From positions 23,684,001 to 23,748,000 of the forward strand of contig OZ024741.1 in NCBI GenBank assembly GCA_964016885.1: a DNA stretch of 64,000 nt. Reading direction: 5' to 3'. How positions within the stretch are numbered: the stretch's first letter is position 1; each line of letters starts with the position of its first letter. Shown one piece after another: positions 1 through 64,000 of this stretch. This DNA is from Eledone cirrhosa. Its lineage: Eukaryota. The notes beneath the pieces are model-generated. The model searched no databases, was not told where the DNA came from, and saw only the letters and a list, made by a program, of their open reading frames with translations. Position numbers and translations under genes: made by a program.

Positions 1-3000
1 TGGATAGGACACCAGTCTATCAGAGGGTTAACACACAGGTGAAGAACAATTCCAACTGGATAGGACACCAGTCTATCAGAGGGTTAACACTCAGCTGAAG
101 AACAATTCCAACTGGATAGGACACCAGTCTATCACAGGGTTAACACTCAGCTGAAAAACAATTCCAACTGCATAGGACACCAGTCTATTAGAGGGTTATC
201 ACTCAGCTGAAGAACAATTCCAACTGGATAGGACACCAGTCTATCAGAGGGTTAACACTCATCTGAAGAACAATTCCAACTGGATAGAACACCAGTCTAT
301 CACAGGGTTAACACTCAGCTGAAGAACAATTCCAACTGGATAGGACACCAGTCTATCACAGGGTTAACACACAGCTGAAGAACAATTCCAACTGGATAGG
401 ACACCAGTCTATCAGAGGGTTAACACTCAGCTCAAGAACAATTCCAACTGGATAGGACACCAATCTATCAGAGGGTTAGCACTAAGCTGAAGAACAATTC
501 CATCTGGATAGGACACCAGTCTATCACAGGGTTAACACACAGCAGAAGAACAATTCCAACTGGATAGGACACAAGTCTATCACAGGGTTAACACTCAGCT
601 GAAGAACAATTCCAACTGGATAGGACACCAGTCTATCACAGGGTTATCACTCAGCTGAAGAACAATTCCAACTGGATAGGACACCAGTCTATCAGAGGGT
701 TATCACTCAGCTGAAGAACAATTCCAACTGGATAGGACACCAGTCTATCACAGGGTTAACACTCAGCTGAAGAACAATTCCAACTGGATAGGACACCAGT
801 CTATCACAGGGTTATCACTCAGCTGAAGAACAATTCCAACTGGATAGGACACCAGTCTATCAGAGGGTTAACACACAGCTGAAGAACAATTCCAACTGGA
901 TAGGACACCAGTCTATCAGAGGGTTATCACTCAGCTGCAGAACAATTCCAACTGGATAGGACACCAGTCTATCACAGGGTTAACACTCAGCTGTAGAACA
1001 ATTCCAACTGGATAGGACACCAGTCTATCAGAGGGTTAACACTCAGCTGAAGAACAATTCCAACTGGATAGGACATCAGTCTATCAGAGGGTTAACACTC
1101 AGCTGAAAAACAATTCCAACTGGATGGGACACCAGTCTATCACAGGGATAACACTCAGCTGAAGAACAATTCCAACTGGATAGGACACCAGTCTATCACA
1201 GGGTTAACACTCAGCTGAAGAACAATTCCAACTGGATAGGACACCAGTCTATCACAGGGTTAACACTCAGCTGAAGAACAATGCCAACTGGATAGGACAC
1301 CAGTCTATCAGAGGGTTAACACTCAGCTGAAGAACAATTCCAACTGGATAGGACACCAGTCTATCAGAGGGTTAACACTCAGCTGAAGAACAATTCCAAC
1401 TGGATAGGACACCAGTCTATCAGAGGGTTAACACTCAGCTGAAGAACAATTCCAACTGGATAGGACACCAGTCTATCACAGGGTTAACACTCAGCTGAAG
1501 AACAATTCCAACTGGATAGGACACCAGTCTATCACAGGGTTGACACTCAGCTGAAGAACAATTCCAACTGGATAGGACACCAGTCTATCAGAGGGTTAAC
1601 ACTCAGCTGAAGAACAATTCCAACTGGATAGGACACCAGTCTATCACAGGGTTAACACTCAGCTGAAGAACAATTCCAACTGGATAGGACACTAGTCTAT
1701 CACAGGGTTAACACTCAGCTGAAGAACAATTCCAACTGGATAGGACACCAGTCTATCACAGGGTTAACACTCAGCTGAAGAACAATTCCAACTGGATAGA
1801 CACCAGTCTATCACAGGGTTAACACTCAGCTGAAGAACAATTCCAACTGGATAGGACACCAGTCTATCACAGGTTTAACACCTAGCTGAAGAACAATCCC
1901 AAATGGATAGGACACCAGTCTATCACAGGGTTAACACCTACCTGAAGGACAAACCAAATGGATAGGACACCAGTCTATCACAGGGTTAACACTCAGCTGA
2001 AGAACAATCCCAAATGGATAGGACACCAGTCTATCACAGGGTTAACACTCAGCTGAAGAACAATTCCAACTGGATAGGACACCAGTCTATCACAGGGTTA
2101 ACAGCTAGCTGAAGAACAATCCCAAATGGATAGGACACCAGTCTATCACAGGGTTATCACTCAGCTGAAGAACAATTCCAACTGGATAGGACACCAGTCT
2201 ATCAGAGGGTAACACTCAGCTGAAGAACAATTCCAACTGGATAGGACACCAGTCTATCAGAGGGTTATCACTCAGCTGAAGAACAATTCCAACTGGATAG
2301 GACACCAGTCTATCAGAGGGTTAACACTCAGCTGAAGAACAATTCCAACTGGATAGGACACCAGTCTATCAGAGGGTTAACACTCAGCTGAAGAACAATT
2401 CCAACTGGATAGGACACCAGTCTATCACAGGGTTAACACTCAGCTGAAGAACAATTCCAACTGGATAGGACACCAGTCTATCACAGGGTTGACACTCAGC
2501 TGAAGAACAATTCCAACTGGATAGGACACCAGTCTATCAGAGGGTTAACACTCAGCTGAAGAACAATTCCAACTGGATAGGACACCAGTCTATCACAGGG
2601 TTAACACTCAGCTGAAGAACAATTCCAACTGGATAGGACACTAGTCTATCACAGGGTTAACACTCAGCTGAAGAACAATTCCAACTGGATAGGACACCAG
2701 TCTATCACAGGGTTAACACTCAGCTGAAGAACAATTCCAACTGGATAGACACCAGTCTATCACAGGGTTAACACTCAGCTGAAGAACAATTCCAACTGGA
2801 TAGGACACCAGTCTATCACAGGTTTAACACCTAGCTGAAGAACAATCCCAAATGGATAGGACACCAGTCTATCACAGGGTTAACACCTACCTGAAGGACA
2901 AACCAAATGGATAGGACACCAGTCTATCACAGGGTTAACACTCAGCTGAAGAACAATCCCAAATGGATAGGACACCAGTCTATCACAGGGTTAACACTCA

Positions 3001-6000
3001 GCTGAAGAACAATTCCAACTGGATAGGACACCAGTCTATCACAGGGTTAACAGCTAGCTGAAGAACAATCCCAAATGGATAGGACACCAGTCTATCACAG
3101 GGTTATCACTCAGCTGAAGAACAATTCCAACTGGATAGGACACCAGTCTATCAGAGGGTAACACTCAGCTGAAGAACAATTCCAACTGGATAGGACACCA
3201 GTCTATCAGAGGGTTATCACTCAGCTGAAGAACAATTCCAACTGGATAGGACACCAGTCTATCAGAGGGTTAACACTCAGCTGAAGAACAATTCCAACTG
3301 GATAGGACACCAGTCTATCAGAGGGTTAACACTCAGCTGAAGAACAATTCCAACTGGATAGGACACCAGTCTATCAGAGGGTTAACACTCAGCTGAAGAA
3401 CAATTCCAACTGGATAGGACACCAGTCTATCACAGGGTTAACACTCAGCTGAAGAACAATTCCTACTGGATAGGACACCAGTCTATCACAGGGTTAACAC
3501 ACAGCTGAAGAACAATTCCAACTGGATAGGACACCAGTCTATCACAGGGTTAACACTCAGCTGAAGAACAATTCCAACTGGATAGGACACCAGTCTATCA
3601 CAGGGTTAACACACAGCTGAAGAACAATTCCAACTGGATAGGACACCAGTCTATCAGAGGGTTAACACTCAGCTCAAGAACAATTCCAACTGGATAGGAC
3701 ACCAATCTATCAGAGGGTTATCACTCAGCTGAAGAACAATTCCAACTGGATAGGACACCAGTCTATCACAGGGTTAACACTCAGCTGAAGAACAATTCCA
3801 ACTGGATAGGACACCAGTCTATCAGAGGGTTATCACTCAGCTGAAGAACAATTCCAACTGAATAGGACACCAGTCTATCAGAGGGTTAACACTCAGCTGA
3901 AGAACAATTCCAACTGGATAGGACACCAGTCTATCACAGGGTTAACACTCAGCTGAAGAACAATTCCAACTAGATAGGACACCAGTCTATCACAGGGTTA
4001 ACACACAGCTGAAGAACAATTCCAACTGGATAGGACACCAGTCTATCAGAGGTTAACACTCAGCTCAAGAACAATTCCAACTGGATAGGACACCAATCTA
4101 TCAGAGGGTTATCACTCAGCTGAAGAACAATTCCATCTGGATAGGACACCAGTCTATCAGAGGGTTAACACACAGCTGAAGAACAATTCCAACTGGATGG
4201 GACACCAGTCTATCACAGGGTTATCACTCAGCTGAAGAACAATTCCAACTGGATAGGGCACCAGTCTATCAGAGGGTTAACACTCAGCTGAAGAACAATT
4301 CCAACTGGATAGGACATCAGTCTATCAGAGGGTTAACACTCAGCTGAAAAACAATTCCAACTGGATAGGACACCAGTCTATCACAGGGTTAACACTCAGC
4401 TGAAGAACAATTCCAACTGGATAGGACACCAGTCTATCACAGGGTTAACACTCAGCTGAAGAACAATTCCAACTGGATAGGACACCAGTCTATCACAGGG
4501 TTAACACACAGCTGAAGAACAATCCCAACTGGATAGGACACCAGTCTATCACAGGGTTAACACTCAGCTGAAGAACAATGCCAACTGGATAGGACACCAG
4601 TCTATCAGAGGGTTAACACTCAGCTGAAGAACAATTCCAACTGGATAGGACACCAGTCTATCAGAGGGTTAACACTCAGCTGAAGAACAATTCCAACTGG
4701 ATAGGACACCAGTCTATCAGAGGGTTAACACTCAGCTGAAGAACAATTCCAACTGGATAGGACACCAGTCTATCACAGGGTTAACACTCAGCTGAAGAAC
4801 AATTCCAACTGGATAGGACACCAGTCTATCACAGGGTTAACACTCAGCTGAAGAACAATTCCAACTGGATAGGACACCAGTCTATCAGAGGGTTAACACT
4901 CAGCTGAAGAACAATTCCAACTGGATAGGACACCAGTCTATCACAGGGTTAACACTCAGCTGAAGAACAATTCCAACTGGATAGGACACCAGTCTATCAC
5001 AGGGTTAACACTCAGCTGAAGAACAATTCCAACTGGATAGGACACCAGTCTATCAGAGGGTTAACACTCAGCTGAAGAACAATTCCAACTGGATAGGACA
5101 CCAGTCTATCACAGGGTTAACACTCAGCTGAAGAACAATTCCTACTGGTTAGGACACCAGTCTATCACAGGGTTAACACACAGCTGAAGAACAATTCCAA
5201 CTGGATAGGACACCAGTCTATCACAGGGTTAACACTCAGCTGAAGAACAATTCCAACTGGATAGGACACCAGTCTATCACAGGGTTAACACACAGCTGAA
5301 GAACAATTCCAACTGGATAGGACACCAGTCTATCAGAGGGTTAACACTCAGCTCAAGAACAATTCCAACTGGATAGGACACCAATCTATCAGAGGGTTAT
5401 CACTCAGCTGAAGAACAATTCCAACTGGATAGGACACGAGTCTATCAGAGGGTTAACACACAGCTGAAGAACAATTCCAACTGGATAGGACACAAGTCTA
5501 TCACAGGGTTATCACTCAGCTGAAGAACAATTCCAACTGAATAGGACACCAGTCTATCAGAGGGTAAACACTCAGCTGAAGAACAATTCCAACTGGATAG
5601 GACACCAGTCTATCACAGGGTTATCACTCAGCTGAAGAACAATTCCAAATGGATAGGACACCAGTCTATCAGAGGGTTATCACTCAGCTGAAGAACAATT
5701 CCAACTGGATAGGACACCAGTCTACCAGAGGGTTAACACACAGCTGAAGAACAATTCCAACTGGATAGGACACCAGTCTATCACAGGGTTAACACTCAGC
5801 TGAAGAACAATTCCAACTGGATAGGACACCAGTCTATCACAGGGTTATCACTCAGCTGAAGAACAATTCCAACTGGATAGGACACCAGTCTATCAGAGGG
5901 TTAACACACAGCTGAAGAACAATTCCAACTGGATAGGACACCAGTCTATCAGAGGGTTAACACTCAGCTGAAGAACAATTCCAACTGGATAGGACACCAG

Positions 6001-9000
6001 TCTATCACAGGGTTAACATTCAGCTGAAGAACAATTCCAACTGGATAGGACACCAGTCTATCAGAGGCTTATCACTCAGCTGAAGAACAATTCCAACTGA
6101 ATAGGACACCAGTCTATCAGAGGGTTAACACTCAGCTGAAGAACAATTCCAACTGGATAGGACACCAGTCTATCACAGGGTTAACACTCAGCTGAAGAAC
6201 AATTCCAACTGGATAGGACACCAGTCTATCACAGGGTTAACACACAGCTGGAGAACAATTCCAGCTGGATAGGACACCAGTCTATCAGAGGTTAACACTC
6301 AGCTCAAGAACAATTCCAACTGGATAGGACACCAATCTATCAGAGGGTTATCACTCAGCTGAAGAACAATTCCATCTGGATAGGACACCAGTCTATCAGA
6401 GGGTTAACACACAGCTGAAGAACAATTCCAACTGGATGGGACACCAGTCTATCACAGGGTTATCACTCAGCTGAAGAACAATTCCAACTGGATAGGACAC
6501 CAGTCTATCAGAGGGTTAACACACAGCTGAAGAACAATTCCAACTGGATAGGACACCAGTCTATCTCAGGGTTAACACTCAGCTGAAGAACAATTCCAAC
6601 TGGATAGGACACCAGTCTATCACAGGGTTATCACTCAGCTGAAGAACAATTCCAACTGGATAGGACACCAGTCTATCAGAGGGTTAACACACAGCTGAAG
6701 AACAATTCCAACTGGATAGGACACCAGTCTATCAGAGGGTTATCACTCAGCTGCAGAACAATTCCAACTGGATAGGACACCAGTCTATCACAGGGTTAAC
6801 ACTCAGCTGAAGAACAATTCCAACTGGATAGGACACCAGTCTATCAGAGGGTTAACACTCAGCTGAAGAACAATTCCAACTGGATAGGACACCAGTCTAT
6901 CAGAGGGTTAACACTCAGCTGAAAAACAATTCCAACTGGATAGGACACCAGTCTATCAGAGGGTTAACACTCAGCTGAAGAACAATTCCAACTGGATAGG
7001 ACACCAGTCTATCACAGGGTTAACACTCAGCTGAAGAACAATTCCAACTGGATAGGACACCAGTCTATCACAGGGTTATCACTCAGCTGAAGAACAATTC
7101 CAACTGGATAGGACACCAGTCTATCAGAGGGTTAACACACAGCTGAAGAACAATTCCAACTGGATAGGACACCAGTCTATCAGAGGGTTATCACTCAGCT
7201 GCAGAACAATTCCAACTGGATAGGACACCAGTCTATCACAGGGTTAACACTCAGCTGAAGAACAATTCCAACTGGATAGGACACCAGTCTATCAGAGGGT
7301 TAACACTCAGCTGAAGAACAATTCCAACTGGATAGGACATCAGTCTATCAGAGGGTTAACACTCAGCTGAAAAACAATTCCAACTGGATGGGACACCAGT
7401 CTATCACAGGGATAACACTCAGCTGAAGAACAATTCCAACTGGATAGGACACCAGTCTATCACAGGGTTAACACTCAGCTGAAGAACAATTCCAACTGGA
7501 TAGGACACCAGTCTATCACAGGGTTAACACTCAGCTGAAGAACAATGCCAACTGGATAGGACACCAGTCTATCAGAGGGTTAACACTCAGCTGAAGAACA
7601 ATTCCAACTGGATAGGACACCAGTCTATCAGAGGGTTAACACTCAGCTGAAGAACAATTCCAACTGGATAGGACACCAGTCTATCAGAGGGTTAACACTC
7701 AGCTGAAGAACAATTCCAACTGGATAGGACACCAGTCTATCACAGGGTTAACACTCAGCTGAAGAACAATTCCAACTGGATAGGACACCAGTCTATCACA
7801 GGGTTGACACTCAGCTGAAGAACAATTCCAACTGGATAGGACACCAGTCTATCAGAGGGTTAACACTCAGCTGAAGAACAATTCCAACTGGATAGGACAC
7901 CAGTCTATCACAGGGTTAACACTCAGCTGAAGAACAATTCCAACTGGATAGGACACTAGTCTATCACAGGGTTAACACTCAGCTGAAGAACAATTCCAAC
8001 TGGATAGGACACCAGTCTATCACAGGGTTAACACTCAGCTGAAGAACAATTCCAACTGGATAGACACCAGTCTATCACAGGGTTAACACTCAGCTGAAGA
8101 ACAATTCCAACTGGATAGGACACCAGTCTATCACAGGTTTAACACCTAGCTGAAGAACAATCCCAAATGGATAGGACACCAGTCTATCACAGGGTTAACA
8201 CCTACCTGAAGGACAAACCAAATGGATAGGACACCAGTCTATCACAGGGTTAACACTCAGCTGAAGAACAATCCCAAATGGATAGGACACCAGTCTATCA
8301 CAGGGTTAACACTCAGCTGAAGAACAATTCCAACTGGATAGGACACCAGTCTATCACAGGGTTAACAGCTAGCTGAAGAACAATCCCAAATGGATAGGAC
8401 ACCAGTCTATCACAGGGTTATCACTCAGCTGAAGAACAATTCCAACTGGATAGGACACCAGTCTATCAGAGGGTAACACTCAGCTGAAGAACAATTCCAA
8501 CTGGATAGGACACCAGTCTATCAGAGGGTTATCACTCAGCTGAAGAACAATTCCAACTGGATAGGACACCAGTCTATCAGAGGGTTAACACTCAGCTGAA
8601 GAACAATTCCAACTGGATAGGACACCAGTCTATCAGAGGGTTAACACTCAGCTGAAGAACAATTCCAACTGGATAGGACACCAGTCTATCACAGGGTTAA
8701 CACTCAGCTGAAGAACAATTCCAACTGGATAGGACACCAGTCTATCACAGGGTTGACACTCAGCTGAAGAACAATTCCAACTGGATAGGACACCAGTCTA
8801 TCAGAGGGTTAACACTCAGCTGAAGAACAATTCCAACTGGATAGGACACCAGTCTATCACAGGGTTAACACTCAGCTGAAGAACAATTCCAACTGGATAG
8901 GACACTAGTCTATCACAGGGTTAACACTCAGCTGAAGAACAATTCCAACTGGATAGGACACCAGTCTATCACAGGGTTAACACTCAGCTGAAGAACAATT

Positions 9001-12000
9001 CCAACTGGATAGACACCAGTCTATCACAGGGTTAACACTCAGCTGAAGAACAATTCCAACTGGATAGGACACCAGTCTATCACAGGTTTAACACCTAGCT
9101 GAAGAACAATCCCAAATGGATAGGACACCAGTCTATCACAGGGTTAACACCTACCTGAAGGACAAACCAAATGGATAGGACACCAGTCTATCACAGGGTT
9201 AACACTCAGCTGAAGAACAATCCCAAATGGATAGGACACCAGTCTATCACAGGGTTAACACTCAGCTGAAGAACAATTCCAACTGGATAGGACACCAGTC
9301 TATCACAGGGTTAACAGCTAGCTGAAGAACAATCCCAAATGGATAGGACACCAGTCTATCACAGGGTTATCACTCAGCTGAAGAACAATTCCAACTGGAT
9401 AGGACACCAGTCTATCAGAGGGTAACACTCAGCTGAAGAACAATTCCAACTGGATAGGACACCAGTCTATCAGAGGGTTATCACTCAGCTGAAGAACAAT
9501 TCCAACTGGATAGGACACCAGTCTATCAGAGGGTTAACACTCAGCTGAAGAACAATTCCAACTGGATAGGACACCAGTCTATCAGAGGGTTAACACTCAG
9601 CTGAAGAACAATTCCAACTGGATAGGACACCAGTCTATCAGAGGGTTAACACTCAGCTGAAGAACAATTCCAACTGGATAGGACACCAGTCTATCACAGG
9701 GTTAACACTCAGCTGAAGAACAATTCCTACTGGATAGGACACCAGTCTATCACAGGGTTAACACACAGCTGAAGAACAATTCCAACTGGATAGGACACCA
9801 GTCTGTCACAGGGTTAACACTCAGCTGAAGAACAATTCCAACTGGATAGGACACCAGTCTATCACAGGGTTAACACACAGCTGAAGAACAATTCCAACTG
9901 GATAGGACACCAGTCTATCAGAGGGTTAACACTCAGCTCAAGAACAATTCCAACTGGATAGGACACCAATCTATCAGAGGGTTATCACTCAGCTGAAGAA
10001 CAATTCCAACTGGATAGGACACCAGTCTATCACAGGGTTAACACTCAGCTGAAGAACAATTCCAACTGGATAGGACACCAGTCTATCAGAGGGTTATCAC
10101 TCAGCTGAAGAACAATTCCAACTGAATAGGACACCAGTCTATCAGAGGGTTAACACTCAGCTGAAGAACAATTCCAACTGGATAGGACACCAGTCTATCA
10201 CAGCGTTAACACTCAGCTGAAGAACAATTCCAACTAGATAGGACACCAGTCTATCACAGGGTTAACACACAGCTGAAGAACAATTCCAACTGGATAGGAC
10301 ACCAGTCTATCAGAGGTTAACACTCAGCTCAAGAACAATTCCAACTGGATAGGACACCAATCTATCAGAGGGTTATCACTCAGCTGAAGAACAATTCCAT
10401 CTGGATAGGACACCAGTCTATCAGAGGGTTAACACACAGCTGAAGAACAATTCCAACTGGATGGGACACCAGTCTATCACAGGGTTATCACTCAGCTGAA
10501 GAACAATTCCAACTGGATAGGGCACCAGTCTATCAGAGGGTTAACACTCAGCTGAAGAACAATTCCAACTGGATAGGACATCAGTCTATCAGAGGGTTAA
10601 CACTCAGCTGAAAAACAATTCCAACTGGATAGGACACCAGTCTATCACAGGGTTAACACTCAGCTGAAGAACAATTCCAACTGGATAGGACACCAGTCTA
10701 TCACAGGGTTAACACTCAGCTGAAGAACAATTCCAACTGGATAGGACACCAGTCTATCACAGGGTTAACACACAGCTGAAGAACAATCCCAACTGGATAG
10801 GACACCAGTCTATCACAGGGTTAACACTCAGCTGAAGAACAATGCCAACTGGATAGGACACCAGTCTATCAGAGGGTTAACACTCAGCTGAAGAACAATT
10901 CCAACTGGATAGGACACCAGTCTATCAGAGGGTTAACACTCAGCTGAAGAACAATTCCAACTGGATAGGACACCAGTCTATCAGAGGGTTAACACTCAGC
11001 TGAAGAACAATTCCAACTGGATAGGACACCAGTCTATCACAGGGTTAACACTCAGCTGAAGAACAATTCCAACTGGATAGGACACCAGTCTATCACAGGG
11101 TTAACACTCAGCTGAAGAACAATTCCAACTGGATAGGACACCAGTCTATCAGAGGGTTAACACTCAGCTGAAGAACAATTCCAACTGGATAGGACACCAG
11201 TCTATCACAGGGTTAACACTCAGCTGAAGAACAATTCCAACTGGATAGGACACCAGTCTATCACAGGGTTAACACTCAGCTGAAGAACAATTCCAACTGG
11301 ATAGGACACCAGTCTATCAGAGGGTTAACACTCAGCTGAAGAACAATTCCAACTGGATAGGACACCAGTCTATCACAGGGTTAACACTCAGCTGAAGAAC
11401 AATTCCTACTGGTTAGGACACCAGTCTATCACAGGGTTAACACACAGCTGAAGAACAATTCCAACTGGATAGGACACCAGTCTATCACAGGGTTAACACT
11501 CAGCTGAAGAACAATTCCAACTGGATAGGACACCAGTCTATCACAGGGTTAACACACAGCTGAAGAACAATTCCAACTGGATAGGACACCAGTCTATCAG
11601 AGGGTTAACACTCAGCTCAAGAACAATTCCAACTGGATAGGACACCAATCTATCAGAGGGTTATCACTCAGCTGAAGAACAATTCCAACTGGATAGGACA
11701 CGAGTCTATCAGAGGGTTAACACACAGCTGAAGAACAATTCCAACTGGATAGGACACAAGTCTATCACAGGGTTATCACTCAGCTGAAGAACAATTCCAA
11801 CTGAATAGGACACCAGTCTATCAGAGGGTAAACACTCAGCTGAAGAACAATTCCAACTGGATAGGACACCAGTCTATCACAGGGTTATCACTCAGCTGAA
11901 GAACAATTCCAAATGGATAGGACACCAGTCTATCAGAGGGTTATCACTCAGCTGAAGAACAATTCCAACTGGATAGGACACCAGTCTACCAGAGGGTTAA

Positions 12001-15000
12001 CACACAGCTGAAGAACAATTCCAACTGGATAGGACACCAGTCTATCACAGGGTTAACACTCAGCTGAAGAACAATTCCAACTGGATAGGACACCAGTCTA
12101 TCACAGGGTTATCACTCAGCTGAAGAACAATTCCAACTGGATAGGACACCAGTCTATCAGAGGGTTAACACACAGCTGAAGAACAATTCCAACTGGATAG
12201 GACACCAGTCTATCAGAGGGTTAACACTCAGCTGAAGAACAATTCCAACTGGATAGGACACCAGTCTATCACAGGGTTAACATTCAGCTGAAGAACAATT
12301 CCAACTGGATAGGACACCAGTCTATCAGAGGCTTATCACTCAGCTGAAGAACAATTCCAACTGAATAGGACACCAGTCTATCAGAGGGTTAACACTCAGC
12401 TGAAGAACAATTCCAACTGGATAGGACACCAGTCTATCACAGGGTTAACACTCAGCTGAAGAACAATTCCAACTGGATAGGACACCAGTCTATCACAGGG
12501 TTAACACACAGCTGGAGAACAATTCCAGCTGGATAGGACACCAGTCTATCAGAGGTTAACACTCAGCTCAAGAACAATTCCAACTGGATAGGACACCAAT
12601 CTATCAGAGGGTTATCACTCAGCTGAAGAACAATTCCATCTGGATAGGACACCAGTCTATCAGAGGGTTAACACACAGCTGAAGAACAATTCCAACTGGA
12701 TGGGACACCAGTCTATCACAGGGTTATCACTCAGCTGAAGAACAATTCCAACTGGATAGGACACCAGTCTATCAGAGGGTTAACACACAGCTGAAGAACA
12801 ATTCCAACTGGATAGGACACGAGTCTATCTCAGGGTTAACACTCAGCTGAAGAACAATTCCAACTGGATAGGACACCAGTCTATCACAGGGTTATCACTC
12901 AGCTGAAGAACAATTCCAACTGGATAGGACACCAGTCTATCAGAGGGTTAACACACAGCTGAAGAACAATTCCAACTGGATAGGACACCAGTCTATCAGA
13001 GGGTTATCACTCAGCTGCAGAACAATTCCAACTGGATAGGACACCAGTCTATCACAGGGTTAACACTCAGCTGAAGAACAATTCCAACTGGATAGGACAC
13101 CAGTCTATCAGAGGGTTAACACTCAGCTGAAGAACAATTCCAACTGGATAGGACACCAGTCTATCAGAGGGTTAACACTCAGCTGAAAAACAATTCCAAC
13201 TGGATAGGACACCAGTCTATCAGAGGGTTAACACTCAGCTGAAGAACAATTCCAACTGGATAGGACACCAGTCTATCAGAGGGTTAACCCTCAGCTGAAG
13301 AACAATTCCAACTGGATAGGACACCAGTCTATCAGAGGGTTAGCACTCAGCTGAAGAACAATTCCAACTGGATAGGACACCAGTCTATCACAGGGTTATC
13401 ACTCAGCTGAAGAACAATTCCAAATGGATAGGACACCAGTCTATCAGAGGGTTATCACTCAGCTGAAGAACAATTCCAACTGGATAGGACACCAGTCTAC
13501 CAGAGGGTTAACACACAGCTGAAGAACAATTCCAACTGGATAGGACACCAGTCTATCACAGGGTTAACACTCAGCTGAAGAACAATTCCAACTGGATAGG
13601 ACACCAGTCTATTTCAGGGTTATCACTCAGCTGAAGAACAATTCCAACTGGATAGGACACCAGTCTATCAGAGGGTTAACACACAGCTGAAGAACAATTC
13701 CAACTGGATAGGACACCAGTCTATCAGAGGGTTAACACTCAGCTGAAGAACAATTCCAACTGGATAGGACACCAGTCTATCACAGGGTTAACACTCAGCT
13801 GAAGAACAATTCCAACTGGATAGGACACCAGTCTATCAGAGGCTTATCACTCAGCTGAAGAACAATTCCAACTGAATAGGACACCAGTCTATCAGAGGGT
13901 TAACACTCAGCTGAAGAACAATTCCAACTGGATAGGACACCAGTCTATCACAGGGTTAACACTCAGCTGAAGAACAATTCCAACTGGATAGGACACCAGT
14001 CTATCACAGGGTTAACACACAGCTGAAGAACAATTCCAGCTGGATAGGACACCAGTCTATCAGAGGTTAACACTCAGCTCAAGAACAATTCCAACTGGAT
14101 AGGACACCAATCTATCAGAGGGTTATCACTCAGCTGAAGAACAATTCCATCTGGATAGGGCACCAGTCTATCAGAGGGTTAACACACAGCTGAAGAACAA
14201 TTCCAACTGGATGGGACACCAGTCTATCACAGGGTTATCACTCAGCTGAAGAACAATTCCAACTGGATAGGACACCAGTCTATCAGAGGGTTAACACACA
14301 GCTGAAGAACAATTCCAACTGGATAGGACACCAGTCTATCTCAGGGTTAACACTCAGCTGAAGAACAATTCCAACTGGATAGGACACCAGTCTATCACAG
14401 GGTTATCACTCAGCTGAAGAACAATTCCAACTGGATAGGACACCAGTCTATCAGAGGGTTAACACACAGCTGAAGAACAATTCCAACTGGATAGGACACC
14501 AGTCTATCAGAGGGTTATCACTCAGCTGCAGAACAATTCCAACTGGATAGGACACCAGTCTATCACAGGGTTAACACTCAGCTGAAGAACAATTCCAACT
14601 GGATAGGACACCAGTCTATCAGAGGGTTAACACTCAGCTGAAGAACAATTCCAACTGGATAGGACACCAGTCTATCAGAGGGTTAACACTCAGCTGAAAA
14701 ACAATTCCAACTGGATAGGACACCAGTCTATCAGAGGGTTAACACTCAGCTGAAGAACAATTCCAACTGGATAGGACACCAGTCTATCAGAGGGTTAACC
14801 CTCAGCTGAAGAACAATTCCAACTGGATAGGACACCAGTCTATCAGAGGGTTAGCACTCAGCTGAAGAACAATTCCAACTGGATAGGACACCAGTCTATC
14901 AGAGGGTTAACACTCAGCTGAAGAACAATTCCAACTGGATAGGACACCAGTCTATCACAGGGTTAACACTCAGCTGAAGAACAATTCCAACTGGATAGGA

Positions 15001-18000
15001 CACCAGTCTATCAGAGGGTTAACACTCAGCTGAAGAACAATTCCAACTGGATAGGACACCAGTCTATCACAGGGTTAACACTCAGCTGAAGAACAATTCC
15101 AACTGGATAGGACACCAGTCTATCAGAGGGTTAACACTCAGCTGAAGAACAATTCCAACTGGATAGGACACCAGTCTATCACAGGGTTAACACTCAGCTG
15201 AAGAACAATCCCAAATGGATAGGACACCAGTCTATCACAGGGTTAACACTCAGCTGAAGAACAATTCCAACTGGATAGGACACCAGTCTATCACAGGGTT
15301 AACAGCTAGCTGAAGAACAATCCCAAATGGATAGGACACCAGTCTATCACAGGGTTAGCACTCAGCTGAAGAACAATTCCAACTGGATAGCACACCAGTC
15401 TATCAGAGGGTAACACTCAGCTGAAGAACAGTTCCAACTGGATAGGACACCAGTCTATCAGAGGGTTATCACTCAGCTGAAGAACAATTTCAAATGGATA
15501 GGACACCAGTCTATCAGAGGGTTAACACTCAGCTGAAGAACAATCCCAACTGGATAGGACACCAGTCTATCACAGGGTTAACACTCAGCTGAAGAACAAT
15601 TCCAACTGGATAGGACACCAGTCTATCACAGGGTTAACACACAGCTGAAGAACAATTCCAACTGGATAGGACACCAGTCTATCACAGGGTTAACACTCAG
15701 CTGAAGAACAATTCCAACTGGATAGGACACCAGTCTATCACAGGGTTATCACTCATCTGAAGAACAATTCCAACTGAATAGGACACCAGTCTATCAGAGG
15801 GTTAACACTCAGCTGAAGAACAATTCCAACTGGATAGGACACCAGTCTATCACAGGGTTAACACTCAGCTGAAGAACAATTCCAACTGGATAGGACACCA
15901 GTCTATCAGAGGGTTAACACTCAGCTGAAGAACAATTCCAACTGGATAGGACACCAGTCTATCAGAGGGTTAACACTCAGCTGAAAAACAATTCCAACTG
16001 GATAGGACACCAGTCTATCAGAGGGTTAACACTCAGCTGAAGAACAATTCCAACTGGATAGGACACCAGTCTATCAGAGGGTTAACACACAGCTGAAGAA
16101 CAATTCCAACTGGATAGGACACCAGTCTATCACAGGGTTAACACTCAGCTGAAGAACAATTCCAACTGGATAGGACACCAGTCTATCACAGGGTTAACAC
16201 CTAGCTGAAGAACAATTCCAACTGGATAGGACACCAGTCTATCACAGGGTTAACACTCAGCTGAAGAACAATTCCAACTGGATAGGACACCAGTCTATCA
16301 CAGGGTTAACACTCAGCTGAAGAACAATTCCAACTGGATAGGACACCAGTCTATCACAGGGTTAACACCTAGCTGAAGAACAATCCCAAATGGATAGGAC
16401 ACCAGTCTATCACAGGGTTAACACTCAGCTGAAGAACAATCCCAAATGGATAGGACACCAGTCTATCAGAAGGTTAACACTCAGCTGAAGAACAATTCCA
16501 ACTGGATAGGACACCAGTCTATCACAGGGTTAATACTCAGCTGAAGAATAATTCCAACTGGATAGGACACCAGTCTATCAGAGTGTTAACATCAGCTGAA
16601 GAACAATTCCAACTGGATAGGACACCAGTCTATCACAGGGTTAACACTCAGCTGTAGAACAATTCCAACTGGATAGGACACCAGTCTATCACAGGGTTAA
16701 CACTCAGCTGAAGAACAATTCCAACTGGATAGGACACCAGTCTATCACAGGGTTAACACTCAGCTGAAGAACAATTCCAACTGGATAGGACACCAGTCTA
16801 TCACAGGGTTAACACTCAGCTGAAGAACAATTCCAACTGGATAGGACACCAGTCTATCACAGGTCTAACACCTAGCTGAAGAACAATCCCAAATGGATAG
16901 GAAACCAGTCTATCACAGGGTTAACACCTAGCTGAAGGACAAACCAAATGGATAGGACACCAGTCTATCACAGGGTTAACACTCAGCTGAAGAACAATTC
17001 CAACTGGATAGGACACCAGTCTATCAGAGGGTTAACACTCAGCTGAAGAACAATTCCAACTGGATAGGACACCAGTCTATCAGAGGGTTAACACTCAGCT
17101 GAAGAACAATTCCAACTGGATAGGACACCAGTCTATCACAGGGTTAACACTCAGCTGAAGAACAATTCCAACTGGATAGGACACCAGTCTATCACAGGGT
17201 TAACACTCAGCTGAAGAACAATTCCAACTGGATAGGACACCAGTCTATCACAGGGTTAACACTCAGCTTAAGAACAATTCCAACTGGATAGGACACCAGT
17301 CTATCACAGGGTTAACACTCAGCTGAAGAACAATTCCAACTGGATAGGACACCAGTCTATCACAGGTATAACACCTAGCTGAAGAACAATCCCAAATGGA
17401 TAGGACACCAGTCTATCACAGGGCTAACACCTAGCTGAAGGACAAACCAAATGGATAGGACACCAGTCTATCACAGGGTTAACACTCAGCTGACGAACAA
17501 TCCCAAATGGATAGGACACCAGTCTATCACAGGGTTAACACTCAGCTGAAGAACAATTCCAACTGGATAGGACACCAGTCTATCACAGGGTTAACAGCTA
17601 GCTGAAGAAGAATCCCAAATGGATAGGACACCAGTCTATCACAGGGTTATCACTCAGCTGAAGAACAATCCCAACTGGATAGGACACCAGTCTATCAGAG
17701 GGTAACACTCAGCTGAAGAACAATTCCAACTAGATAGGACACCAGTCTATCAGAGGGTTAACACTCAGCTGAAGAACAATTCCAACTGGATAGGACACCA
17801 GTCTATCACAGGGTTAACACTCAGCTGAAGAACAATTTCAAATGGATAGGACACCAGTCTATCAGAGGGTTAACACTCAGCTGAAGAACAATCCCAACTG
17901 GATAGGACACCAGTCTATCACAGGGTTAACACTCAGCTGAAGAACAATTCCAACTGGATAGGACACCAGTCTATCACAGGGTTAACACACAGCTGAAGAA

Positions 18001-21000
18001 CAATTCCAACTGGATAGGACACCAGTCTATCACAGGGTTAACACTCAGCTGAAGAACAATTCCAACTGGATAGGACACCAGTCTATCACAGGGTTAACCC
18101 ACAGCTGAAGAACAATTCCAATTGGATAGGACACCAGTCTATCACAGGGTTAACCCACAGCTGAAGAACAATTTCAAATGAATAGGACACCAGTCTATCA
18201 GAGCGTTAACACTCAGCTGAAGAACAATCCCAACTGGATAGGACACCAGTCTATCAGAGGGTTATCACTCAGCTGAAGAACAATTCCAACTGGATAGGAC
18301 ACACGTCTATCACAGGGTTAACACTCAGCTGAAGAACAATTCCAACTGGATAGGACACCAGTCTATCAGAGGGTTATCACTCAGCTGAAGAACAATTCCA
18401 ACTGGATAGGACACCAGTCTATCACAGGGTTATCACTCAGCTGAAGAACAATTCCAAATGGATAGGACACCAGTCTATCAGAGGGTTATAACTCAGCTGA
18501 AGAACAATTCCAACTGGATAGGACACCAGTCTATCAGAGGGTTAACACACAGCTGAAGAACAATTCCAACTGGATAGAACACCAGTCTATCACAGGGTTA
18601 ACACTCAGCTGAAGAACAATTCCAACTGGATAGGACACCAGTCTATCACAGGGTTATCACTCAGCTGAAGAACAATTCCAACTGGATAGGACACCAGTCT
18701 ATCAGAGGGTTAACACACAGCTGAAGAACAATTCCAACTGGATAGGACACCAGTCTATCAGAGGGTTAACACACAGCTGAAGAACAATTCCAACTGGATA
18801 GGACACCAGTCTATCACAGGGTTAACACTCAGCTGAAGAACAATTCCAACTGGATAGGACACCAGTCTATCACAGGGTTAACACCTAGCTGAAGAACAAT
18901 TCCAACTGGATAGGACACCAGTCTATCACAGGGTTAACACTCAGCTGAAGAACAATTCCAACTGGATAGGACACCAGTCTATCACAGGGTTAACACTCAG
19001 CTGAAGAACAATTCCAACTGGATAGGACACCAGTCTATCAGAGGGTTAACACTCAGCTGAAGAACAATTCCAACTGGATAGGACACCAGTCTATCACAGG
19101 GTTAACACTCAGCTGAAGAACAATTCCAACTGGATAGGACACCAGTCTATCACAGGGTTAACACCTAGCTGAAGAACAATCCCAAATGGATAGGACACCA
19201 GTCTATCACAGGGTTAACACTCAGCTGAAGAACAATCCCAAATGGATAGGACACCAGTCTATCAGAAGGTTAACACTCAGCTGAAGAACAATTCCAACTG
19301 GATAGGACACCAGTCTATCAGAGTGTTAACACTCAGCTGAAGAACAATTCCAACTGGATAGGACACCAGTCTATCACAGGGTTAACACTCAGCTGAAGAA
19401 CAATTCCAACTGGATAGGACACCAGTCTATCACAGGGTTAACACTCAGCTGAAGAACAATTCCAACTGGATAGGACACCAGTCTATCACAGGGTTAACAC
19501 TCAGCTGAAGAACAATTCCAACTGGATAGGACACCAGTCTATCAGAGGGTTAACACTCAGCTGAAGAACAATTCCAACTGGATAGGACACCAGTCTATCA
19601 CAGGGTTAACACTCAGCTGAAGAACAATTCCAACTGGATAGGACACCAGTCTATCACAGGTCTAACACCTAGCTGAAGAACAATCCCAAATGGATAGGAC
19701 ACCAGTCTATCACAGGGTTAACACCTAGCTGAAGGACAAACCAAATGGATAGGACACCAGTCTATCACAGGGTTAACACTCAGCTGAACAATTCCAACTG
19801 GATAGGACACCAGTCTATCAGAGGGTTAACACACAGCTGAAGAACAATTCCAACTGGATAGGACACCAGTCTATCACAGGGTTAACACTCAGCTGAAGAA
19901 CAATTCCAACTGGATAGGACACCAGTCTATCACAGGGTTAACACCTAGCTGAAGTACAATTCCAACTGGATAGGACACCAGTCTATCACAGGGTTAACAC
20001 TCAGCTGAAGAACAATTCCAACTGGATAGGACACCAGTCTATCACAGGGTTAACACTCAGCTGAAGAACAATTCCAACTGGATAGGACACCAGTCTATCA
20101 GAGGGTTAACACTCAGCTGAAGAACAATTCCAACTGGATAGGACACCAGTCTATCACAGGGTTAACACTCAGCTGAAGAACAATTCCAACTGGATAGGAC
20201 ACCAGTCTATCACAGGGTTAACACCTAGCTGAAGAACAATCCCAAATGGATAGGACACCAGTCTATCACAGGGTTAACACTCAGCTGAAGAACAATCCCA
20301 AATGGATAGGACACCAGTCTATCAGAAGGTTAACACTCAGCTGAAGAACAATTCCAACTGGATAGGACACCAGTCTATCAGAGTGTTAACACTCAGCTGA
20401 AGAACAATTCCAACTGGATAGGACACCAGTCTATCACAGGGTTAACACTCAGCTGAAGAACAATTCCAACTGGATAGGACACCAGTCTATCACAGGGTTA
20501 ACACTCAGCTGAAGAACAATTCCAACTGGATAGGACACCAGTCTATCACAGGGTTAACACTCAGCTGAAGAACAATTCCAACTGGATAGGACACCAGTCT
20601 ATCACAGGTCTAACACCTAGCTGAAGAACAATCCCAAATGGATAGGACACCAGTCTATCACAGGGTTAACACCTAGCTGAAGGACAAACCAAATGGATAG
20701 GACACCAGTCTATCACAGGGTTAACACTCAGCTGAAGAACAATTCCAACTGGATAGGACACCAGTCTATCACAGGTCTAACACCTAGCTGAAGAACAATC
20801 CCAAATTGATAGGACACCAGTCTATCACAGGGTTAACACCTAGCTGAAGAACAATCCCAACTGGATAGGACACCAGTCTATCACAGGGTTAACACTCAGC
20901 TGAAGAACAATTCCAACTGGATAGGACACCAGTCTATCACAGGGTTAACACACAGCTGAAGAACAATTCCAACTGGATAGGACACCAGTCTATCACAGGG

Positions 21001-24000
21001 TTAACACTCAGCTGAAGAACAATTCCAACTGGATAGGACACCAGTCTATCACAGGGTTATCACTCATCTGAAGAACAATTCCAACTGAATAGGACACCAG
21101 TCTATCAGAGGGTTAACACTCAGCTGAAGAACAATTCCAACTGGATAGGACACCAGTCTATCACAGGGTTAACACTCAGCTGAAGAACAATTCCAACTGG
21201 ATAGGACACCAGTCTATCAGAGGGTTAACACTCAGCTGAAGAACAATTCCAACTGGATAGGACACCAGTCTATCAGAGGGTTAACACTCAGCTGAAAAAC
21301 AATTCCAACTGGATAGGACACCAGTCTATCAGAGGGTTAACACTCAGCTGAAGAACAATTCCAACTGGATAGGACACCAGTCTATCAGAGGGTTAACACA
21401 CAGCTGAAGAACAATTCCAACTGGATAGGACACCAGTCTATCACAGGGTTAACACTCAGCTGAAGAACAATTCCAACTGGATAGGACACCAGTCTATCAC
21501 AGGGTTAACACCTAGCTGAAGAACAATTCCAACTGGATAGGACACCAGTCTATCACAGGGTTAACACTCAGCTGAAGAACAATTCCAACTGGATAGGACA
21601 CCAGTCTATCACAGGGTTAACACTCAGCTGAAGAACAATTCCAACTGGATAGGACACCAGTCTATCACAGGGTTAACACCTAGCTGAAGAACAATCCCAA
21701 ATGGATAGGACACCAGTCTATCACAGGGTTAACACTCAGCTGAAGAACAATCCCAAATGGATAGGACACCAGTCTATCAGAAGGTTAACACTCAGCTGAA
21801 GAACAATTCCAACTGGATAGGACACCAGTCTATCACAGGGTTAATACTCAGCTGAAGAATAATTCCAACTGGATAGGACACCAGTCTATCAGAGTGTTAA
21901 CATCAGCTGAAGAACAATTCCAACTGGATAGGACACCAGTCTATCACAGGGTTAACACTCAGCTGTAGAACAATTCCAACTGGATAGGACACCAGTCTAT
22001 CACAGGGTTAACACTCAGCTGAAGAACAATTCCAACTGGATAGGACACCAGTCTATCACAGGGTTAACACTCAGCTGAAGAACAATTCCAACTGGATAGG
22101 ACACCAGTCTATCACAGGGTTAACACTCAGCTGAAGAACAATTCCAACTGGATAGGACACCAGTCTATCACAGGTCTAACACCTAGCTGAAGAACAATCC
22201 CAAATGGATAGGAAACCAGTCTATCACAGGGTTAACACCTAGCTGAAGGACAAACCAAATGGATAGGACACCAGTCTATCACAGGGTTAACACTCAGCTG
22301 AAGAACAATTCCAACTGGATAGGACACCAGTCTATCAGAGGGTTAACACTCAGCTGAAGAACAATTCCAACTGGATAGGACACCAGTCTATCAGAGGGTT
22401 AACACTCAGCTGAAGAACAATTCCAACTGGATAGGACACCAGTCTATCACAGGGTTAACACTCAGCTGAAGAACAATTCCAACTGGATAGGACACCAGTC
22501 TATCACAGGGTTAACACTCAGCTGAAGAACAATTCCAACTGGATAGGACACCAGTCTATCACAGGGTTAACACTCAGCTTAAGAACAATTCCAACTGGAT
22601 AGGACACCAGTCTATCACAGGGTTAACACTCAGCTGAAGAACAATTCCAACTGGATAGGACACCAGTCTATCACAGGTATAACACCTAGCTGAAGAACAA
22701 TCCCAAATGGATAGGACACCAGTCTATCACAGGGCTAACACCTAGCTGAAGGACAAACCAAATGGATAGGACACCAGTCTATCACAGGGTTAACACTCAG
22801 CTGAAGAACAATCCCAAATGGATAGGACACCAGTCTATCACAGGGTTAACACTCAGCTGAAGAACAATTCCAACTGGATAGGACACCAGTCTATCACAGG
22901 GTTAACAGCTAGCTGAAGAACAATCCCAAATGGATAGGACACCAGTCTATCACAGGGTTATCACTCAGCTGAAGAACAATCCCAACTGGATAGGACACCA
23001 GTCTATCAGAGGGTAACACTCAGCTGAAGAACAATTCCAACTAGATAGGACACCAGTCTATCAGAGGGTTAACACTCAGCTGAAGAACAATTCCAACTGG
23101 ATAGGACACCAGTCTATCACAGGGTTAACACTCAGCTGAAGAACAATTTCAAATGGATAGGACACCAGTCTATCAGAGGGTTAACACTCAGCTGAAGAAC
23201 AATCCCAACTGGATAGGACACCAGTCTATCACAGGGTTAACACTCAGCTGAAGAACAATTCCAACTGGATAGGACACCAGTCTATCACAGGGTTAACACA
23301 CAGCTGAAGAACAATTCCAACTGGATAGGACACCAGTCTATCACAGGGTTAACACTCAGCTGAAGAACAATTCCAACTGGATAGGACACCAGTCTATCAC
23401 AGGGTTAACCCACAGCTGAAGAACAATTCCAATTGGATAGGACACCAGTCTATCACAGGGTTAACCCACAGCTGAAGAACAATTTCAAATGAATAGGACA
23501 CCAGTCTATCAGAGCGTTAACACTCAGCTGAAGAACAATCCCAACTGGATAGGACACGAGTCTATCAGAGGGTTATCACTCAGCTGAAGAACAATTCCAA
23601 CTGGATAGGACACACGTCTATCACAGGGTTAACACTCAGCTGAAGAACAATTCCAACTGGATAGGACACCAGTCTATCAGAGGGTTATCACTCAGCTGAA
23701 GAACAATTCCAACTGGATAGGACACCAGTCTATCACAGGGTTATCACTCAGCTGAAGAACAATTCCAAATGGATAGGACACCAGTCTATCAGAGGGTTAT
23801 AACTCAGCTGAAGAACAATTCCAACTGGATAGGACACCAGTCTATCAGAGGGTTAACACACAGCTGAAGAACAATTCCAACTGGATAGAACACCAGTCTA
23901 TCACAGGGTTAACACTCAGCTGAAGAACAATTCCAACTGGATAGGACACCAGTCTATCACAGGGTTATCACTCAGCTGAAGAACAATTCCAACTGGATAG

Positions 24001-27000
24001 GACACCAGTCTATCAGAGGGTTAACACACAGCTGAAGAACAATTCCAACTGGATAGGACACCAGTCTATCAGAGGGTTAACACACAGCTGAAGAACAATT
24101 CCAACTGGATAGGACACCAGTCTATCACAGGGTTAACACTCAGCTGAAGAACAATTCCAACTGGATAGGACACCAGTCTATCACAGGGTTAACACCTAGC
24201 TGAAGAACAATTCCAACTGGATAGGACACCAGTCTATCACAGGGTTAACACTCAGCTGAAGAACAATTCCAACTGGATAGGACACCAGTCTATCACAGGG
24301 TTAACACTCAGCTGAAGAACAATTCCAACTGGATAGGACACCAGTCTATCAGAGGGTTAACACTCAGCTGAAGAACAATTCCAACTGGATAGGACACCAG
24401 TCTATCACAGGGTTAACACTCAGCTGAAGAACAATTCCAACTGGATAGGACACCAGTCTATCACAGGGTTAACACCTAGCTGAAGAACAATCCCAAATGG
24501 ATAGGACACCAGTCTATCACAGGGTTAACACTCAGCTGAAGAACAATCCCAAATGGATAGGACACCAGTCTATCAGAAGGTTAACACTCAGCTGAAGAAC
24601 AATTCCAACTGGATAGGACACCAGTCTATCAGAGTGTTAACACTCAGCTGAAGAACAATTCCAACTGGATAGGACACCAGTCTATCACAGGGTTAACACT
24701 CAGCTGAAGAACAATTCCAACTGGATAGGACACCAGTCTATCACAGGGTTAACACTCAGCTGAAGAACAATTCCAACTGGATAGGACACCAGTCTATCAC
24801 AGGGTTAACACTCAGCTGAAGAACAATTCCAACTGGATAGGACACCAGTCTATCAGAGGGTTAACACTCAGCTGAAGAACAATTCCAACTGGATAGGACA
24901 CCAGTCTATCACAGGGTTAACACTCAGCTGAAGAACAATTCCAACTGGATAGGACACCAGTCTATCACAGGTCTAACACCTAGCTGAAGAACAATCCCAA
25001 ATGGATAGGACACCAGTCTATCACAGGGTTAACACCTAGCTGAAGGACAAACCAAATGGATAGGACACCAGTCTATCACAGGGTTAACACTCAGCTGAAC
25101 AATTCCAACTGGATAGGACACCAGTCTATCAGAGGGTTAACACACAGCTGAAGAACAATTCCAACTGGATAGGACACCAGTCTATCACAGGGTTAACACT
25201 CAGCTGAAGAACAATTCCAACTGGATAGGACACCAGTCTATCACAGGGTTAACACCTAGCTGAAGTACAATTCCAACTGGATAGGACACCAGTCTATCAC
25301 AGGGTTAACACTCAGCTGAAGAACAATTCCAACTGGATAGGACACCAGTCTATCACAGGGTTAACACTCAGCTGAAGAACAATTCCAACTGGATAGGACA
25401 CCAGTCTATCAGAGGGTTAACACTCAGCTGAAGAACAATTCCAACTGGATAGGACACCAGTCTATCACAGGGTTAACACTCAGCTGAAGAACAATTCCAA
25501 CTGGATAGGACACCAGTCTATCACAGGGTTAACACCTAGCTGAAGAACAATCCCAAATGGATAGGACACCAGTCTATCACAGGGTTAACACTCAGCTGAA
25601 GAACAATCCCAAATGGATAGGACACCAGTCTATCAGAAGGTTAACACTCAGCTGAAGAACAATTCCAACTGGATAGGACACCAGTCTATCAGAGTGTTAA
25701 CACTCAGCTGAAGAACAATTCCAACTGGATAGGACACCAGTCTATCACAGGGTTAACACTCAGCTGAAGAACAATTCCAACTGGATAGGACACCAGTCTA
25801 TCACAGGGTTAACACTCAGCTGAAGAACAATTCCAACTGGATAGGACACCAGTCTATCACAGGGTTAACACTCAGCTGAAGAACAATTCCAACTGGATAG
25901 GACACCAGTCTATCACAGGTCTAACACCTAGCTGAAGAACAATCCCAAATGGATAGGACACCAGTCTATCACAGGGTTAACACCTAGCTGAAGGACAAAC
26001 CAAATGGATAGGACACCAGTCTATCACAGGGTTAACACTCAGCTGAAGAACAATTCCAACTGGATAGGACACCAGTCTATCACAGGTCTAACACCTAGCT
26101 GAAGAACAATCCCAAATGGATAGGACACCAGTCTATCACAGGGTTAACACCTAGCTGAAGGACAAACCAAATGGATAGGACACCAGTCTATCACAGGGTT
26201 AACACTCAGCTGAAGAACAATTCCAACTGGATAGGACACCAGTTTATCACAGGGTTAACACTCAGCTGAAGACCAAATTCCAACTGGATAGGACACCAGT
26301 CTATCACAGGGTTAACACCTAGCTGAAGGACAAAGCAAATGGATAGGACACCAGTCTATCACAGGGTTAACACTGGATAGGACACCAGTCTATCACAGGG
26401 TTAACACTCAGCTGAAGAACAATCCCAAATGGATACGACACCAGTCTATCACAGGGTTAACACCTAGCTGAAGGACAAACCAAATGGATAGGACACCAGT
26501 CTATCACAGGGTTAACACTCAGCTGAAGAACAATTCCAACTGGATAGGACACCAGTCTATCACAGGGTTAACACTCAGCTGAAGAACAATTCCAACTGGA
26601 TAGGACACCAGTCTATCACAGGGTTAACACTCAGCTGAAGAACAATCCCAAATGGATAGGACACCAGTCTATCACAGGGTTAACACCTAGCTGAAGGACA
26701 AACCAAATGGATAGGACACCAGTCTATCACAGGGTTAACACTCAGCTGAAGAACAATTCCAACTGGATAGGACACCAGTCTATCACAGGGTTAACACTCA
26801 GCTGAAGAACAATTCCAACTGGATAGGACACCAGTCTATCAGAGGGTTAACACTCAGCTGAAGAACAATTCCAACTGGATAGGACACCAGTCTATCACAG
26901 GGTTAACACTCAGCTGAAGAACAATTCCAACTGGATAGGACACCAGTCTATCAGAGGGTTAACACTCAGCTGAAGAACAATTCCAACTGGATAGGACACC

Positions 27001-27810
27001 AGTCTATCACAGGGTTAACACTCAGCTGAAGAACAATTCCAACTGGATAGGACACCAGTCTATCACAGGGTTAACACCTAGCTGAAGGACAAACCAAATG
27101 GATAGGACACCAGTCTATCACAGGGTTAACACTCAGCTGAAGAACAATTCCAACTGGATAGGACACCAGTCTATCACAGGGTTAACACTGAGCTGAAGAA
27201 CAATCCCAAATGGATACGACACCAGTCTATCACAGGGTTAACACCTAGCTGAAGGACAAACCAAATGGATAGGACACCAGTCTATCAGAGGGTTAACACT
27301 CAGCTGAAGAACAATTCCAACTGGATAGGACACCAGTCTATCACAGGGTTAACACTCAGCTGAAGAACAATTCCAACTGGATAGGACACCAGTCTATCAC
27401 AGGGTTAACACTCAGCTGAAGAACAATCCCAAATGGATAGGACACCAGTCTATCACAGGGTTAACACCTAGCTGAAGGACAAACCAAATGGATAGGACAC
27501 CAGTCTATCACAGGGTTAACACTCAGCTGAAGAACAATTCCAACTGGATAGGACACCAGTCTATCACAGGGTTAACACCTAGCTGAAGAACAATCCCAAA
27601 TGGATAGGACACCAGTCTATCAGAGGGTTAACACACAGCTGAAGACTGATACCCACTGGATAGGACACCAGTCTATCACAGGGTTAACACTCAGCTGAAG
27701 AACAATACAAACTGGATAGGACACCAGTCTATCACAGGGTTAACACACAGCTGAAGACTGATACCCACTGGATAGGACACCAGTCTATCAGAGGGTTAAA
27801 CACTTAGCTG
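1..27810. repeat. 56-bp tandem satellite array, about 497 copies, open at the left window edge
   Basis: Monomer tggataggacaccagtctatca(c/g)agggttaacactcagctgaagaacaattccaac starts at 1, 57, 113 and so on. It repeats without spacers up to ~27810 and contains the palindromes GTTAAC and CAGCTG. Confidence 0.99.
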
Positions 27811-29987
27811 CTGCTGATACTAATTTTAGAATAAATGGGAGAAAGACAGTCTCCCCCACATCGATTCAATAGAGGGACCAGCAATGCAAGTTGAAGGTAG
27901 TATAATACTTTAGTGAATGAAAGATATGAAGACGGGCAAGGCGGCTGGGCCTTCGGAAATAGTTGCTGAAATGCTGAAAGCATCTGGAATGGTGGGACAC
28001 ACCATGGTCACCCGGATAGTAAACCAAGTCATACAGAATGGGGTCGTACCAAAGGACTGGCGTAGCAGCATCATAATTAACTGCTACAAGGGTAAAGGAG
28101 ATGCCCTAGATAGGGGAAACTATAGAGGCATTAAATTAATTGAAGGTCATGAAGGTCACAGAAAAAGTAATAGCGCAACTAATCAGAGAGCGAATTGATC
28201 TAGATCAAATGTAGTTCAGGTTTGTGTCAGGTAAAAGTACCACAGACACTCTTTTCATTGTACGACAACTACAGGAGAAGTACCTAGCTAAAAGTAAACC
28301 CCCTATACTTAGCTTTCGTCGACCTGGAGAAAGCCTTTGACAAAGTCCCGTGCCCCATTATCTGGTGGGCTCTCAGAAAACTAGGTGTTGATGAATGGCT
28401 TGTGAGAGCTATACAAGCTATGTATAAAGAAACAGTCAGCAAGGTTAGAATTAACAACGAATATAGTGAAGAGTTTACCATAAAAGTTGGTGTTCATCAG
28501 GGCTCCGTTCTTAGCCTCCTCCTATTTATTATCACCCTCCAGGCTATAACAGAGGTGTTCAAGACAGGCTGCCCATGGGAACTCCTATACGCAGATGATC
28601 TAACGCTCATAGCTGAATCAATGGCTGAACTAGAGAAGAAATTCCAAACATGGAAGCATGGCCTAGAATCAAAAGGCCTTAAAGTTAACTTGTCTAAGAC
28701 TAAAGTTCTAATATGTAGGAAGGAAAATAGGGCACTGGTCCCATCTGGGAAATGGCCGTGCTCAGTGTGTAGGAAAGGAGTAGGCAGAAACTCCATTTTA
28801 TGTCCCAAATGCAAAGTATGGGTGCATAAAAGATGTAGTGGGATCACAGGTAAGCTATCTAAGAATATAGATTTTATATGTGGCCAGTGTTCTGATGCAA
28901 TAAGTAGCAGCAAGTGCCCACAAAATACTAGCTCATTCCATTGCACAGATGGTTCTATAGAAATAGTGGACACCTTCCGTTACCTGGGTGACAAAATCAG
29001 CAGTGGTGGAGGGTGCTCCGAAAGTACTGTAGCTAGAGTCAGAACGGGATGGAAAAAGTTCAGAGAGCTTATACCACTATTGGCCGCTAAAGGTTTCTCC
29101 CTAAAAATGAAAGGCAGGCTGTATGATTCCTGCATATGAACAGCGATGTTACATGGCAGTGAGACATGGGCCTTGTGTGCAGAGGATCTGCGCAGACTGG
29201 AGAGGAACGAAGCTTGCATGCTCCGTTGGATGTGTAATAGTAATATACGCGAACGGCAAAGCATAAATGAACTAAGTGAGAAATTAGGAATAAGAGGGAT
29301 CAGATGCTGTTTACTCGAGAGAAGACTACGTTGGTATGGTCACGTGATGCGCATGAAAGACAACAGCTGTATAAAAAAGTGCAGGGTGATAAAAATAGAC
29401 GGTAGCTACGGAGTAGGCAGACCCAGAAAAATCTGGGACGACTTGATAAATTCCGACCTCACACACTTACACCTCTCCAAGACAATGTCACTGGACCGAG
29501 ATCTTTGGCGCTACGCAGTAATACAGAAGACCCCGCCTTGCCTAAGTACAAAGAGAAACCTAGTCAGTAGGCACCTCATAACCAAAACACCCCCCCCCCC
29601 CCCCCCCCCCGACCCACTACCCCCCACCCCCATCTACACCACCCCTTTCGATGTAAAGTTATGTTGGTACCACAACATCCAATCCTAAATAAATGACGTC
29701 GTGTAGGTGTCACGACAAAAAAAACACACAGTCCACGCTGTAATGTGGCCGTGTAGGTAAAACGGTAAAAACCTCCCAATCCGCACTGTAAACGTAGTTG
29801 GTGTTAGGAAGGGCATCCGGCCGTAGAAAACCCGCCAGACAGTCCTGAGCAAGACAACCAATCTTGCCTCAAGTGGGACAATTCCTGTCCAGACCCATGC
29901 TAGCGTGGAAGATGGACGTTAAACGATGATGATGATGATGAGTGAACTGAAGCAAAATAGAATAAAGTCTTTTGTTTGAACTCACAA
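27753..29987 (-). mobile_element. Remnant of a V-domain tRNA-derived SINE, split by the RTE insertion (SINE pieces at ~27753-27828 and 29940-29987)
   Basis: 27796-27829 ttaaacacttagctgctgctgatactaattttag aligns with 31230-31264 ttaaacccccaactattgctggtaatcatttccag. 29940-29987 matches 31267-31314 at 33/48 positions without gaps. Confidence 0.75.
27828..29940 (+). mobile_element. 5'-truncated RTE-clade LINE (RT, PHD-type finger, C-terminus, 3'UTR, (GAT)n tail) with frameshifts and stops
   Basis: ORF fragments carry KAAGPSEI, NYRGIKL, GVHQGSVLS, LLYADDL, FRYLGD and LRWYGHVMR. They are collinear with the intact ORF at 37163-40282. The element ends in gacgttaaac(gat)n at ~29915-29940. Confidence 0.95.
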
Positions 29988-30111
29988 TCTTGTTTTTTTT
30001 ATATTTTGTATTTTTTTAGTAGCTAAAATCTATTCAATCTACAAAATCTCACAATGTCATGAAAGGCCATTGACATTATATGAAAATAATTGAGCAGTTC
30101 TGTGTTAATAG

Positions 30112-30362
30112 TGGTGAGTATAGAGGTGGCCCTGGGGCCAAGAACACCAGAGGCCAATGGTGGTGAATAGGCAGGTGGCCCAGGGGCCAATGGTGGTGAG
30201 TGGGGAGGTGGTCCTGGGGCCAAGGACACCAAAGGTCGATGGTGGTGAGATGGGAAGTGGTCCTAGAGTCAAGGACACCAGAGGTCGATGGTGGTGAGTA
30301 GGGAGGTGGTCCTAGGGTCAAGGACACCAGAAGTTGATGGTGGTGAGTAGGATGGTGATCCT
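30112..30362. repeat. Short degenerate ~49-bp tandem repeat (5-6 units, one 33-bp unit)
   Basis: Recurring unit tggtgagt...gaggtggtcct(a/g)gggtcaaggacaccagaggtcgatgg. Confidence 0.85.
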
Positions 30363-30547
30363 ATTAAAGGGAACAAAAAAGAAGAAAATAGATAATGAAA
30401 AGAAGAAAAAGAAAGAAGGATCAAGCGTCGAAAGAAGGGAGGGGGGGAGGGGTACTACAGCCCAGTCTGAGCGGTGCCTCAGTCATGCCTGTGGATAAGA
30501 TGACAAAAGTGTTACCACGGAGAATGACGAGAGACACCTGCTGCAAT

Positions 30548-30713
30548 CAGTGCTGGAGTTGGGACAAATGAGGCCCTGTGCTAATTAAGTTATGAAGCCC
30601 CAAACATTTGAAAATTTCATCATAAAAAATTTTTTGGCAGGAAGATGGGTCCCTCCTGGCCAATGGGGCCCTGTGGTTAAACACACCTAAACACAATGGT
30701 AAATCTGGCACTA
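30548..30713. mobile_element. hAT-like MITE
   Basis: Imperfect terminal inverted repeats cagtgctggagtt ... aaatctggcacta. The flanking 8-mers gctgcaat and actgcaag match 6/8, a possible target site duplication. Confidence 0.5.
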
Positions 30714-30826
30714 ACTGCAAGCCCAACATCCTTTCTACAATTAAAAACTATTACTTCTGAGAAGTCAACAATGTGTGTAAATACATAAATAGGTGAGGAT
30801 TATTAAACCGTGACATTAATACTTAC

Positions 30827-30864
30827 TCTTTCACTTTTTCTAAATCTTTAGGTTTGTGTTTCAA
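30827..30864 (-). CDS. CCDC61: CCDC61 coding exon 5 (38-nt micro-exon, LKHKPKDLEKVK plus 2 nt)
   Basis: Acceptor ttacctttcag and donor gtaagt. It is in frame (phase 0) with exon 4 and has coiled-coil-like composition. Support comes mainly from splice signals and frame. Confidence 0.7.
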
Positions 30865-31059
30865 CTGAAAGGTAATATTTGAAAGAGAACAGGACTAAGA
30901 ATCAATAAAAAAAAATATTTTAAAAACTAGTTACAATAATAACAATTCAATATTGAAAATGAAACATTAACTGTTTAAATCTTAACCTGTTCAAAATCAC
31001 CTCTATCAAATTTTACAAATTTAAATTTAAATCTTGAACTGAAATCTCATTATTACATC

Positions 31060-31110
31060 TAATGCTCAGTATGGCTGCAGTTCAATGACTGGAACCAGTA
31101 AAAGAATAAA
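31060..31110 (+). mobile_element. 3' tail fragment of an abundant SINE (cagtatggctgcagttcaatgactggaaccagtaaaaga)
   Basis: The same motif recurs at ~45903-45948 and ~63338-63375. Confidence 0.5.
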
Positions 31111-31121
31111 TCTAGTCGAGT

Positions 31122-31394
31122 CTAAAGTATGTCTCAAGCCAGAAGGCTCATCAGGCCGGTGTTTATCCCAGTTTTGTGGCATGAAGCGACTGAGATTCCC
31201 TCTGGACATGACACCAATCCAGCGCAGTATTAAACCCCCAACTATTGCTGGTAATCATTTCCAGCTGAGTATACTGGAGCAATGTGAAATGAAGTGTTTT
31301 GCTCAAGAACACAACACACAACCCAGTCCAGGGATGAAACCCATGACATTATGATCCTAAGTCCAACACCCTTACCACTAGACCACACACCTCC
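31122..31394 (-). mobile_element. tRNA-derived SINE with a V-domain-like core
   Basis: The minus strand starts ggaggtgtgTGGTCTAGTGGtaag (A box), followed by GGTTTCATCCC (B box-like). Internal ctgcgctggattggtgtcatgtccag resembles the V-SINE core ccctgcgatggactggcgacctgtccag as recalled. Confidence 0.8.
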
Positions 31395-31609
31395 ATATTT
31401 GTTATTAGATTTCCATACTGTTGTCTTATCAAGCGTGTGTGTACATTGATGTTCTCTCTCTTTCACTGCCTCTGTCTCTCTCCCTCTCCTCATCTCTCAC
31501 TATTATAAGCAAATGGGAGCCCACACGCTGGCTGCCCTGTAGCATCTGCAGACAATATATGATGTGTACAAACAGATGAGAGGTAGCACTGACCAAGGGC
31601 ACATCCCTT

Positions 31610-31841
31610 TACTTACCAGCCCAGCCAAAACCACCTCTGGTTCTATGAAACAAAACCACCCATTTTAAAGGTTTCCAATTTAAATGAAAAATCTTGCAAT
31701 ATAATTGTATATAAGAACTTTATATTAAGTTACTATCTTAGTAATGAAATAATTAATAATTTTAGTAAATCCCACAAAATTCTTCATTAATTAATTAAGA
31801 TAGAGTGTATTTCATTAGAAATACAGTTACAAAAGGGTTAA
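31610..31841. mobile_element. piggyBac-like (TTAA) MITE, inverted copy of 47192-47391
   Basis: Ends in aaaagggTTAA. The internal ~150 bp is the reverse complement of ~47230-47377. Confidence 0.75.
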
Positions 31842-31940
31842 TAATCAGAAAATTAGTTATTTTACTAAATCCATCTGAGTTCTTTATTACTTTTGATATT
31901 ATTTAGAAATAAGATAGCAAAATGAGATTAAGAGAAATAC

Positions 31941-32046
31941 CTCGTCTTTAAGTTGTTTTACTTCAGACCTCAGATTTACAATGATCTGTTGTAAGGAAGT
32001 GTTATTAGGTGTTGGTTTTTGATGTAAAGGAAGTGGATAGTGTATT
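31941..32046 (-). CDS. CCDC61: CCDC61 coding exon 4: (R)IHYPLPLHQKPTPNNTSLQQIIVNLRSEVKQLKDE
   Basis: Acceptor ctattgtttcag, donor gtattt, 106 nt, completing the phase-2 Arg codon. Matches vertebrate CCDC61 RIHYPLPLPYQGKPDPVVLQGIIRSLKEE as recalled. Confidence 0.93.
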
Positions 32047-32139
32047 CTGAAACAATAGCAGACAGTATTTGAATAAAGTACAGGTATTCTTTTAAATACA
32101 TTACAGCAGAAAACAATTTATATACATACATACATGGTG

Positions 32140-32745
32140 GCTGCCAACTCGTTTTCAAGTACGGCCACTACTTTATATCCATATAGGAGAACCCCTACCG
32201 ATGCGCTGAACGAGTGTGACTTTTTAGTCCAGCCTGCGACTTGAAAACTCTGGTACAAACACTACACTTGTGACAATTATTGACACATAGTGCTGGGCCC
32301 ATGGTACCATGTGACGACAAGTGCAGAGAGATCTCCAGATATAAAGCAATGCCTGTGCCGTGAAGCTTTTATAGTGAGCAAAGGCACTGCACAAAGCTAG
32401 TCCCACTCTCTTAACCAAGATGATATTTACCAAAAAGAAGAACAAGTCAACATCATTGGATACCATCAGGGTTGCAGGTGTTATATCAGAGTTTTCCTTC
32501 TCCTAGAATTCTGCCTTGACAAAGGCTAAGGGGTCATCTCTCCTGATGATTTTGGATGGCCATTGACTCTTAAGAGCTCCTTTGCTCTTTGACAGGTTTT
32601 GTTTTTAGTCCTGCAGGATGTCCAAAGTCACCCTCCTCACCAAGAAACCTTGGTGGGGTTGCCAGTTTAGTCGCCAACGACCCGACCATGAGACAGGTTG
32701 TACTGGGATACATGTTACCAGTAGCACCAACTGGTGACCTGATAT
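32140..32745 (-). mobile_element. Probable isolated 5'UTR of an RTE-type LINE (structured, non-coding)
   Basis: The minus strand contains ctaggagaaggaaaactctga, a motif I recognise from RTE leader regions. It also has several hairpins (accagt/actggt, caccaag/cttggtg). Confidence 0.45.
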
Positions 32746-32747
32746 GA

Positions 32748-32780
<33 letters not shown>

Positions 32781-32782
32781 TA

Positions 32783-33015
32783 TCATCATCGTTTAACGTC
32801 AATCTTCCACGCTAGCATGGGTTAGACGGGAGTTGTCCAATTTGAGGCAAGGTTAGTTGGGTGACCGTGTTTCGCTCATATAGGACTATCTGGCAGGTTT
32901 TCTATGGCTGGATGCCCTTCCTAACACCAACCACATTTACAGTGTGAACTTTTTGCCATACCTACATGGCCACATTACAGTGTGGACTGGGAGTTTTTTT
33001 GTCGTGACACCTACA
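32783..33015 (-). mobile_element. RTE 3'UTR/tail fragment ending in (GAT)n
   Basis: Reverse complement of the 29700-29940 tail: ggttggtgttaggaagggcatcc ... ccatgctagcgtggaag ... gacgttaaacgatgatgat. Confidence 0.85.
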
Positions 33016-33114
33016 CAATCTCGATCTCAGTTGTTTTTACATCTGCTTTTCCATATACACCTGATATTCCCCTTCCATACACATACACACGTTTGTGTAT
33101 ATCTGTGTGTATAT

Positions 33115-33220
33115 CGTGACTCATGCACTGTTCACTTTCTTGACATTTCTACATTATTCTATGTACTATACATGCACCTTATACCAGCACAATTATCTCT
33201 TTTTTGTACACTACATTGAG
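33115..33220 (+). mobile_element. LINE 3'-end fragment (L2/CR1-like), second copy at ~36150-36270 ending in (ATT)n
   Basis: actcatgcactgttcactt...attattctatgtactatacatgcacctt is shared with ~36152-36212. The second copy ends in tgtagtgcacctgagcactgtacacaataatttcattattattatt. Confidence 0.55.
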
Positions 33221-33701
33221 TGATGACTTGGTCTGTGATGGTTCATCCAGCCTATGCTAGCATGGAAAAGTGGATGTTAAATGATGATGATGATATACAT
33301 ACATAATCTCAGGTCTCGAATAACCGTCCCTCCCTACTTATTAATATTTCAGATTTTTTCCACCTAACACTCCACCCTGCTCTTATTCCACCCACCACCC
33401 TTGCTACTTATTAAATTTTGCTAATCTCCAGCAAAATTCTATTTTAATTTTCTTTATACATTAAAAAACATTAAACATGACAAAAAAAGTACATTACTAG
33501 AAATCCCATACATTATAAAATAATTGGTTGGGGTCTCAATATGTAAACTAAACTACTAATTCTGGTCTTTAAAAAAAATCAACGGAGACAACCTAGAAAA
33601 ATTACTGATTCCCCCCTCTTTCATTAGAAATCTGGTAATAAAAGGGTTAATGAAATTAAAGCAGAGTTAGTGGTGTTAATAAAACTTTAAGCTATACTAA
33701 C

Positions 33702-33859
33702 CTATCAAATTCAACTGTGTAAGTTAATATTAGATAGCGCTTGGAGTTAAGATTTGCAGTAGGTTGTTTCTCAGCATTGGCTCTGTTCCCAGAACGCTGT
33801 AGACGGAGTTGCTCCAGGTCAGCATATGTTAGTAAATCAAGGGTCACACTTTCACTTTG
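33702..33859 (-). CDS. CCDC61: CCDC61 coding exon 3: QSESVTLDLLTYADLEQLRLQRSGNRANAEKQPTANLNSKRYLILTYTVEFD(R)
   Basis: Acceptor ttttccttgccctag, donor gttagt, 158 nt. The SESVTLDLLTYxDLExLR and LNSKRYLILxYxVEFDR motifs are diagnostic of the CCDC61/VFL3 head domain. Confidence 0.97.
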
Positions 33860-34144
33860 CTAGGGCAAGGAAAATATCAGAAGAAAAAGTAACAAAAATA
33901 CAACATTATGACAAAATTGTAACATGTAAAGTAAAATATATTTTATGACATGGAGAAACAATATACAAAATAAGACAAAAGGATTTATTTAAAACCTTTT
34001 GAAAATAACCTCACTACATTGTGGCAAGGCACAATGATAAGTGAGTAGGGAAGAGGAATGTAAGGCTGTAGTAGGGTAGTACACGGAGAAGGGAGATGAA
34101 TTAATAGAAAAATATTGGACACCTTGCTTATACTAGTGTGTGGG

Positions 34145-34462
34145 CAGGGTTGGATTTAGACCTTGGTGAGCCAGGGGCACTTCAGGTTTTGGCAGGGGGG
34201 ATTCATACACAAAAAATTAGAATACACGGCAAACTCCACCACCCCCAATTTTACATATCAAAGTTAACTTGGCACAAGTAACTGGAATTGAAAAGTTATA
34301 CATACAGGTATTAAATTAAACAATTCTAACCATCTTGAAACTAAAAAGCCCAGCTGAGGGCACAAATAAACTCTAGGCCATTACTGGTGGGGCTCCCCAC
34401 TGCAGGGGCCTGGGGAAATTGCCCCCTTTACCCCCCCCCCCCCTCCATTAAATCCGGTTGTG
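34145..34462. mobile_element. hAT-like MITE with 8-bp target site duplication
   Basis: Ends cagggttggattta ... taaatccggttgtg. Flanks tgtgtggg (34137-34144) and tgtgaggg (34463-34470) match 7/8. Confidence 0.65.
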
Positions 34463-34766
34463 TGTGAGGGTCATTTTTATTTTGTTTCAATATTTACAAC
34501 CAAAAAATAGGGATTGGGGGTCACTTTTATACAGAATGTTTGGTTGTTAGATGACAGCTGAAGACTTGGTTTTGTGTATTGAATGAAGGATAAGTCAGTT
34601 GACACCAATATAATGATTTGCTTCTCATCAAAACATGTTGTTGTTGTTATGGCTGACACCAGAGGAGCTTTCTTAGATGTATTAATCATTAATGTCCTGC
34701 ACTACAAGAAACTGAATGAGCAAAACATTTGAGAAAAGTATACAACAACCATATGACTGCATCACA

Positions 34767-34971
34767 TTAACCCTTTAGCATTTAAACCGGCCATACCCGG
34801 CCAAAATTCTCTCACCTCTTTCTCTTCAAACCGGCCGTAACTGGCCGCTCATACTGACGTTAAGGTATTGTTCTCAAAATAAATAATATCAAAATCTCGT
34901 AGATTCTATATAAGCCTTTACCGTGAAAATACAATAGTAAATATAGAGTAATGTAAATGCTACAGGGTTAA
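34767..34971. mobile_element. piggyBac-like MITE
   Basis: TTAA-ccctttagcattta ... taaatgctacaggg-TTAA: terminal inverted repeats match 13/14, with TTAA on both sides. Confidence 0.85.
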
Positions 34972-35129
34972 TGGCTTTAATCTAATACTGCAAATGTTCA
35001 CGCACAAGTCAAAATACTATAAAATAGTAAAGATACTATAAACATTTAAATTAACAAAGGGCCCCAGATTATTACATTACCATTTTTCTGGTGATAGGAA
35101 GAGAGAGTTGTAATATAAAGAAGTCTCAC

Positions 35130-35212
35130 CTTAAGTAAAGCTGTTTTCAACATATTAGAAAATATAGAAAATTGTTTGAAGTTTCCAGTTTTGTGGGTGA
35201 GGTTTTCAATAT
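35130..35212 (-). CDS. CCDC61: CCDC61 coding exon 2: (Y)IENLTHKTGNFKQFSIFSNMLKTALLK
   Basis: Acceptor ttttccttcttatatccag, donor gtgaga, 83 nt, phase 1 to 0. Matches the CCDC61 motif IEDLTHKTGNFKQFNIFCHMLESAL. Confidence 0.97.
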
Positions 35213-35339
35213 CTGGATATAAGAAGGAAAACCATGAAAAGAAAAAAATATGAAATCAACTGAGAAATCAGATATAGTTCTGGAAGGATCCAGTTGTTCA
35301 TTCAACTAGATAGTTTGCTCATGAAATTAACATATAAGA

Positions 35340-35952
35340 AGGAACTTTAGAAGTGGTTGATAGCTTCTGCTATCTAGGTGATATAATCAGCAATGGAGGG
35401 GGGTGCTCTGAGAGCATAATAGCTAGAATAAGGATAGGATGGAAAAAGTTCAGAGGGCTACTCCCACTGTTGACCACAAAAGGTTTCTCCCTGTGTACAA
35501 AAGGATGACTGTATGACACCTATGTGTGCAGAGTGTGATGCTGCATGCTAGTGAAACATGGGCAGTGACTACAGAACACATGAGTAGACTGAAGAGAAAT
35601 GAAGTAACCATGCTCTGTTGGATGTGCAATTTAAGAAAGGCAGAGCTTGGATGAGTTGAAGGAGAAACTGAGTTTTAGAGGAATCTGAAGTGGTGTGCAG
35701 GAGAGAAGATTGCATTGGCATGGACAATGATCGATGAGTGAAGAAGTGCCAGGAAATGGCAGTGGAAGGAAGCCACAGTAGAGATAGACTAAGAATGACC
35801 TGGGCAGGGGTTGCGAGAGCTGACCTCAAATCACAGTCTCACAGAGGAGATGACAAAGGATTGTGACAAGTGGAAAGATGCTATGCTAAGAAGGACCCAT
35901 CCAACCCATGGAAGCATGGAAAAACAGTCATAAAAACAATGATGATGATGAT
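35340..35952 (+). mobile_element. Degenerate RTE LINE 3' portion with (GAT)n tail
   Basis: Encodes LEVVDSFCYLGDIISNGGGCSES, GWKKFR and SETWA with disruptions, then ccatggaagcatggaaaa...gatgatgatgat. Confidence 0.88.
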
Positions 35953-35954
35953 GG

Positions 35955-36060
35955 AGTAGCTGAATATTCCACAGATATTTGTGTCTATAACATAATTTTC
36001 AAGGAGATACAATATGACAGCATGTGTGACAAGGCTGGCCCTTTTAACTATAAGTACAAA
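35955..36060 (+). mobile_element. SINE 3' fragment, related copy at 60385-60505
   Basis: Shared sequence gtagctgaatattccacaga...gtgacaaggctggccctttt...taagtaca. Confidence 0.6.
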
Positions 36061-36284
36061 CCATACAACAGCCTTACAGTTTCCATCTCCCCAACTTCAC
36101 TCATGACACTTTGGTTGATCCTCCAACATAACAGGCACACATGTATATCGACTCATACACTATTCACTTCTCTGACATTTGTATATTATTCTATGTACTA
36201 TACATGCACCTTTGATGAGTTGTAGTGCACCTGAGCACTGTACACAATAATTTCATTATTATTATTATTTAAAGTTAAACAAAC

Positions 36285-36505
36285 ACAGAAACAGAAGCCA
36301 AATTGGAGGACATGGAAGCTGAGAGATATCTCAACTGGTGAAAAATTCAGAGATGACCTGCTTGACACTACAGTAAGGAAAAAGCATTAGAGGCCTGCAA
36401 CTTAGAAGAGCAGTGAAGATTCCTGTGAGATAACCTGCTCAAGGCTACAGACAAGATTTGTGACTGGTGGAAGGTCCCTGGGTGAAGACGGATGACATGG
36501 TAGTT
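36285..36505 (+). mobile_element. Degenerate RTE fragment (linker between APE and RT)
   Basis: Collinear with 37996-38225 (KQRPTWR..WKL..FKD..NLLEATDEVCGW..TWWW), with stops. Confidence 0.7.
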
Positions 36506-36538
36506 ACTCTTCTTCAGGGTAGAGTAGATGAGGTGATC

Positions 36539-36640
36539 TACAGTATTTACTTGAATATAAGCTGTTCCGAATATAAGCCAACTCCCCTATTTTATGACTG
36601 AGAAATGGACAAAAACCCAAACCCTGTTTATAAGCTGAGG
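36539..36640 (+). mobile_element. Possible left end of a pogo/Tigger-like DNA transposon
   Basis: TA-cagtatttacttgaatataagc with a repeated gaatataagc sub-motif. I did not find a matching right end. Confidence 0.45.
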
Positions 36641-36899
36641 TAGGTAATCAACACATTATGTCTAGATGAGGCAGTTTTGGAATTCTCATGAGTGAAGAAT
36701 ATATTTATGAAGTATTAATATTTTGATATTGAAATGTTTTAAATATCGTTTATAGTATAGTTTGCTTCACAACACCATTATTAGCGTTAAATTTTCCCTG
36801 CTGTATTAGCGATAAATTTTCGAGGGTTTCTCTTAGTAGTTTTTTCATGACGTTATTATTGTTAATTTTACTGATGTAGTATTAACTTGGATATTTACC

Positions 36900-39800
36900 A
36901 TGCGACCCTCAGTTCCTACCTCACAATTTCCCCCCCCCCCCCCCCCACACACACCACCATAGTCTATTCGACCAATCAAACCTAGCATGCCATTTCCACT
37001 GCTGCTGCTACTACCTGCCTAACTAACTCTCTCCTCCTCTGGCGTATCCCAACACACCCTGCCATTACCCCACCACCACTGTTCTTCTAGCCCTCAATTT
37101 TCCCACCGTTATGGATGGATGAGCTGGGAATACACGAGCAACTCTGAATCAATAGATGAAATATGAATCTGCGAGCTACCAAGCACCCACGTGAAGCGCC
37201 AACCCAGAGACCCTCCCCTACGAGTGTCGACAAATGCCCAAAACTCCGAGTTGGTACCATCAATGTAGGCTCAATGAAAGGAAGAGCAGGAGAAATCGTA
37301 GAAATGCTAGAGCGAAAGGAAGTTGATGTATGCTGTGTGCAAGAGACTAGGTGGAGAGGAGGGTCTGCTAGAGTCCTTGTAGGAAAAAGCCAGTGCTACA
37401 AATTTTTCTGGGTGGGAAATGACGATGGGATGGGTGGTGTAGGTATACTATTAGCTGACAAGTGGGTAGATAAAGTAATCTCAGTGTACAGGGTAAATGC
37501 AAGAATCATTAAACTCAGACTAGTCCTGAATAAGACAATTACCACAATAATATCAGCTTACGCACCCCAATCGGGGCTGCCAGACGAACTTAAGGATAGG
37601 TTTTACGAGTCCCTAATACACACTACTGCTCTAACAGACGACAAGGACTTCCTAATCATTGCAGGAGATTTTAACGGACACGTAGGTAAACACTGCGACG
37701 GCTTCAATAGAGTACATGGAGGCCATGGAGTTGGCACAAGGAATGAGGAAGGATTCAGACTTCTAGAATTCTGCGACGCCAATGACATGTCGATATGTAA
37801 CACAAACTTTAAAAAACCCGACAACCACCTGATCACCTATAGATCAGGGGAGCACTCTAGTCAGTTAGATTTTATCCTCATCAGAGGACGTGACAGATGG
37901 ACGGTCGTAAACACAAAAGCCTTCCCTAGTGAGGAATGTACATCCCAACATAGCTTAGTTGTCAGCGACCTCACGGTCAGAACTAGACGAGCCCTGAAAC
38001 AGAGGCCAACCTGGAGAAGAAAGATCTGGAAGCTGAAAGTCCCCTCAACCAGTAACAGATTTAAAGATATTTTACTCAACGCCTACGACAGTAAAGAAGA
38101 ACAGATAGAGACATTTAACGTAGAAGAGAACTGGGAGTTCCTAAAAAATAACTTACTAGAGGCGACGGATGAGGTTTGTGGCTGGAGTAAGACCTCAAGC
38201 AGGAGGAGAGTGACTTGGTGGTGGAACAATAAGGTAGATGAAGCAGTCAAGGCCAAGAGACAGGCATGGAAAGAATGGAAGAACGGGGGGAGCAGGGTAC
38301 ATTACATAGAGACCAAGAGGGAAGCTAGGCGACAAGTATACTTAGCTAGGAGGGAAGCAGAGGATAGAAAATTCAAGCATGTTTTACAACGTGAGGACCA
38401 GAAACAGGAGGTATTCAAGATTGCGAGGCAGTGTGTCAGAGATAGTTGTGATGTCATTGGAGAGAAGTGTATCCGGAATGATAAAGGTGAGCTTGCCCTC
38501 ACAAGTGCTGAGAAGAAAGATGCATGGAAGAGTCATTATGATAGATTACTAAATGAGGAGAATGCATGGGAAGAAGAGACCCTACCCCACGTAGACCCTA
38601 TAGAGGGACCAGCAGTACAAGTCAGCGGCAGCGTAGTAAGTAAGGCAATCAGAGATATGAAGATAGGGAAGGCAACCGGTCCATCGGGTATAGCTGCCGA
38701 GATGCTGAAGGCATCTGGGTCTGTAGGTCACACTATAACCACACGTATCGTTAACAAGGTAATACTAGAGGGGGCCATACCAAAAGATTGGTGCAGTAGC
38801 ATCATTGTCAACTGCTACAAAGGTAAAGGCGATGCACTAGATAGAGGAAACTATAGAGGTAGAAAGTTGATGGACCAGGTCATGAAAGTAACAGAAAGAG
38901 TTATAGCACAGCTGATTAGGGACCGGGTGAATATAGACGAGATGCAATTTGGGTTTGTACCAGGGAAAGGCACCACTGATGCCCTCTTCCTTGTGAGGCA
39001 ATTACAGGAAAAGTACCTAGCTAAAAGTAAGCCACTCTACTTGGCATTTGTCGACCTTGAGAAAGCCTTTGACAGAGTTCCACGTGCAGTAATCTGGTGG
39101 GCTCTTAGAAAACTAGGAGTAGATGAATGGCTTGTGAAAGCGGTACAAGCCATGTATAGGGGAGCAGTCAGCAAAGTTAGGATTGGCAATGAGTATAGCG
39201 AGGAATTTAGCGTACAGGTTGGGGTCCACCAGGGCTCTGTTCTTAGCCCTCTCCTGTTCATCATAGTCCTGCAGGCAATAACGGAGGAGTTTAAGACCGG
39301 ATGCCCATGGGAACTCCTGTATGCTGATGACCTCGCACTCATAGCTGAATCTATGGTAGAACTAGAGAATAAATTCCAAACCTGGAAGCAGGGACTAGAG
39401 AGAAAGGGCCTCAAAGTCAACATGACAAAGACTAAGGTCCTTATAAGTAGACGAGAAAACAGAACCCAGATCCCCTCAGGGAAATGGCCTTGCTCAGTAT
39501 GTAGGAAAGGTGTAGGTAGGAACTCCATTCTCTGCCCCAAATGCAAACAATGGGTACACAAGAGATGTAGCGGGATCTCAGGAAGCTTAATTAAGAATGT
39601 AGGATTCACATGCAGCAGCTGTGCTGAAACAGCAAGCAAACAGCCACAGGAAACAAGTACCACCAATCTCTGGGAGGGCCCTGTAGAAACAGTAGACAGC
39701 TTCTGCTACCTAGGTGACCGAATTAGCAACGGAGGTGGGTGCTCAGAAAGTACAATAACTAGGGTAAGAACGGGATGGAAGAAGTTTAGGGAACTACTAC

Positions 39801-40587
39801 CACTGCTAGCTGCAAAAGGCTTCTCCCTCAGAATGAAAGGCAGACTGTATGATGCGTGTATCCGAACAGCGATGTTGCATGGTAGTGAGACCTGGGCGCT
39901 GAAGGTGGAAGACTTACGTAGATTAGAGAGAAACGAAGCCTGCATGCTCCGATGGATGTGTAACAGTAATATACGTGAACGACAAAGCATAAAGGAATTG
40001 AGAGAGAGACTGAGCATAAGAGGAATCAAATGCTGCGTGCAGGAGAGGCGGTTACGCTGGTATGGACATGTGATGCGTATGAAGGATGACAGCTGCATAA
40101 AAAGGTGCAGAGCACTAGAAGTTGATGGAAACCGCGGAGTGGGGAGACCCAAGATGACTTGGGATGAGGTGATAAAAGCCGACCTTACCCAACTACACCT
40201 CTCAAAGTCAATGACACACGACCGTGACTTCTGGCGTCACACAGTAATACAGGGTACCCGACCTCCCATGGGTACATGCTGAAGCATATAAACAATATGC
40301 CCCCCCCCCCCCACCGCAAGGTGGTCGTGGAGGTGCCACGGCAAAAAAGCACCCAGCCCACACTGTAAAGTGGACGTGTAGGCGCCACGAAAAAGCACCC
40401 AGCACTCACTGTAAATGAGGTTGGTGTTAGGAAGGGCATCCAGCTGTAGAAATCAAGCCAGATCAGTTCCTGTATGAGCAAGGCATGGTCAGCCGACCAG
40501 ACACTGCCCACAACAGGACAACCCGTCTAACCCATGCTAGCGTGGAAGAACGGACGTAAAACGGTGATGATGATGATGATGATGATT
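36900..40587 (+). mobile_element. Near full-length RTE-clade LINE (5' boundary approximate), antisense within CCDC61 coding intron 1
   Basis: Single long ORF plus a 3'UTR ending ggacgtaaaacggt(gat)n at ~40552-40587. Composition shifts from AT-rich flank to a C-rich leader near 36900. Confidence 0.93.
37163..40282 (+). CDS. RTE retrotransposon polyprotein, 1039 aa: APE endonuclease, reverse transcriptase and an inserted PHD-type Zn finger
   Basis: APE motifs: GTINV, CCVQETRW, SAYAPQ, AGDFNGHVG, LDFIL, SQHSLVV. RT motifs: QFGF, FVDLEKAFDRV, GVHQGSVLSP, LLYADDL, FCYLG. Cys4-His-Cys3 pattern: CSVC..CPKC..VHKRC..CSSC. No stop codons. Confidence 0.96.
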   Translation: MNLRATKHPREAPTQRPSPTSVDKCPKLRVGTINVGSMKGRAGEIVEMLERKEVDVCCVQETRWRGGSARVLVGKSQCYKFFWVGNDDGMGGVGILLADKWVDKVISVYRVNARIIKLRLVLNKTITTIISAYAPQSGLPDELKDRFYESLIHTTALTDDKDFLIIAGDFNGHVGKHCDGFNRVHGGHGVGTRNEEGFRLLEFCDANDMSICNTNFKKPDNHLITYRSGEHSSQLDFILIRGRDRWTVVNTKAFPSEECTSQHSLVVSDLTVRTRRALKQRPTWRRKIWKLKVPSTSNRFKDILLNAYDSKEEQIETFNVEENWEFLKNNLLEATDEVCGWSKTSSRRRVTWWWNNKVDEAVKAKRQAWKEWKNGGSRVHYIETKREARRQVYLARREAEDRKFKHVLQREDQKQEVFKIARQCVRDSCDVIGEKCIRNDKGELALTSAEKKDAWKSHYDRLLNEENAWEEETLPHVDPIEGPAVQVSGSVVSKAIRDMKIGKATGPSGIAAEMLKASGSVGHTITTRIVNKVILEGAIPKDWCSSIIVNCYKGKGDALDRGNYRGRKLMDQVMKVTERVIAQLIRDRVNIDEMQFGFVPGKGTTDALFLVRQLQEKYLAKSKPLYLAFVDLEKAFDRVPRAVIWWALRKLGVDEWLVKAVQAMYRGAVSKVRIGNEYSEEFSVQVGVHQGSVLSPLLFIIVLQAITEEFKTGCPWELLYADDLALIAESMVELENKFQTWKQGLERKGLKVNMTKTKVLISRRENRTQIPSGKWPCSVCRKGVGRNSILCPKCKQWVHKRCSGISGSLIKNVGFTCSSCAETASKQPQETSTTNLWEGPVETVDSFCYLGDRISNGGGCSESTITRVRTGWKKFRELLPLLAAKGFSLRMKGRLYDACIRTAMLHGSETWALKVEDLRRLERNEACMLRWMCNSNIRERQSIKELRERLSIRGIKCCVQERRLRWYGHVMRMKDDSCIKRCRALEVDGNRGVGRPKMTWDEVIKADLTQLHLSKSMTHDRDFWRHTVIQGTRPPMGTC

Positions 40588-40591
40588 ATAT

Positions 40592-40965
40592 AGAGTTTAA
40601 GATTGGCTACCTCATGGGAATTCCTATATGCCAATGGTCTAGTCTGCAACAGAATTTAAGAAATTCCAGACAAGGAAGCAACACTTAGAATCAAAAGGCC
40701 TCAAAATCAACTTGTAATTAGAAAAAAAAGGACCTTGATTCCATCAAGGAAATGGTCATGCACAGTATGTAAAAAAGAAACAGGTATAAATTCCATTTTA
40801 TATGCAAAATATAAGGAATCCTCATCATTGTTTAATGTCTATCTTCCACGCTAGCATGGGTGGGTATGTTAGCAAAGAATTTGCATGCAGCAGATATACA
40901 GGAATGGTAAGCAGCAAGGGGTCACATGAAACAAACTTAATCATGTTTAGATGATTCATTAGAGG
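40592..40965 (+). mobile_element. Older degenerate RTE RT fragment, left flank of the 34-bp array
   Basis: Decayed EFKTG.PWELLYA, LESKGLKINL, IPS.KW.C.VC and FACSR..G, ending at DDSLEV. An inverted RTE tail fragment lies at ~40823-40862. Confidence 0.8.
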
Positions 40966-43900
40966 TCCATGTTCTGGGTGTTTGTTACCAGGGTGGAGGT
41001 CCATGTTCTGGGTGTTTGTTACCAGGGTGGAGGTCCATGTTCTGGGTGTTTGTTACCAGGGTGGAGGTCCATGTTCTGGGTGTTTGTTACCTGGGTGGAG
41101 GTCCATGTTCTGGGTGTTTGTTACCAGGGTGGAGGTCCAGGTTCTGGGTGTTTGTTACCAGGGTGGAGGTCCATGTTCTGGGTGTTTGTTACCTGGGTGG
41201 AGGTCCATGTTCTGGGTGTTTGTTACCAGGGTGGAGGTCATGTTCTGGGTGTTTGTTACCTGGGTGGAGGTCCATGTTCTGGGTGTTTGTTACCAGGGTG
41301 GAGGTCCAGGTTCTGGGTGTTTGTTACCAGGGTGGAGGTCCATGTTCTGGGTGTTTGTTACCTGGGTGGAGGTCCATGTTCTGGGTGTTTGTTACCAGGG
41401 TGGAGGTCATGTTCTGGGTGTTTGTTACCTGGGTGGAGGTCCATGTTCTGGGTGTTTGTTACCAGGGTGGCGGTCCATGTTCTAGGTATTTGTTACCTGG
41501 GTGGAGGTCCAGGTTCTAGGTGTTTGTTACCTGGGTGGAGGTCCATGTTCTGGGTGTTTGTTATCTGGGTGGAGGTCCATGTTCTGGGTATTTGTTACCT
41601 GGGTGGAGGTCCAGGTTCTAGGTGTTTGTTACCAGGGTGGAGGTTCATGTTCTGGGTATTTGTTACCTGGGTGGAGGTCCATGTACTGGGTGTTTGTTAC
41701 CAGGGTGGAGGTCCATGTTCTGGGTGTTTGTTACCTGGGTGGAGGTCCAGGTTCTAGGTGTTTGTTACCTGGGTGGAGGTCCATGTTCTTGGTGTTTGTT
41801 ACCTGGGTGGAGGTCCATGTTCTGGGTGTTTGTTACCAGGGTGGAGGTCCATGTTCTAGGTGTTTGTTACCTGGGTGGAGGTCCATGTTCTGGGTGTTTG
41901 TTACCAGGGTGGAGGTCCATGTTCTAGGTGTTTGTTACCAGGGTGGAGGTCCATGTTCTGGGTGTTTGTTACCAGGGTGGAGGTCCATGTTCTAGGTGTT
42001 TGTTACCAGGGTGGAGGTCCATGTTCTGGGTGTTTGTTACCAGGGTGGAGGTCCATGTTCTAGGTGTTTGTTACCAGGGTGGAGGTCCATGTTCTGGGTG
42101 TTTGTTACCTGGGTGGAGGTCCATGTTCTGGGTGTTTGTTACCAGGGTGGAGGTCCATATTCTGGGTGTTTGTTACCAGGGTGGAGGTCCATGTTCTGGG
42201 TGTTTGTTACCTGGGTGGAGGTCCATGTTCTGGGTGTTTGTTACCAGGGTGGAGGTCCATGTTCTGGGTGTTTGTTACCAGGGTGGAGGTCCATGTTCTG
42301 GGTGTTTGTTACCAGGGTGGAGGTCCATGTTCTGGGTGTTTGTTACCAGGGTGGAGGTCCAGGTTCTGGGTGTTTGTTACCAGGGTGGAGGTCCAGGTTC
42401 TAGGTGTTTGTTACCTGGGTGGAGGTCCATGTTCTGGGTGTTTGTTACCTGGGTGGAGGTCCATGTTCTGGGTGTTTGTTACCTGGGTGGAGGTCCATGT
42501 TCTGGGTGTTTGTTACCAGGGTGGAGGTCCATGTTCTGGGTGTTTGTTACCAGGGTGGAGGTCCATGTTCTGGGTATTTGTTACCTGGGTGGAGGTCCAT
42601 GTTCTAGGTGTTTGTTACCAGGGTGGAGGTCCAGGTTCTGGGTATTTGTTACCAGGGTGGAGGTCCATGTTCTGGGTATTTGTTACCAGGGTGGAGGTCC
42701 AGGTTCTAGGTATTTGTTACCTGGGTGGAGGTCCATGTTCTGGGTATTTGTTACCTGGGTGGAGGTCCAGGTTCTAGGTGTTTGTTACCTGGGTGGAGGT
42801 CCATGTTCTGGGTGTTTGTTACCAGGGCGGAGGTCCATGTTCTGGGTATTTGTTACCTGGGTGGAGGTCCATGTTCTGGGTGTTTGTTACCTGGGTGGAG
42901 ATCCATGTTCTGGGTGTTTGTTACCTGGGTGGAGATCCATGTTCTGGGTGTTTGTTACCTGGGTGGAGGTCCATGTTCTGGGTGTTTGTTACCTGGGTGG
43001 AGGTCCATGTTCTGGGTGTTTGTTACCTGGGTGGAGGTCCATGTTCTGGGTGTTTGTTACCTGGGTGGAGGTCCATGTTCTGGGTGTTTGTTACCAGGGT
43101 GGAGGTCCATGTTCTGGGTGTTTGTTACCAGGGTGGAGGTCCATGTTCTGGGTGTTTGTTACCTGGGTGGAGGTCCATGTTCTGGGTGTTTGTTACCAGG
43201 GTGGAGGTCCATGTTCTGAGTGTTTGTTACCTGGGTGGAGATCCATGTTCTGGGTGTTTGTTACCTGGGTGGAGATCCATGTTCTGGGTGTTTGTTACCT
43301 GGGTGGAGGTCCATGTTCTGGGTGTTTGTTACCAGGGTGGAGGTCCATGTTCTGGGTGTTTGTTACCAGGGTGGAGGTCCATGTTCTGGGTGTTTGTTAC
43401 CAGGGTGGAGGTCCATGTTCTGGGTATTTGTTACCTGGGTGGAGGTCCATGTTCTGGGTGTTTGTTACCAGGGTGGAGGTCCATGTTCTGGGTGTTTGTT
43501 ACCAGGGTGGAGGTCCATGTTCTGGGTGTTTGTTACCAGGGTGGAGGTCCATGTTCTGGGTGTTTGTTACCAGAATGGAGGTCCAGGTTCTAGGTGTTTG
43601 TTACCAGGGTGGAGGTCCATGTTCTGGGTGTTTGTTACCAGGGTGGAGGTCCATGTTCTGGGTGTTTGTTACCAGGGTGGAGGTCCAGGTTCTAGGTGTT
43701 TGTTACCTGGGTGGAGGTCCATGTTCTGGGTGTTTGTTACCTGGGTGGAGGTCCATGTTCTAGGTGTTTGTTACCAGGGTGGAGGTCCATGTTCTGGGTG
43801 TTTGTTACCAGGGTGGAGGTCCATGTTCTAGGTGTTTGTTACCAGGGTGGAGATCCATGTTCTGGGTGTTTGTTACCTGGGTGGAGGTCCATGTTCTGGG

Positions 43901-45502
43901 TGTTTGTTACCAGGGTGGAGGTCCATGTTCTGGGTGTTTGTTACCAGGGTGGAGGTCCATGTTCTGGGTGTTTGTTACCAGGGTGGAGGTCCAGGTTCTG
44001 GGTGTTTGTTACCTGGGTGGAGGTCCATGTTCTGGGTGTTTGTTACCTGGGTGGAGGTCCATGTTCTGGGTGTTTGTTACCAGGGTGGAGGTCCATGTTC
44101 TGGGTGTTTGTTACCTGGGTGGAGGTCCATGTTCTGGGTGTTTGTTACCAGGGTGGAGGTCCATGTTCTGGGTGTTTGTTACCAGGGTGGAGGTCCATGT
44201 TCTGGGTATTTGTTACCTGGGTGGAGGTCCATGTTCTAGGTGTTTGTTACCTGGGAGGAGGTCCATGTTCTAGGTGTTTGTTACCAGGGTGGAGGTCCAT
44301 GTTCTGGGTGTTTGTTACCAGGGTGGAGGTCCATGTTCTGGGTATTTGTTACCAGGGTGGAGGTCCATGTTCTGGGTATTTGTTACCTGGGTGGAGGTCC
44401 AGGTTCTAGGTGTTTGTTACCTGGGTGGAGGTCCATGTTCTGGGTGTTTGTTACCAGGGCGGAGGTCCATGTTCTGGGTATTTGTTACCTGGGTGGAGGT
44501 CCAGGTTCTAGGTGTTTGTTACCTGGGTGGAGGTCCATGTTCTGGGTGTTTGTTACCAGGGCGGAGGTCCATGTTCTGGGTATTTGTTACCTGGGTGGAG
44601 GTCCAGGTTCTAGGTGTTTGTTACCTGGGTGGAGGTCCATGTTCTGGGTATTTGTTACCTGGGTGGAGGTCCATGTTCTGGGTGTTTGTTACCTGGGTGG
44701 AGATCCATGTTCTGGGTGTTTGTTACCTGGGTGGAGGTCCATGTTCTGGGTATTTGTTACCTGGGTGGAGATCCATGTTCTGGGTGTTTGTTACCTGGGT
44801 GGAGGTCCATGTTCTGGGTGTTTGTTACCTGGGTGGAGATCCATGTTCTGGGTGTTTGTTACCAGGGTGGAGGTCCATGTTCTGGGTGTTTGTTACCTGG
44901 GTGGAGGTCCATGTTCTGGGTGTTTGTTACCAGGGTGGAGGTCCATGTTCTGGGTGTTTGTTACCTGGGTGGAGGTCCATGTTCTGGGTGTTTGTTACCT
45001 GGGTGGAGGTCCATGTTCTCGGTGTTTGTTACCTGGGTGGAGGTCCATGTTCTAGGTGTTTGTTACTTGGGTGGAGGTCCATGTTCTAGGTGTTTGTTAC
45101 CAGGGTGGAGGTCCAGGTTCTGGGTGTTTGTTACCTGGGTGGAGGTCCATGTTCTGGGTGTTTGTTACCTGGGTGGAGGTCCATGTTCTGGGTGTTTGTT
45201 ACCTGGGTGGAGGTCCATGTTCTGGGTGTTTGTTACCAGGGTGGAGGTCCATGTTCTGGGTATTTGTTACCTGGGTGGAGGTCCATGTTCTGGCATTTGT
45301 TACTTGGGTGAAGGTCCATGTTCTGTGTATTTGTTACCAGGGTGGAGGTCCATGTTCTGGGCATTTGTTACTTGGGTGAAGGTCCATGTTCTGGGTATTT
45401 GTTACCTGGGTGGAGGTCCATGTTCTAGGTGTTTGTTACCTGGGTGGAGGTCCATGTTCTAGGTGTTTGTTACCAGGGTGGAGGTCCATGTTCTGGGTGT
45501 TT
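40962..45502. repeat. 34-bp minisatellite, about 133 copies
   Basis: Monomer gaggtcca(t/g)gttct(g/a)ggt(g/a)tttgttacc(a/t)gggtg repeated in tandem, more diverged at the right end. Confidence 0.99.
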
Positions 45503-45805
45503 CCAAGGTCCTGTCCTACATTGCTTCATATAGCTGTCATCCTCCATCCATGTCTATACCATCTGTTTCCTCTCCAGCACACTGCATCTGATCCCTCTTA
45601 TGCTCATTATTGCTTGACGTTCACGTACACTACAATTACCCATCCACAGGAGCATGTTCACTTCATTTCTTTCTAATCTTTATTAATCTTCTGTGCACAA
45701 GACCCAGATACCACATCAACATTGTTGTTCACATACAAGCAAGCATCATATAGTTGGCTTTTCATTCTTAGGGAGAAGCCCTTTGTAACCAGGGTAGTAG
45801 CTCCA
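45503..45805 (-). mobile_element. Degenerate RTE C-terminal fragment, inverted, right flank of the 34-bp array
   Basis: The minus strand reads ELLP..TKGFSLRMK..LYDAC, LERNE..ML.WM, IRGIRCSVLER and EDDSYMKQCR. Confidence 0.8.
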
Positions 45806-45970
45806 GCAGCTTGGCAAAAAAAAAGATTAATAAAATAAGAACCAGACTCAAAAAATAACTAATTGGGTTAATATGATTGACAAAAAAATCCCTTTACAAC
45901 CGTGCCCCAGCATGGCCAACATTTAATGTCTAACAGCAGTAAAATAGAAAAAGAGATGTAGAAAACTTAC

Positions 45971-46130
45971 ATTCAGCATCAAATGTTCCACACCATACGT
46001 CCAAAGTTCCATTATCAAGTACCTCAATGGTGAAGTTATGACTGATTTCTTCACCATACATCATTAAAATAACATATTCAATGCCTCGCAAATGTAAATG
46101 AGAGCTGATACTTTGTTCGTTAGACATCAT
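45971..46130 (-). CDS. CCDC61: CCDC61 first coding exon: MMSNEQSISSHLHLRGIEYVILMMYGEEISHNFTIEVLDNGTLDVWCGTFDAE plus 1 nt
   Basis: ATG at 46130, donor gtaagt at 45970-45965, 160 nt, phase 1 matching exon 2. Aligns with the CCDC61 N-terminus (FRGVEH..LEVED..TADQWRGEFDA). A possible upstream acceptor ttttatgcttgaag ends at 46176. Confidence 0.9.
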
Positions 46131-46757
46131 TTTGGGGGGAGTAATTAACTGATTAATTTCCAGTCAGAGTTCAACCTTCAAGCATAAAATAAAACAGTAA
46201 TTATTAAATGATTATACATTTTCAATTTATTTGTTATCATCATCATCGTCATCATTTAATGTCTTCTTTCTGTAGTTGGATGGGTTGTCAGAGAGACCTC
46301 GCTGTGCTCCATATTTTGTCAACCACTTTCAGAGTGTACTAGGTGCCTTTTATTACAGAAGTAACCATGTGCTTGGTAAGACAGAAAAGTCCTCTTTATA
46401 CTGTCTCTGTTTAATCAACAGCGACTTTACAGAGTACACTGGGTGTATTTTATAGTGATACCAACACTAGAAAGGTTATATATTTCTAGATATATTTTCC
46501 CCTTCCCATGTCTTAACACTCCACTCTTTATCCATGTCCTTACACCACTACCCTAGACCTACCTTTCTAATCCCCATACTACTGGGGTGGGATGGTTGGG
46601 TCATGTGTTGAGGAAGGATGAAAGTAAGTGGGTGAGAAGAGTGATGGGAATAGAATCAGTGATGAATGTTGTGAAAAGAAATGGGGTGGGATGGTTGGGT
46701 CAGCTCTGCATATTTTGATGGAACTCAAAATGTACAGAGCTGAAACAGATACAGCAA

Positions 46758-47172
46758 GGCATCCTGTCAAACTCCCTAACAATTCTACCACCCCACCCCA
46801 CCACCCTACCATCTTCCCCCACCCCAGAACCATATCACTGAACATTCTGTCAGAGTCCCTAATAATTCCCTCACCCCAGTACCCTACTACTTAACATCCA
46901 GTCAGACTCCTTAATAATTCCACCACCCCACCATCACCCCAGAACCCTACCACAAAACATCCAGTCAGACTCCCTAACAATTCTACCCCCCACCCCACTA
47001 CCACCCTAGAACCCTACCATTAAACATCCTGTCAAACTCCCTAATAATTCTACCCCCACCCGACCCCAGAACCCTACCTCAAAACACCCAGTGAAACTCC
47101 CTAACAATTCCCCCACCCCACCACCACTAAACATCCTGTCAAACACCCCAATTCTATCCCACTCCATCCCCA
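46758..47172. repeat. Degenerate C-rich ~60-70-bp tandem repeat (~6 units)
   Basis: Recurring acatcc(a/t)gtca(a/g)actccctaa(c/t)aattc...ccccaccc...agaaccctacc. The minus strand is rich in G-runs. Confidence 0.8.
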
Positions 47173-47191
47173 CTGTCTATACATGTATGTC

Positions 47192-47391
47192 TTAACCCTT
47201 TCATGACTGCATTTTTAATCAATTAATAAAGGATTTACTAAAATTATTAATTATTTCATTACTAAGATAGTAACTTAATGTAAGGTTCTTATATAAAATT
47301 ATATTGAAAGATTTTCATTTAAATTGGAAACCTTTAAAATGGGTGGTTTTATTTCATAGAACCAGAGCTGGTTTTGTAACTAAAGAGTTAA
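47192..47391. mobile_element. piggyBac-like MITE
   Basis: TTAA-cccttt ... aaagag-TTAA; near-identical in reverse complement to 31626-31841. Confidence 0.8.
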
Positions 47392-47598
47392 GTTAGTTTT
47401 TGTCTGTTAGATGAAATTTCTTATACAAGCCACATTACAGGACAATAGATTAGTTATTTCTGCCAGTAATGTTTTAAAAGGATACTTTGTTTTGTCTCTG
47501 CACACCAAAAAATATTAGATTTAATGGTTTTTTTTTACATTTGAACTAGTTTTATCAACACAGATATTTGTAGCCATTGTATTCCTAAGAAATATGTA

Positions 47599-47886
47599 TT
47601 TAGAAAGAGTCATTGTTACAAATGAACAGCTACAAATGTATATTATCATTGTTTTAGAAATGGCAGGGAGAAAACAACTTATGCATAGCAAAATATTTAA
47701 TGTGACCAAATGAAAACTCCATTCTCATTTTCATTTATATTTAGAAGCAGTCATTGTTACAAATGAACAGTTACAAATGTATATCATCATTGTTTTAAAA
47801 ACAGCAGGGAGGAAACAACTTTAATTGTGTGTAGTAAAATATTCAGTGTGACCAAATAAAAACTCCATTCTCATTTTTTTCTATAT
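47599..47886. repeat. ~142-bp tandem duplication (2 copies) abutting the CRE fragment
   Basis: ttagaa..agtcattgttacaaatgaacag..tacaaatgtata...aaaactccattctcatttt occurs at ~47600 and ~47741. Confidence 0.85.
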
Positions 47887-49680
47887 AGGTACCACAGCGA
47901 CATCGCAGACCCCAACAGACAACAGCTCCCACTTGGAGTGCAATGGAGATGCAGAGCTCGTCCTGACTGAGAAGACCACTAATGTTGGCCACAGGCAGAG
48001 CATCAACCCAGTCCCTCGAGAACTTTGTGCTTGCAGAAAGTAAGCGACACCTAGAAAATTTATCAGAATGATCAAAGAGAGAGTTAAAAATTTCATTGAA
48101 TGCAGATTGTCTCATACTCTCTACTTCCGTCAATCATCGTCAGTATTGGGAACTAACAAACCCTGCTCTCTCTACTGTAGTAAAGCTTCATTCATCTCCC
48201 TGGTGGAATAAGTCCATGTTGGAAAAGAGAGGATGATACCCACCAAAGAGGAGCAAGCAGGATGGAGGAAAGAAATCAAGGTAGGGACAAAGACGAGCAT
48301 TTGCACAGACCATGACCTCCAAACTATTTGGCAAGGCAGCCTATTTGCGAGACTCTAGAAAGAGTTAGACATTGACCAGACGCTCGAGCTTACTGAATAT
48401 TAGGTCGTCAAAGAATTGGAGAGATGACGAGAAATTGTAAGAGAGACTAACTCTGAGGAAATACAACTTAGGGATTGACAAATAATTTCCTAAGTATAAA
48501 AAAACCCTTGGTGAAAATCAATGGCTTGAGAATCAAGGTTAGCCAACTTAGATCGGAAGATGGACTTAGTAATTGGGGCTCCAAGGGAGCACCACACTGA
48601 TGAGGGAGGAACCGCGATAGAGGGGAAGGACTCTGTTAACAGGTCAACAGTCTGCTGATGTGAAGCTGGGTGGTTGAGGAGCCAGAGCTTGCATATGGAA
48701 ATGTTGACTTGAAGGCCCCTATCACCCAGTTCCTCAATCATCGTCTTCGCGGTTGCAAGGACCTTGTCTGGAGGACCCCCTAAACAAGCATTATCCAGAA
48801 ACCAGACATTCAAATCCAGGTCAACTGCTATCTTAGTGACATCATCAATGCCCAGTGTGAAAAAAAGTGCAGGTCTGAAGAGGTCATCCTGTTGGACCCC
48901 TCTGGCAGATAGGGGGAAAAGCCACCGAAGCCAATAGACTTGCCAAACAAAGTGGTAAAGCTGAGGGGCCCTCTCCTTTACTGAATGAAGGGTGATATCC
49001 CGACTGATGGAATTGAAAGCATCCCTGGGATCTAGTTTGAAGATAACCTTGGGGGTTTTAGATAGCAAGTTGGTAAAGGCTCTGGTGGTGTGAGTGGCAG
49101 CCTCACAGCCCAGCTTGGTACCTACCCCTAGCTGAATAGGAGAAAATGCAGCAGACAGGCTGTCTAAAATCAAAGACAGACATACTTTCACAGTGAGCCA
49201 TCATAGTGTGCACCCAACTACTATAGGGTAGAGGTCACCATTGGGCTTTGTGAGGCCAAACAGTTTAGCCCCAAAGAATATAAGAGAGGACATTCTCGGA
49301 CGAGAACAGGTTGATTAAATGGGTGGGGTTCTCCGAGAGCTCTTGACTGGCGCCTCTAGCCAACAAGGAGACACAGTCAAAGACCATTAATCCCTGCTTC
49401 ACAACCCTCAAGAAAGGATATTATCGCCTACCTGATGATAGCTGAGTTGAAGACGGGTTGTAAATAACCTGGTAGATCGGGCTAGTGTAGGTGGTCATCC
49501 GGAGGAGCCAGGGGATGTTTCACTCTCAGTCGAGTGAATCAGTAGTGCACTGGACAAGGATAATAGAGAGGAGAGGAGATGAACGGCCCTTTAACGTCAA
49601 ATTCATTGATTGAAACTGAGTTGATCACTGACCTGAGATGAGCAGTAGTTGAGGTTGAATCAAACAACACGAACTGTCGT
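47881..49680 (-). mobile_element. Degenerate CRE-clade (restriction-like endonuclease type) non-LTR retrotransposon, RT to start of Zn knuckle
   Basis: PIQLGVGTKLGCEAA, KLD..DAFNSISR, GVQQDD, WFLDN, GLQVN; downstream DWVDALP..GLLS..LCISIALQVG..CWGLRCRCG. These motifs are typical of the CRE clade. Confidence 0.82.
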
Positions 49681-50654
49681 TTTAGGGAAGATATATATAA
49701 GAGAATTATAATATCACGAGGTATTTGTATGGCCTAGCATACTTACACACACAAACAATTAATTATTGCTAGGAACCTTATAAATATAACCTACAAAAGT
49801 ACTTCTATTTAATCTTATAAACAAAAATACACGCAACATAAAATTATTTTCTTTGTAATTAATGATGGATTATTAGAGTGTATTATGTTGTTATGTAGTA
49901 TTATTAGGTTAATCTTATGTAGTGCAAATAAAAGATTTATTCGGCCGTAGTTTTCTTTGCTTGTTATTGATCTTGTTGACTTTCTGGTTAATACTTTGTT
50001 ATTATCATATAACAAATATATAAGATTAAATAGAAATACATACATATAATCAATTAATTAATGATAGGAACATTAAAATATATTTTCACATATTTACACT
50101 ACATAAAAATAGTGACCCTAAAATAGGAATTTGCTTGATAAATCTGCTGATTTCCTTTTGAGTCCCTTTGATTTGATTTTCTCATATTAACACGACAGAT
50201 TAATTGATCGACTATCGTTTCGCTAATTTATTATTCACAGTTATATAAATAACATTATAAATTGTTTATGATTCTTACAGAATGAAAATATAAACATATA
50301 ATAAATACAATTGTTGCTAGGAACTTCACAAATATAATGCACAAAAATATATGATCAAAGCAAGAGATTAATATAAGGAATAACAGATAGAATTAACTAT
50401 TGCTGGGAACCTATAAGATAAAAACGAAACTAAGTCCTAGACCAGAGGTAATTATGAATATAATGAACATATATATTTATGTATATATAAATATATATAT
50501 ACATACATTTTCTGTTATATACATTTGAGTTAGTGTATATAACCACCAGAAGTCGGGATTTATAAAGTAAGGAATGTTAGTTGATTGTGATGTTGGTGAC
50601 ACCTGAAGAACATGACAGCTATGAATTAAACTATTTCAAATATATATCTCTAGA

Positions 50655-50936
50655 GGGGAGCAAAAGAGTCACTGGCTGTGGTGTTCGAGATGAGACACCT
50701 GCCTCTGGCCCAGGGACAAAGGGTAAGGCCGTCTAGTCACTTCCCATCACTTCTGGATAACCAACTGGCTCCAGAACTGATGGGATATTTATCCAAGCCA
50801 GGGCCAGTTAAATGATCAGGTTTAGCCCGGTGTGGCAGGCGAAACGACCAACATTCAGACGGCAAGACAAACCATGTAAGCCTGTGAAGTCGAGAGACCC
50901 ACCACATCAACATCTCAGACCCCAACAAACGTCGGC
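50655..50936 (-). mobile_element. Second CRE-clade fragment (Zn knuckle and RLE endonuclease start)
   Basis: Manual minus-strand translation: VCWGLRC*CGGSLDFTGLHGLSCRLNVGRFACHTGLNLII*LALAWINIPSVLEPVG, then a frameshift to LSRSDGK*LDGLTLCPWARGRCLI. Confidence 0.8.
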
Positions 50937-51343
50937 TCCCAACATTTTTTCCTCGAGATTTTTGTGTGCTATCAATTAATCTAACTTCCAAGATTCTGGC
51001 AATTCTACCTTATTATCATATAACAAATATATAAGATTAAATAGCAATACATACATATAATTAATCAATTATTGCTAGGAACTTTTTATATTTATAAATA
51101 TATTACACCATATTTCTAATAAAAACCGCTGCCTATCATTTTCGATCTATAAAAGTAATCAAGAATTTGGAAAGATTTATTAAAGTAACTTTCTGATTAT
51201 TAAGCTTGTATTTGGAGGATAACTTAAAGTTTCTAACATAAAATATGATAAATGTTGTTTTATTTAAATAAATATAAACACTTTAAAATAAATATCTTTA
51301 TAGTGTAGAAAGAGCGGCGGTTTCGGGTGGGTTGAAGTATTGA

Positions 51344-51420
51344 ACTTACATCGATCTCATCTACCTTCCGATATCGATATAAATATAAAGGTTGTATATA
51401 TCGATACACTATCGAAAAAT
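51344..51420 (-). promoter_or_regulatory. Candidate CCDC61 promoter and short non-coding first exon
   Basis: TATCGATA at 51372-51379 and 51399-51406 plus partial copies, local CpG enrichment, and a minus-strand donor gtaagt at 51349-51344. Confidence 0.35.
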
Positions 51421-52125
51421 GTTTAAATGTTTTAATTAACACATGCTTATTAACAAATACTACAGCTTGTGTTTTTAATTACGTAAAATAGTTACTTATT
51501 TTATTCACAGCTGTATAAATAACATTACAAATTGCTCACAATTCTTACAGAATGAAAATATAAACATATATAAACATATAATAAATACAATTAACTATTG
51601 CTAGGAACCTCACCAATATATATGGTCAGAGCGAGAGAAAGGAAATTAATTCATAATATAGTTAAAAACGATGAAAGTTTAATCAAGTCAGAACTTGTCT
51701 TGGGACATATTTGTTAATATAGTTAGGTTGTCACATATACCTGGATTTCATTCCTTACCTAAATTGTTTTCTTTCTTGCGTTTTCACATCATCAACGAAG
51801 TGGTCGGATATTTATGAGAAATAAAGCAATGTTTATGACGATTTCGATAATCCTCACAATGTATAGCAATCTAATGTTCTGGAAGATAGATTGTTTTGGT
51901 ATAAAAGTGCTGAAAAATATATATTATAAACATTTGTGGTCCCTTATGTTGAAATAGGTCGCAGCAATCTTTTAAAGCCAGCGCCACAAACAGCAAGAAA
52001 GACAGTTGCTCTGATTGGATAAACAGATGAGATTTATGGAAGGCCCTATTGTAATATATATATTGATGTGTTTTTCCGTTCCTTCCTCTTCTCAGTCTTT
52101 CTATTTCATCTTTTATTTCTCATTC

Positions 52126-52166
52126 TATCTTCTGATGAAGGACTAGTGTCCGAAACGTCAAAACTC
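52126..52166 (+). ncRNA. Minimal type-I hammerhead ribozyme motif (Penelope-like element type)
   Basis: tctt-CTGATGA-a-GGAC-tagt-GTCC-GAAA-CGTC-aaaa: intact core, 4-bp stem II, palindromic ACGT stem III, and a weak stem I. Confidence 0.75.
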
Positions 52167-52447
52167 TTTCCCTATTATTTCAAGCGTCAAACTAATATAT
52201 TTCTCCGTCATTTGCTTTGTTATATCTGTTTACGTTTTACACACACACATATATATATACTTCGTTTTTGTATTTGTTTTGCAAGATTTCTTACCTGAAA
52301 ACGTATGTCGAAACAGATATTGTTATACTTGATAGGGGGAGGGGTCATCCTGCCAATTAAAATACACGTGCCTGTTTGTTTTCACTTCAATTTATTATAA
52401 AAACACCCAGTCAGTTTAATAACCTGATGGTTGTTTAGTTGTTGATT

Positions 52448-52490
52448 GTCAAAGCTCTTTCATAACACATTCCGTGACCTCTTCAGTGAC
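52448..52490 (-). ncRNA. Degenerate minimal hammerhead ribozyme motif
   Basis: Minus strand GTCA-CTGAAGA-ggtcac-ggaat-gtgttat-GAAA-gagc-T-T-TGAC. Stem I (GTCA/TGAC) is intact; stem II is partly broken. Confidence 0.55.
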
Positions 52491-52544
52491 TACATTTGTT
52501 GTTATTTTGTGTCTCTCCTTTGTTCCATCCTACACCAAACAAAA

Positions 52545-53705
52545 ATTTAGCGTGCAGGTAGGTGTCCACCAAGGCTCCATCCTTAACCCCTCTCCTACAA
52601 GCTATAACAGAAGAGTTTAAGACCAGTTGCCCATGGGAACTTCTGTATGCAGATGATCTAACACTTATAGCTGAATCTATGGCAGAATCAGAGAAGAAAT
52701 TCTAAACCTGGAAGCATAGCCTAAAATCAAAAGGACTTAAAGTTAACTTGTCAAAGTCCTAGTATGTAGAAAAGAAAACAGGGTCCAGATTCCCTTAGGG
52801 AAATGACCTAGCTCAGCTTTCAGGAAAGGAGTTGGTAGAAATTCTATCCTATGTCCCAAATGCAAGCTATGGGTTACAAACTCTTTCAAATGCCCAGAGG
52901 GCTCTGTAGAAACAGTCAACAGTTTCTGTTATCTATGTGACCAAATTAGCACTGGGGGAGGTTGTTCCAAAATTACAGTAGCCAGAGTAAGAACAGAGAG
53001 GAGAAAGTTCAGGGAGCTACTACTGCTACTAGCTACAAAAGGTTTTTTTCCTCAAAATAATGGGAGGCTTGTTTGATACATGTATACAAACAGCAATGTT
53101 ACATGGCAGTAAGACCTGGACGCTGTGTGCAGAGGACCTGTGAAGATTGGAAAGAAATGAAGCCTGCATACTTCAATGGATGTATACATGTATCAAACAA
53201 TAAAATATAAATGAACTGAGAGAAAAACTAGGCATAAGAAGGATCATATGCAGTTTACAGGAGAGGAGATTGCATTGGTATGGACATGTGATGTATATGA
53301 AGGATGACAGCTGTATAAAAAGGTGCAGAGCACTGAAAGTTGATGGAAGCTATAGGAAGACTAGGGATGAGGTGATAAAAGCTGACCTTGGACAATTGCA
53401 CCTCTCAAATATGATGACACAGGACCGAGATCTCTGATGTTATGCAGTAGACCAGCCTTCCCATGAGCACAGGCTGGAGCATACATCTAGTATGCACCAC
53501 TTTCGCCTCCATTCCTCTTTCCATACACCTCTCACGTCCTAATACCCTACCCATGTCCTAATACTCCAAACCCTCACACACACCCCTACCATAGTCCCCA
53601 GTCCGTATTCTAAAGTGGTCATGTGGGTGTCATGACAAAAAGCACCCAGTCCACACTGTATCCAGTTGTAGAAACCAAGCCAGAAACAGTTCTGTATGAG
53701 CAAAA
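52545..53705 (+). mobile_element. Degenerate RTE LINE 3' portion with partial 3'UTR
   Basis: FSVQVGVHQG, PWELLYADDL, KGLKVNL, FCYLCD, AMLHGS.TW and LHWYGHVM with stops. The second half of the PHD finger is deleted. Confidence 0.9.
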
Positions 53706-53879
53706 CACATATGTATGTATATGTGTGTGTGTTAGGTGTGTAACATCTTTTTTGATGGCTGTGGTGCTGGCTTTAAAAGAATACAGCGACCTATTTTAAT
53801 ACAAGGGACCAGAAATGTTTAATTGTCTTACATAACTGTCACTCTAATACATCCTTGATATGGTTATAATAAGCTAACA

Positions 53880-54275
53880 TGCCAAATCTTTTTTTCCAAC
53901 TTGAAGGTTTGGGCTACTACACCACTTTAAACACTACCTGTCATACCTGTCTTGTCACAGCTGACTGGTTCCACAATGCAGTCAGGACATGAGGACAACT
54001 TGGAGGCTTGATATACAATAAAGTTTTGTGTCAAGCTCGGCAAAAACGCTGCAGAAACCTATGAAATAGTCAAAACTGTTTATGGACTAAGTTTCAGGAG
54101 CCAGGCAACTGTTTTCCGCTAGCGCAAGGTAGCCTTCCACAAGTGGCTGGAATGCTACAACAAATGCATTGAAGTTGGAGGATCCTACTTTGAGGGAGAC
54201 CTTAGTTTTGGTTGATCTGAGTTAAATAAATGTCTCTCTAATAAAAGTCTTCAAACCTCTTGAATCTATTTGTAC
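53880..54275 (+). mobile_element. Internally deleted mariner element
   Basis: The N-terminal HTH YTIKFCVKLGKNAAETYEIVKTVYG..SQATVFR is joined directly to the C-terminal AFHKWLECYNKCIEVGGSYFEGD. Confidence 0.8.
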
Positions 54276-54335
54276 ATTCAACAACTTTAACTATGGAACA
54301 AAATCAAAGACATAATCAGAATATTTAATATAATT

Positions 54336-54510
54336 GTTTCTACTTTTGGCACAAGGCCAGCAATTATCCCAGTGCATTACTGGTACTTTATTTTATCGAC
54401 CCCGTAAGGATGAAAGGCAAAGTTAACTTCGGTGGGATTTGAACTCAGAATGGCAAGGGCCGTAACTTATGCATCAAAGCATGGTGTCCAATCCTCTACC
54501 GATACTGCCA
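54336..54510 (-). mobile_element. tRNA-derived SINE with a Nin-domain-like core
   Basis: Minus-strand A box TGGCAGTATCGG, B box GAGTTCAAATCC, then tttgcctttcatcc...ggggtcgataaaataaagtaccag. Confidence 0.8.
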
Positions 54511-54569
54511 AAATAAAACAAAGTTATGAATGATGATCTATAGATTTATACATCGAAATAGAAATAAGT

Positions 54570-55190
54570 ATGGAATGTCTACAGATTCTGCCAGTCATAT
54601 AAAACATGGCAGGCTGCTTCATTCATCATAACGAGCTAAAGCTAATTATCAAGTGGGCCCTGGCTGGAGTAAATATTCCCTCAATTTTAGAACCAGCTGG
54701 ATTGTCTAGGGTTGATAAACAGAGGTTAGATGGCCTCACTCTTTCTCCCTGTGTAACTGGTAAATGTCACTTTTGGGACGCCACAGTCAGCGACTATTTT
54801 CCTCCTTCCCACATCCTATGTGCTGCAGTAAAGGTGAAAGTCACTGCTTTTGTAGTCAAACAGAATAAAATTCTAAAATACCAAGAATTATCTTCTTTTT
54901 TTCATGTATTGACAATGATGTTCTTGTCATTGTTGGCAGCTTGCCTTACCGAGGTGTCAGATGCTGCCTGTGATGGTGCTTGGTTGTTCCAGCATCTTAG
55001 TCTTGCTATCACCTGCATTAATGCTGTGTGTTGGCTTGTCTCAAAATATATTAGAATGAAACTTCAACACCGCTGGTTGTAGCATGTGATTCAGTGTGGA
55101 TCTTTTCTCTTTTCTTCATTCCTCTCCTCTTTTTCTTCATTTTTTTTTAGTTCTGTATATTAAAATGTTTTTTTTTATTGCAAATAAACA
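54570..55190 (+). mobile_element. CRE-clade 3' fragment: RLE endonuclease and 3' end
   Basis: HHNELKLIIKWAL..IPSILEPAGLSRVDKQRLDGLTL..WDATVSD..WLFQHLSLAI..NA. It ends in aataaa followed by (TA)n. Confidence 0.82.
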
Positions 55191-55339
55191 TATATATATT
55201 TATATATATAGTATAAATATTACCAATAAAAAAAGGAAAAGAAAAAAGAAAAACACACAAGCAGGTAATACACACATCTAGGAGCACATACAACAAAAGG
55301 CAGGTGAAAGGGGTGGACAAACGAACTGCTGCCAGAATT

Positions 55340-55550
55340 ATATATATGAAAGAAATTTATCATAAACGTATACACACATATATATATGTAATATATACAC
55401 ACACACACATATATATGTAATATACACACACAGACACTCATATATATGTAATATACATACACACACACATATATGTAATATACACACACACACATATATA
55501 TATATATATTATATATATATATGTAATACTCATACATACACACACATCAT
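55340..55550. repeat. Compound (TA)n/(CA)n microsatellite
   Basis: Direct inspection. Confidence 0.9.
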
Positions 55551-55679
55551 CACCATCATCATATCTACGGTAGAGTGAGGGGTATATAATGATGGTAAAA
55601 ACAGTTACTAAGGAGCAATGGTGGAGAGGTAGGAGACATTTTTATACTAGTAAATAAATCTTCCTCAGTACTGCATGTC

Positions 55680-56600
55680 TCTAAGCTTTGCAGTCTTTTG
55701 TTATCACTGTCATCAGAGTCAGCTTCTTAAGGTTGGTCTTTACTACCTCATCTCATGTCTTCTTAGGTCTACCTCTTCCACAGGTTCCATCCACAGATTT
55801 TTCTGCACCATTTTATACAGCTGTTATCTCCATTCTATAACATGTCCATACCAACACAGTCTTCTCTCAGTTCACTTACGCTATGTCTACGGTGCACAGT
55901 AATATTACAGCTCCACCAAAGCATGTTCATTTCATTTCTTTCTCGCCTTTACAGGTCTTCTGCAGTTATGGTCCATGTCTCACTGCCATGTAGCATTGCA
56001 GTTCACTTGTAAGCATCATATAGTCTACCCTTCATTCTGAGAGATACGCACTTTCTTTTCAGCTGAGGTACTAGCTCCATGACTTTTAGCAGTTTGTCTC
56101 TTCCTGACTGTCATAGATCTTAAGTAGGATTTTTCTGAATTTGTTGCCAGCTGAGGACTCTTTTCAGCTTCCATATCTTTCTTCTCCAGATAAGCTTTAG
56201 TTTCTGAGTTCATCTAGCCCTAACCCTAAGATCAGTGATAACTAATTTGTGTTGGGAGGTACATTATTCACCAGGGAAGGACTTGGCATTTACAACTATT
56301 TGTCTATCCTGTTTCTTAGTGAAGATGATGTCTATACCCTGATTAGTTGGTAATCATTTGGTTGGCTGTTTTCCTGAAGTTTGTGTTACAAATGGTTAGA
56401 TAAAAAACATCACAAACTTTAGAAGCCATGACTCCCCCACCTCATTTCTTTACCATACCTATAACCTCCATGCACACTGAAAACAACATTGCAGTGTTGC
56501 CAAACGTATCCAATGAAATTACAAACTGTGATAAGGTCATTGTTGTTTGTGAGTCAAGTAATCAGCAATAGGATCTTTTAGAAGTTATCCTTCTGATCGT
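55680..56600 (-). mobile_element. Degenerate RTE fragments (C-terminal part 55680-56060, APE part 56220-56600)
   Basis: The minus strand reads AMLHGSETWT, LCWYGHV, VNAKSFPGE and CNTNFRK. Confidence 0.75.
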
Positions 56601-57009
56601 TTGCAAGTCCAGCTTCCAGAGATTAGAGTAGCTATTGAAGTGTTCAAGGCTTTTAACATGTTGGACTGGATTTCATCTTCTCCAGTGGCTTTGCCACAAT
56701 TGAGCTCAGCCTCCGAGAGTCACCGCTCCCAGATGCACCTCATGTACATCAGAAGATGCTGTTGTGATCAGAAAAGTAAGGATGCACCCCCTTAAAGAGA
56801 GGGAACCCCAGACATGTTCCTGATAGCAGGTGTGGAGGAGGACTTCTTATTACAGTCAGCGGATGGTCTGTCAGAAGACTTTATTTGCTGATCTGAAGTT
56901 GGATTCTAGCTTAACACAAAAGTCTTCCCATGCTTTAACTTTGGATGCCTTTACTGTCTCTACATCAACTTTTCATGCCTGCTTTTATCACAAATACAAG
57001 GAGGAGGAC

Positions 57010-57740
57010 TTATTTGCAAGCCAAGCTTTGTAAGCCTCCTTCTTTGACCCCCTTGATTGAACCAAGGTGTCCTCCTGCCACCCGGTGCCACACCAAACCT
57101 CTTTCACCTGCAACATATAACAGCTGAAGCAGAAACTGCTGAGCTGAACAATCTCCACTCTCTCTCAATGTCCTCAGTTTGCTCAGGGAGTTCTCTGCAA
57201 TAGTATCTGCATACCTGGCCCTGGCTTCCTTATTCCTCAACATTACCCACTTTATCCTGTTGGCTACTCTGGATCTGCCAGTTTTGTAGGCTTCTTTGGC
57301 TGTTGCAGATAACTTGGTGATCAGTTGACAGCTCAGACCATCTCTTAACACAAACATTCAGCACAGAATCAAAGGGATCAGAGACAATAACAAAATCAAT
57401 TATTGATCCCTGTCCCTGATTCCTCTTATACCATATATATTTATGGATGTCTCTGTGTTGGAAGAAGGTGTTCATAATAGAGAGTCCATTGCTAGGACAG
57501 AAGTTTAATAAGGCCTCTCAGTTCGCATTTAGATTGGGGTCGCCATTCCATCCAATCACTCCTTTCCATGTCAGGTGGTCAGTGCCAACATGTGCATTGA
57601 AGTCTTCCAGCAGGATATATGACTCAGTCATAACTACATCTAACACTGCAGTGATTTCATCAAAGAAGGATCTGTATTTGGATTTCTTGTTTGGTGCATA
57701 AACTTCCACCACACACAGAGACCTATCTTTCAACCTAAGC
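57010..57740 (-). mobile_element. APE domain of a second RTE family, degenerate
   Basis: VYAPN, EDFNAHVG, WKGVIG, NTFFQH, SIIDFVIVS and LSTDHQ across frameshifted ORFs. Confidence 0.8.
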
Positions 57741-57914
57741 TTATATTCCCAATTTTCAAAAACAGAGATGCCGCATAAATATTCAGAAACACGTCTGACA
57801 TTCTCATACGGCTACTGAGATAGTTGTGACATGATCACAGCTTAAAATATTCATAGCGAGACTCTTGAATATTTATACATAAACATATGCCTTCATAAAC
57901 ACCTTATTATATAA

Positions 57915-57991
57915 TATGTATATATATGTGTGTGTGTGTAGAGAGAGAGAGGATATATATATATATATATATATAATAAAAGTATGTGTTC

Positions 57992-58059
<68 letters not shown>

Positions 58060-58125
58060 TATATACATATACAGATGATGCATACACATATGTGTTTGTG
58101 TGTTTACATGTATATATAAATATAT
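57915..58125. repeat. (TA)n-dominated microsatellite
   Basis: Direct inspection. Confidence 0.9.
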
Positions 58126-59869
58126 ATCGAACCAATTAAGGACAAATTTGTGAAACGAGATTATTCTAGATAAATTTTGTAACAAAACTTTTTCCAAATA
58201 CATGACATTGAAAGACTGGTTGATATGGCAAATTTCCTCTTCAAGAACCCAAGAAAACTGATCATGTTTTCAGCAAGTACGATAAAATCTGTTATATAAA
58301 CACGCAGACATGTAATAGTAATACAAACAAAAAAGATGTTTAAAATAAAATGATGTAAGCAAGTATGGTTGCGACAGATAGTTAAAATTGTAATTTGTGG
58401 TGATGGTGGTGGAGCGTTACAGTGCAATTATGCAACTAGAGGTTAATTATAGTATTAGGAATCGCAGAATCAGCCTCTCTTAAACTATACTTTCTTACTT
58501 GCGACGGTGTATTAAATAAAAGTGAAAAAAAAAAACCCATTGAAAGGGAAACGTATTAGAAGAGAAGGAGTTGTGTTAAGGTTTTACAGTTAACTACCCC
58601 TTATTAGGGGTGTGTGTGTTGGTAAGAGAGAGAAAGAGAAAGATGTAGTTCTGCAGAACTATCAGCTGGAATCGACTTTGGTTTCTTCACCACCACCGTC
58701 ATTAACCAGATTAAAAAAACGACAACACAATCAAATGAATAAAACAGTTGACTATAAACGAAAAACGAAACAACACAGCAATAACTATGTTCGTGTTTGA
58801 AATATATATGTATATTTTTTAATGTGATTAAATAACACTAAGCGATCTTTCTGATAATTTCACACACTGCACCATATACATCTCTGTTGCTAGTGTTAGG
58901 TCGAGGCCGCCGTGAAAGTACAGCTTACTACGATTACAACAACCACTATTACTACTACTATTACCACCACCATTGGATGGTTTAGTAAGCAGGAGTAGTA
59001 ATTGTAGCAGGAAAGTTGCACACTGGGAAAATGGATGGTCTGCCGCCCTACATGTCTACATAACTCAACGGATTTAATGTAAATTGAATATAATTGTTTC
59101 ATCTACCACTCTCCTGTACAACTGGAGTTACTATCTCCAACATCCTTGCCGTCTTCTCTAACATTCCACCAGTTAAAGGTAAAAGAAATTACTTCTTCCG
59201 TTTTATTAGCAGTTTTGCACAAACTGTTGTTGCTGCTTCTTTCCCCTCACTTTCTCTTTCTCACCCTCCCCTTTTCATGCACGCGATATTAATACTGGTT
59301 GTTTGTCAACTTATTGGTACCTTAAATATTTCTACCAGTTTTATCGCATTCGTATTTGACAAGAAACCCATTTTTCAACGACATCAATACTTTTAGAGTT
59401 GTTAAAGAAAAGCGATGTGATTGTAATGATGTTTATGGTTACAGCAGGTGCTTTAGTCTCCCTCTCGTTATTATCAGCATCTACATCATCAACATAACCT
59501 TAATCATCACACCTATTAAAGCTGGCCTAACGTTGTAAATAACGTGTTCATTAAAACTTTTAAACTGGATTATCAAGCTTAAATTTCACACTTTACTTTT
59601 GTTTATTTTCTGACTGACTGTAAAATTATTTCTTAGTTTCTATTCCAGGGCAGTTTTCTAACACAACAATAACTGTTTTGTGATGAAAATTATTTAGCTC
59701 AGTTGCAGCCATTTCCTCTCCTATTTTTTCAAACCTGTAAATAATCTTTGACGATTAAAAAAATATTAGTAGATTATGTAACAACGCCGTCTCTGTTTAC
59801 AGTAAATATTTTTTCACTAGATTGCAGTTTCTCAGACTGTCAACTAGTTAACTTAAAACTCGTAGCATA

Positions 59870-60112
59870 GCCACACACACAGACAGACATAGCCACACAC
59901 ATATGCACACACACATATATACACATACATATACACGCACACATACATATACACACATACTCACACAGAGACAGACACACACACACATATGCACACACTG
60001 ACAGACACACACATATACGCATACACACAGGCACATGCACACATACACACACAGACATACACTCGTAGGCAGACAGACAGACATGCATACATACATACAC
60101 AAGAGTGTGTGT
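59870..60112. repeat. Imperfect (CA)n microsatellite
   Basis: Direct inspection. Confidence 0.9.
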
Positions 60113-60518
60113 ATAAATGTTCTATCACACACAAGCAAACATTTCCCCCTACCACTAATTGCTCCACACATGCAGTGTTTCTGCTGACATATACATCTAC
60201 TCCACCACCCAGCCTGTGTCGTTTTAACCACTTTCTCCCTCAGTGATGTTACATTACAGTACAAGGCTTTCAGTCGCTGCTTAACACTAGTGTGTGTGTG
60301 TGTGTGTATGTGTGTGTGTGTGTTGGTCCTCCGTCGTTTTCGACTTCGAATGTTCAGTTGTTACAACTAGAACAGCCAGCTTATGAAATTAGCGTGCAAG
60401 TGGCTGTGTATTCCACAGACACTTGCACCATTAACGTAATTCTCAGGGAGATTCAGCGTAACACAATGGGTGACAATGCTAGTAGCCCTTTGAATTACAA
60501 GTACAGTGCATCTGACAG

Positions 60519-60663
60519 ACTTCCAAACAGTCACCATCTGCCAAGTTTCGTTCACATGTCAGAGGTCAACCCGAAGCTATAATAAATAACACTTGCCCAA
60601 GATGCCACACAGTGGATTTGAACCCAGAACCCTGTGAAACGAACTCCTTCACAATTCATCCAT
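60519..60663 (-). mobile_element. tRNA-derived SINE head with a CORE-like segment
   Basis: Minus-strand B box GGTTCAAATCC (60624-60614) followed by cttgggcaagt. Confidence 0.65.
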
Positions 60664-60809
60664 CAAATTGCTAATGCCAACCACATTTACAGTGTGGACT
60701 GGGCGTTCCTTGTCATGACACCTACACGACCACTTTACAGTGTGTACTGGATAGTTGTTATCGTGACTCCGAGATGACTTTTTTACAATGTGGACTATTG
60801 CATACACTG

Positions 60810-62450
60810 AGGCTCAGAGTTCTCCACATGTTGGCTTTCTTAGTTGCACACTTGATGTTAGCCCATTCTGAAGCAGATTCCTAAAAATATCTTACACCAT
60901 TCGATATAGCAGTGCACTACTTGTTTCTATTTAATGCCACAACCTCCCACAGAGATGGGTCAATATTGCAGTGTGTTAAGGAATCTTTCACACAGTCCTT
61001 GAAATGCAGTTTTTATTTGTGTTGCGGTCTTACACCAGGTATTAACTCACTGTAAAGGACTTCTTTTGGGATTCTGCAGTCGTCAGATCTAACGATGCGT
61101 CCTACCCATTGGAGTCAATGCTTGTGGATGTAAGCTTCAATGCTGACTGCTCCTGTACCTTGTAATATTTCAGTGTCTGCTGTGTGTGTACTCCAGTGAA
61201 CCCTGAGAATGTCACACAGGCAACGCTGGTGAAACTGTTTGGGGAGTTAAATGTACCTGTGATAAACAACCAAGGTCTCACAGGAATATAAGAGAATAGA
61301 CAGAACACATGCATTGTATACTGCTATTTCTGGTTCTTTTCTAATTCCCTTCTGGCTCCAAAGATGTACTCTAAGAACCAGTAGCTCTTTTAATATAGGA
61401 GGCAATTTCATCATCTAATGTGCAACACTGGATAAATGTACTTCCCAGATATGGAAATCTATGGACTACTTTGAGTTTTTGTCCATCTAACTGAATGGAT
61501 TGTTCTATATAAGGAGATCCCAGAGCTAGTTGAAACATTACTACAGTTTTATCAAGGCTAATAGTTAATCAAAAGGCTTTACATGAACAAGACAGTCTAG
61601 TCATGAAGTTTAGCATATATGTAAGTGAATGGGCAACTAGATTGTAGTCATCAGCATAAAGAAGATTGTGAATGAGAATTTAGAGGTCTTTAGTCTTTCC
61701 TGAGGAGCGATACCTGATGTAGATGCCATCAATACAGTCCCTAAAGTCAGCAATTAGAACCACAAAGAAATAAATAGAAAAAAGACTAAGAACCATGAGA
61801 TCACCCTACTTAACACCATACTTAACTTTGATTGGCTCTGAAATGATACCACAATATTTATCAATGCCTCCATGTCATGAAAAGATTTGATTATATTAAC
61901 AAAGTATTCTGAGCACCTTAATCTAACAAGAATCTCCCATAGAGCAGCTCTGTTCACCGTATCACAGGCTTTGTTAAGTCCACAAATACCTGATACAGGT
62001 TCTGTTGTTTGTAACACTTTTCTTGAATTTGACGTGCTGTAAATATCATATCAATTGTACTTCTTTTGAGCCGAGAGCCACATTGTGATCCCGATAAGAT
62101 CAGATTTAATATATTACTATTTAGTCATGAAAGCATGAGTGATGCAAGAATTTTATTTGCAGCACAAGGAAAAGCCATCCCTCTATAATTTCTACACACC
62201 TCTTGCTGGCCTTTGGTTTTGTATAAAGGGATCATGATTGCATCTTTCCAATCCTTTCGTACTTCACCCTCTCACCATATTTCCAAAACTTTTCAGACAT
62301 GATTGCATCTTTCCAATCCTTTGGTACTTCACCCTCTTGTCATATTTCCAGACTTGGTTCATGCATGATTTCTCCTAGTCTTTCACCACCATATCTAAAA
62401 ATCTTTGTGAACAATCCCTCCTTTCCTACGGTTTTATCTAAGTTAAGTTT
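60810..62450 (-). mobile_element. Degenerate BovB-like RTE LINE, RT region
   Basis: The minus strand reads NYRG, LNKACDTVNRAALWEIL, NLLYADDY and FPYLGS. A ~65-bp internal duplication lies at 62233-62355. Confidence 0.8.
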
Positions 62451-62699
62451 CTTGATATATATATATTTCTTCAAGGCTTCATGTGTGTCTGTGTTTGGCA
62501 GATCTTCTCTGGCACACCCATCACTTTACAGTATGTATTGTGTATATTTATTGTGCCGATTACCAACATTAGAAATTTGTCATGTCTTTGTCACAACTGA
62601 GGGATCCTCCCAGCCCTTTGACAAACATTCTCTGGCTGAAGGCCCTTCCTACCACCAACCACTTTACATCATGTACTGGGTGGATTTATTGTGTAGATC

Positions 62700-63330
62700 A
62701 TCTGTAACAATGCAGTCTTCTCTCTTGCACACTACATCCAAGTGTTTCCCCTCAGCTCACTTATGCTATGTCATTCATATACACTGTTACATCCAGTTCC
62801 TCTTATGCTATGTTGTTCATGCACACTAACATTAAACATCCATTGGAGCATACTCACTTCATTTCTTTCTAGCTAGCCATTGCAGGTCTTTGGCAATTAA
62901 GGCACATATTTCATTGCCATGTAATGTTGCAGTTCACATGCAGGCATCATACAGCCTACCCTTCACTCTAAAAGAGAAGCCTTTTATTGTCAGCAGAGGT
63001 ACTAGCTCCCTAAATTTTTCCAGCCTGTTCTGACCCTGACTGTCACACTTTCAATTTATCCTCCCCCACTGCTGATTAGGTTATGTAAGTAACGGAAGCT
63101 GTCAACAACTTCCAAGGAGCCTCCATTGGCAACTGAGGGAATCTATTTTACATTTATTCTTGGTGCTCATTCCTCCTGTACATTTACTACATACAAAGTC
63201 TTCTTCTATAACCTATATCTCTTGTACATCCATAGATTACACTGTGTTCATCTTATGGAATTCCTGCCTAACCCTTTTCTACATATAGAACAAGGCTACT
63301 TCCCTGATGGTATCAGCCTCCTGTCCTCTT
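62700..63330 (-). mobile_element. Degenerate PHD-type RTE fragment
   Basis: The minus strand reads PSGK*PCSICRKGLGRNS, SLEVVDSFRYL and KGFSFRVKGRLYDAC. Confidence 0.8.
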
Positions 63331-64000
63331 TCTTACTCCAGCATGGCCAAAGTCTAATGACTGAAACATAACAAAGGTCCTTACATTAAATTATGCTAGT
63401 TTTTAAGGTAGATATGAAGAAATGGAGAGAAAGTGATGTCCGAAGGAGTATCCTCCAGTTCCAACTAACTTACCCTCTGCCTATAGGTCCTGGCTGACAG
63501 GATGTAGAATACATTGATCCAGAGGATGGTGAGGGAGACACACTGGAACAGCGACTCCACTTCACGGGGCTCACAGATGTGGGCGGCCAACACTGCTCTG
63601 ATAGCAGTGAGTAGGGATGTGGTCAGGTGACGTAGTACACCAGAAGTCTACACTGCTACAGGCTCTACCACAAACATATCAAAGAGTGCCAGATACTTGG
63701 ACAGTTTGCCCTCTTCAGCTTGAATTTACTCACCTCTAGGTTTTCCTTCCAAGCTTAGAATTTTGCCTCTAATACTAAATTAGGAAGTATGAATGAGACT
63801 GAGTTGTTTGAGGAGCCAAGTAGGCAGTAACTCTTTATAAGAACTGGCTTGGACTGTAACAATTTGCCCAAAACATGCTACTGTGGCAAGCAAATGTAAA
63901 ACTATGATAAAGATGAGGACAATGATGATAATAGAGAGATATAACATTGGGTAGTTACTGTTAGCAATTGGTTGAATAAAAAGTTTCCAGAATTAAAAAT

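Follow-up and report, generated by a model that had tools for sequence, protein, structure and literature searches.

A single-locus 102-kb satellite with a tRNA-CORE SINE-derived unit, likely grown locally out of a single old SINE within a CCDC61 intron of Eledone cirrhosa

Analysis of a 64,000-nucleotide stretch of Eledone cirrhosa contig OZ024741.1 (the window; positions 23,684,001 to 23,748,000) revealed the right end of a 102-kb satellite found at a single locus, the unit of which comes from a tRNA-CORE SINE. Its likely origin is local growth, within an intron of CCDC61, out of a single SINE copy that was already old and decayed. The full array spans 23,609,558-23,711,810 on the contig, a run of ~1,825 56-bp units in the assembly, and 74.4 kb of it extends to the left of the window. 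The original prediction of a 28-kb array of about 500 units described a real array, accurately as far as the window reaches (1-27810; 27.8 kb, ~497 units), but not its whole extent. The features of the window are:

1..27810, no strand assigned: 56-bp head-to-tail array, the right 27.8 kb of 102 kb
27753..27827, minus strand: last unit and unamplified SINE remnant (profile 87-152, 45.3 bits, E 4.5e-15)
27828..29938, plus strand: 5'-truncated non-LTR retrotransposon with RT and PHD domains and a (GAT)n tail
29939..29990, minus strand: SINE remnant resuming from profile position 157, CORE region (27/36 identity, E 5e-5)
30827..30864, minus strand: predicted 38-nt CCDC61 exon LKHKPKDLEKVK, opening the ~106.6-kb intron that holds the array
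31120..31395, minus strand: separate full-length tRNA-CORE SINE copy, in the CCDC61 intron preceding the array's
45972-46130, 35130-35210, 33701-33859 and 31938-32048, minus strand: first four coding exons of CCDC61, from protein mapping

The SINE family was represented by a 285-bp consensus built from 30 copies and by a profile from 71 copies; a first look genome-wide gave 6,143 candidates, 40 of which were scored. The array unit corresponds approximately to consensus positions 76-133, with the SINE oriented on the minus strand. The common monomer scored 65 against the consensus (shuffle mean 23.5, z 12.9), a score reached by none of 2,000 shuffles, so that this check of the original prediction came out in its favor, and the 56-bp unit matched the profile at E 8e-9. 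The unit core differs from the consensus by four transitions in 32 positions, two of them at CpG. On these alignments the unit is homologous to a SINE segment from end to end. A 30-bp stretch of the unit core is found exactly in ordinary dispersed SINE copies (L107, L108, L109), and among the 94 core matches outside the array at one mismatch or fewer, all nine fetched loci were SINE copies.

The SINE from which the relationship was originally noticed, at 31122-31394, is a separate copy in a neighboring intron and not the parent of the array. The 24/32 ungapped match of the core monomer to 31202-31233 was reproduced, and this copy has a deletion adjoining the amplified segment (9 bases against the profile). 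That deletion, private to it among the 14 copies listed, accounts for the apparent closeness to the SINE of a monomer variant reported at the array edge: against the family the variant scored 62 and the common unit 65 (23.0 versus 24.8 bits). Nor is the variant outermost, since 13 of its 15 occurrences are internal to the array, in the part to the left of the window.

The family is, by its motif content, a CORE-type SINE, with a CORE block following a tRNA-like head, and the amplified 56-bp piece aligns immediately 3' of the CORE block. At 31251-31277 there is a match to a 27-nt motif of BivaCORE-SINE2 with three mismatches, none being expected by chance; read by eye, the consensus has motifs like the A and B boxes and ends 3' in short repeats, with no Rfam tRNA match. 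The same order of tRNA-like head and CORE block is seen in BivaCORE-SINE2 and Cgi_CORE_1, and octopus OR1/OR2 are named in the CORE-SINE superfamily; the bivalve CORE families pictured in these papers look different by eye in the stretch following CORE, where the amplified part lies (PMC4824008, PMC4758252). The unit had originally been labeled a V-domain, an identity that was considered and rejected: published V and Vhc sequences are unlike the unit by eye, and a 24-nt Vhc motif had no match in the window at three mismatches and is absent from the consensus by eye. Some fish V-SINEs may carry a similar motif in their 3' region, which may explain the label. Unlike V-SINEs with Vhc as described, the window, searched with that motif, and the consensus, read by eye, show no 39-bp Vhc block (PMC4758252, PMC4824008).

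Growth in place is suggested by the right edge of the array, where, as aligned, unamplified SINE follows the last unit without a shift in register. What comes after the last monomer scored 47.5 against the consensus (z 9.6) and the stretch beyond the retrotransposon 46 (z 6.2), neither score being reached in 2,000 shuffles, and the two profile matches, 87-152 and 157-204, are colinear across the LINE. The SINE-like run-on at 27796-27829 noted originally was upheld (22/34; 0 of 2,000 shuffles against the consensus). The resumed match at 29940-29987 to the neighboring SINE was recounted at 33/48, but its last dozen bases probably belong to another alignment: after its CORE stretch, the 29939-29990 remnant probably jumps to a B-box-like stretch, a reading that parallels an internal deletion in copy L059. 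No tRNA head could be recognized beyond 29990. The terminal unit extends along the SINE from position ~133 to ~192-204 across the LINE, short of the 5' end. The LINE, which sits inside the remnant, has stops and frameshifts, is 75% identical to a longer copy near 37160-40560, and shows no clear target-site duplication.

The edges may also preserve traces of an early state of the array. A third A of the SINE is kept by the last unit alone (one match, versus 1,497 two-A units), and one variant common to both array termini occurs in only 16 of ~1,825 units; the idea of ancestral edge monomers therefore survives in these two features, but not in the variant first called outermost, which is also internal. 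The unamplified remnant is ~75% identical to the consensus (20/27; 27/36), while 58 dispersed copies average 91%, a figure that overstates the family mean because resemblance to a young copy or to the consensus motif was the ground for choosing them; 13 copies chosen by another motif average 79%. The gap between remnant and dispersed copies suggests that the seed was old.

The left flank gave a different picture. Its alignment to the SINE 3' part was equaled by 322 of 2,000 shuffles; the 71-copy profile had no match in 600 bp, a 1.2-kb profile scan gave only a low-complexity match at E 0.29, and comparison with each of 62 single SINE loci gave a best score of 48.5, in an AT-rich stretch that is not SINE. 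Searched against the genome, the flank matched only itself. The absence of the SINE 3' part here had been listed in the original prediction as evidence against it, and the array is indeed anchored in SINE sequence on one side only. A single SINE with both ends in place is consequently not supported, and what stands of that proposal is an internal segment amplified beside its own unamplified remnant.

One possible explanation of the left edge, which we regard as tentative, is that the seed was already a fragment without the SINE 3' part. The unit would then have taken its first bases from the flank and be a flank-SINE chimera. Left SINE homology ends at the unit start and profile alignments begin at 82-87, not 76, as such a chimera would predict, but the pairwise alignment spans all 56 bases and is ungapped at that end. 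A chimeric unit fits growth in place as well, altering only the order of events.

It is improbable that the unit was instead born elsewhere from the same SINE family, copied into the intron by homology (gene conversion or circle insertion) and then expanded. The non-SINE left flank is compatible with such an origin, as is a second satellite from this SINE family, a multi-locus array with a 36-bp unit from the tRNA head: several differently flanked SINE copies carry it with an identical junction, and transfer of this kind thus seems to occur in the genome. Against it, the junction 29-mer of the 56-bp unit has 1,191 exact matches genome-wide, all within the array, and a looser pattern of that junction found none in younger SINE copies; the sharing of the rare variant by both termini also argues for local birth. 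No subfamily in the genome exactly matches the right junction, and looser right-junction patterns gave 51 and 15 matches, which are ordinary SINE copies.

The array is a single locus in the assembly, 23.6 Mb into a 416-Mb contig and within a gene. It gave 1,822 anchor matches, and its middle monomers are homogeneous, head to tail and far more than four in number, with a mean identity of 97.5% to the commonest unit. Exact duplications reach 4.2 kb, making the array a mosaic of multi-kilobase internal duplications; no fixed higher-order repeat was found, identical units making up at most 15% at every lag. Since exact duplicates of at least 1 kb cover 69% of the array, its length might have been inflated by assembly, but this seems quite unlikely: there are no N bases in the 214 kb spanning the region, the 201 distinct unit sequences form regional domains, and neither the left-to-right rise in divergence, with 1.2 to 2.7 differences in each unit, nor the irregular duplication lags look like simple doubling. 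Among seven sequencing runs, three from one sample, possibly the source of the assembly, contain 0.92-0.94 of the left-flank words and one from another organism 0.09, figures that do not bear on the array itself.

Growth in place could have begun with a 56-bp tandem duplication, by slippage or unequal repair, that created the unit junction. Unequal exchange between misaligned units would then have produced both growth and homogenization, lately in steps of ~30-110 units, and the left side would have lost its SINE 3' part either ahead of this growth or in the course of it. The LINE would have inserted into the SINE remnant. No structural trigger was found, as the monomer folds at shuffle level (z -0.35 and -0.33). 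The dimer value (z -2.7) is not evidence of one, because it arises from palindrome pairing between copies and shuffling destroys the tandem structure.

The host gene was mapped with proteins P0002 and P0003, which placed its later exons 75.7-135.6 kb to the left of the window; the left exon gave no match when used as a protein query. Among named CCDC61 proteins the nearest belongs to an octopod. The array makes up 96% of its intron, and tandem arrays account for 130 of the 182 kb of CCDC61. Most likely it is neutral filler, CCDC61 introns being already 72% tandem repeat, with the SINE only the seed, and the locus illustrates tandem arrays as a route of intron growth. Selection on the array, as a regulatory, centromere-like or transcription-delaying element, is very unlikely even given its share of the intron and uniform orientation, as unrelated arrays (34-, 42- and 19-bp) that do not match the SINE occupy other introns of CCDC61, an Rfam scan gave two chance-level matches and none for the array, and the locus is unique.

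Few cases link SINEs directly to satellites. The process has been described in squamate reptiles, where the units of sSat1-3 are parts of a tRNA-SINE, and the array in CCDC61 extends SINE-derived satellites to a mollusc; the authors of the reptile study regard earlier examples as inconclusive and do not decide if the phenomenon is confined to squamates (PMC10702118). There, sSat loci are multi-locus and subtelomeric, with ~70-290-nt units and up to 1,000 per locus; a subtelomeric or heterochromatic position is only a tendency of such satellites, and loci with no or two extended ends are minor variants (PMC10702118). The array resembles them in its partial-SINE unit, 56 bp and thus shorter than the dispersed 285-bp consensus to which it is homologous, in having one terminal unit that continues along the SINE, here for part of its length, and in its long homogeneous locus; it differs in its 56-bp unit, ~1,825 copies and single intronic locus in a mollusc (PMC10702118). 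It is larger than the largest reptile locus reported in that text and keeps one birthplace junction (PMC10702118). Bivalve introns carry tandem arrays of 2-15 conserved-domain SINEs, likewise molluscan and intronic, but of whole elements rather than a fragment, and the authors note in the text available that a length cut-off could miss fragment arrays (PMC11481361). A literature text search for the amplified motif returned unrelated papers only, and among titles listed from non-subscription journals none concerned a SINE-derived satellite of a cephalopod; supplementary repeat libraries may hold one. Because its flanks are unique, the array should be simple to genotype in different individuals and species, which would make growth rates measurable.

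A speculative account of both satellites is that, within one cephalopod CORE-SINE family, the 56-bp unit expanded to 102 kb in the intron where it was born and never left, while the 36-bp promoter-head unit moved between SINE copies on small chromosomes by SINE homology or SINE mobility. If true, dispersed SINE copies would serve as both seeds and landing sites of new satellites, and spread could be tested locus by locus. The family appears to duplicate its own parts often: adjacent overlapping SINE matches were seen at 11 of 83 loci, some of which may be neighboring insertions.

The window spans G000:C2:23,684,001-23,748,000. Fetching 150 kb to the left of the window placed the leftward limit of the array at C2:23,609,558 and gave an assembled length of 102.25 kb, with 1,822 anchor matches and 1,748 of the 1,821 spacings between them equal to 56 bp. 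The array is a single locus: exact copies of the junction 29-mer number 1,191 both in the whole genome and in the array. Its 201 unit types (mean identity 97.5%) are arranged as regional blocks, internal exact duplications reach 4.2 kb, with lags of 31-854 units among the 15 longest, and exact duplicates of at least 1 kb cover 69% of the array, a pattern consistent with recent unequal exchange within it. The assembled array is unbroken and contains no N; inflation of its length by assembly is possible but unlikely. We judge the array to be real, derived from a SINE, and most likely grown in place. The features at its right end are:

Window 1-27810: in-window part of the array of the 56-bp unit, from Tandem Repeats Finder
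Window 27828-29938: 5'-truncated LINE, directly after the first stretch of the SINE remnant

A genome search with window 31122-31400, which holds a SINE copy, gave 6,143 candidates, of which 40 were scored; a 285-bp consensus was built from 30 of these 40 copies, and the family profile took in 71 of 74 loci. The common unit aligns with consensus positions 76-133 over its full 56 bases, scoring 65 against 23.5 +/- 3.2 for shuffled sequences (0 of 2,000 reached it), which bears out the SINE origin claimed for the monomer in the original prediction. Its match counts for the unit core (24/32) and for the SINE alignment beyond the LINE (33/48) were recovered on recomputation, as was the SINE-like sequence at 27796-27829 (22/34). 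The 32-bp unit core differs from the consensus by four transitions, two of them at CpG. Outside the array it has 94 matches with at most one mismatch; all nine that were fetched are SINE copies, three of them with an exact 30-mer of the core.

At the right junction the last monomer does run on into the SINE, keeping register as far as profile position 152 (E 4.5e-15), and after the LINE the SINE picks up again at position 157 (E 5e-5), both as had been proposed. Identity of the remnant to the consensus is about 75%, below the 91% of 58 copies chosen for likeness and the 79% of 13 copies chosen by another motif, and the seed was therefore probably an old SINE copy. A 10-base word occurs in both flanks, at window 27817-27826 and some 55 bases ahead of the array on the left (fetched locus L048); on the right it also overlaps LINE likeness at the LINE's 5' junction, and its recurrence is probably chance.

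The left junction went against the original prediction, which had named a left flank without the SINE 3' part as grounds for refutation. The match of the 120 bases before the array to the consensus was at shuffle level (322 of 2,000 as high), the profile found no match in 600 bp, and the 1.2 kb to the next exon held only a low-complexity profile match (E 0.29); this flank occurs once in the genome. The missing part leaves the SINE origin standing, since most reptile SINE-derived satellite loci have a SINE-extended unit at a single end only (PMC10702118), but an array within a whole SINE cannot be claimed. The idea of ancestral monomers at the edges held in part. The SINE's third A is found in the last unit only, and one variant, carried by just 16 units out of about 1,825, is common to the two terminal units. 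The variant called outermost has 13 of its 15 occurrences within the array and scores 62 against the family, compared with 65 for the common unit; it had seemed closer to the SINE because the neighbouring copy carries a deletion there.

Read on the minus strand, the consensus comprises a tRNA-like head, a CORE block, a G+C-rich segment and a short-repeat tail. The proposed V domain was ruled out as the amplified segment: a 24-nt Vhc motif has no match anywhere in the window, the V and Vhc sequences in the supplements of PMC4824008 and PMC4758252 show by eye no likeness to the consensus, and a BivaCORE-SINE2 motif of the former matches window 31251-31277 (3/27 mismatches, 0 expected by chance). 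On these sequence comparisons we assign the family to the CORE type and place the amplified segment 3' of CORE. Other SINE-like families with different 3' parts (loci L059-L061) have their CORE block in common with the post-LINE remnant, and an internal shortening in L059 resembles that of the remnant. Some fish and cnidarian SINEs presumably carry a segment similar to the amplified one in their 3' region.

CCDC61 exons, mapped with the protein homologues P0002 and P0003, lie between window 46130 and a point 135.6 kb beyond the window's left edge; the one at 35130-35210 matches solved structures of CCDC61. Since the reading frame is restored by a predicted exon of 38 nt (30827-30864), the array would occupy 96% of a predicted intron of about 106.6 kb, with the 31122 SINE in the preceding intron. 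Other arrays in the gene include:

Window 40962-45502: 34-bp array, 134 copies, first coding intron
Roughly 91-110 kb beyond the window's left edge: two arrays of a 19-bp unit, with some 390 and some 300 copies, later intron
Roughly 76.4-86.4 kb beyond the window's left edge (L048-L049): 42-bp-unit array, 10 kb, next intron, no match to this SINE

Tandem repeats make up 130,058 of the gene's 181,766 bases (72%), and the seven other local arrays tested had no match to the SINE; intron-filling arrays are thus common in CCDC61, and the SINE is one seed among several. The 42-bp array contains a 2-kb inverted block. A non-LTR retrotransposon at window 37160-40279 has an open frame of 1,040 residues, with endonuclease, reverse transcriptase and, after the latter, a PHD finger.

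The same SINE family has also given rise to a second, multi-locus satellite, from its tRNA head. In the copy at L109 the head runs into a 6.1-kb array that stops at the SINE's 5' end:

G000:C26:21,956,790-21,962,931 (L109/L116): array of a 36-bp unit

In this unit 32 of 36 bases align to consensus 249-281, a match reached by 0 of 2,000 single-base shuffles. A genome search with the array gave 95 candidates, 40 of which were scored, and nine loci on C25, C26 and C1284 (including L120-L127) came from the first 150 of 472 matches listed. Each has 55-163 units over 2-6 kb and an identical junction; the SINE body lies at most 45 bp from the array start in five and 183 bp in one, is a short stub in one and is absent in two. 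L120 and L121 have a rearranged SINE body in common, and L122 and L123 a right flank, so the nine are not nine independent events. From G000:C26:21,970,375 (L117-L118) a 60-bp TG-rich array runs for at least 17 kb, extending beyond the fetched stretch.

TE-derived satellites are regarded as established, and SINE-derived ones have been shown in reptiles, according to PMC12692304 and PMC12054243. The CCDC61 array has a like anatomy to the latter, whereas their units are 70-290 nt with up to 1,000 per locus (PMC10702118); PMC11481361 describes tandem groups of whole SINEs, 2-15 at a time, in bivalve introns. Searches of the open literature listed no title about a SINE-derived satellite from a cephalopod. 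The array is of a kind already known from reptiles, notable for its size, intronic position, taxon and sister satellite.

Adjacent overlapping SINE matches were present at 11 of 83 SINE loci, though some may be neighbouring insertions and four belong to nine loci chosen by monomer pattern. Six SINE copies (L111, L112, L114, L015, L034 and L020) have duplicated stretches of themselves in tandem, with 2-3 duplications of 60-198 bp, and are possible satellite seeds.

Follow-up and report, generated by a model that had tools for sequence, protein, structure and literature searches.

A single CCDC61 gene in Eledone cirrhosa with a 102-kb SINE-derived minisatellite array in intron 5

The CCDC61 gene and its exons

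The 64,000-nucleotide stretch of Eledone cirrhosa DNA analysed here (the window) carries the 5ˊ portion of a CCDC61 gene (Table 1). CCDC61/VFL3 is a SAS6 paralogue and a basal-body protein on which ciliary function depends, and its orthologues are known to localize to basal bodies and to bind microtubules, as described in the accessible part of PMC7267773. The five exons in the window sum to 545 nt, or 181 codons plus two nucleotides, with phases that agree throughout. All five end in a GT donor, and exons 2 to 5 begin after an AG acceptor. The N-terminal SAS6/XRCC4-like head domain is present, as exon 3 matches the solved CCDC61 (6hxt), while exon 1 alone gives a weak match (E 0.45). The named proteins among the best 120 matches are all CCDC61 or uncharacterised proteins sharing its Pfam families. 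Pfam searches with exons 1, 3, and 4 taken singly returned no family. The original prediction of an in-frame CCDC61 head of about 181 aa from five minus-strand exons thus agrees with the splice sites, the phases, and the 6hxt match. An AG acceptor lies approximately 45 nt upstream of the ATG, and therefore the exon listed first is probably first only among coding exons.

The rest of the gene was expected to the left of the window, and eight further exons are indeed found there, in order and on the same strand, beyond a long tandem array. The model comprises 13 collinear exons, all on the minus strand, that span 181,770 bp. Exons 1 to 12 encode 472 aa with no stop codons, and 346 of 478 aligned positions (72%) are identical to CCDC61 from Argonauta, a 524-aa reference protein, in a comparison restricted to these 12 exons. 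The final exon, which carries the stop codon, is also located beyond the array; a short exon required for phase between it and exon 12 was not found in three scans. Only one CCDC61 locus is present in the genome. Similar to other CCDC61/VFL3 proteins of about 500 aa, the octopod orthologue has a head domain, a coiled coil, and a C-terminal region. There is nothing unusual about the protein, but the gene measures 182 kb and is 71% tandem array.

Intron 1 is 10,758 bp long and contains a LINE and a minisatellite, which matches the earlier description of an intron of about 10.8 kb with a LINE and a 4.5-kb minisatellite. The predicted LINE ORF includes endonuclease, RVT_1, and PHD-like finger domains (Pfam) and is followed by a (GAT)n tail near position 40590. 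We take this element to be RTE-like on the basis of its layout.

Table 1. Features of the CCDC61 locus. Positions refer to the window unless a contig position is given.
Feature	Position	Strand	Details
CCDC61 first coding exon	45971..46130	-	160 nt; ATG at 46130; 77% identity to Argonauta aa 1-53; GT donor
34-bp minisatellite, intron 1	40962..45502	.	TRF; 4,541 bp; ~134 copies
LINE ORF, intron 1	37160..40282	+	ORF list; stop-free over 1,040 aa; antisense to CCDC61
CCDC61 exon 2	35130..35212	-	83 nt; 100% identity to Argonauta aa 55-81; spliced in X4 contig
CCDC61 exon 3	33702..33859	-	158 nt; 6hxt E 1.2e-13; spliced in X4 contig
CCDC61 exon 4	31941..32046	-	106 nt; 86% identity to Argonauta aa 134-170; spliced in X4 contig
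CCDC61 exon 5	30827..30864	-	38 nt; phase-2 donor; AG/GT ends; phase fits exon 6
5ˊ (CORE) part of putative parent SINE	29939..29987	-	SINE positions 78-127; score 40 vs shuffle maximum 34, modest margin
5ˊ-truncated LINE (RT and PHD-like remnant) inside putative parent SINE	27828..29938	+	Pfam RVT_1 and PHD in ORF 28288-29139
Resumed SINE body leading straight into first array unit	27811..27827	-	SINE positions 131-202; score 82 vs shuffle maximum 36
56-bp SINE-derived satellite, intron 5	1..27810, on left to C2:23609558	-	TRF; ~497 units in window
CCDC61 exon 6 start	contig position C2:23608264	-	Phase agrees with exon 5

The intron 5 array and its SINE origin

Intron 5 begins at position 30826 and extends for 106,562 bp. 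It is mostly occupied by a gap-free array of 56-bp units that totals 102,253 bp (~1,826 units), of which 74 kb lies to the left of the window. This intron had been described as longer than 30 kb with approximately 500 copies; it is large and satellite-filled as proposed, but these figures are too low. The units deviate by 2.4% per site, and exact 400-mers recur at spacings of 3 to 11 kb. All 1,212 genomic matches to a 24-mer from the array junction fall within the CCDC61 intron 5 region. Because the array is confined to one locus and is homogeneous, it is likely to be young. Tandem arrays account for 25% and 72% of the two gene flanks. A coding role for the array is rejected, given that its longest frame has 72 codons.

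Long tandem arrays pose difficulties for assembly, and this one includes multi-kb exact duplications. The array could therefore be real but inflated in length, or the join between the two halves of the gene could have been made artificially across it. However, there is no N base in the 264 kb examined around CCDC61, and no copies of the array occur on any other of 1,796 contigs. In addition, 96% of 3-kb words within the array are unique, such that long reads can order it, and the exons on either side are collinear and in phase. An assembly effect of this kind is decidedly improbable, and we consider the array to be a real, well-resolved single-locus minisatellite that inflates an intron.

The source of the repeat unit was sought by alignment to a natural SINE copy from the same genome, with shuffled sequences as controls. 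The 56-bp monomer aligns over its entire length with SINE positions 148-212 (score 56 versus a shuffle maximum of 40). SINE sequence is also retained as a flank at the 5ˊ edge of the array, where a truncated LINE sits between SINE positions 127 and 131; no SINE tail was found at the 3ˊ edge. A pattern search recovered 2,157 occurrences of the SINE segment genome-wide compared to none for a reversed control, and BLAST with the monomer as query found no parent element in 39 sample windows or the gene flanks. Among 20 genomic copies of the SINE, tRNA-derived heads are visible by eye in most, and a downstream CORE-like motif (at most three mismatches) is present in 13. This layout is that of a CORE-SINE, and an internal SINE segment as monomer with transposon sequence at the array edge is characteristic of a transposon-derived minisatellite. 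On these alignments, the array unit is identified as the post-CORE body of a tRNA-headed CORE-SINE, whose putative parent copy, split by the LINE, still flanks the array.

The original prediction had Pol II crossing sense-oriented copies of a V-domain. The array is intronic and has the SINE-sense orientation relative to CCDC61, which would oblige Pol II to traverse it, but the unit is not a V-domain. The motif common to Vhc SINEs in a published supplement (PMC4758252 / PMC5804259, partly accessible) occurs in none of the 20 SINE copies (at most three mismatches), and the segment instead matches the post-CORE body of Pami; the V/Vhc domain of V-SINEs is absent from the array unit. The parent SINE shares the order of tRNA head, CORE, and amplified segment with the CORE-SINEs Pami (bat star) and Lipo, according to the accessible parts of PMC5804259 and PMC4758252; our comparison covered these two elements and left out octopus OR2. 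Alu minisatellites, the mouse B1 VNTR, and salamander Hy/Pol III are other minisatellites derived from internal pieces of SINEs (PMC9659126). Compared to the examples in the available portion of that source, the octopod array differs in reaching ~100 kb at one locus within a coding gene, with part of its parent SINE attached.

We propose that a tRNA-headed CORE-SINE inserted into intron 5 in the CCDC61 sense, and that a stretch of about 60 bp between two CAG-like trinucleotides then underwent head-to-tail duplication. The array would have reached its present ~1,826 units through unequal exchange of multi-kb blocks. The LINE would have inserted into the same SINE, immediately upstream of the array, either before or after this growth.

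Transcription and splicing across the array

In a 1,100-nt contig from the public run X4, whose library type is not on record, exons 2, 3, and 4 are spliced together exactly where predicted. Past exon 4, the contig extends for another 620 nt, and no continuation into intron 5 is listed for it. This length would be accounted for by exons 5, 6, and 7 (377 nt) together with 243 nt of exon 8, and words from exon 8 are also found in X4. Such a structure predicts a word share of 0.73, and the share seen is 0.71, although 34 words enter this comparison and a DNA-like run gives 0.77. No RNA run is listed for exon 8, which is evidence in neither direction.

The exon 5-exon 6 junction across the array is predicted indirectly, from collinear, in-phase exons. 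Pieces of LINE and SINE in the 4 kb preceding the array could provide a terminal exon. The array might block most full-length transcription, in which case the gene would mainly yield a short head-domain isoform that ends before the array, with rare or separate expression of the exons beyond it. This possibility is very unlikely, since the exons beyond the array are open and conserved, and the 620 nt of the X4 contig and, more weakly, its word share argue against it.

Presumably, Pol II reads through the array and exon 5 is joined to exon 6. No AAUAAA or AUUAAA poly(A) signals are present in the 102-kb array. There is one GTRAG, and 1,600 acceptor-like TTCTTCAG sites are thus left almost without donor partners. 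There are also 154 YAG|GTGTTA sites with a weak donor, and recursive splicing through the array via these sites is a matter of speculation. We are confident overall that this is the single octopod CCDC61 gene, and that its intron 5 array was probably amplified in place from a 56-bp internal piece of one CORE-SINE and is probably spliced out within an ordinary, neutral long intron.

Intronic arrays in other genes and the Drosophila Y loops

Of 39 windows of 10 kb placed blindly, 13 contain arrays of at least 1 kb (three of the 13 are (AT)n-like), and three of the 39 are entirely array. In the non-ciliary gene for myosin IX, an intron of ~145 kb contains an array of 81 kb, and one of 67 kb contains an array of 41 kb. 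Five of seven myosin gaps larger than 25 kb were examined (leaving out C5, 44 kb, and C3, 28 kb), and three of these five lack satellite richness (0-8%). Nup107, NELF-C/D, and two AlaRS loci are compact, with spans of 9 to 26 kb. These compact genes and satellite-poor gaps place CCDC61 in the tail of the distribution. Ribophorin II yielded a single match and could not serve as an intron control. In all 15 arrays, poly(A) signals are rare on either strand. We rejected the notion that expansion in the sense orientation is restricted to units without cryptic splice signals, because the myosin IX arrays carry 22 to 67 GTRAG per kb on the sense strand.

The giant intron had been likened to those of Drosophila Y-linked axonemal genes, which are transcribed slowly and specifically in spermatocytes with dedicated RNA-binding proteins. 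Like kl-3 and kl-5, the octopod gene is cilium-related, with transcription through intronic satellite inferred (PMC6508621, PMC11207136). A regulated intron of this type, whose satellite RNA is bound by dedicated proteins and controls when CCDC61 is expressed in sperm or ciliated cells, would fit the basal-body role of CCDC61 in ciliary function (PMC7267773) and the 71% of its span that is array. Also consistent with such an intron are the folding of three sense units, which is better than that of shuffles (z -2.4, with 5 of 200 shuffles folding equally well), and a 27-kb gap, containing interrupted arrays of a 48-mer, at one dynein heavy-chain locus.

However, the parallel breaks down in several respects. 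Y-loop introns consist of megabases of simple satellite that make up more than 99% of the locus, according to the available text of PMC6508621, whereas the octopod intron is ~0.1 Mb and its 56-bp unit is SINE-derived and found at a single locus (compare PMC6508621 and PMC11207136, as far as available). Inflation is not concentrated in axonemal or male-fertility genes: myosin IX is equally satellite-filled, and 18 of 19 dynein loci have no gap larger than 10 kb across DHC_N2, which covers ~400 aa of each gene in this small sample. The flanks of CCDC61 are themselves array-rich, and the array is likely young. We therefore regard a regulated Y-loop-like intron as improbable.

Because non-ciliary myosin IX is inflated likewise, satellite expansion of introns is likely a habit of the whole genome rather than a cilia-specific device. 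The same process would fill other introns and the CCDC61 flanks with unrelated units, and no cilia- or testis-specific role is then needed. A neutral array that is typical of this genome is most likely. We lean slightly towards a broader view in which ordinary single-copy genes routinely carry intronic arrays of 40 to 100 kb, each with its own unit born in place from a local transposon fragment. If true, this would be a mode of growth for introns and for the genome as a whole, involving roughly one sixth of the sequence sampled, with somatic cells transcribing and splicing through it. CCDC61 intron 5, with its parent SINE attached, would then record one array birth from start to finish. Judging by titles and the starts of abstracts, no open-access paper on arrays as a large share of octopod genomes, including inside non-ciliary genes, was found.

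The complete CCDC61 gene model was recovered across a 102-kb array of a type at which short-read assemblies break and gene callers fail. With the parent SINE still attached, the satellite can be traced to its source. Since the 56-mer occurs at one locus, it is a specific probe with which RNA-FISH or long reads can report the transcription of one intron of one gene, and transcription and splicing through satellite DNA thereby become testable outside Drosophila spermatocytes.

The CCDC61 locus and its introns

The five in-frame exons originally predicted for the centriole/basal-body gene CCDC61 are real: their phases agree over a total of 181 codons, and exon 3 has its nearest protein match in CCDC61 of Argonauta hians (90% identity). 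The search for CCDC61 to the left of the window, proposed with that prediction, was made over 200 kb with the Argonauta protein and extended to the whole 3.0-Gb genome. It yields more exons, collinear and on the same strand, and 9/9 genome-wide matches belong to this single locus. Exons 1-12, with GT donors and phases that agree, encode 472 amino acids with no stops, identical to Argonauta at 346 of 478 aligned positions, and the last exon terminates in a stop. A short exon required for phase ahead of the last exon was not found in scans of the locus. The CCDC61 gene is intact and collinear.

Features of the CCDC61 locus and of compared genes. Plain positions refer to the window (negative, to its left); C numbers are contigs of the assembly, C2 being OZ024741.1
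Feature	Position	Strand	Remark
CCDC61 exon 1	46130-45971	-	phases match
CCDC61 exon 2	35212-35130	-	phases match; X4 record 885-967
CCDC61 exon 3	33859-33702	-	matches solved CCDC61 head, E 1.2e-13; X4 record 727-884
CCDC61 exon 4	32046-31941	-	phases match; X4 record 621-726
CCDC61 exon 5	30864-30827	-	phases match
CCDC61 exons beyond array (starts)	-75736, -89963, -119705, -121689, -122388, -123258, -124949, -135509 (last)	-	Argonauta protein match
56-mer in window	1-27810		
First array unit	27827		entered directly from SINE sequence
CORE part of parent SINE	29987-29939		past truncated LINE inserted in between
PHD-finger LINE family	37160-40282; 28288-29139	+	finger immediately follows RT match (aa 778-821)
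RT-like frame	48490-49200	-	weak RVT_1, E 0.044
Intron 6, 42-mer array	G000:C2:23597615-23607639		10 kb
Inverted block in 42-mer array	-80622 to -78583		2 kb
DHC_N2 pair	G000:C19:6705821-6811056	opposite	near-identical scores, ~100 kb apart
Myosin IX	G000:C3:886078-1201001	-	
45-mer array, another myosin gene	G000:C6:99966272-100003949		37.7 kb, between exon matches
Ribophorin II domain	G000:C15:27570153-27570848		inside single 630-aa open frame

Intron 5 spans 106,562 bp, of which 102,253 bp (96%) is an array of a 56-bp tandem satellite, the 56-mer; it comprises some 1,826 units and contains no N. The claim of an intron longer than 30 kb and mostly satellite is thus upheld, although the figure of ~500 copies does not describe the whole array. 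This satellite-filled intron is a real feature; giant introns filled with satellite are already known in Drosophila (PMC6508621). Arrays of at least 1 kb make up 129,680 of the 181,770 bp of the gene; in introns 1, 6 and 7, whose array units are unrelated, the proportion is 42%, 72% and 43%. As described originally, intron 1 (10,758 bp) holds a LINE and a 4.5-kb minisatellite, here a 34-mer array; the LINE ORF (1,040 aa, antisense to CCDC61) carries endonuclease, RT and PHD-like domains.

One copy of this LINE family, which has a PHD-like Cys/His finger, has an unbroken 1,040-aa ORF; octopus is described as carrying full-length RTE LINEs that include a zinc finger (PMC9115989). The inverted block in the intron 6 array would allow long double-stranded RNA to form in the pre-mRNA, a possible substrate for A-to-I editing. 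Upstream of the first coding exon, a degenerate RT-like frame is probably a decayed retroelement.

Origin of the 56-mer array

A 24-mer spanning the unit junction has 1,212 genome matches, all 1,212 of them within the region; the satellite thus occurs at one locus only. Among the 1,604 units that are 56 nt long, the deviation per site is 2.4%. Identical 400-mers reappear 3-11 kb apart, as expected if blocks were duplicated. Because 96% of the 3-kb words in the array are unique, it can be resolved by long reads.

A degenerate pattern of the unit core has 2,157 dispersed matches in the genome, compared with 0 for a reversed control, and the 20 dispersed copies examined represent a tRNA-headed SINE. 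A CORE-like motif is present in 13 of these 20 and the Vhc motif in none. In the published supplements, the unit segment follows the CORE in Pami, a bat star CORE-SINE (PMC5804259), and the motif common to Vhc SINEs (PMC4758252) differs from it. The term 'V-domain' is therefore a misnomer, and the initial description of the units as V-domain copies must be abandoned. A similar segment presumably occurs in fish V-SINE tails.

Over its full length, the monomer matches positions 148-212 in one of the natural SINE copies, with CAG at each end. Together with the SINE sequence at the array edge, these matches show a SINE origin, as for tandem repeats derived from SINEs in several animals (PMC9659126); the alignment of the CORE part, on the far side of the truncated LINE, tops 200 shuffles only modestly (40 versus 34). 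The initial duplication may have taken place between the CAG ends of the SINE segment, and the array would then have grown by unequal exchange.

Transcription and splicing of CCDC61

When positions 30400-35500 are compared with the untyped public sequencing run X4, a single 1,100-nt contig covers exactly exons 2, 3 and 4, joined at the predicted bases; these upstream exons are spliced. The contig has a further 620 nt on its 3ˊ side, with no continuation into intron 5 listed. With exons 5, 6 and 7 taking up 377 nt, the other 243 nt of this length would come from exon 8. The share of exon 8 words in X4 predicted from this is 0.73 and that seen is 0.71; the agreement is weak, being based on 34 words, and X3, a DNA-like run, gives 0.77. 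Exon 8 occurs in four public runs, none of them recorded as RNA. Presumably, Pol II reads through the array and exon 5 is joined to exon 6 across it. The sense strand of the array contains 1,600 acceptor-like TTCTTCAG, one GTRAG and neither AATAAA nor ATTAAA, which makes cryptic exons and early poly(A) addition unlikely.

Metazoan Pol II generally elongates at 1-3 kb/min. At that rate, transcription of intron 5 would take about an hour. This estimate contrasts with Drosophila kl-3, whose transcription is described as taking days (PMC11207136).

Array-filled introns in ciliary and non-ciliary genes

In a reading modelled on Drosophila Y-linked axonemal genes such as kl-3 and kl-5, the array would be a regulated device of a ciliary gene. 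Among dyneins, the DHC_N2 domain (only ~400 aa of each protein) gave 87 matches at 19 loci, and 18 of these have no gap above 10 kb; at the remaining locus, arrays account for about a quarter of a 27-kb gap. Myosin heads, which are non-ciliary, gave at least 72 matches (65 of 237 candidates scored). Five of the seven myosin gaps above 25 kb were inspected: two are rich in arrays, at 55% and 64%, and the other three contain 0-8% array. The larger array-rich gap lies in myosin IX, where consecutive exons are separated by ~145, 67 and 53 kb. The first gap holds an 80,984-bp 40-mer array (2,035 units), the second a 41,430-bp 29-mer array, and 64% of the 319-kb region is tandem array. Ciliary function is not tracked by inflation in this sample; the parallel with the Drosophila genes is not supported, and a regulated ciliary role for the array is very improbable.

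Low donor content as a general rule of such arrays is ruled out by the myosin IX arrays, with 22 (40-mer) and 67 (29-mer) GTRAG per kb on the sense strand. Inflation is not universal, since the loci of Nup107 and NELF-C/D, and two of AlaRS, extend over no more than 9-26 kb. CCDC61 therefore sits in the tail of the distribution, yet with company.

In another myosin gene with a long array, the exon order fits one gene, the query being a paralogue. The ribophorin II frame suggests an intron-poor or intronless gene, and the DHC_N2 pair stems either from an inverted duplication or from duplicate assembly.

Background was sampled in 39 blind 10-kb windows at fixed rather than randomly drawn positions (20 on C2, 19 on other chromosomes). 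Arrays of at least 1 kb occur in 13 of the 39 (three of them (AT)n-like), three windows consist of nothing but array, and on average arrays make up 16% of a window. We lean slightly towards the view that ordinary single-copy genes of this octopod routinely carry intronic arrays of 40-100 kb, each born locally from a transposon fragment. Introns go unmentioned in the searched text of an O. vulgaris repeat re-annotation (PMC13282606), and no open-access paper on cephalopod intronic satellites was found, judging by titles and the starts of abstracts.

The flanks of CCDC61 are 25% and 72% array, with unrelated units: a 46-mer (at least 32 kb), a 48-mer (8.8 kb), another 46-mer (18.7 kb) and a 41-mer (18.5 kb). 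By eye, the 48-mer and the first 46-mer look like a short repeat of the LINE 3ˊ region.
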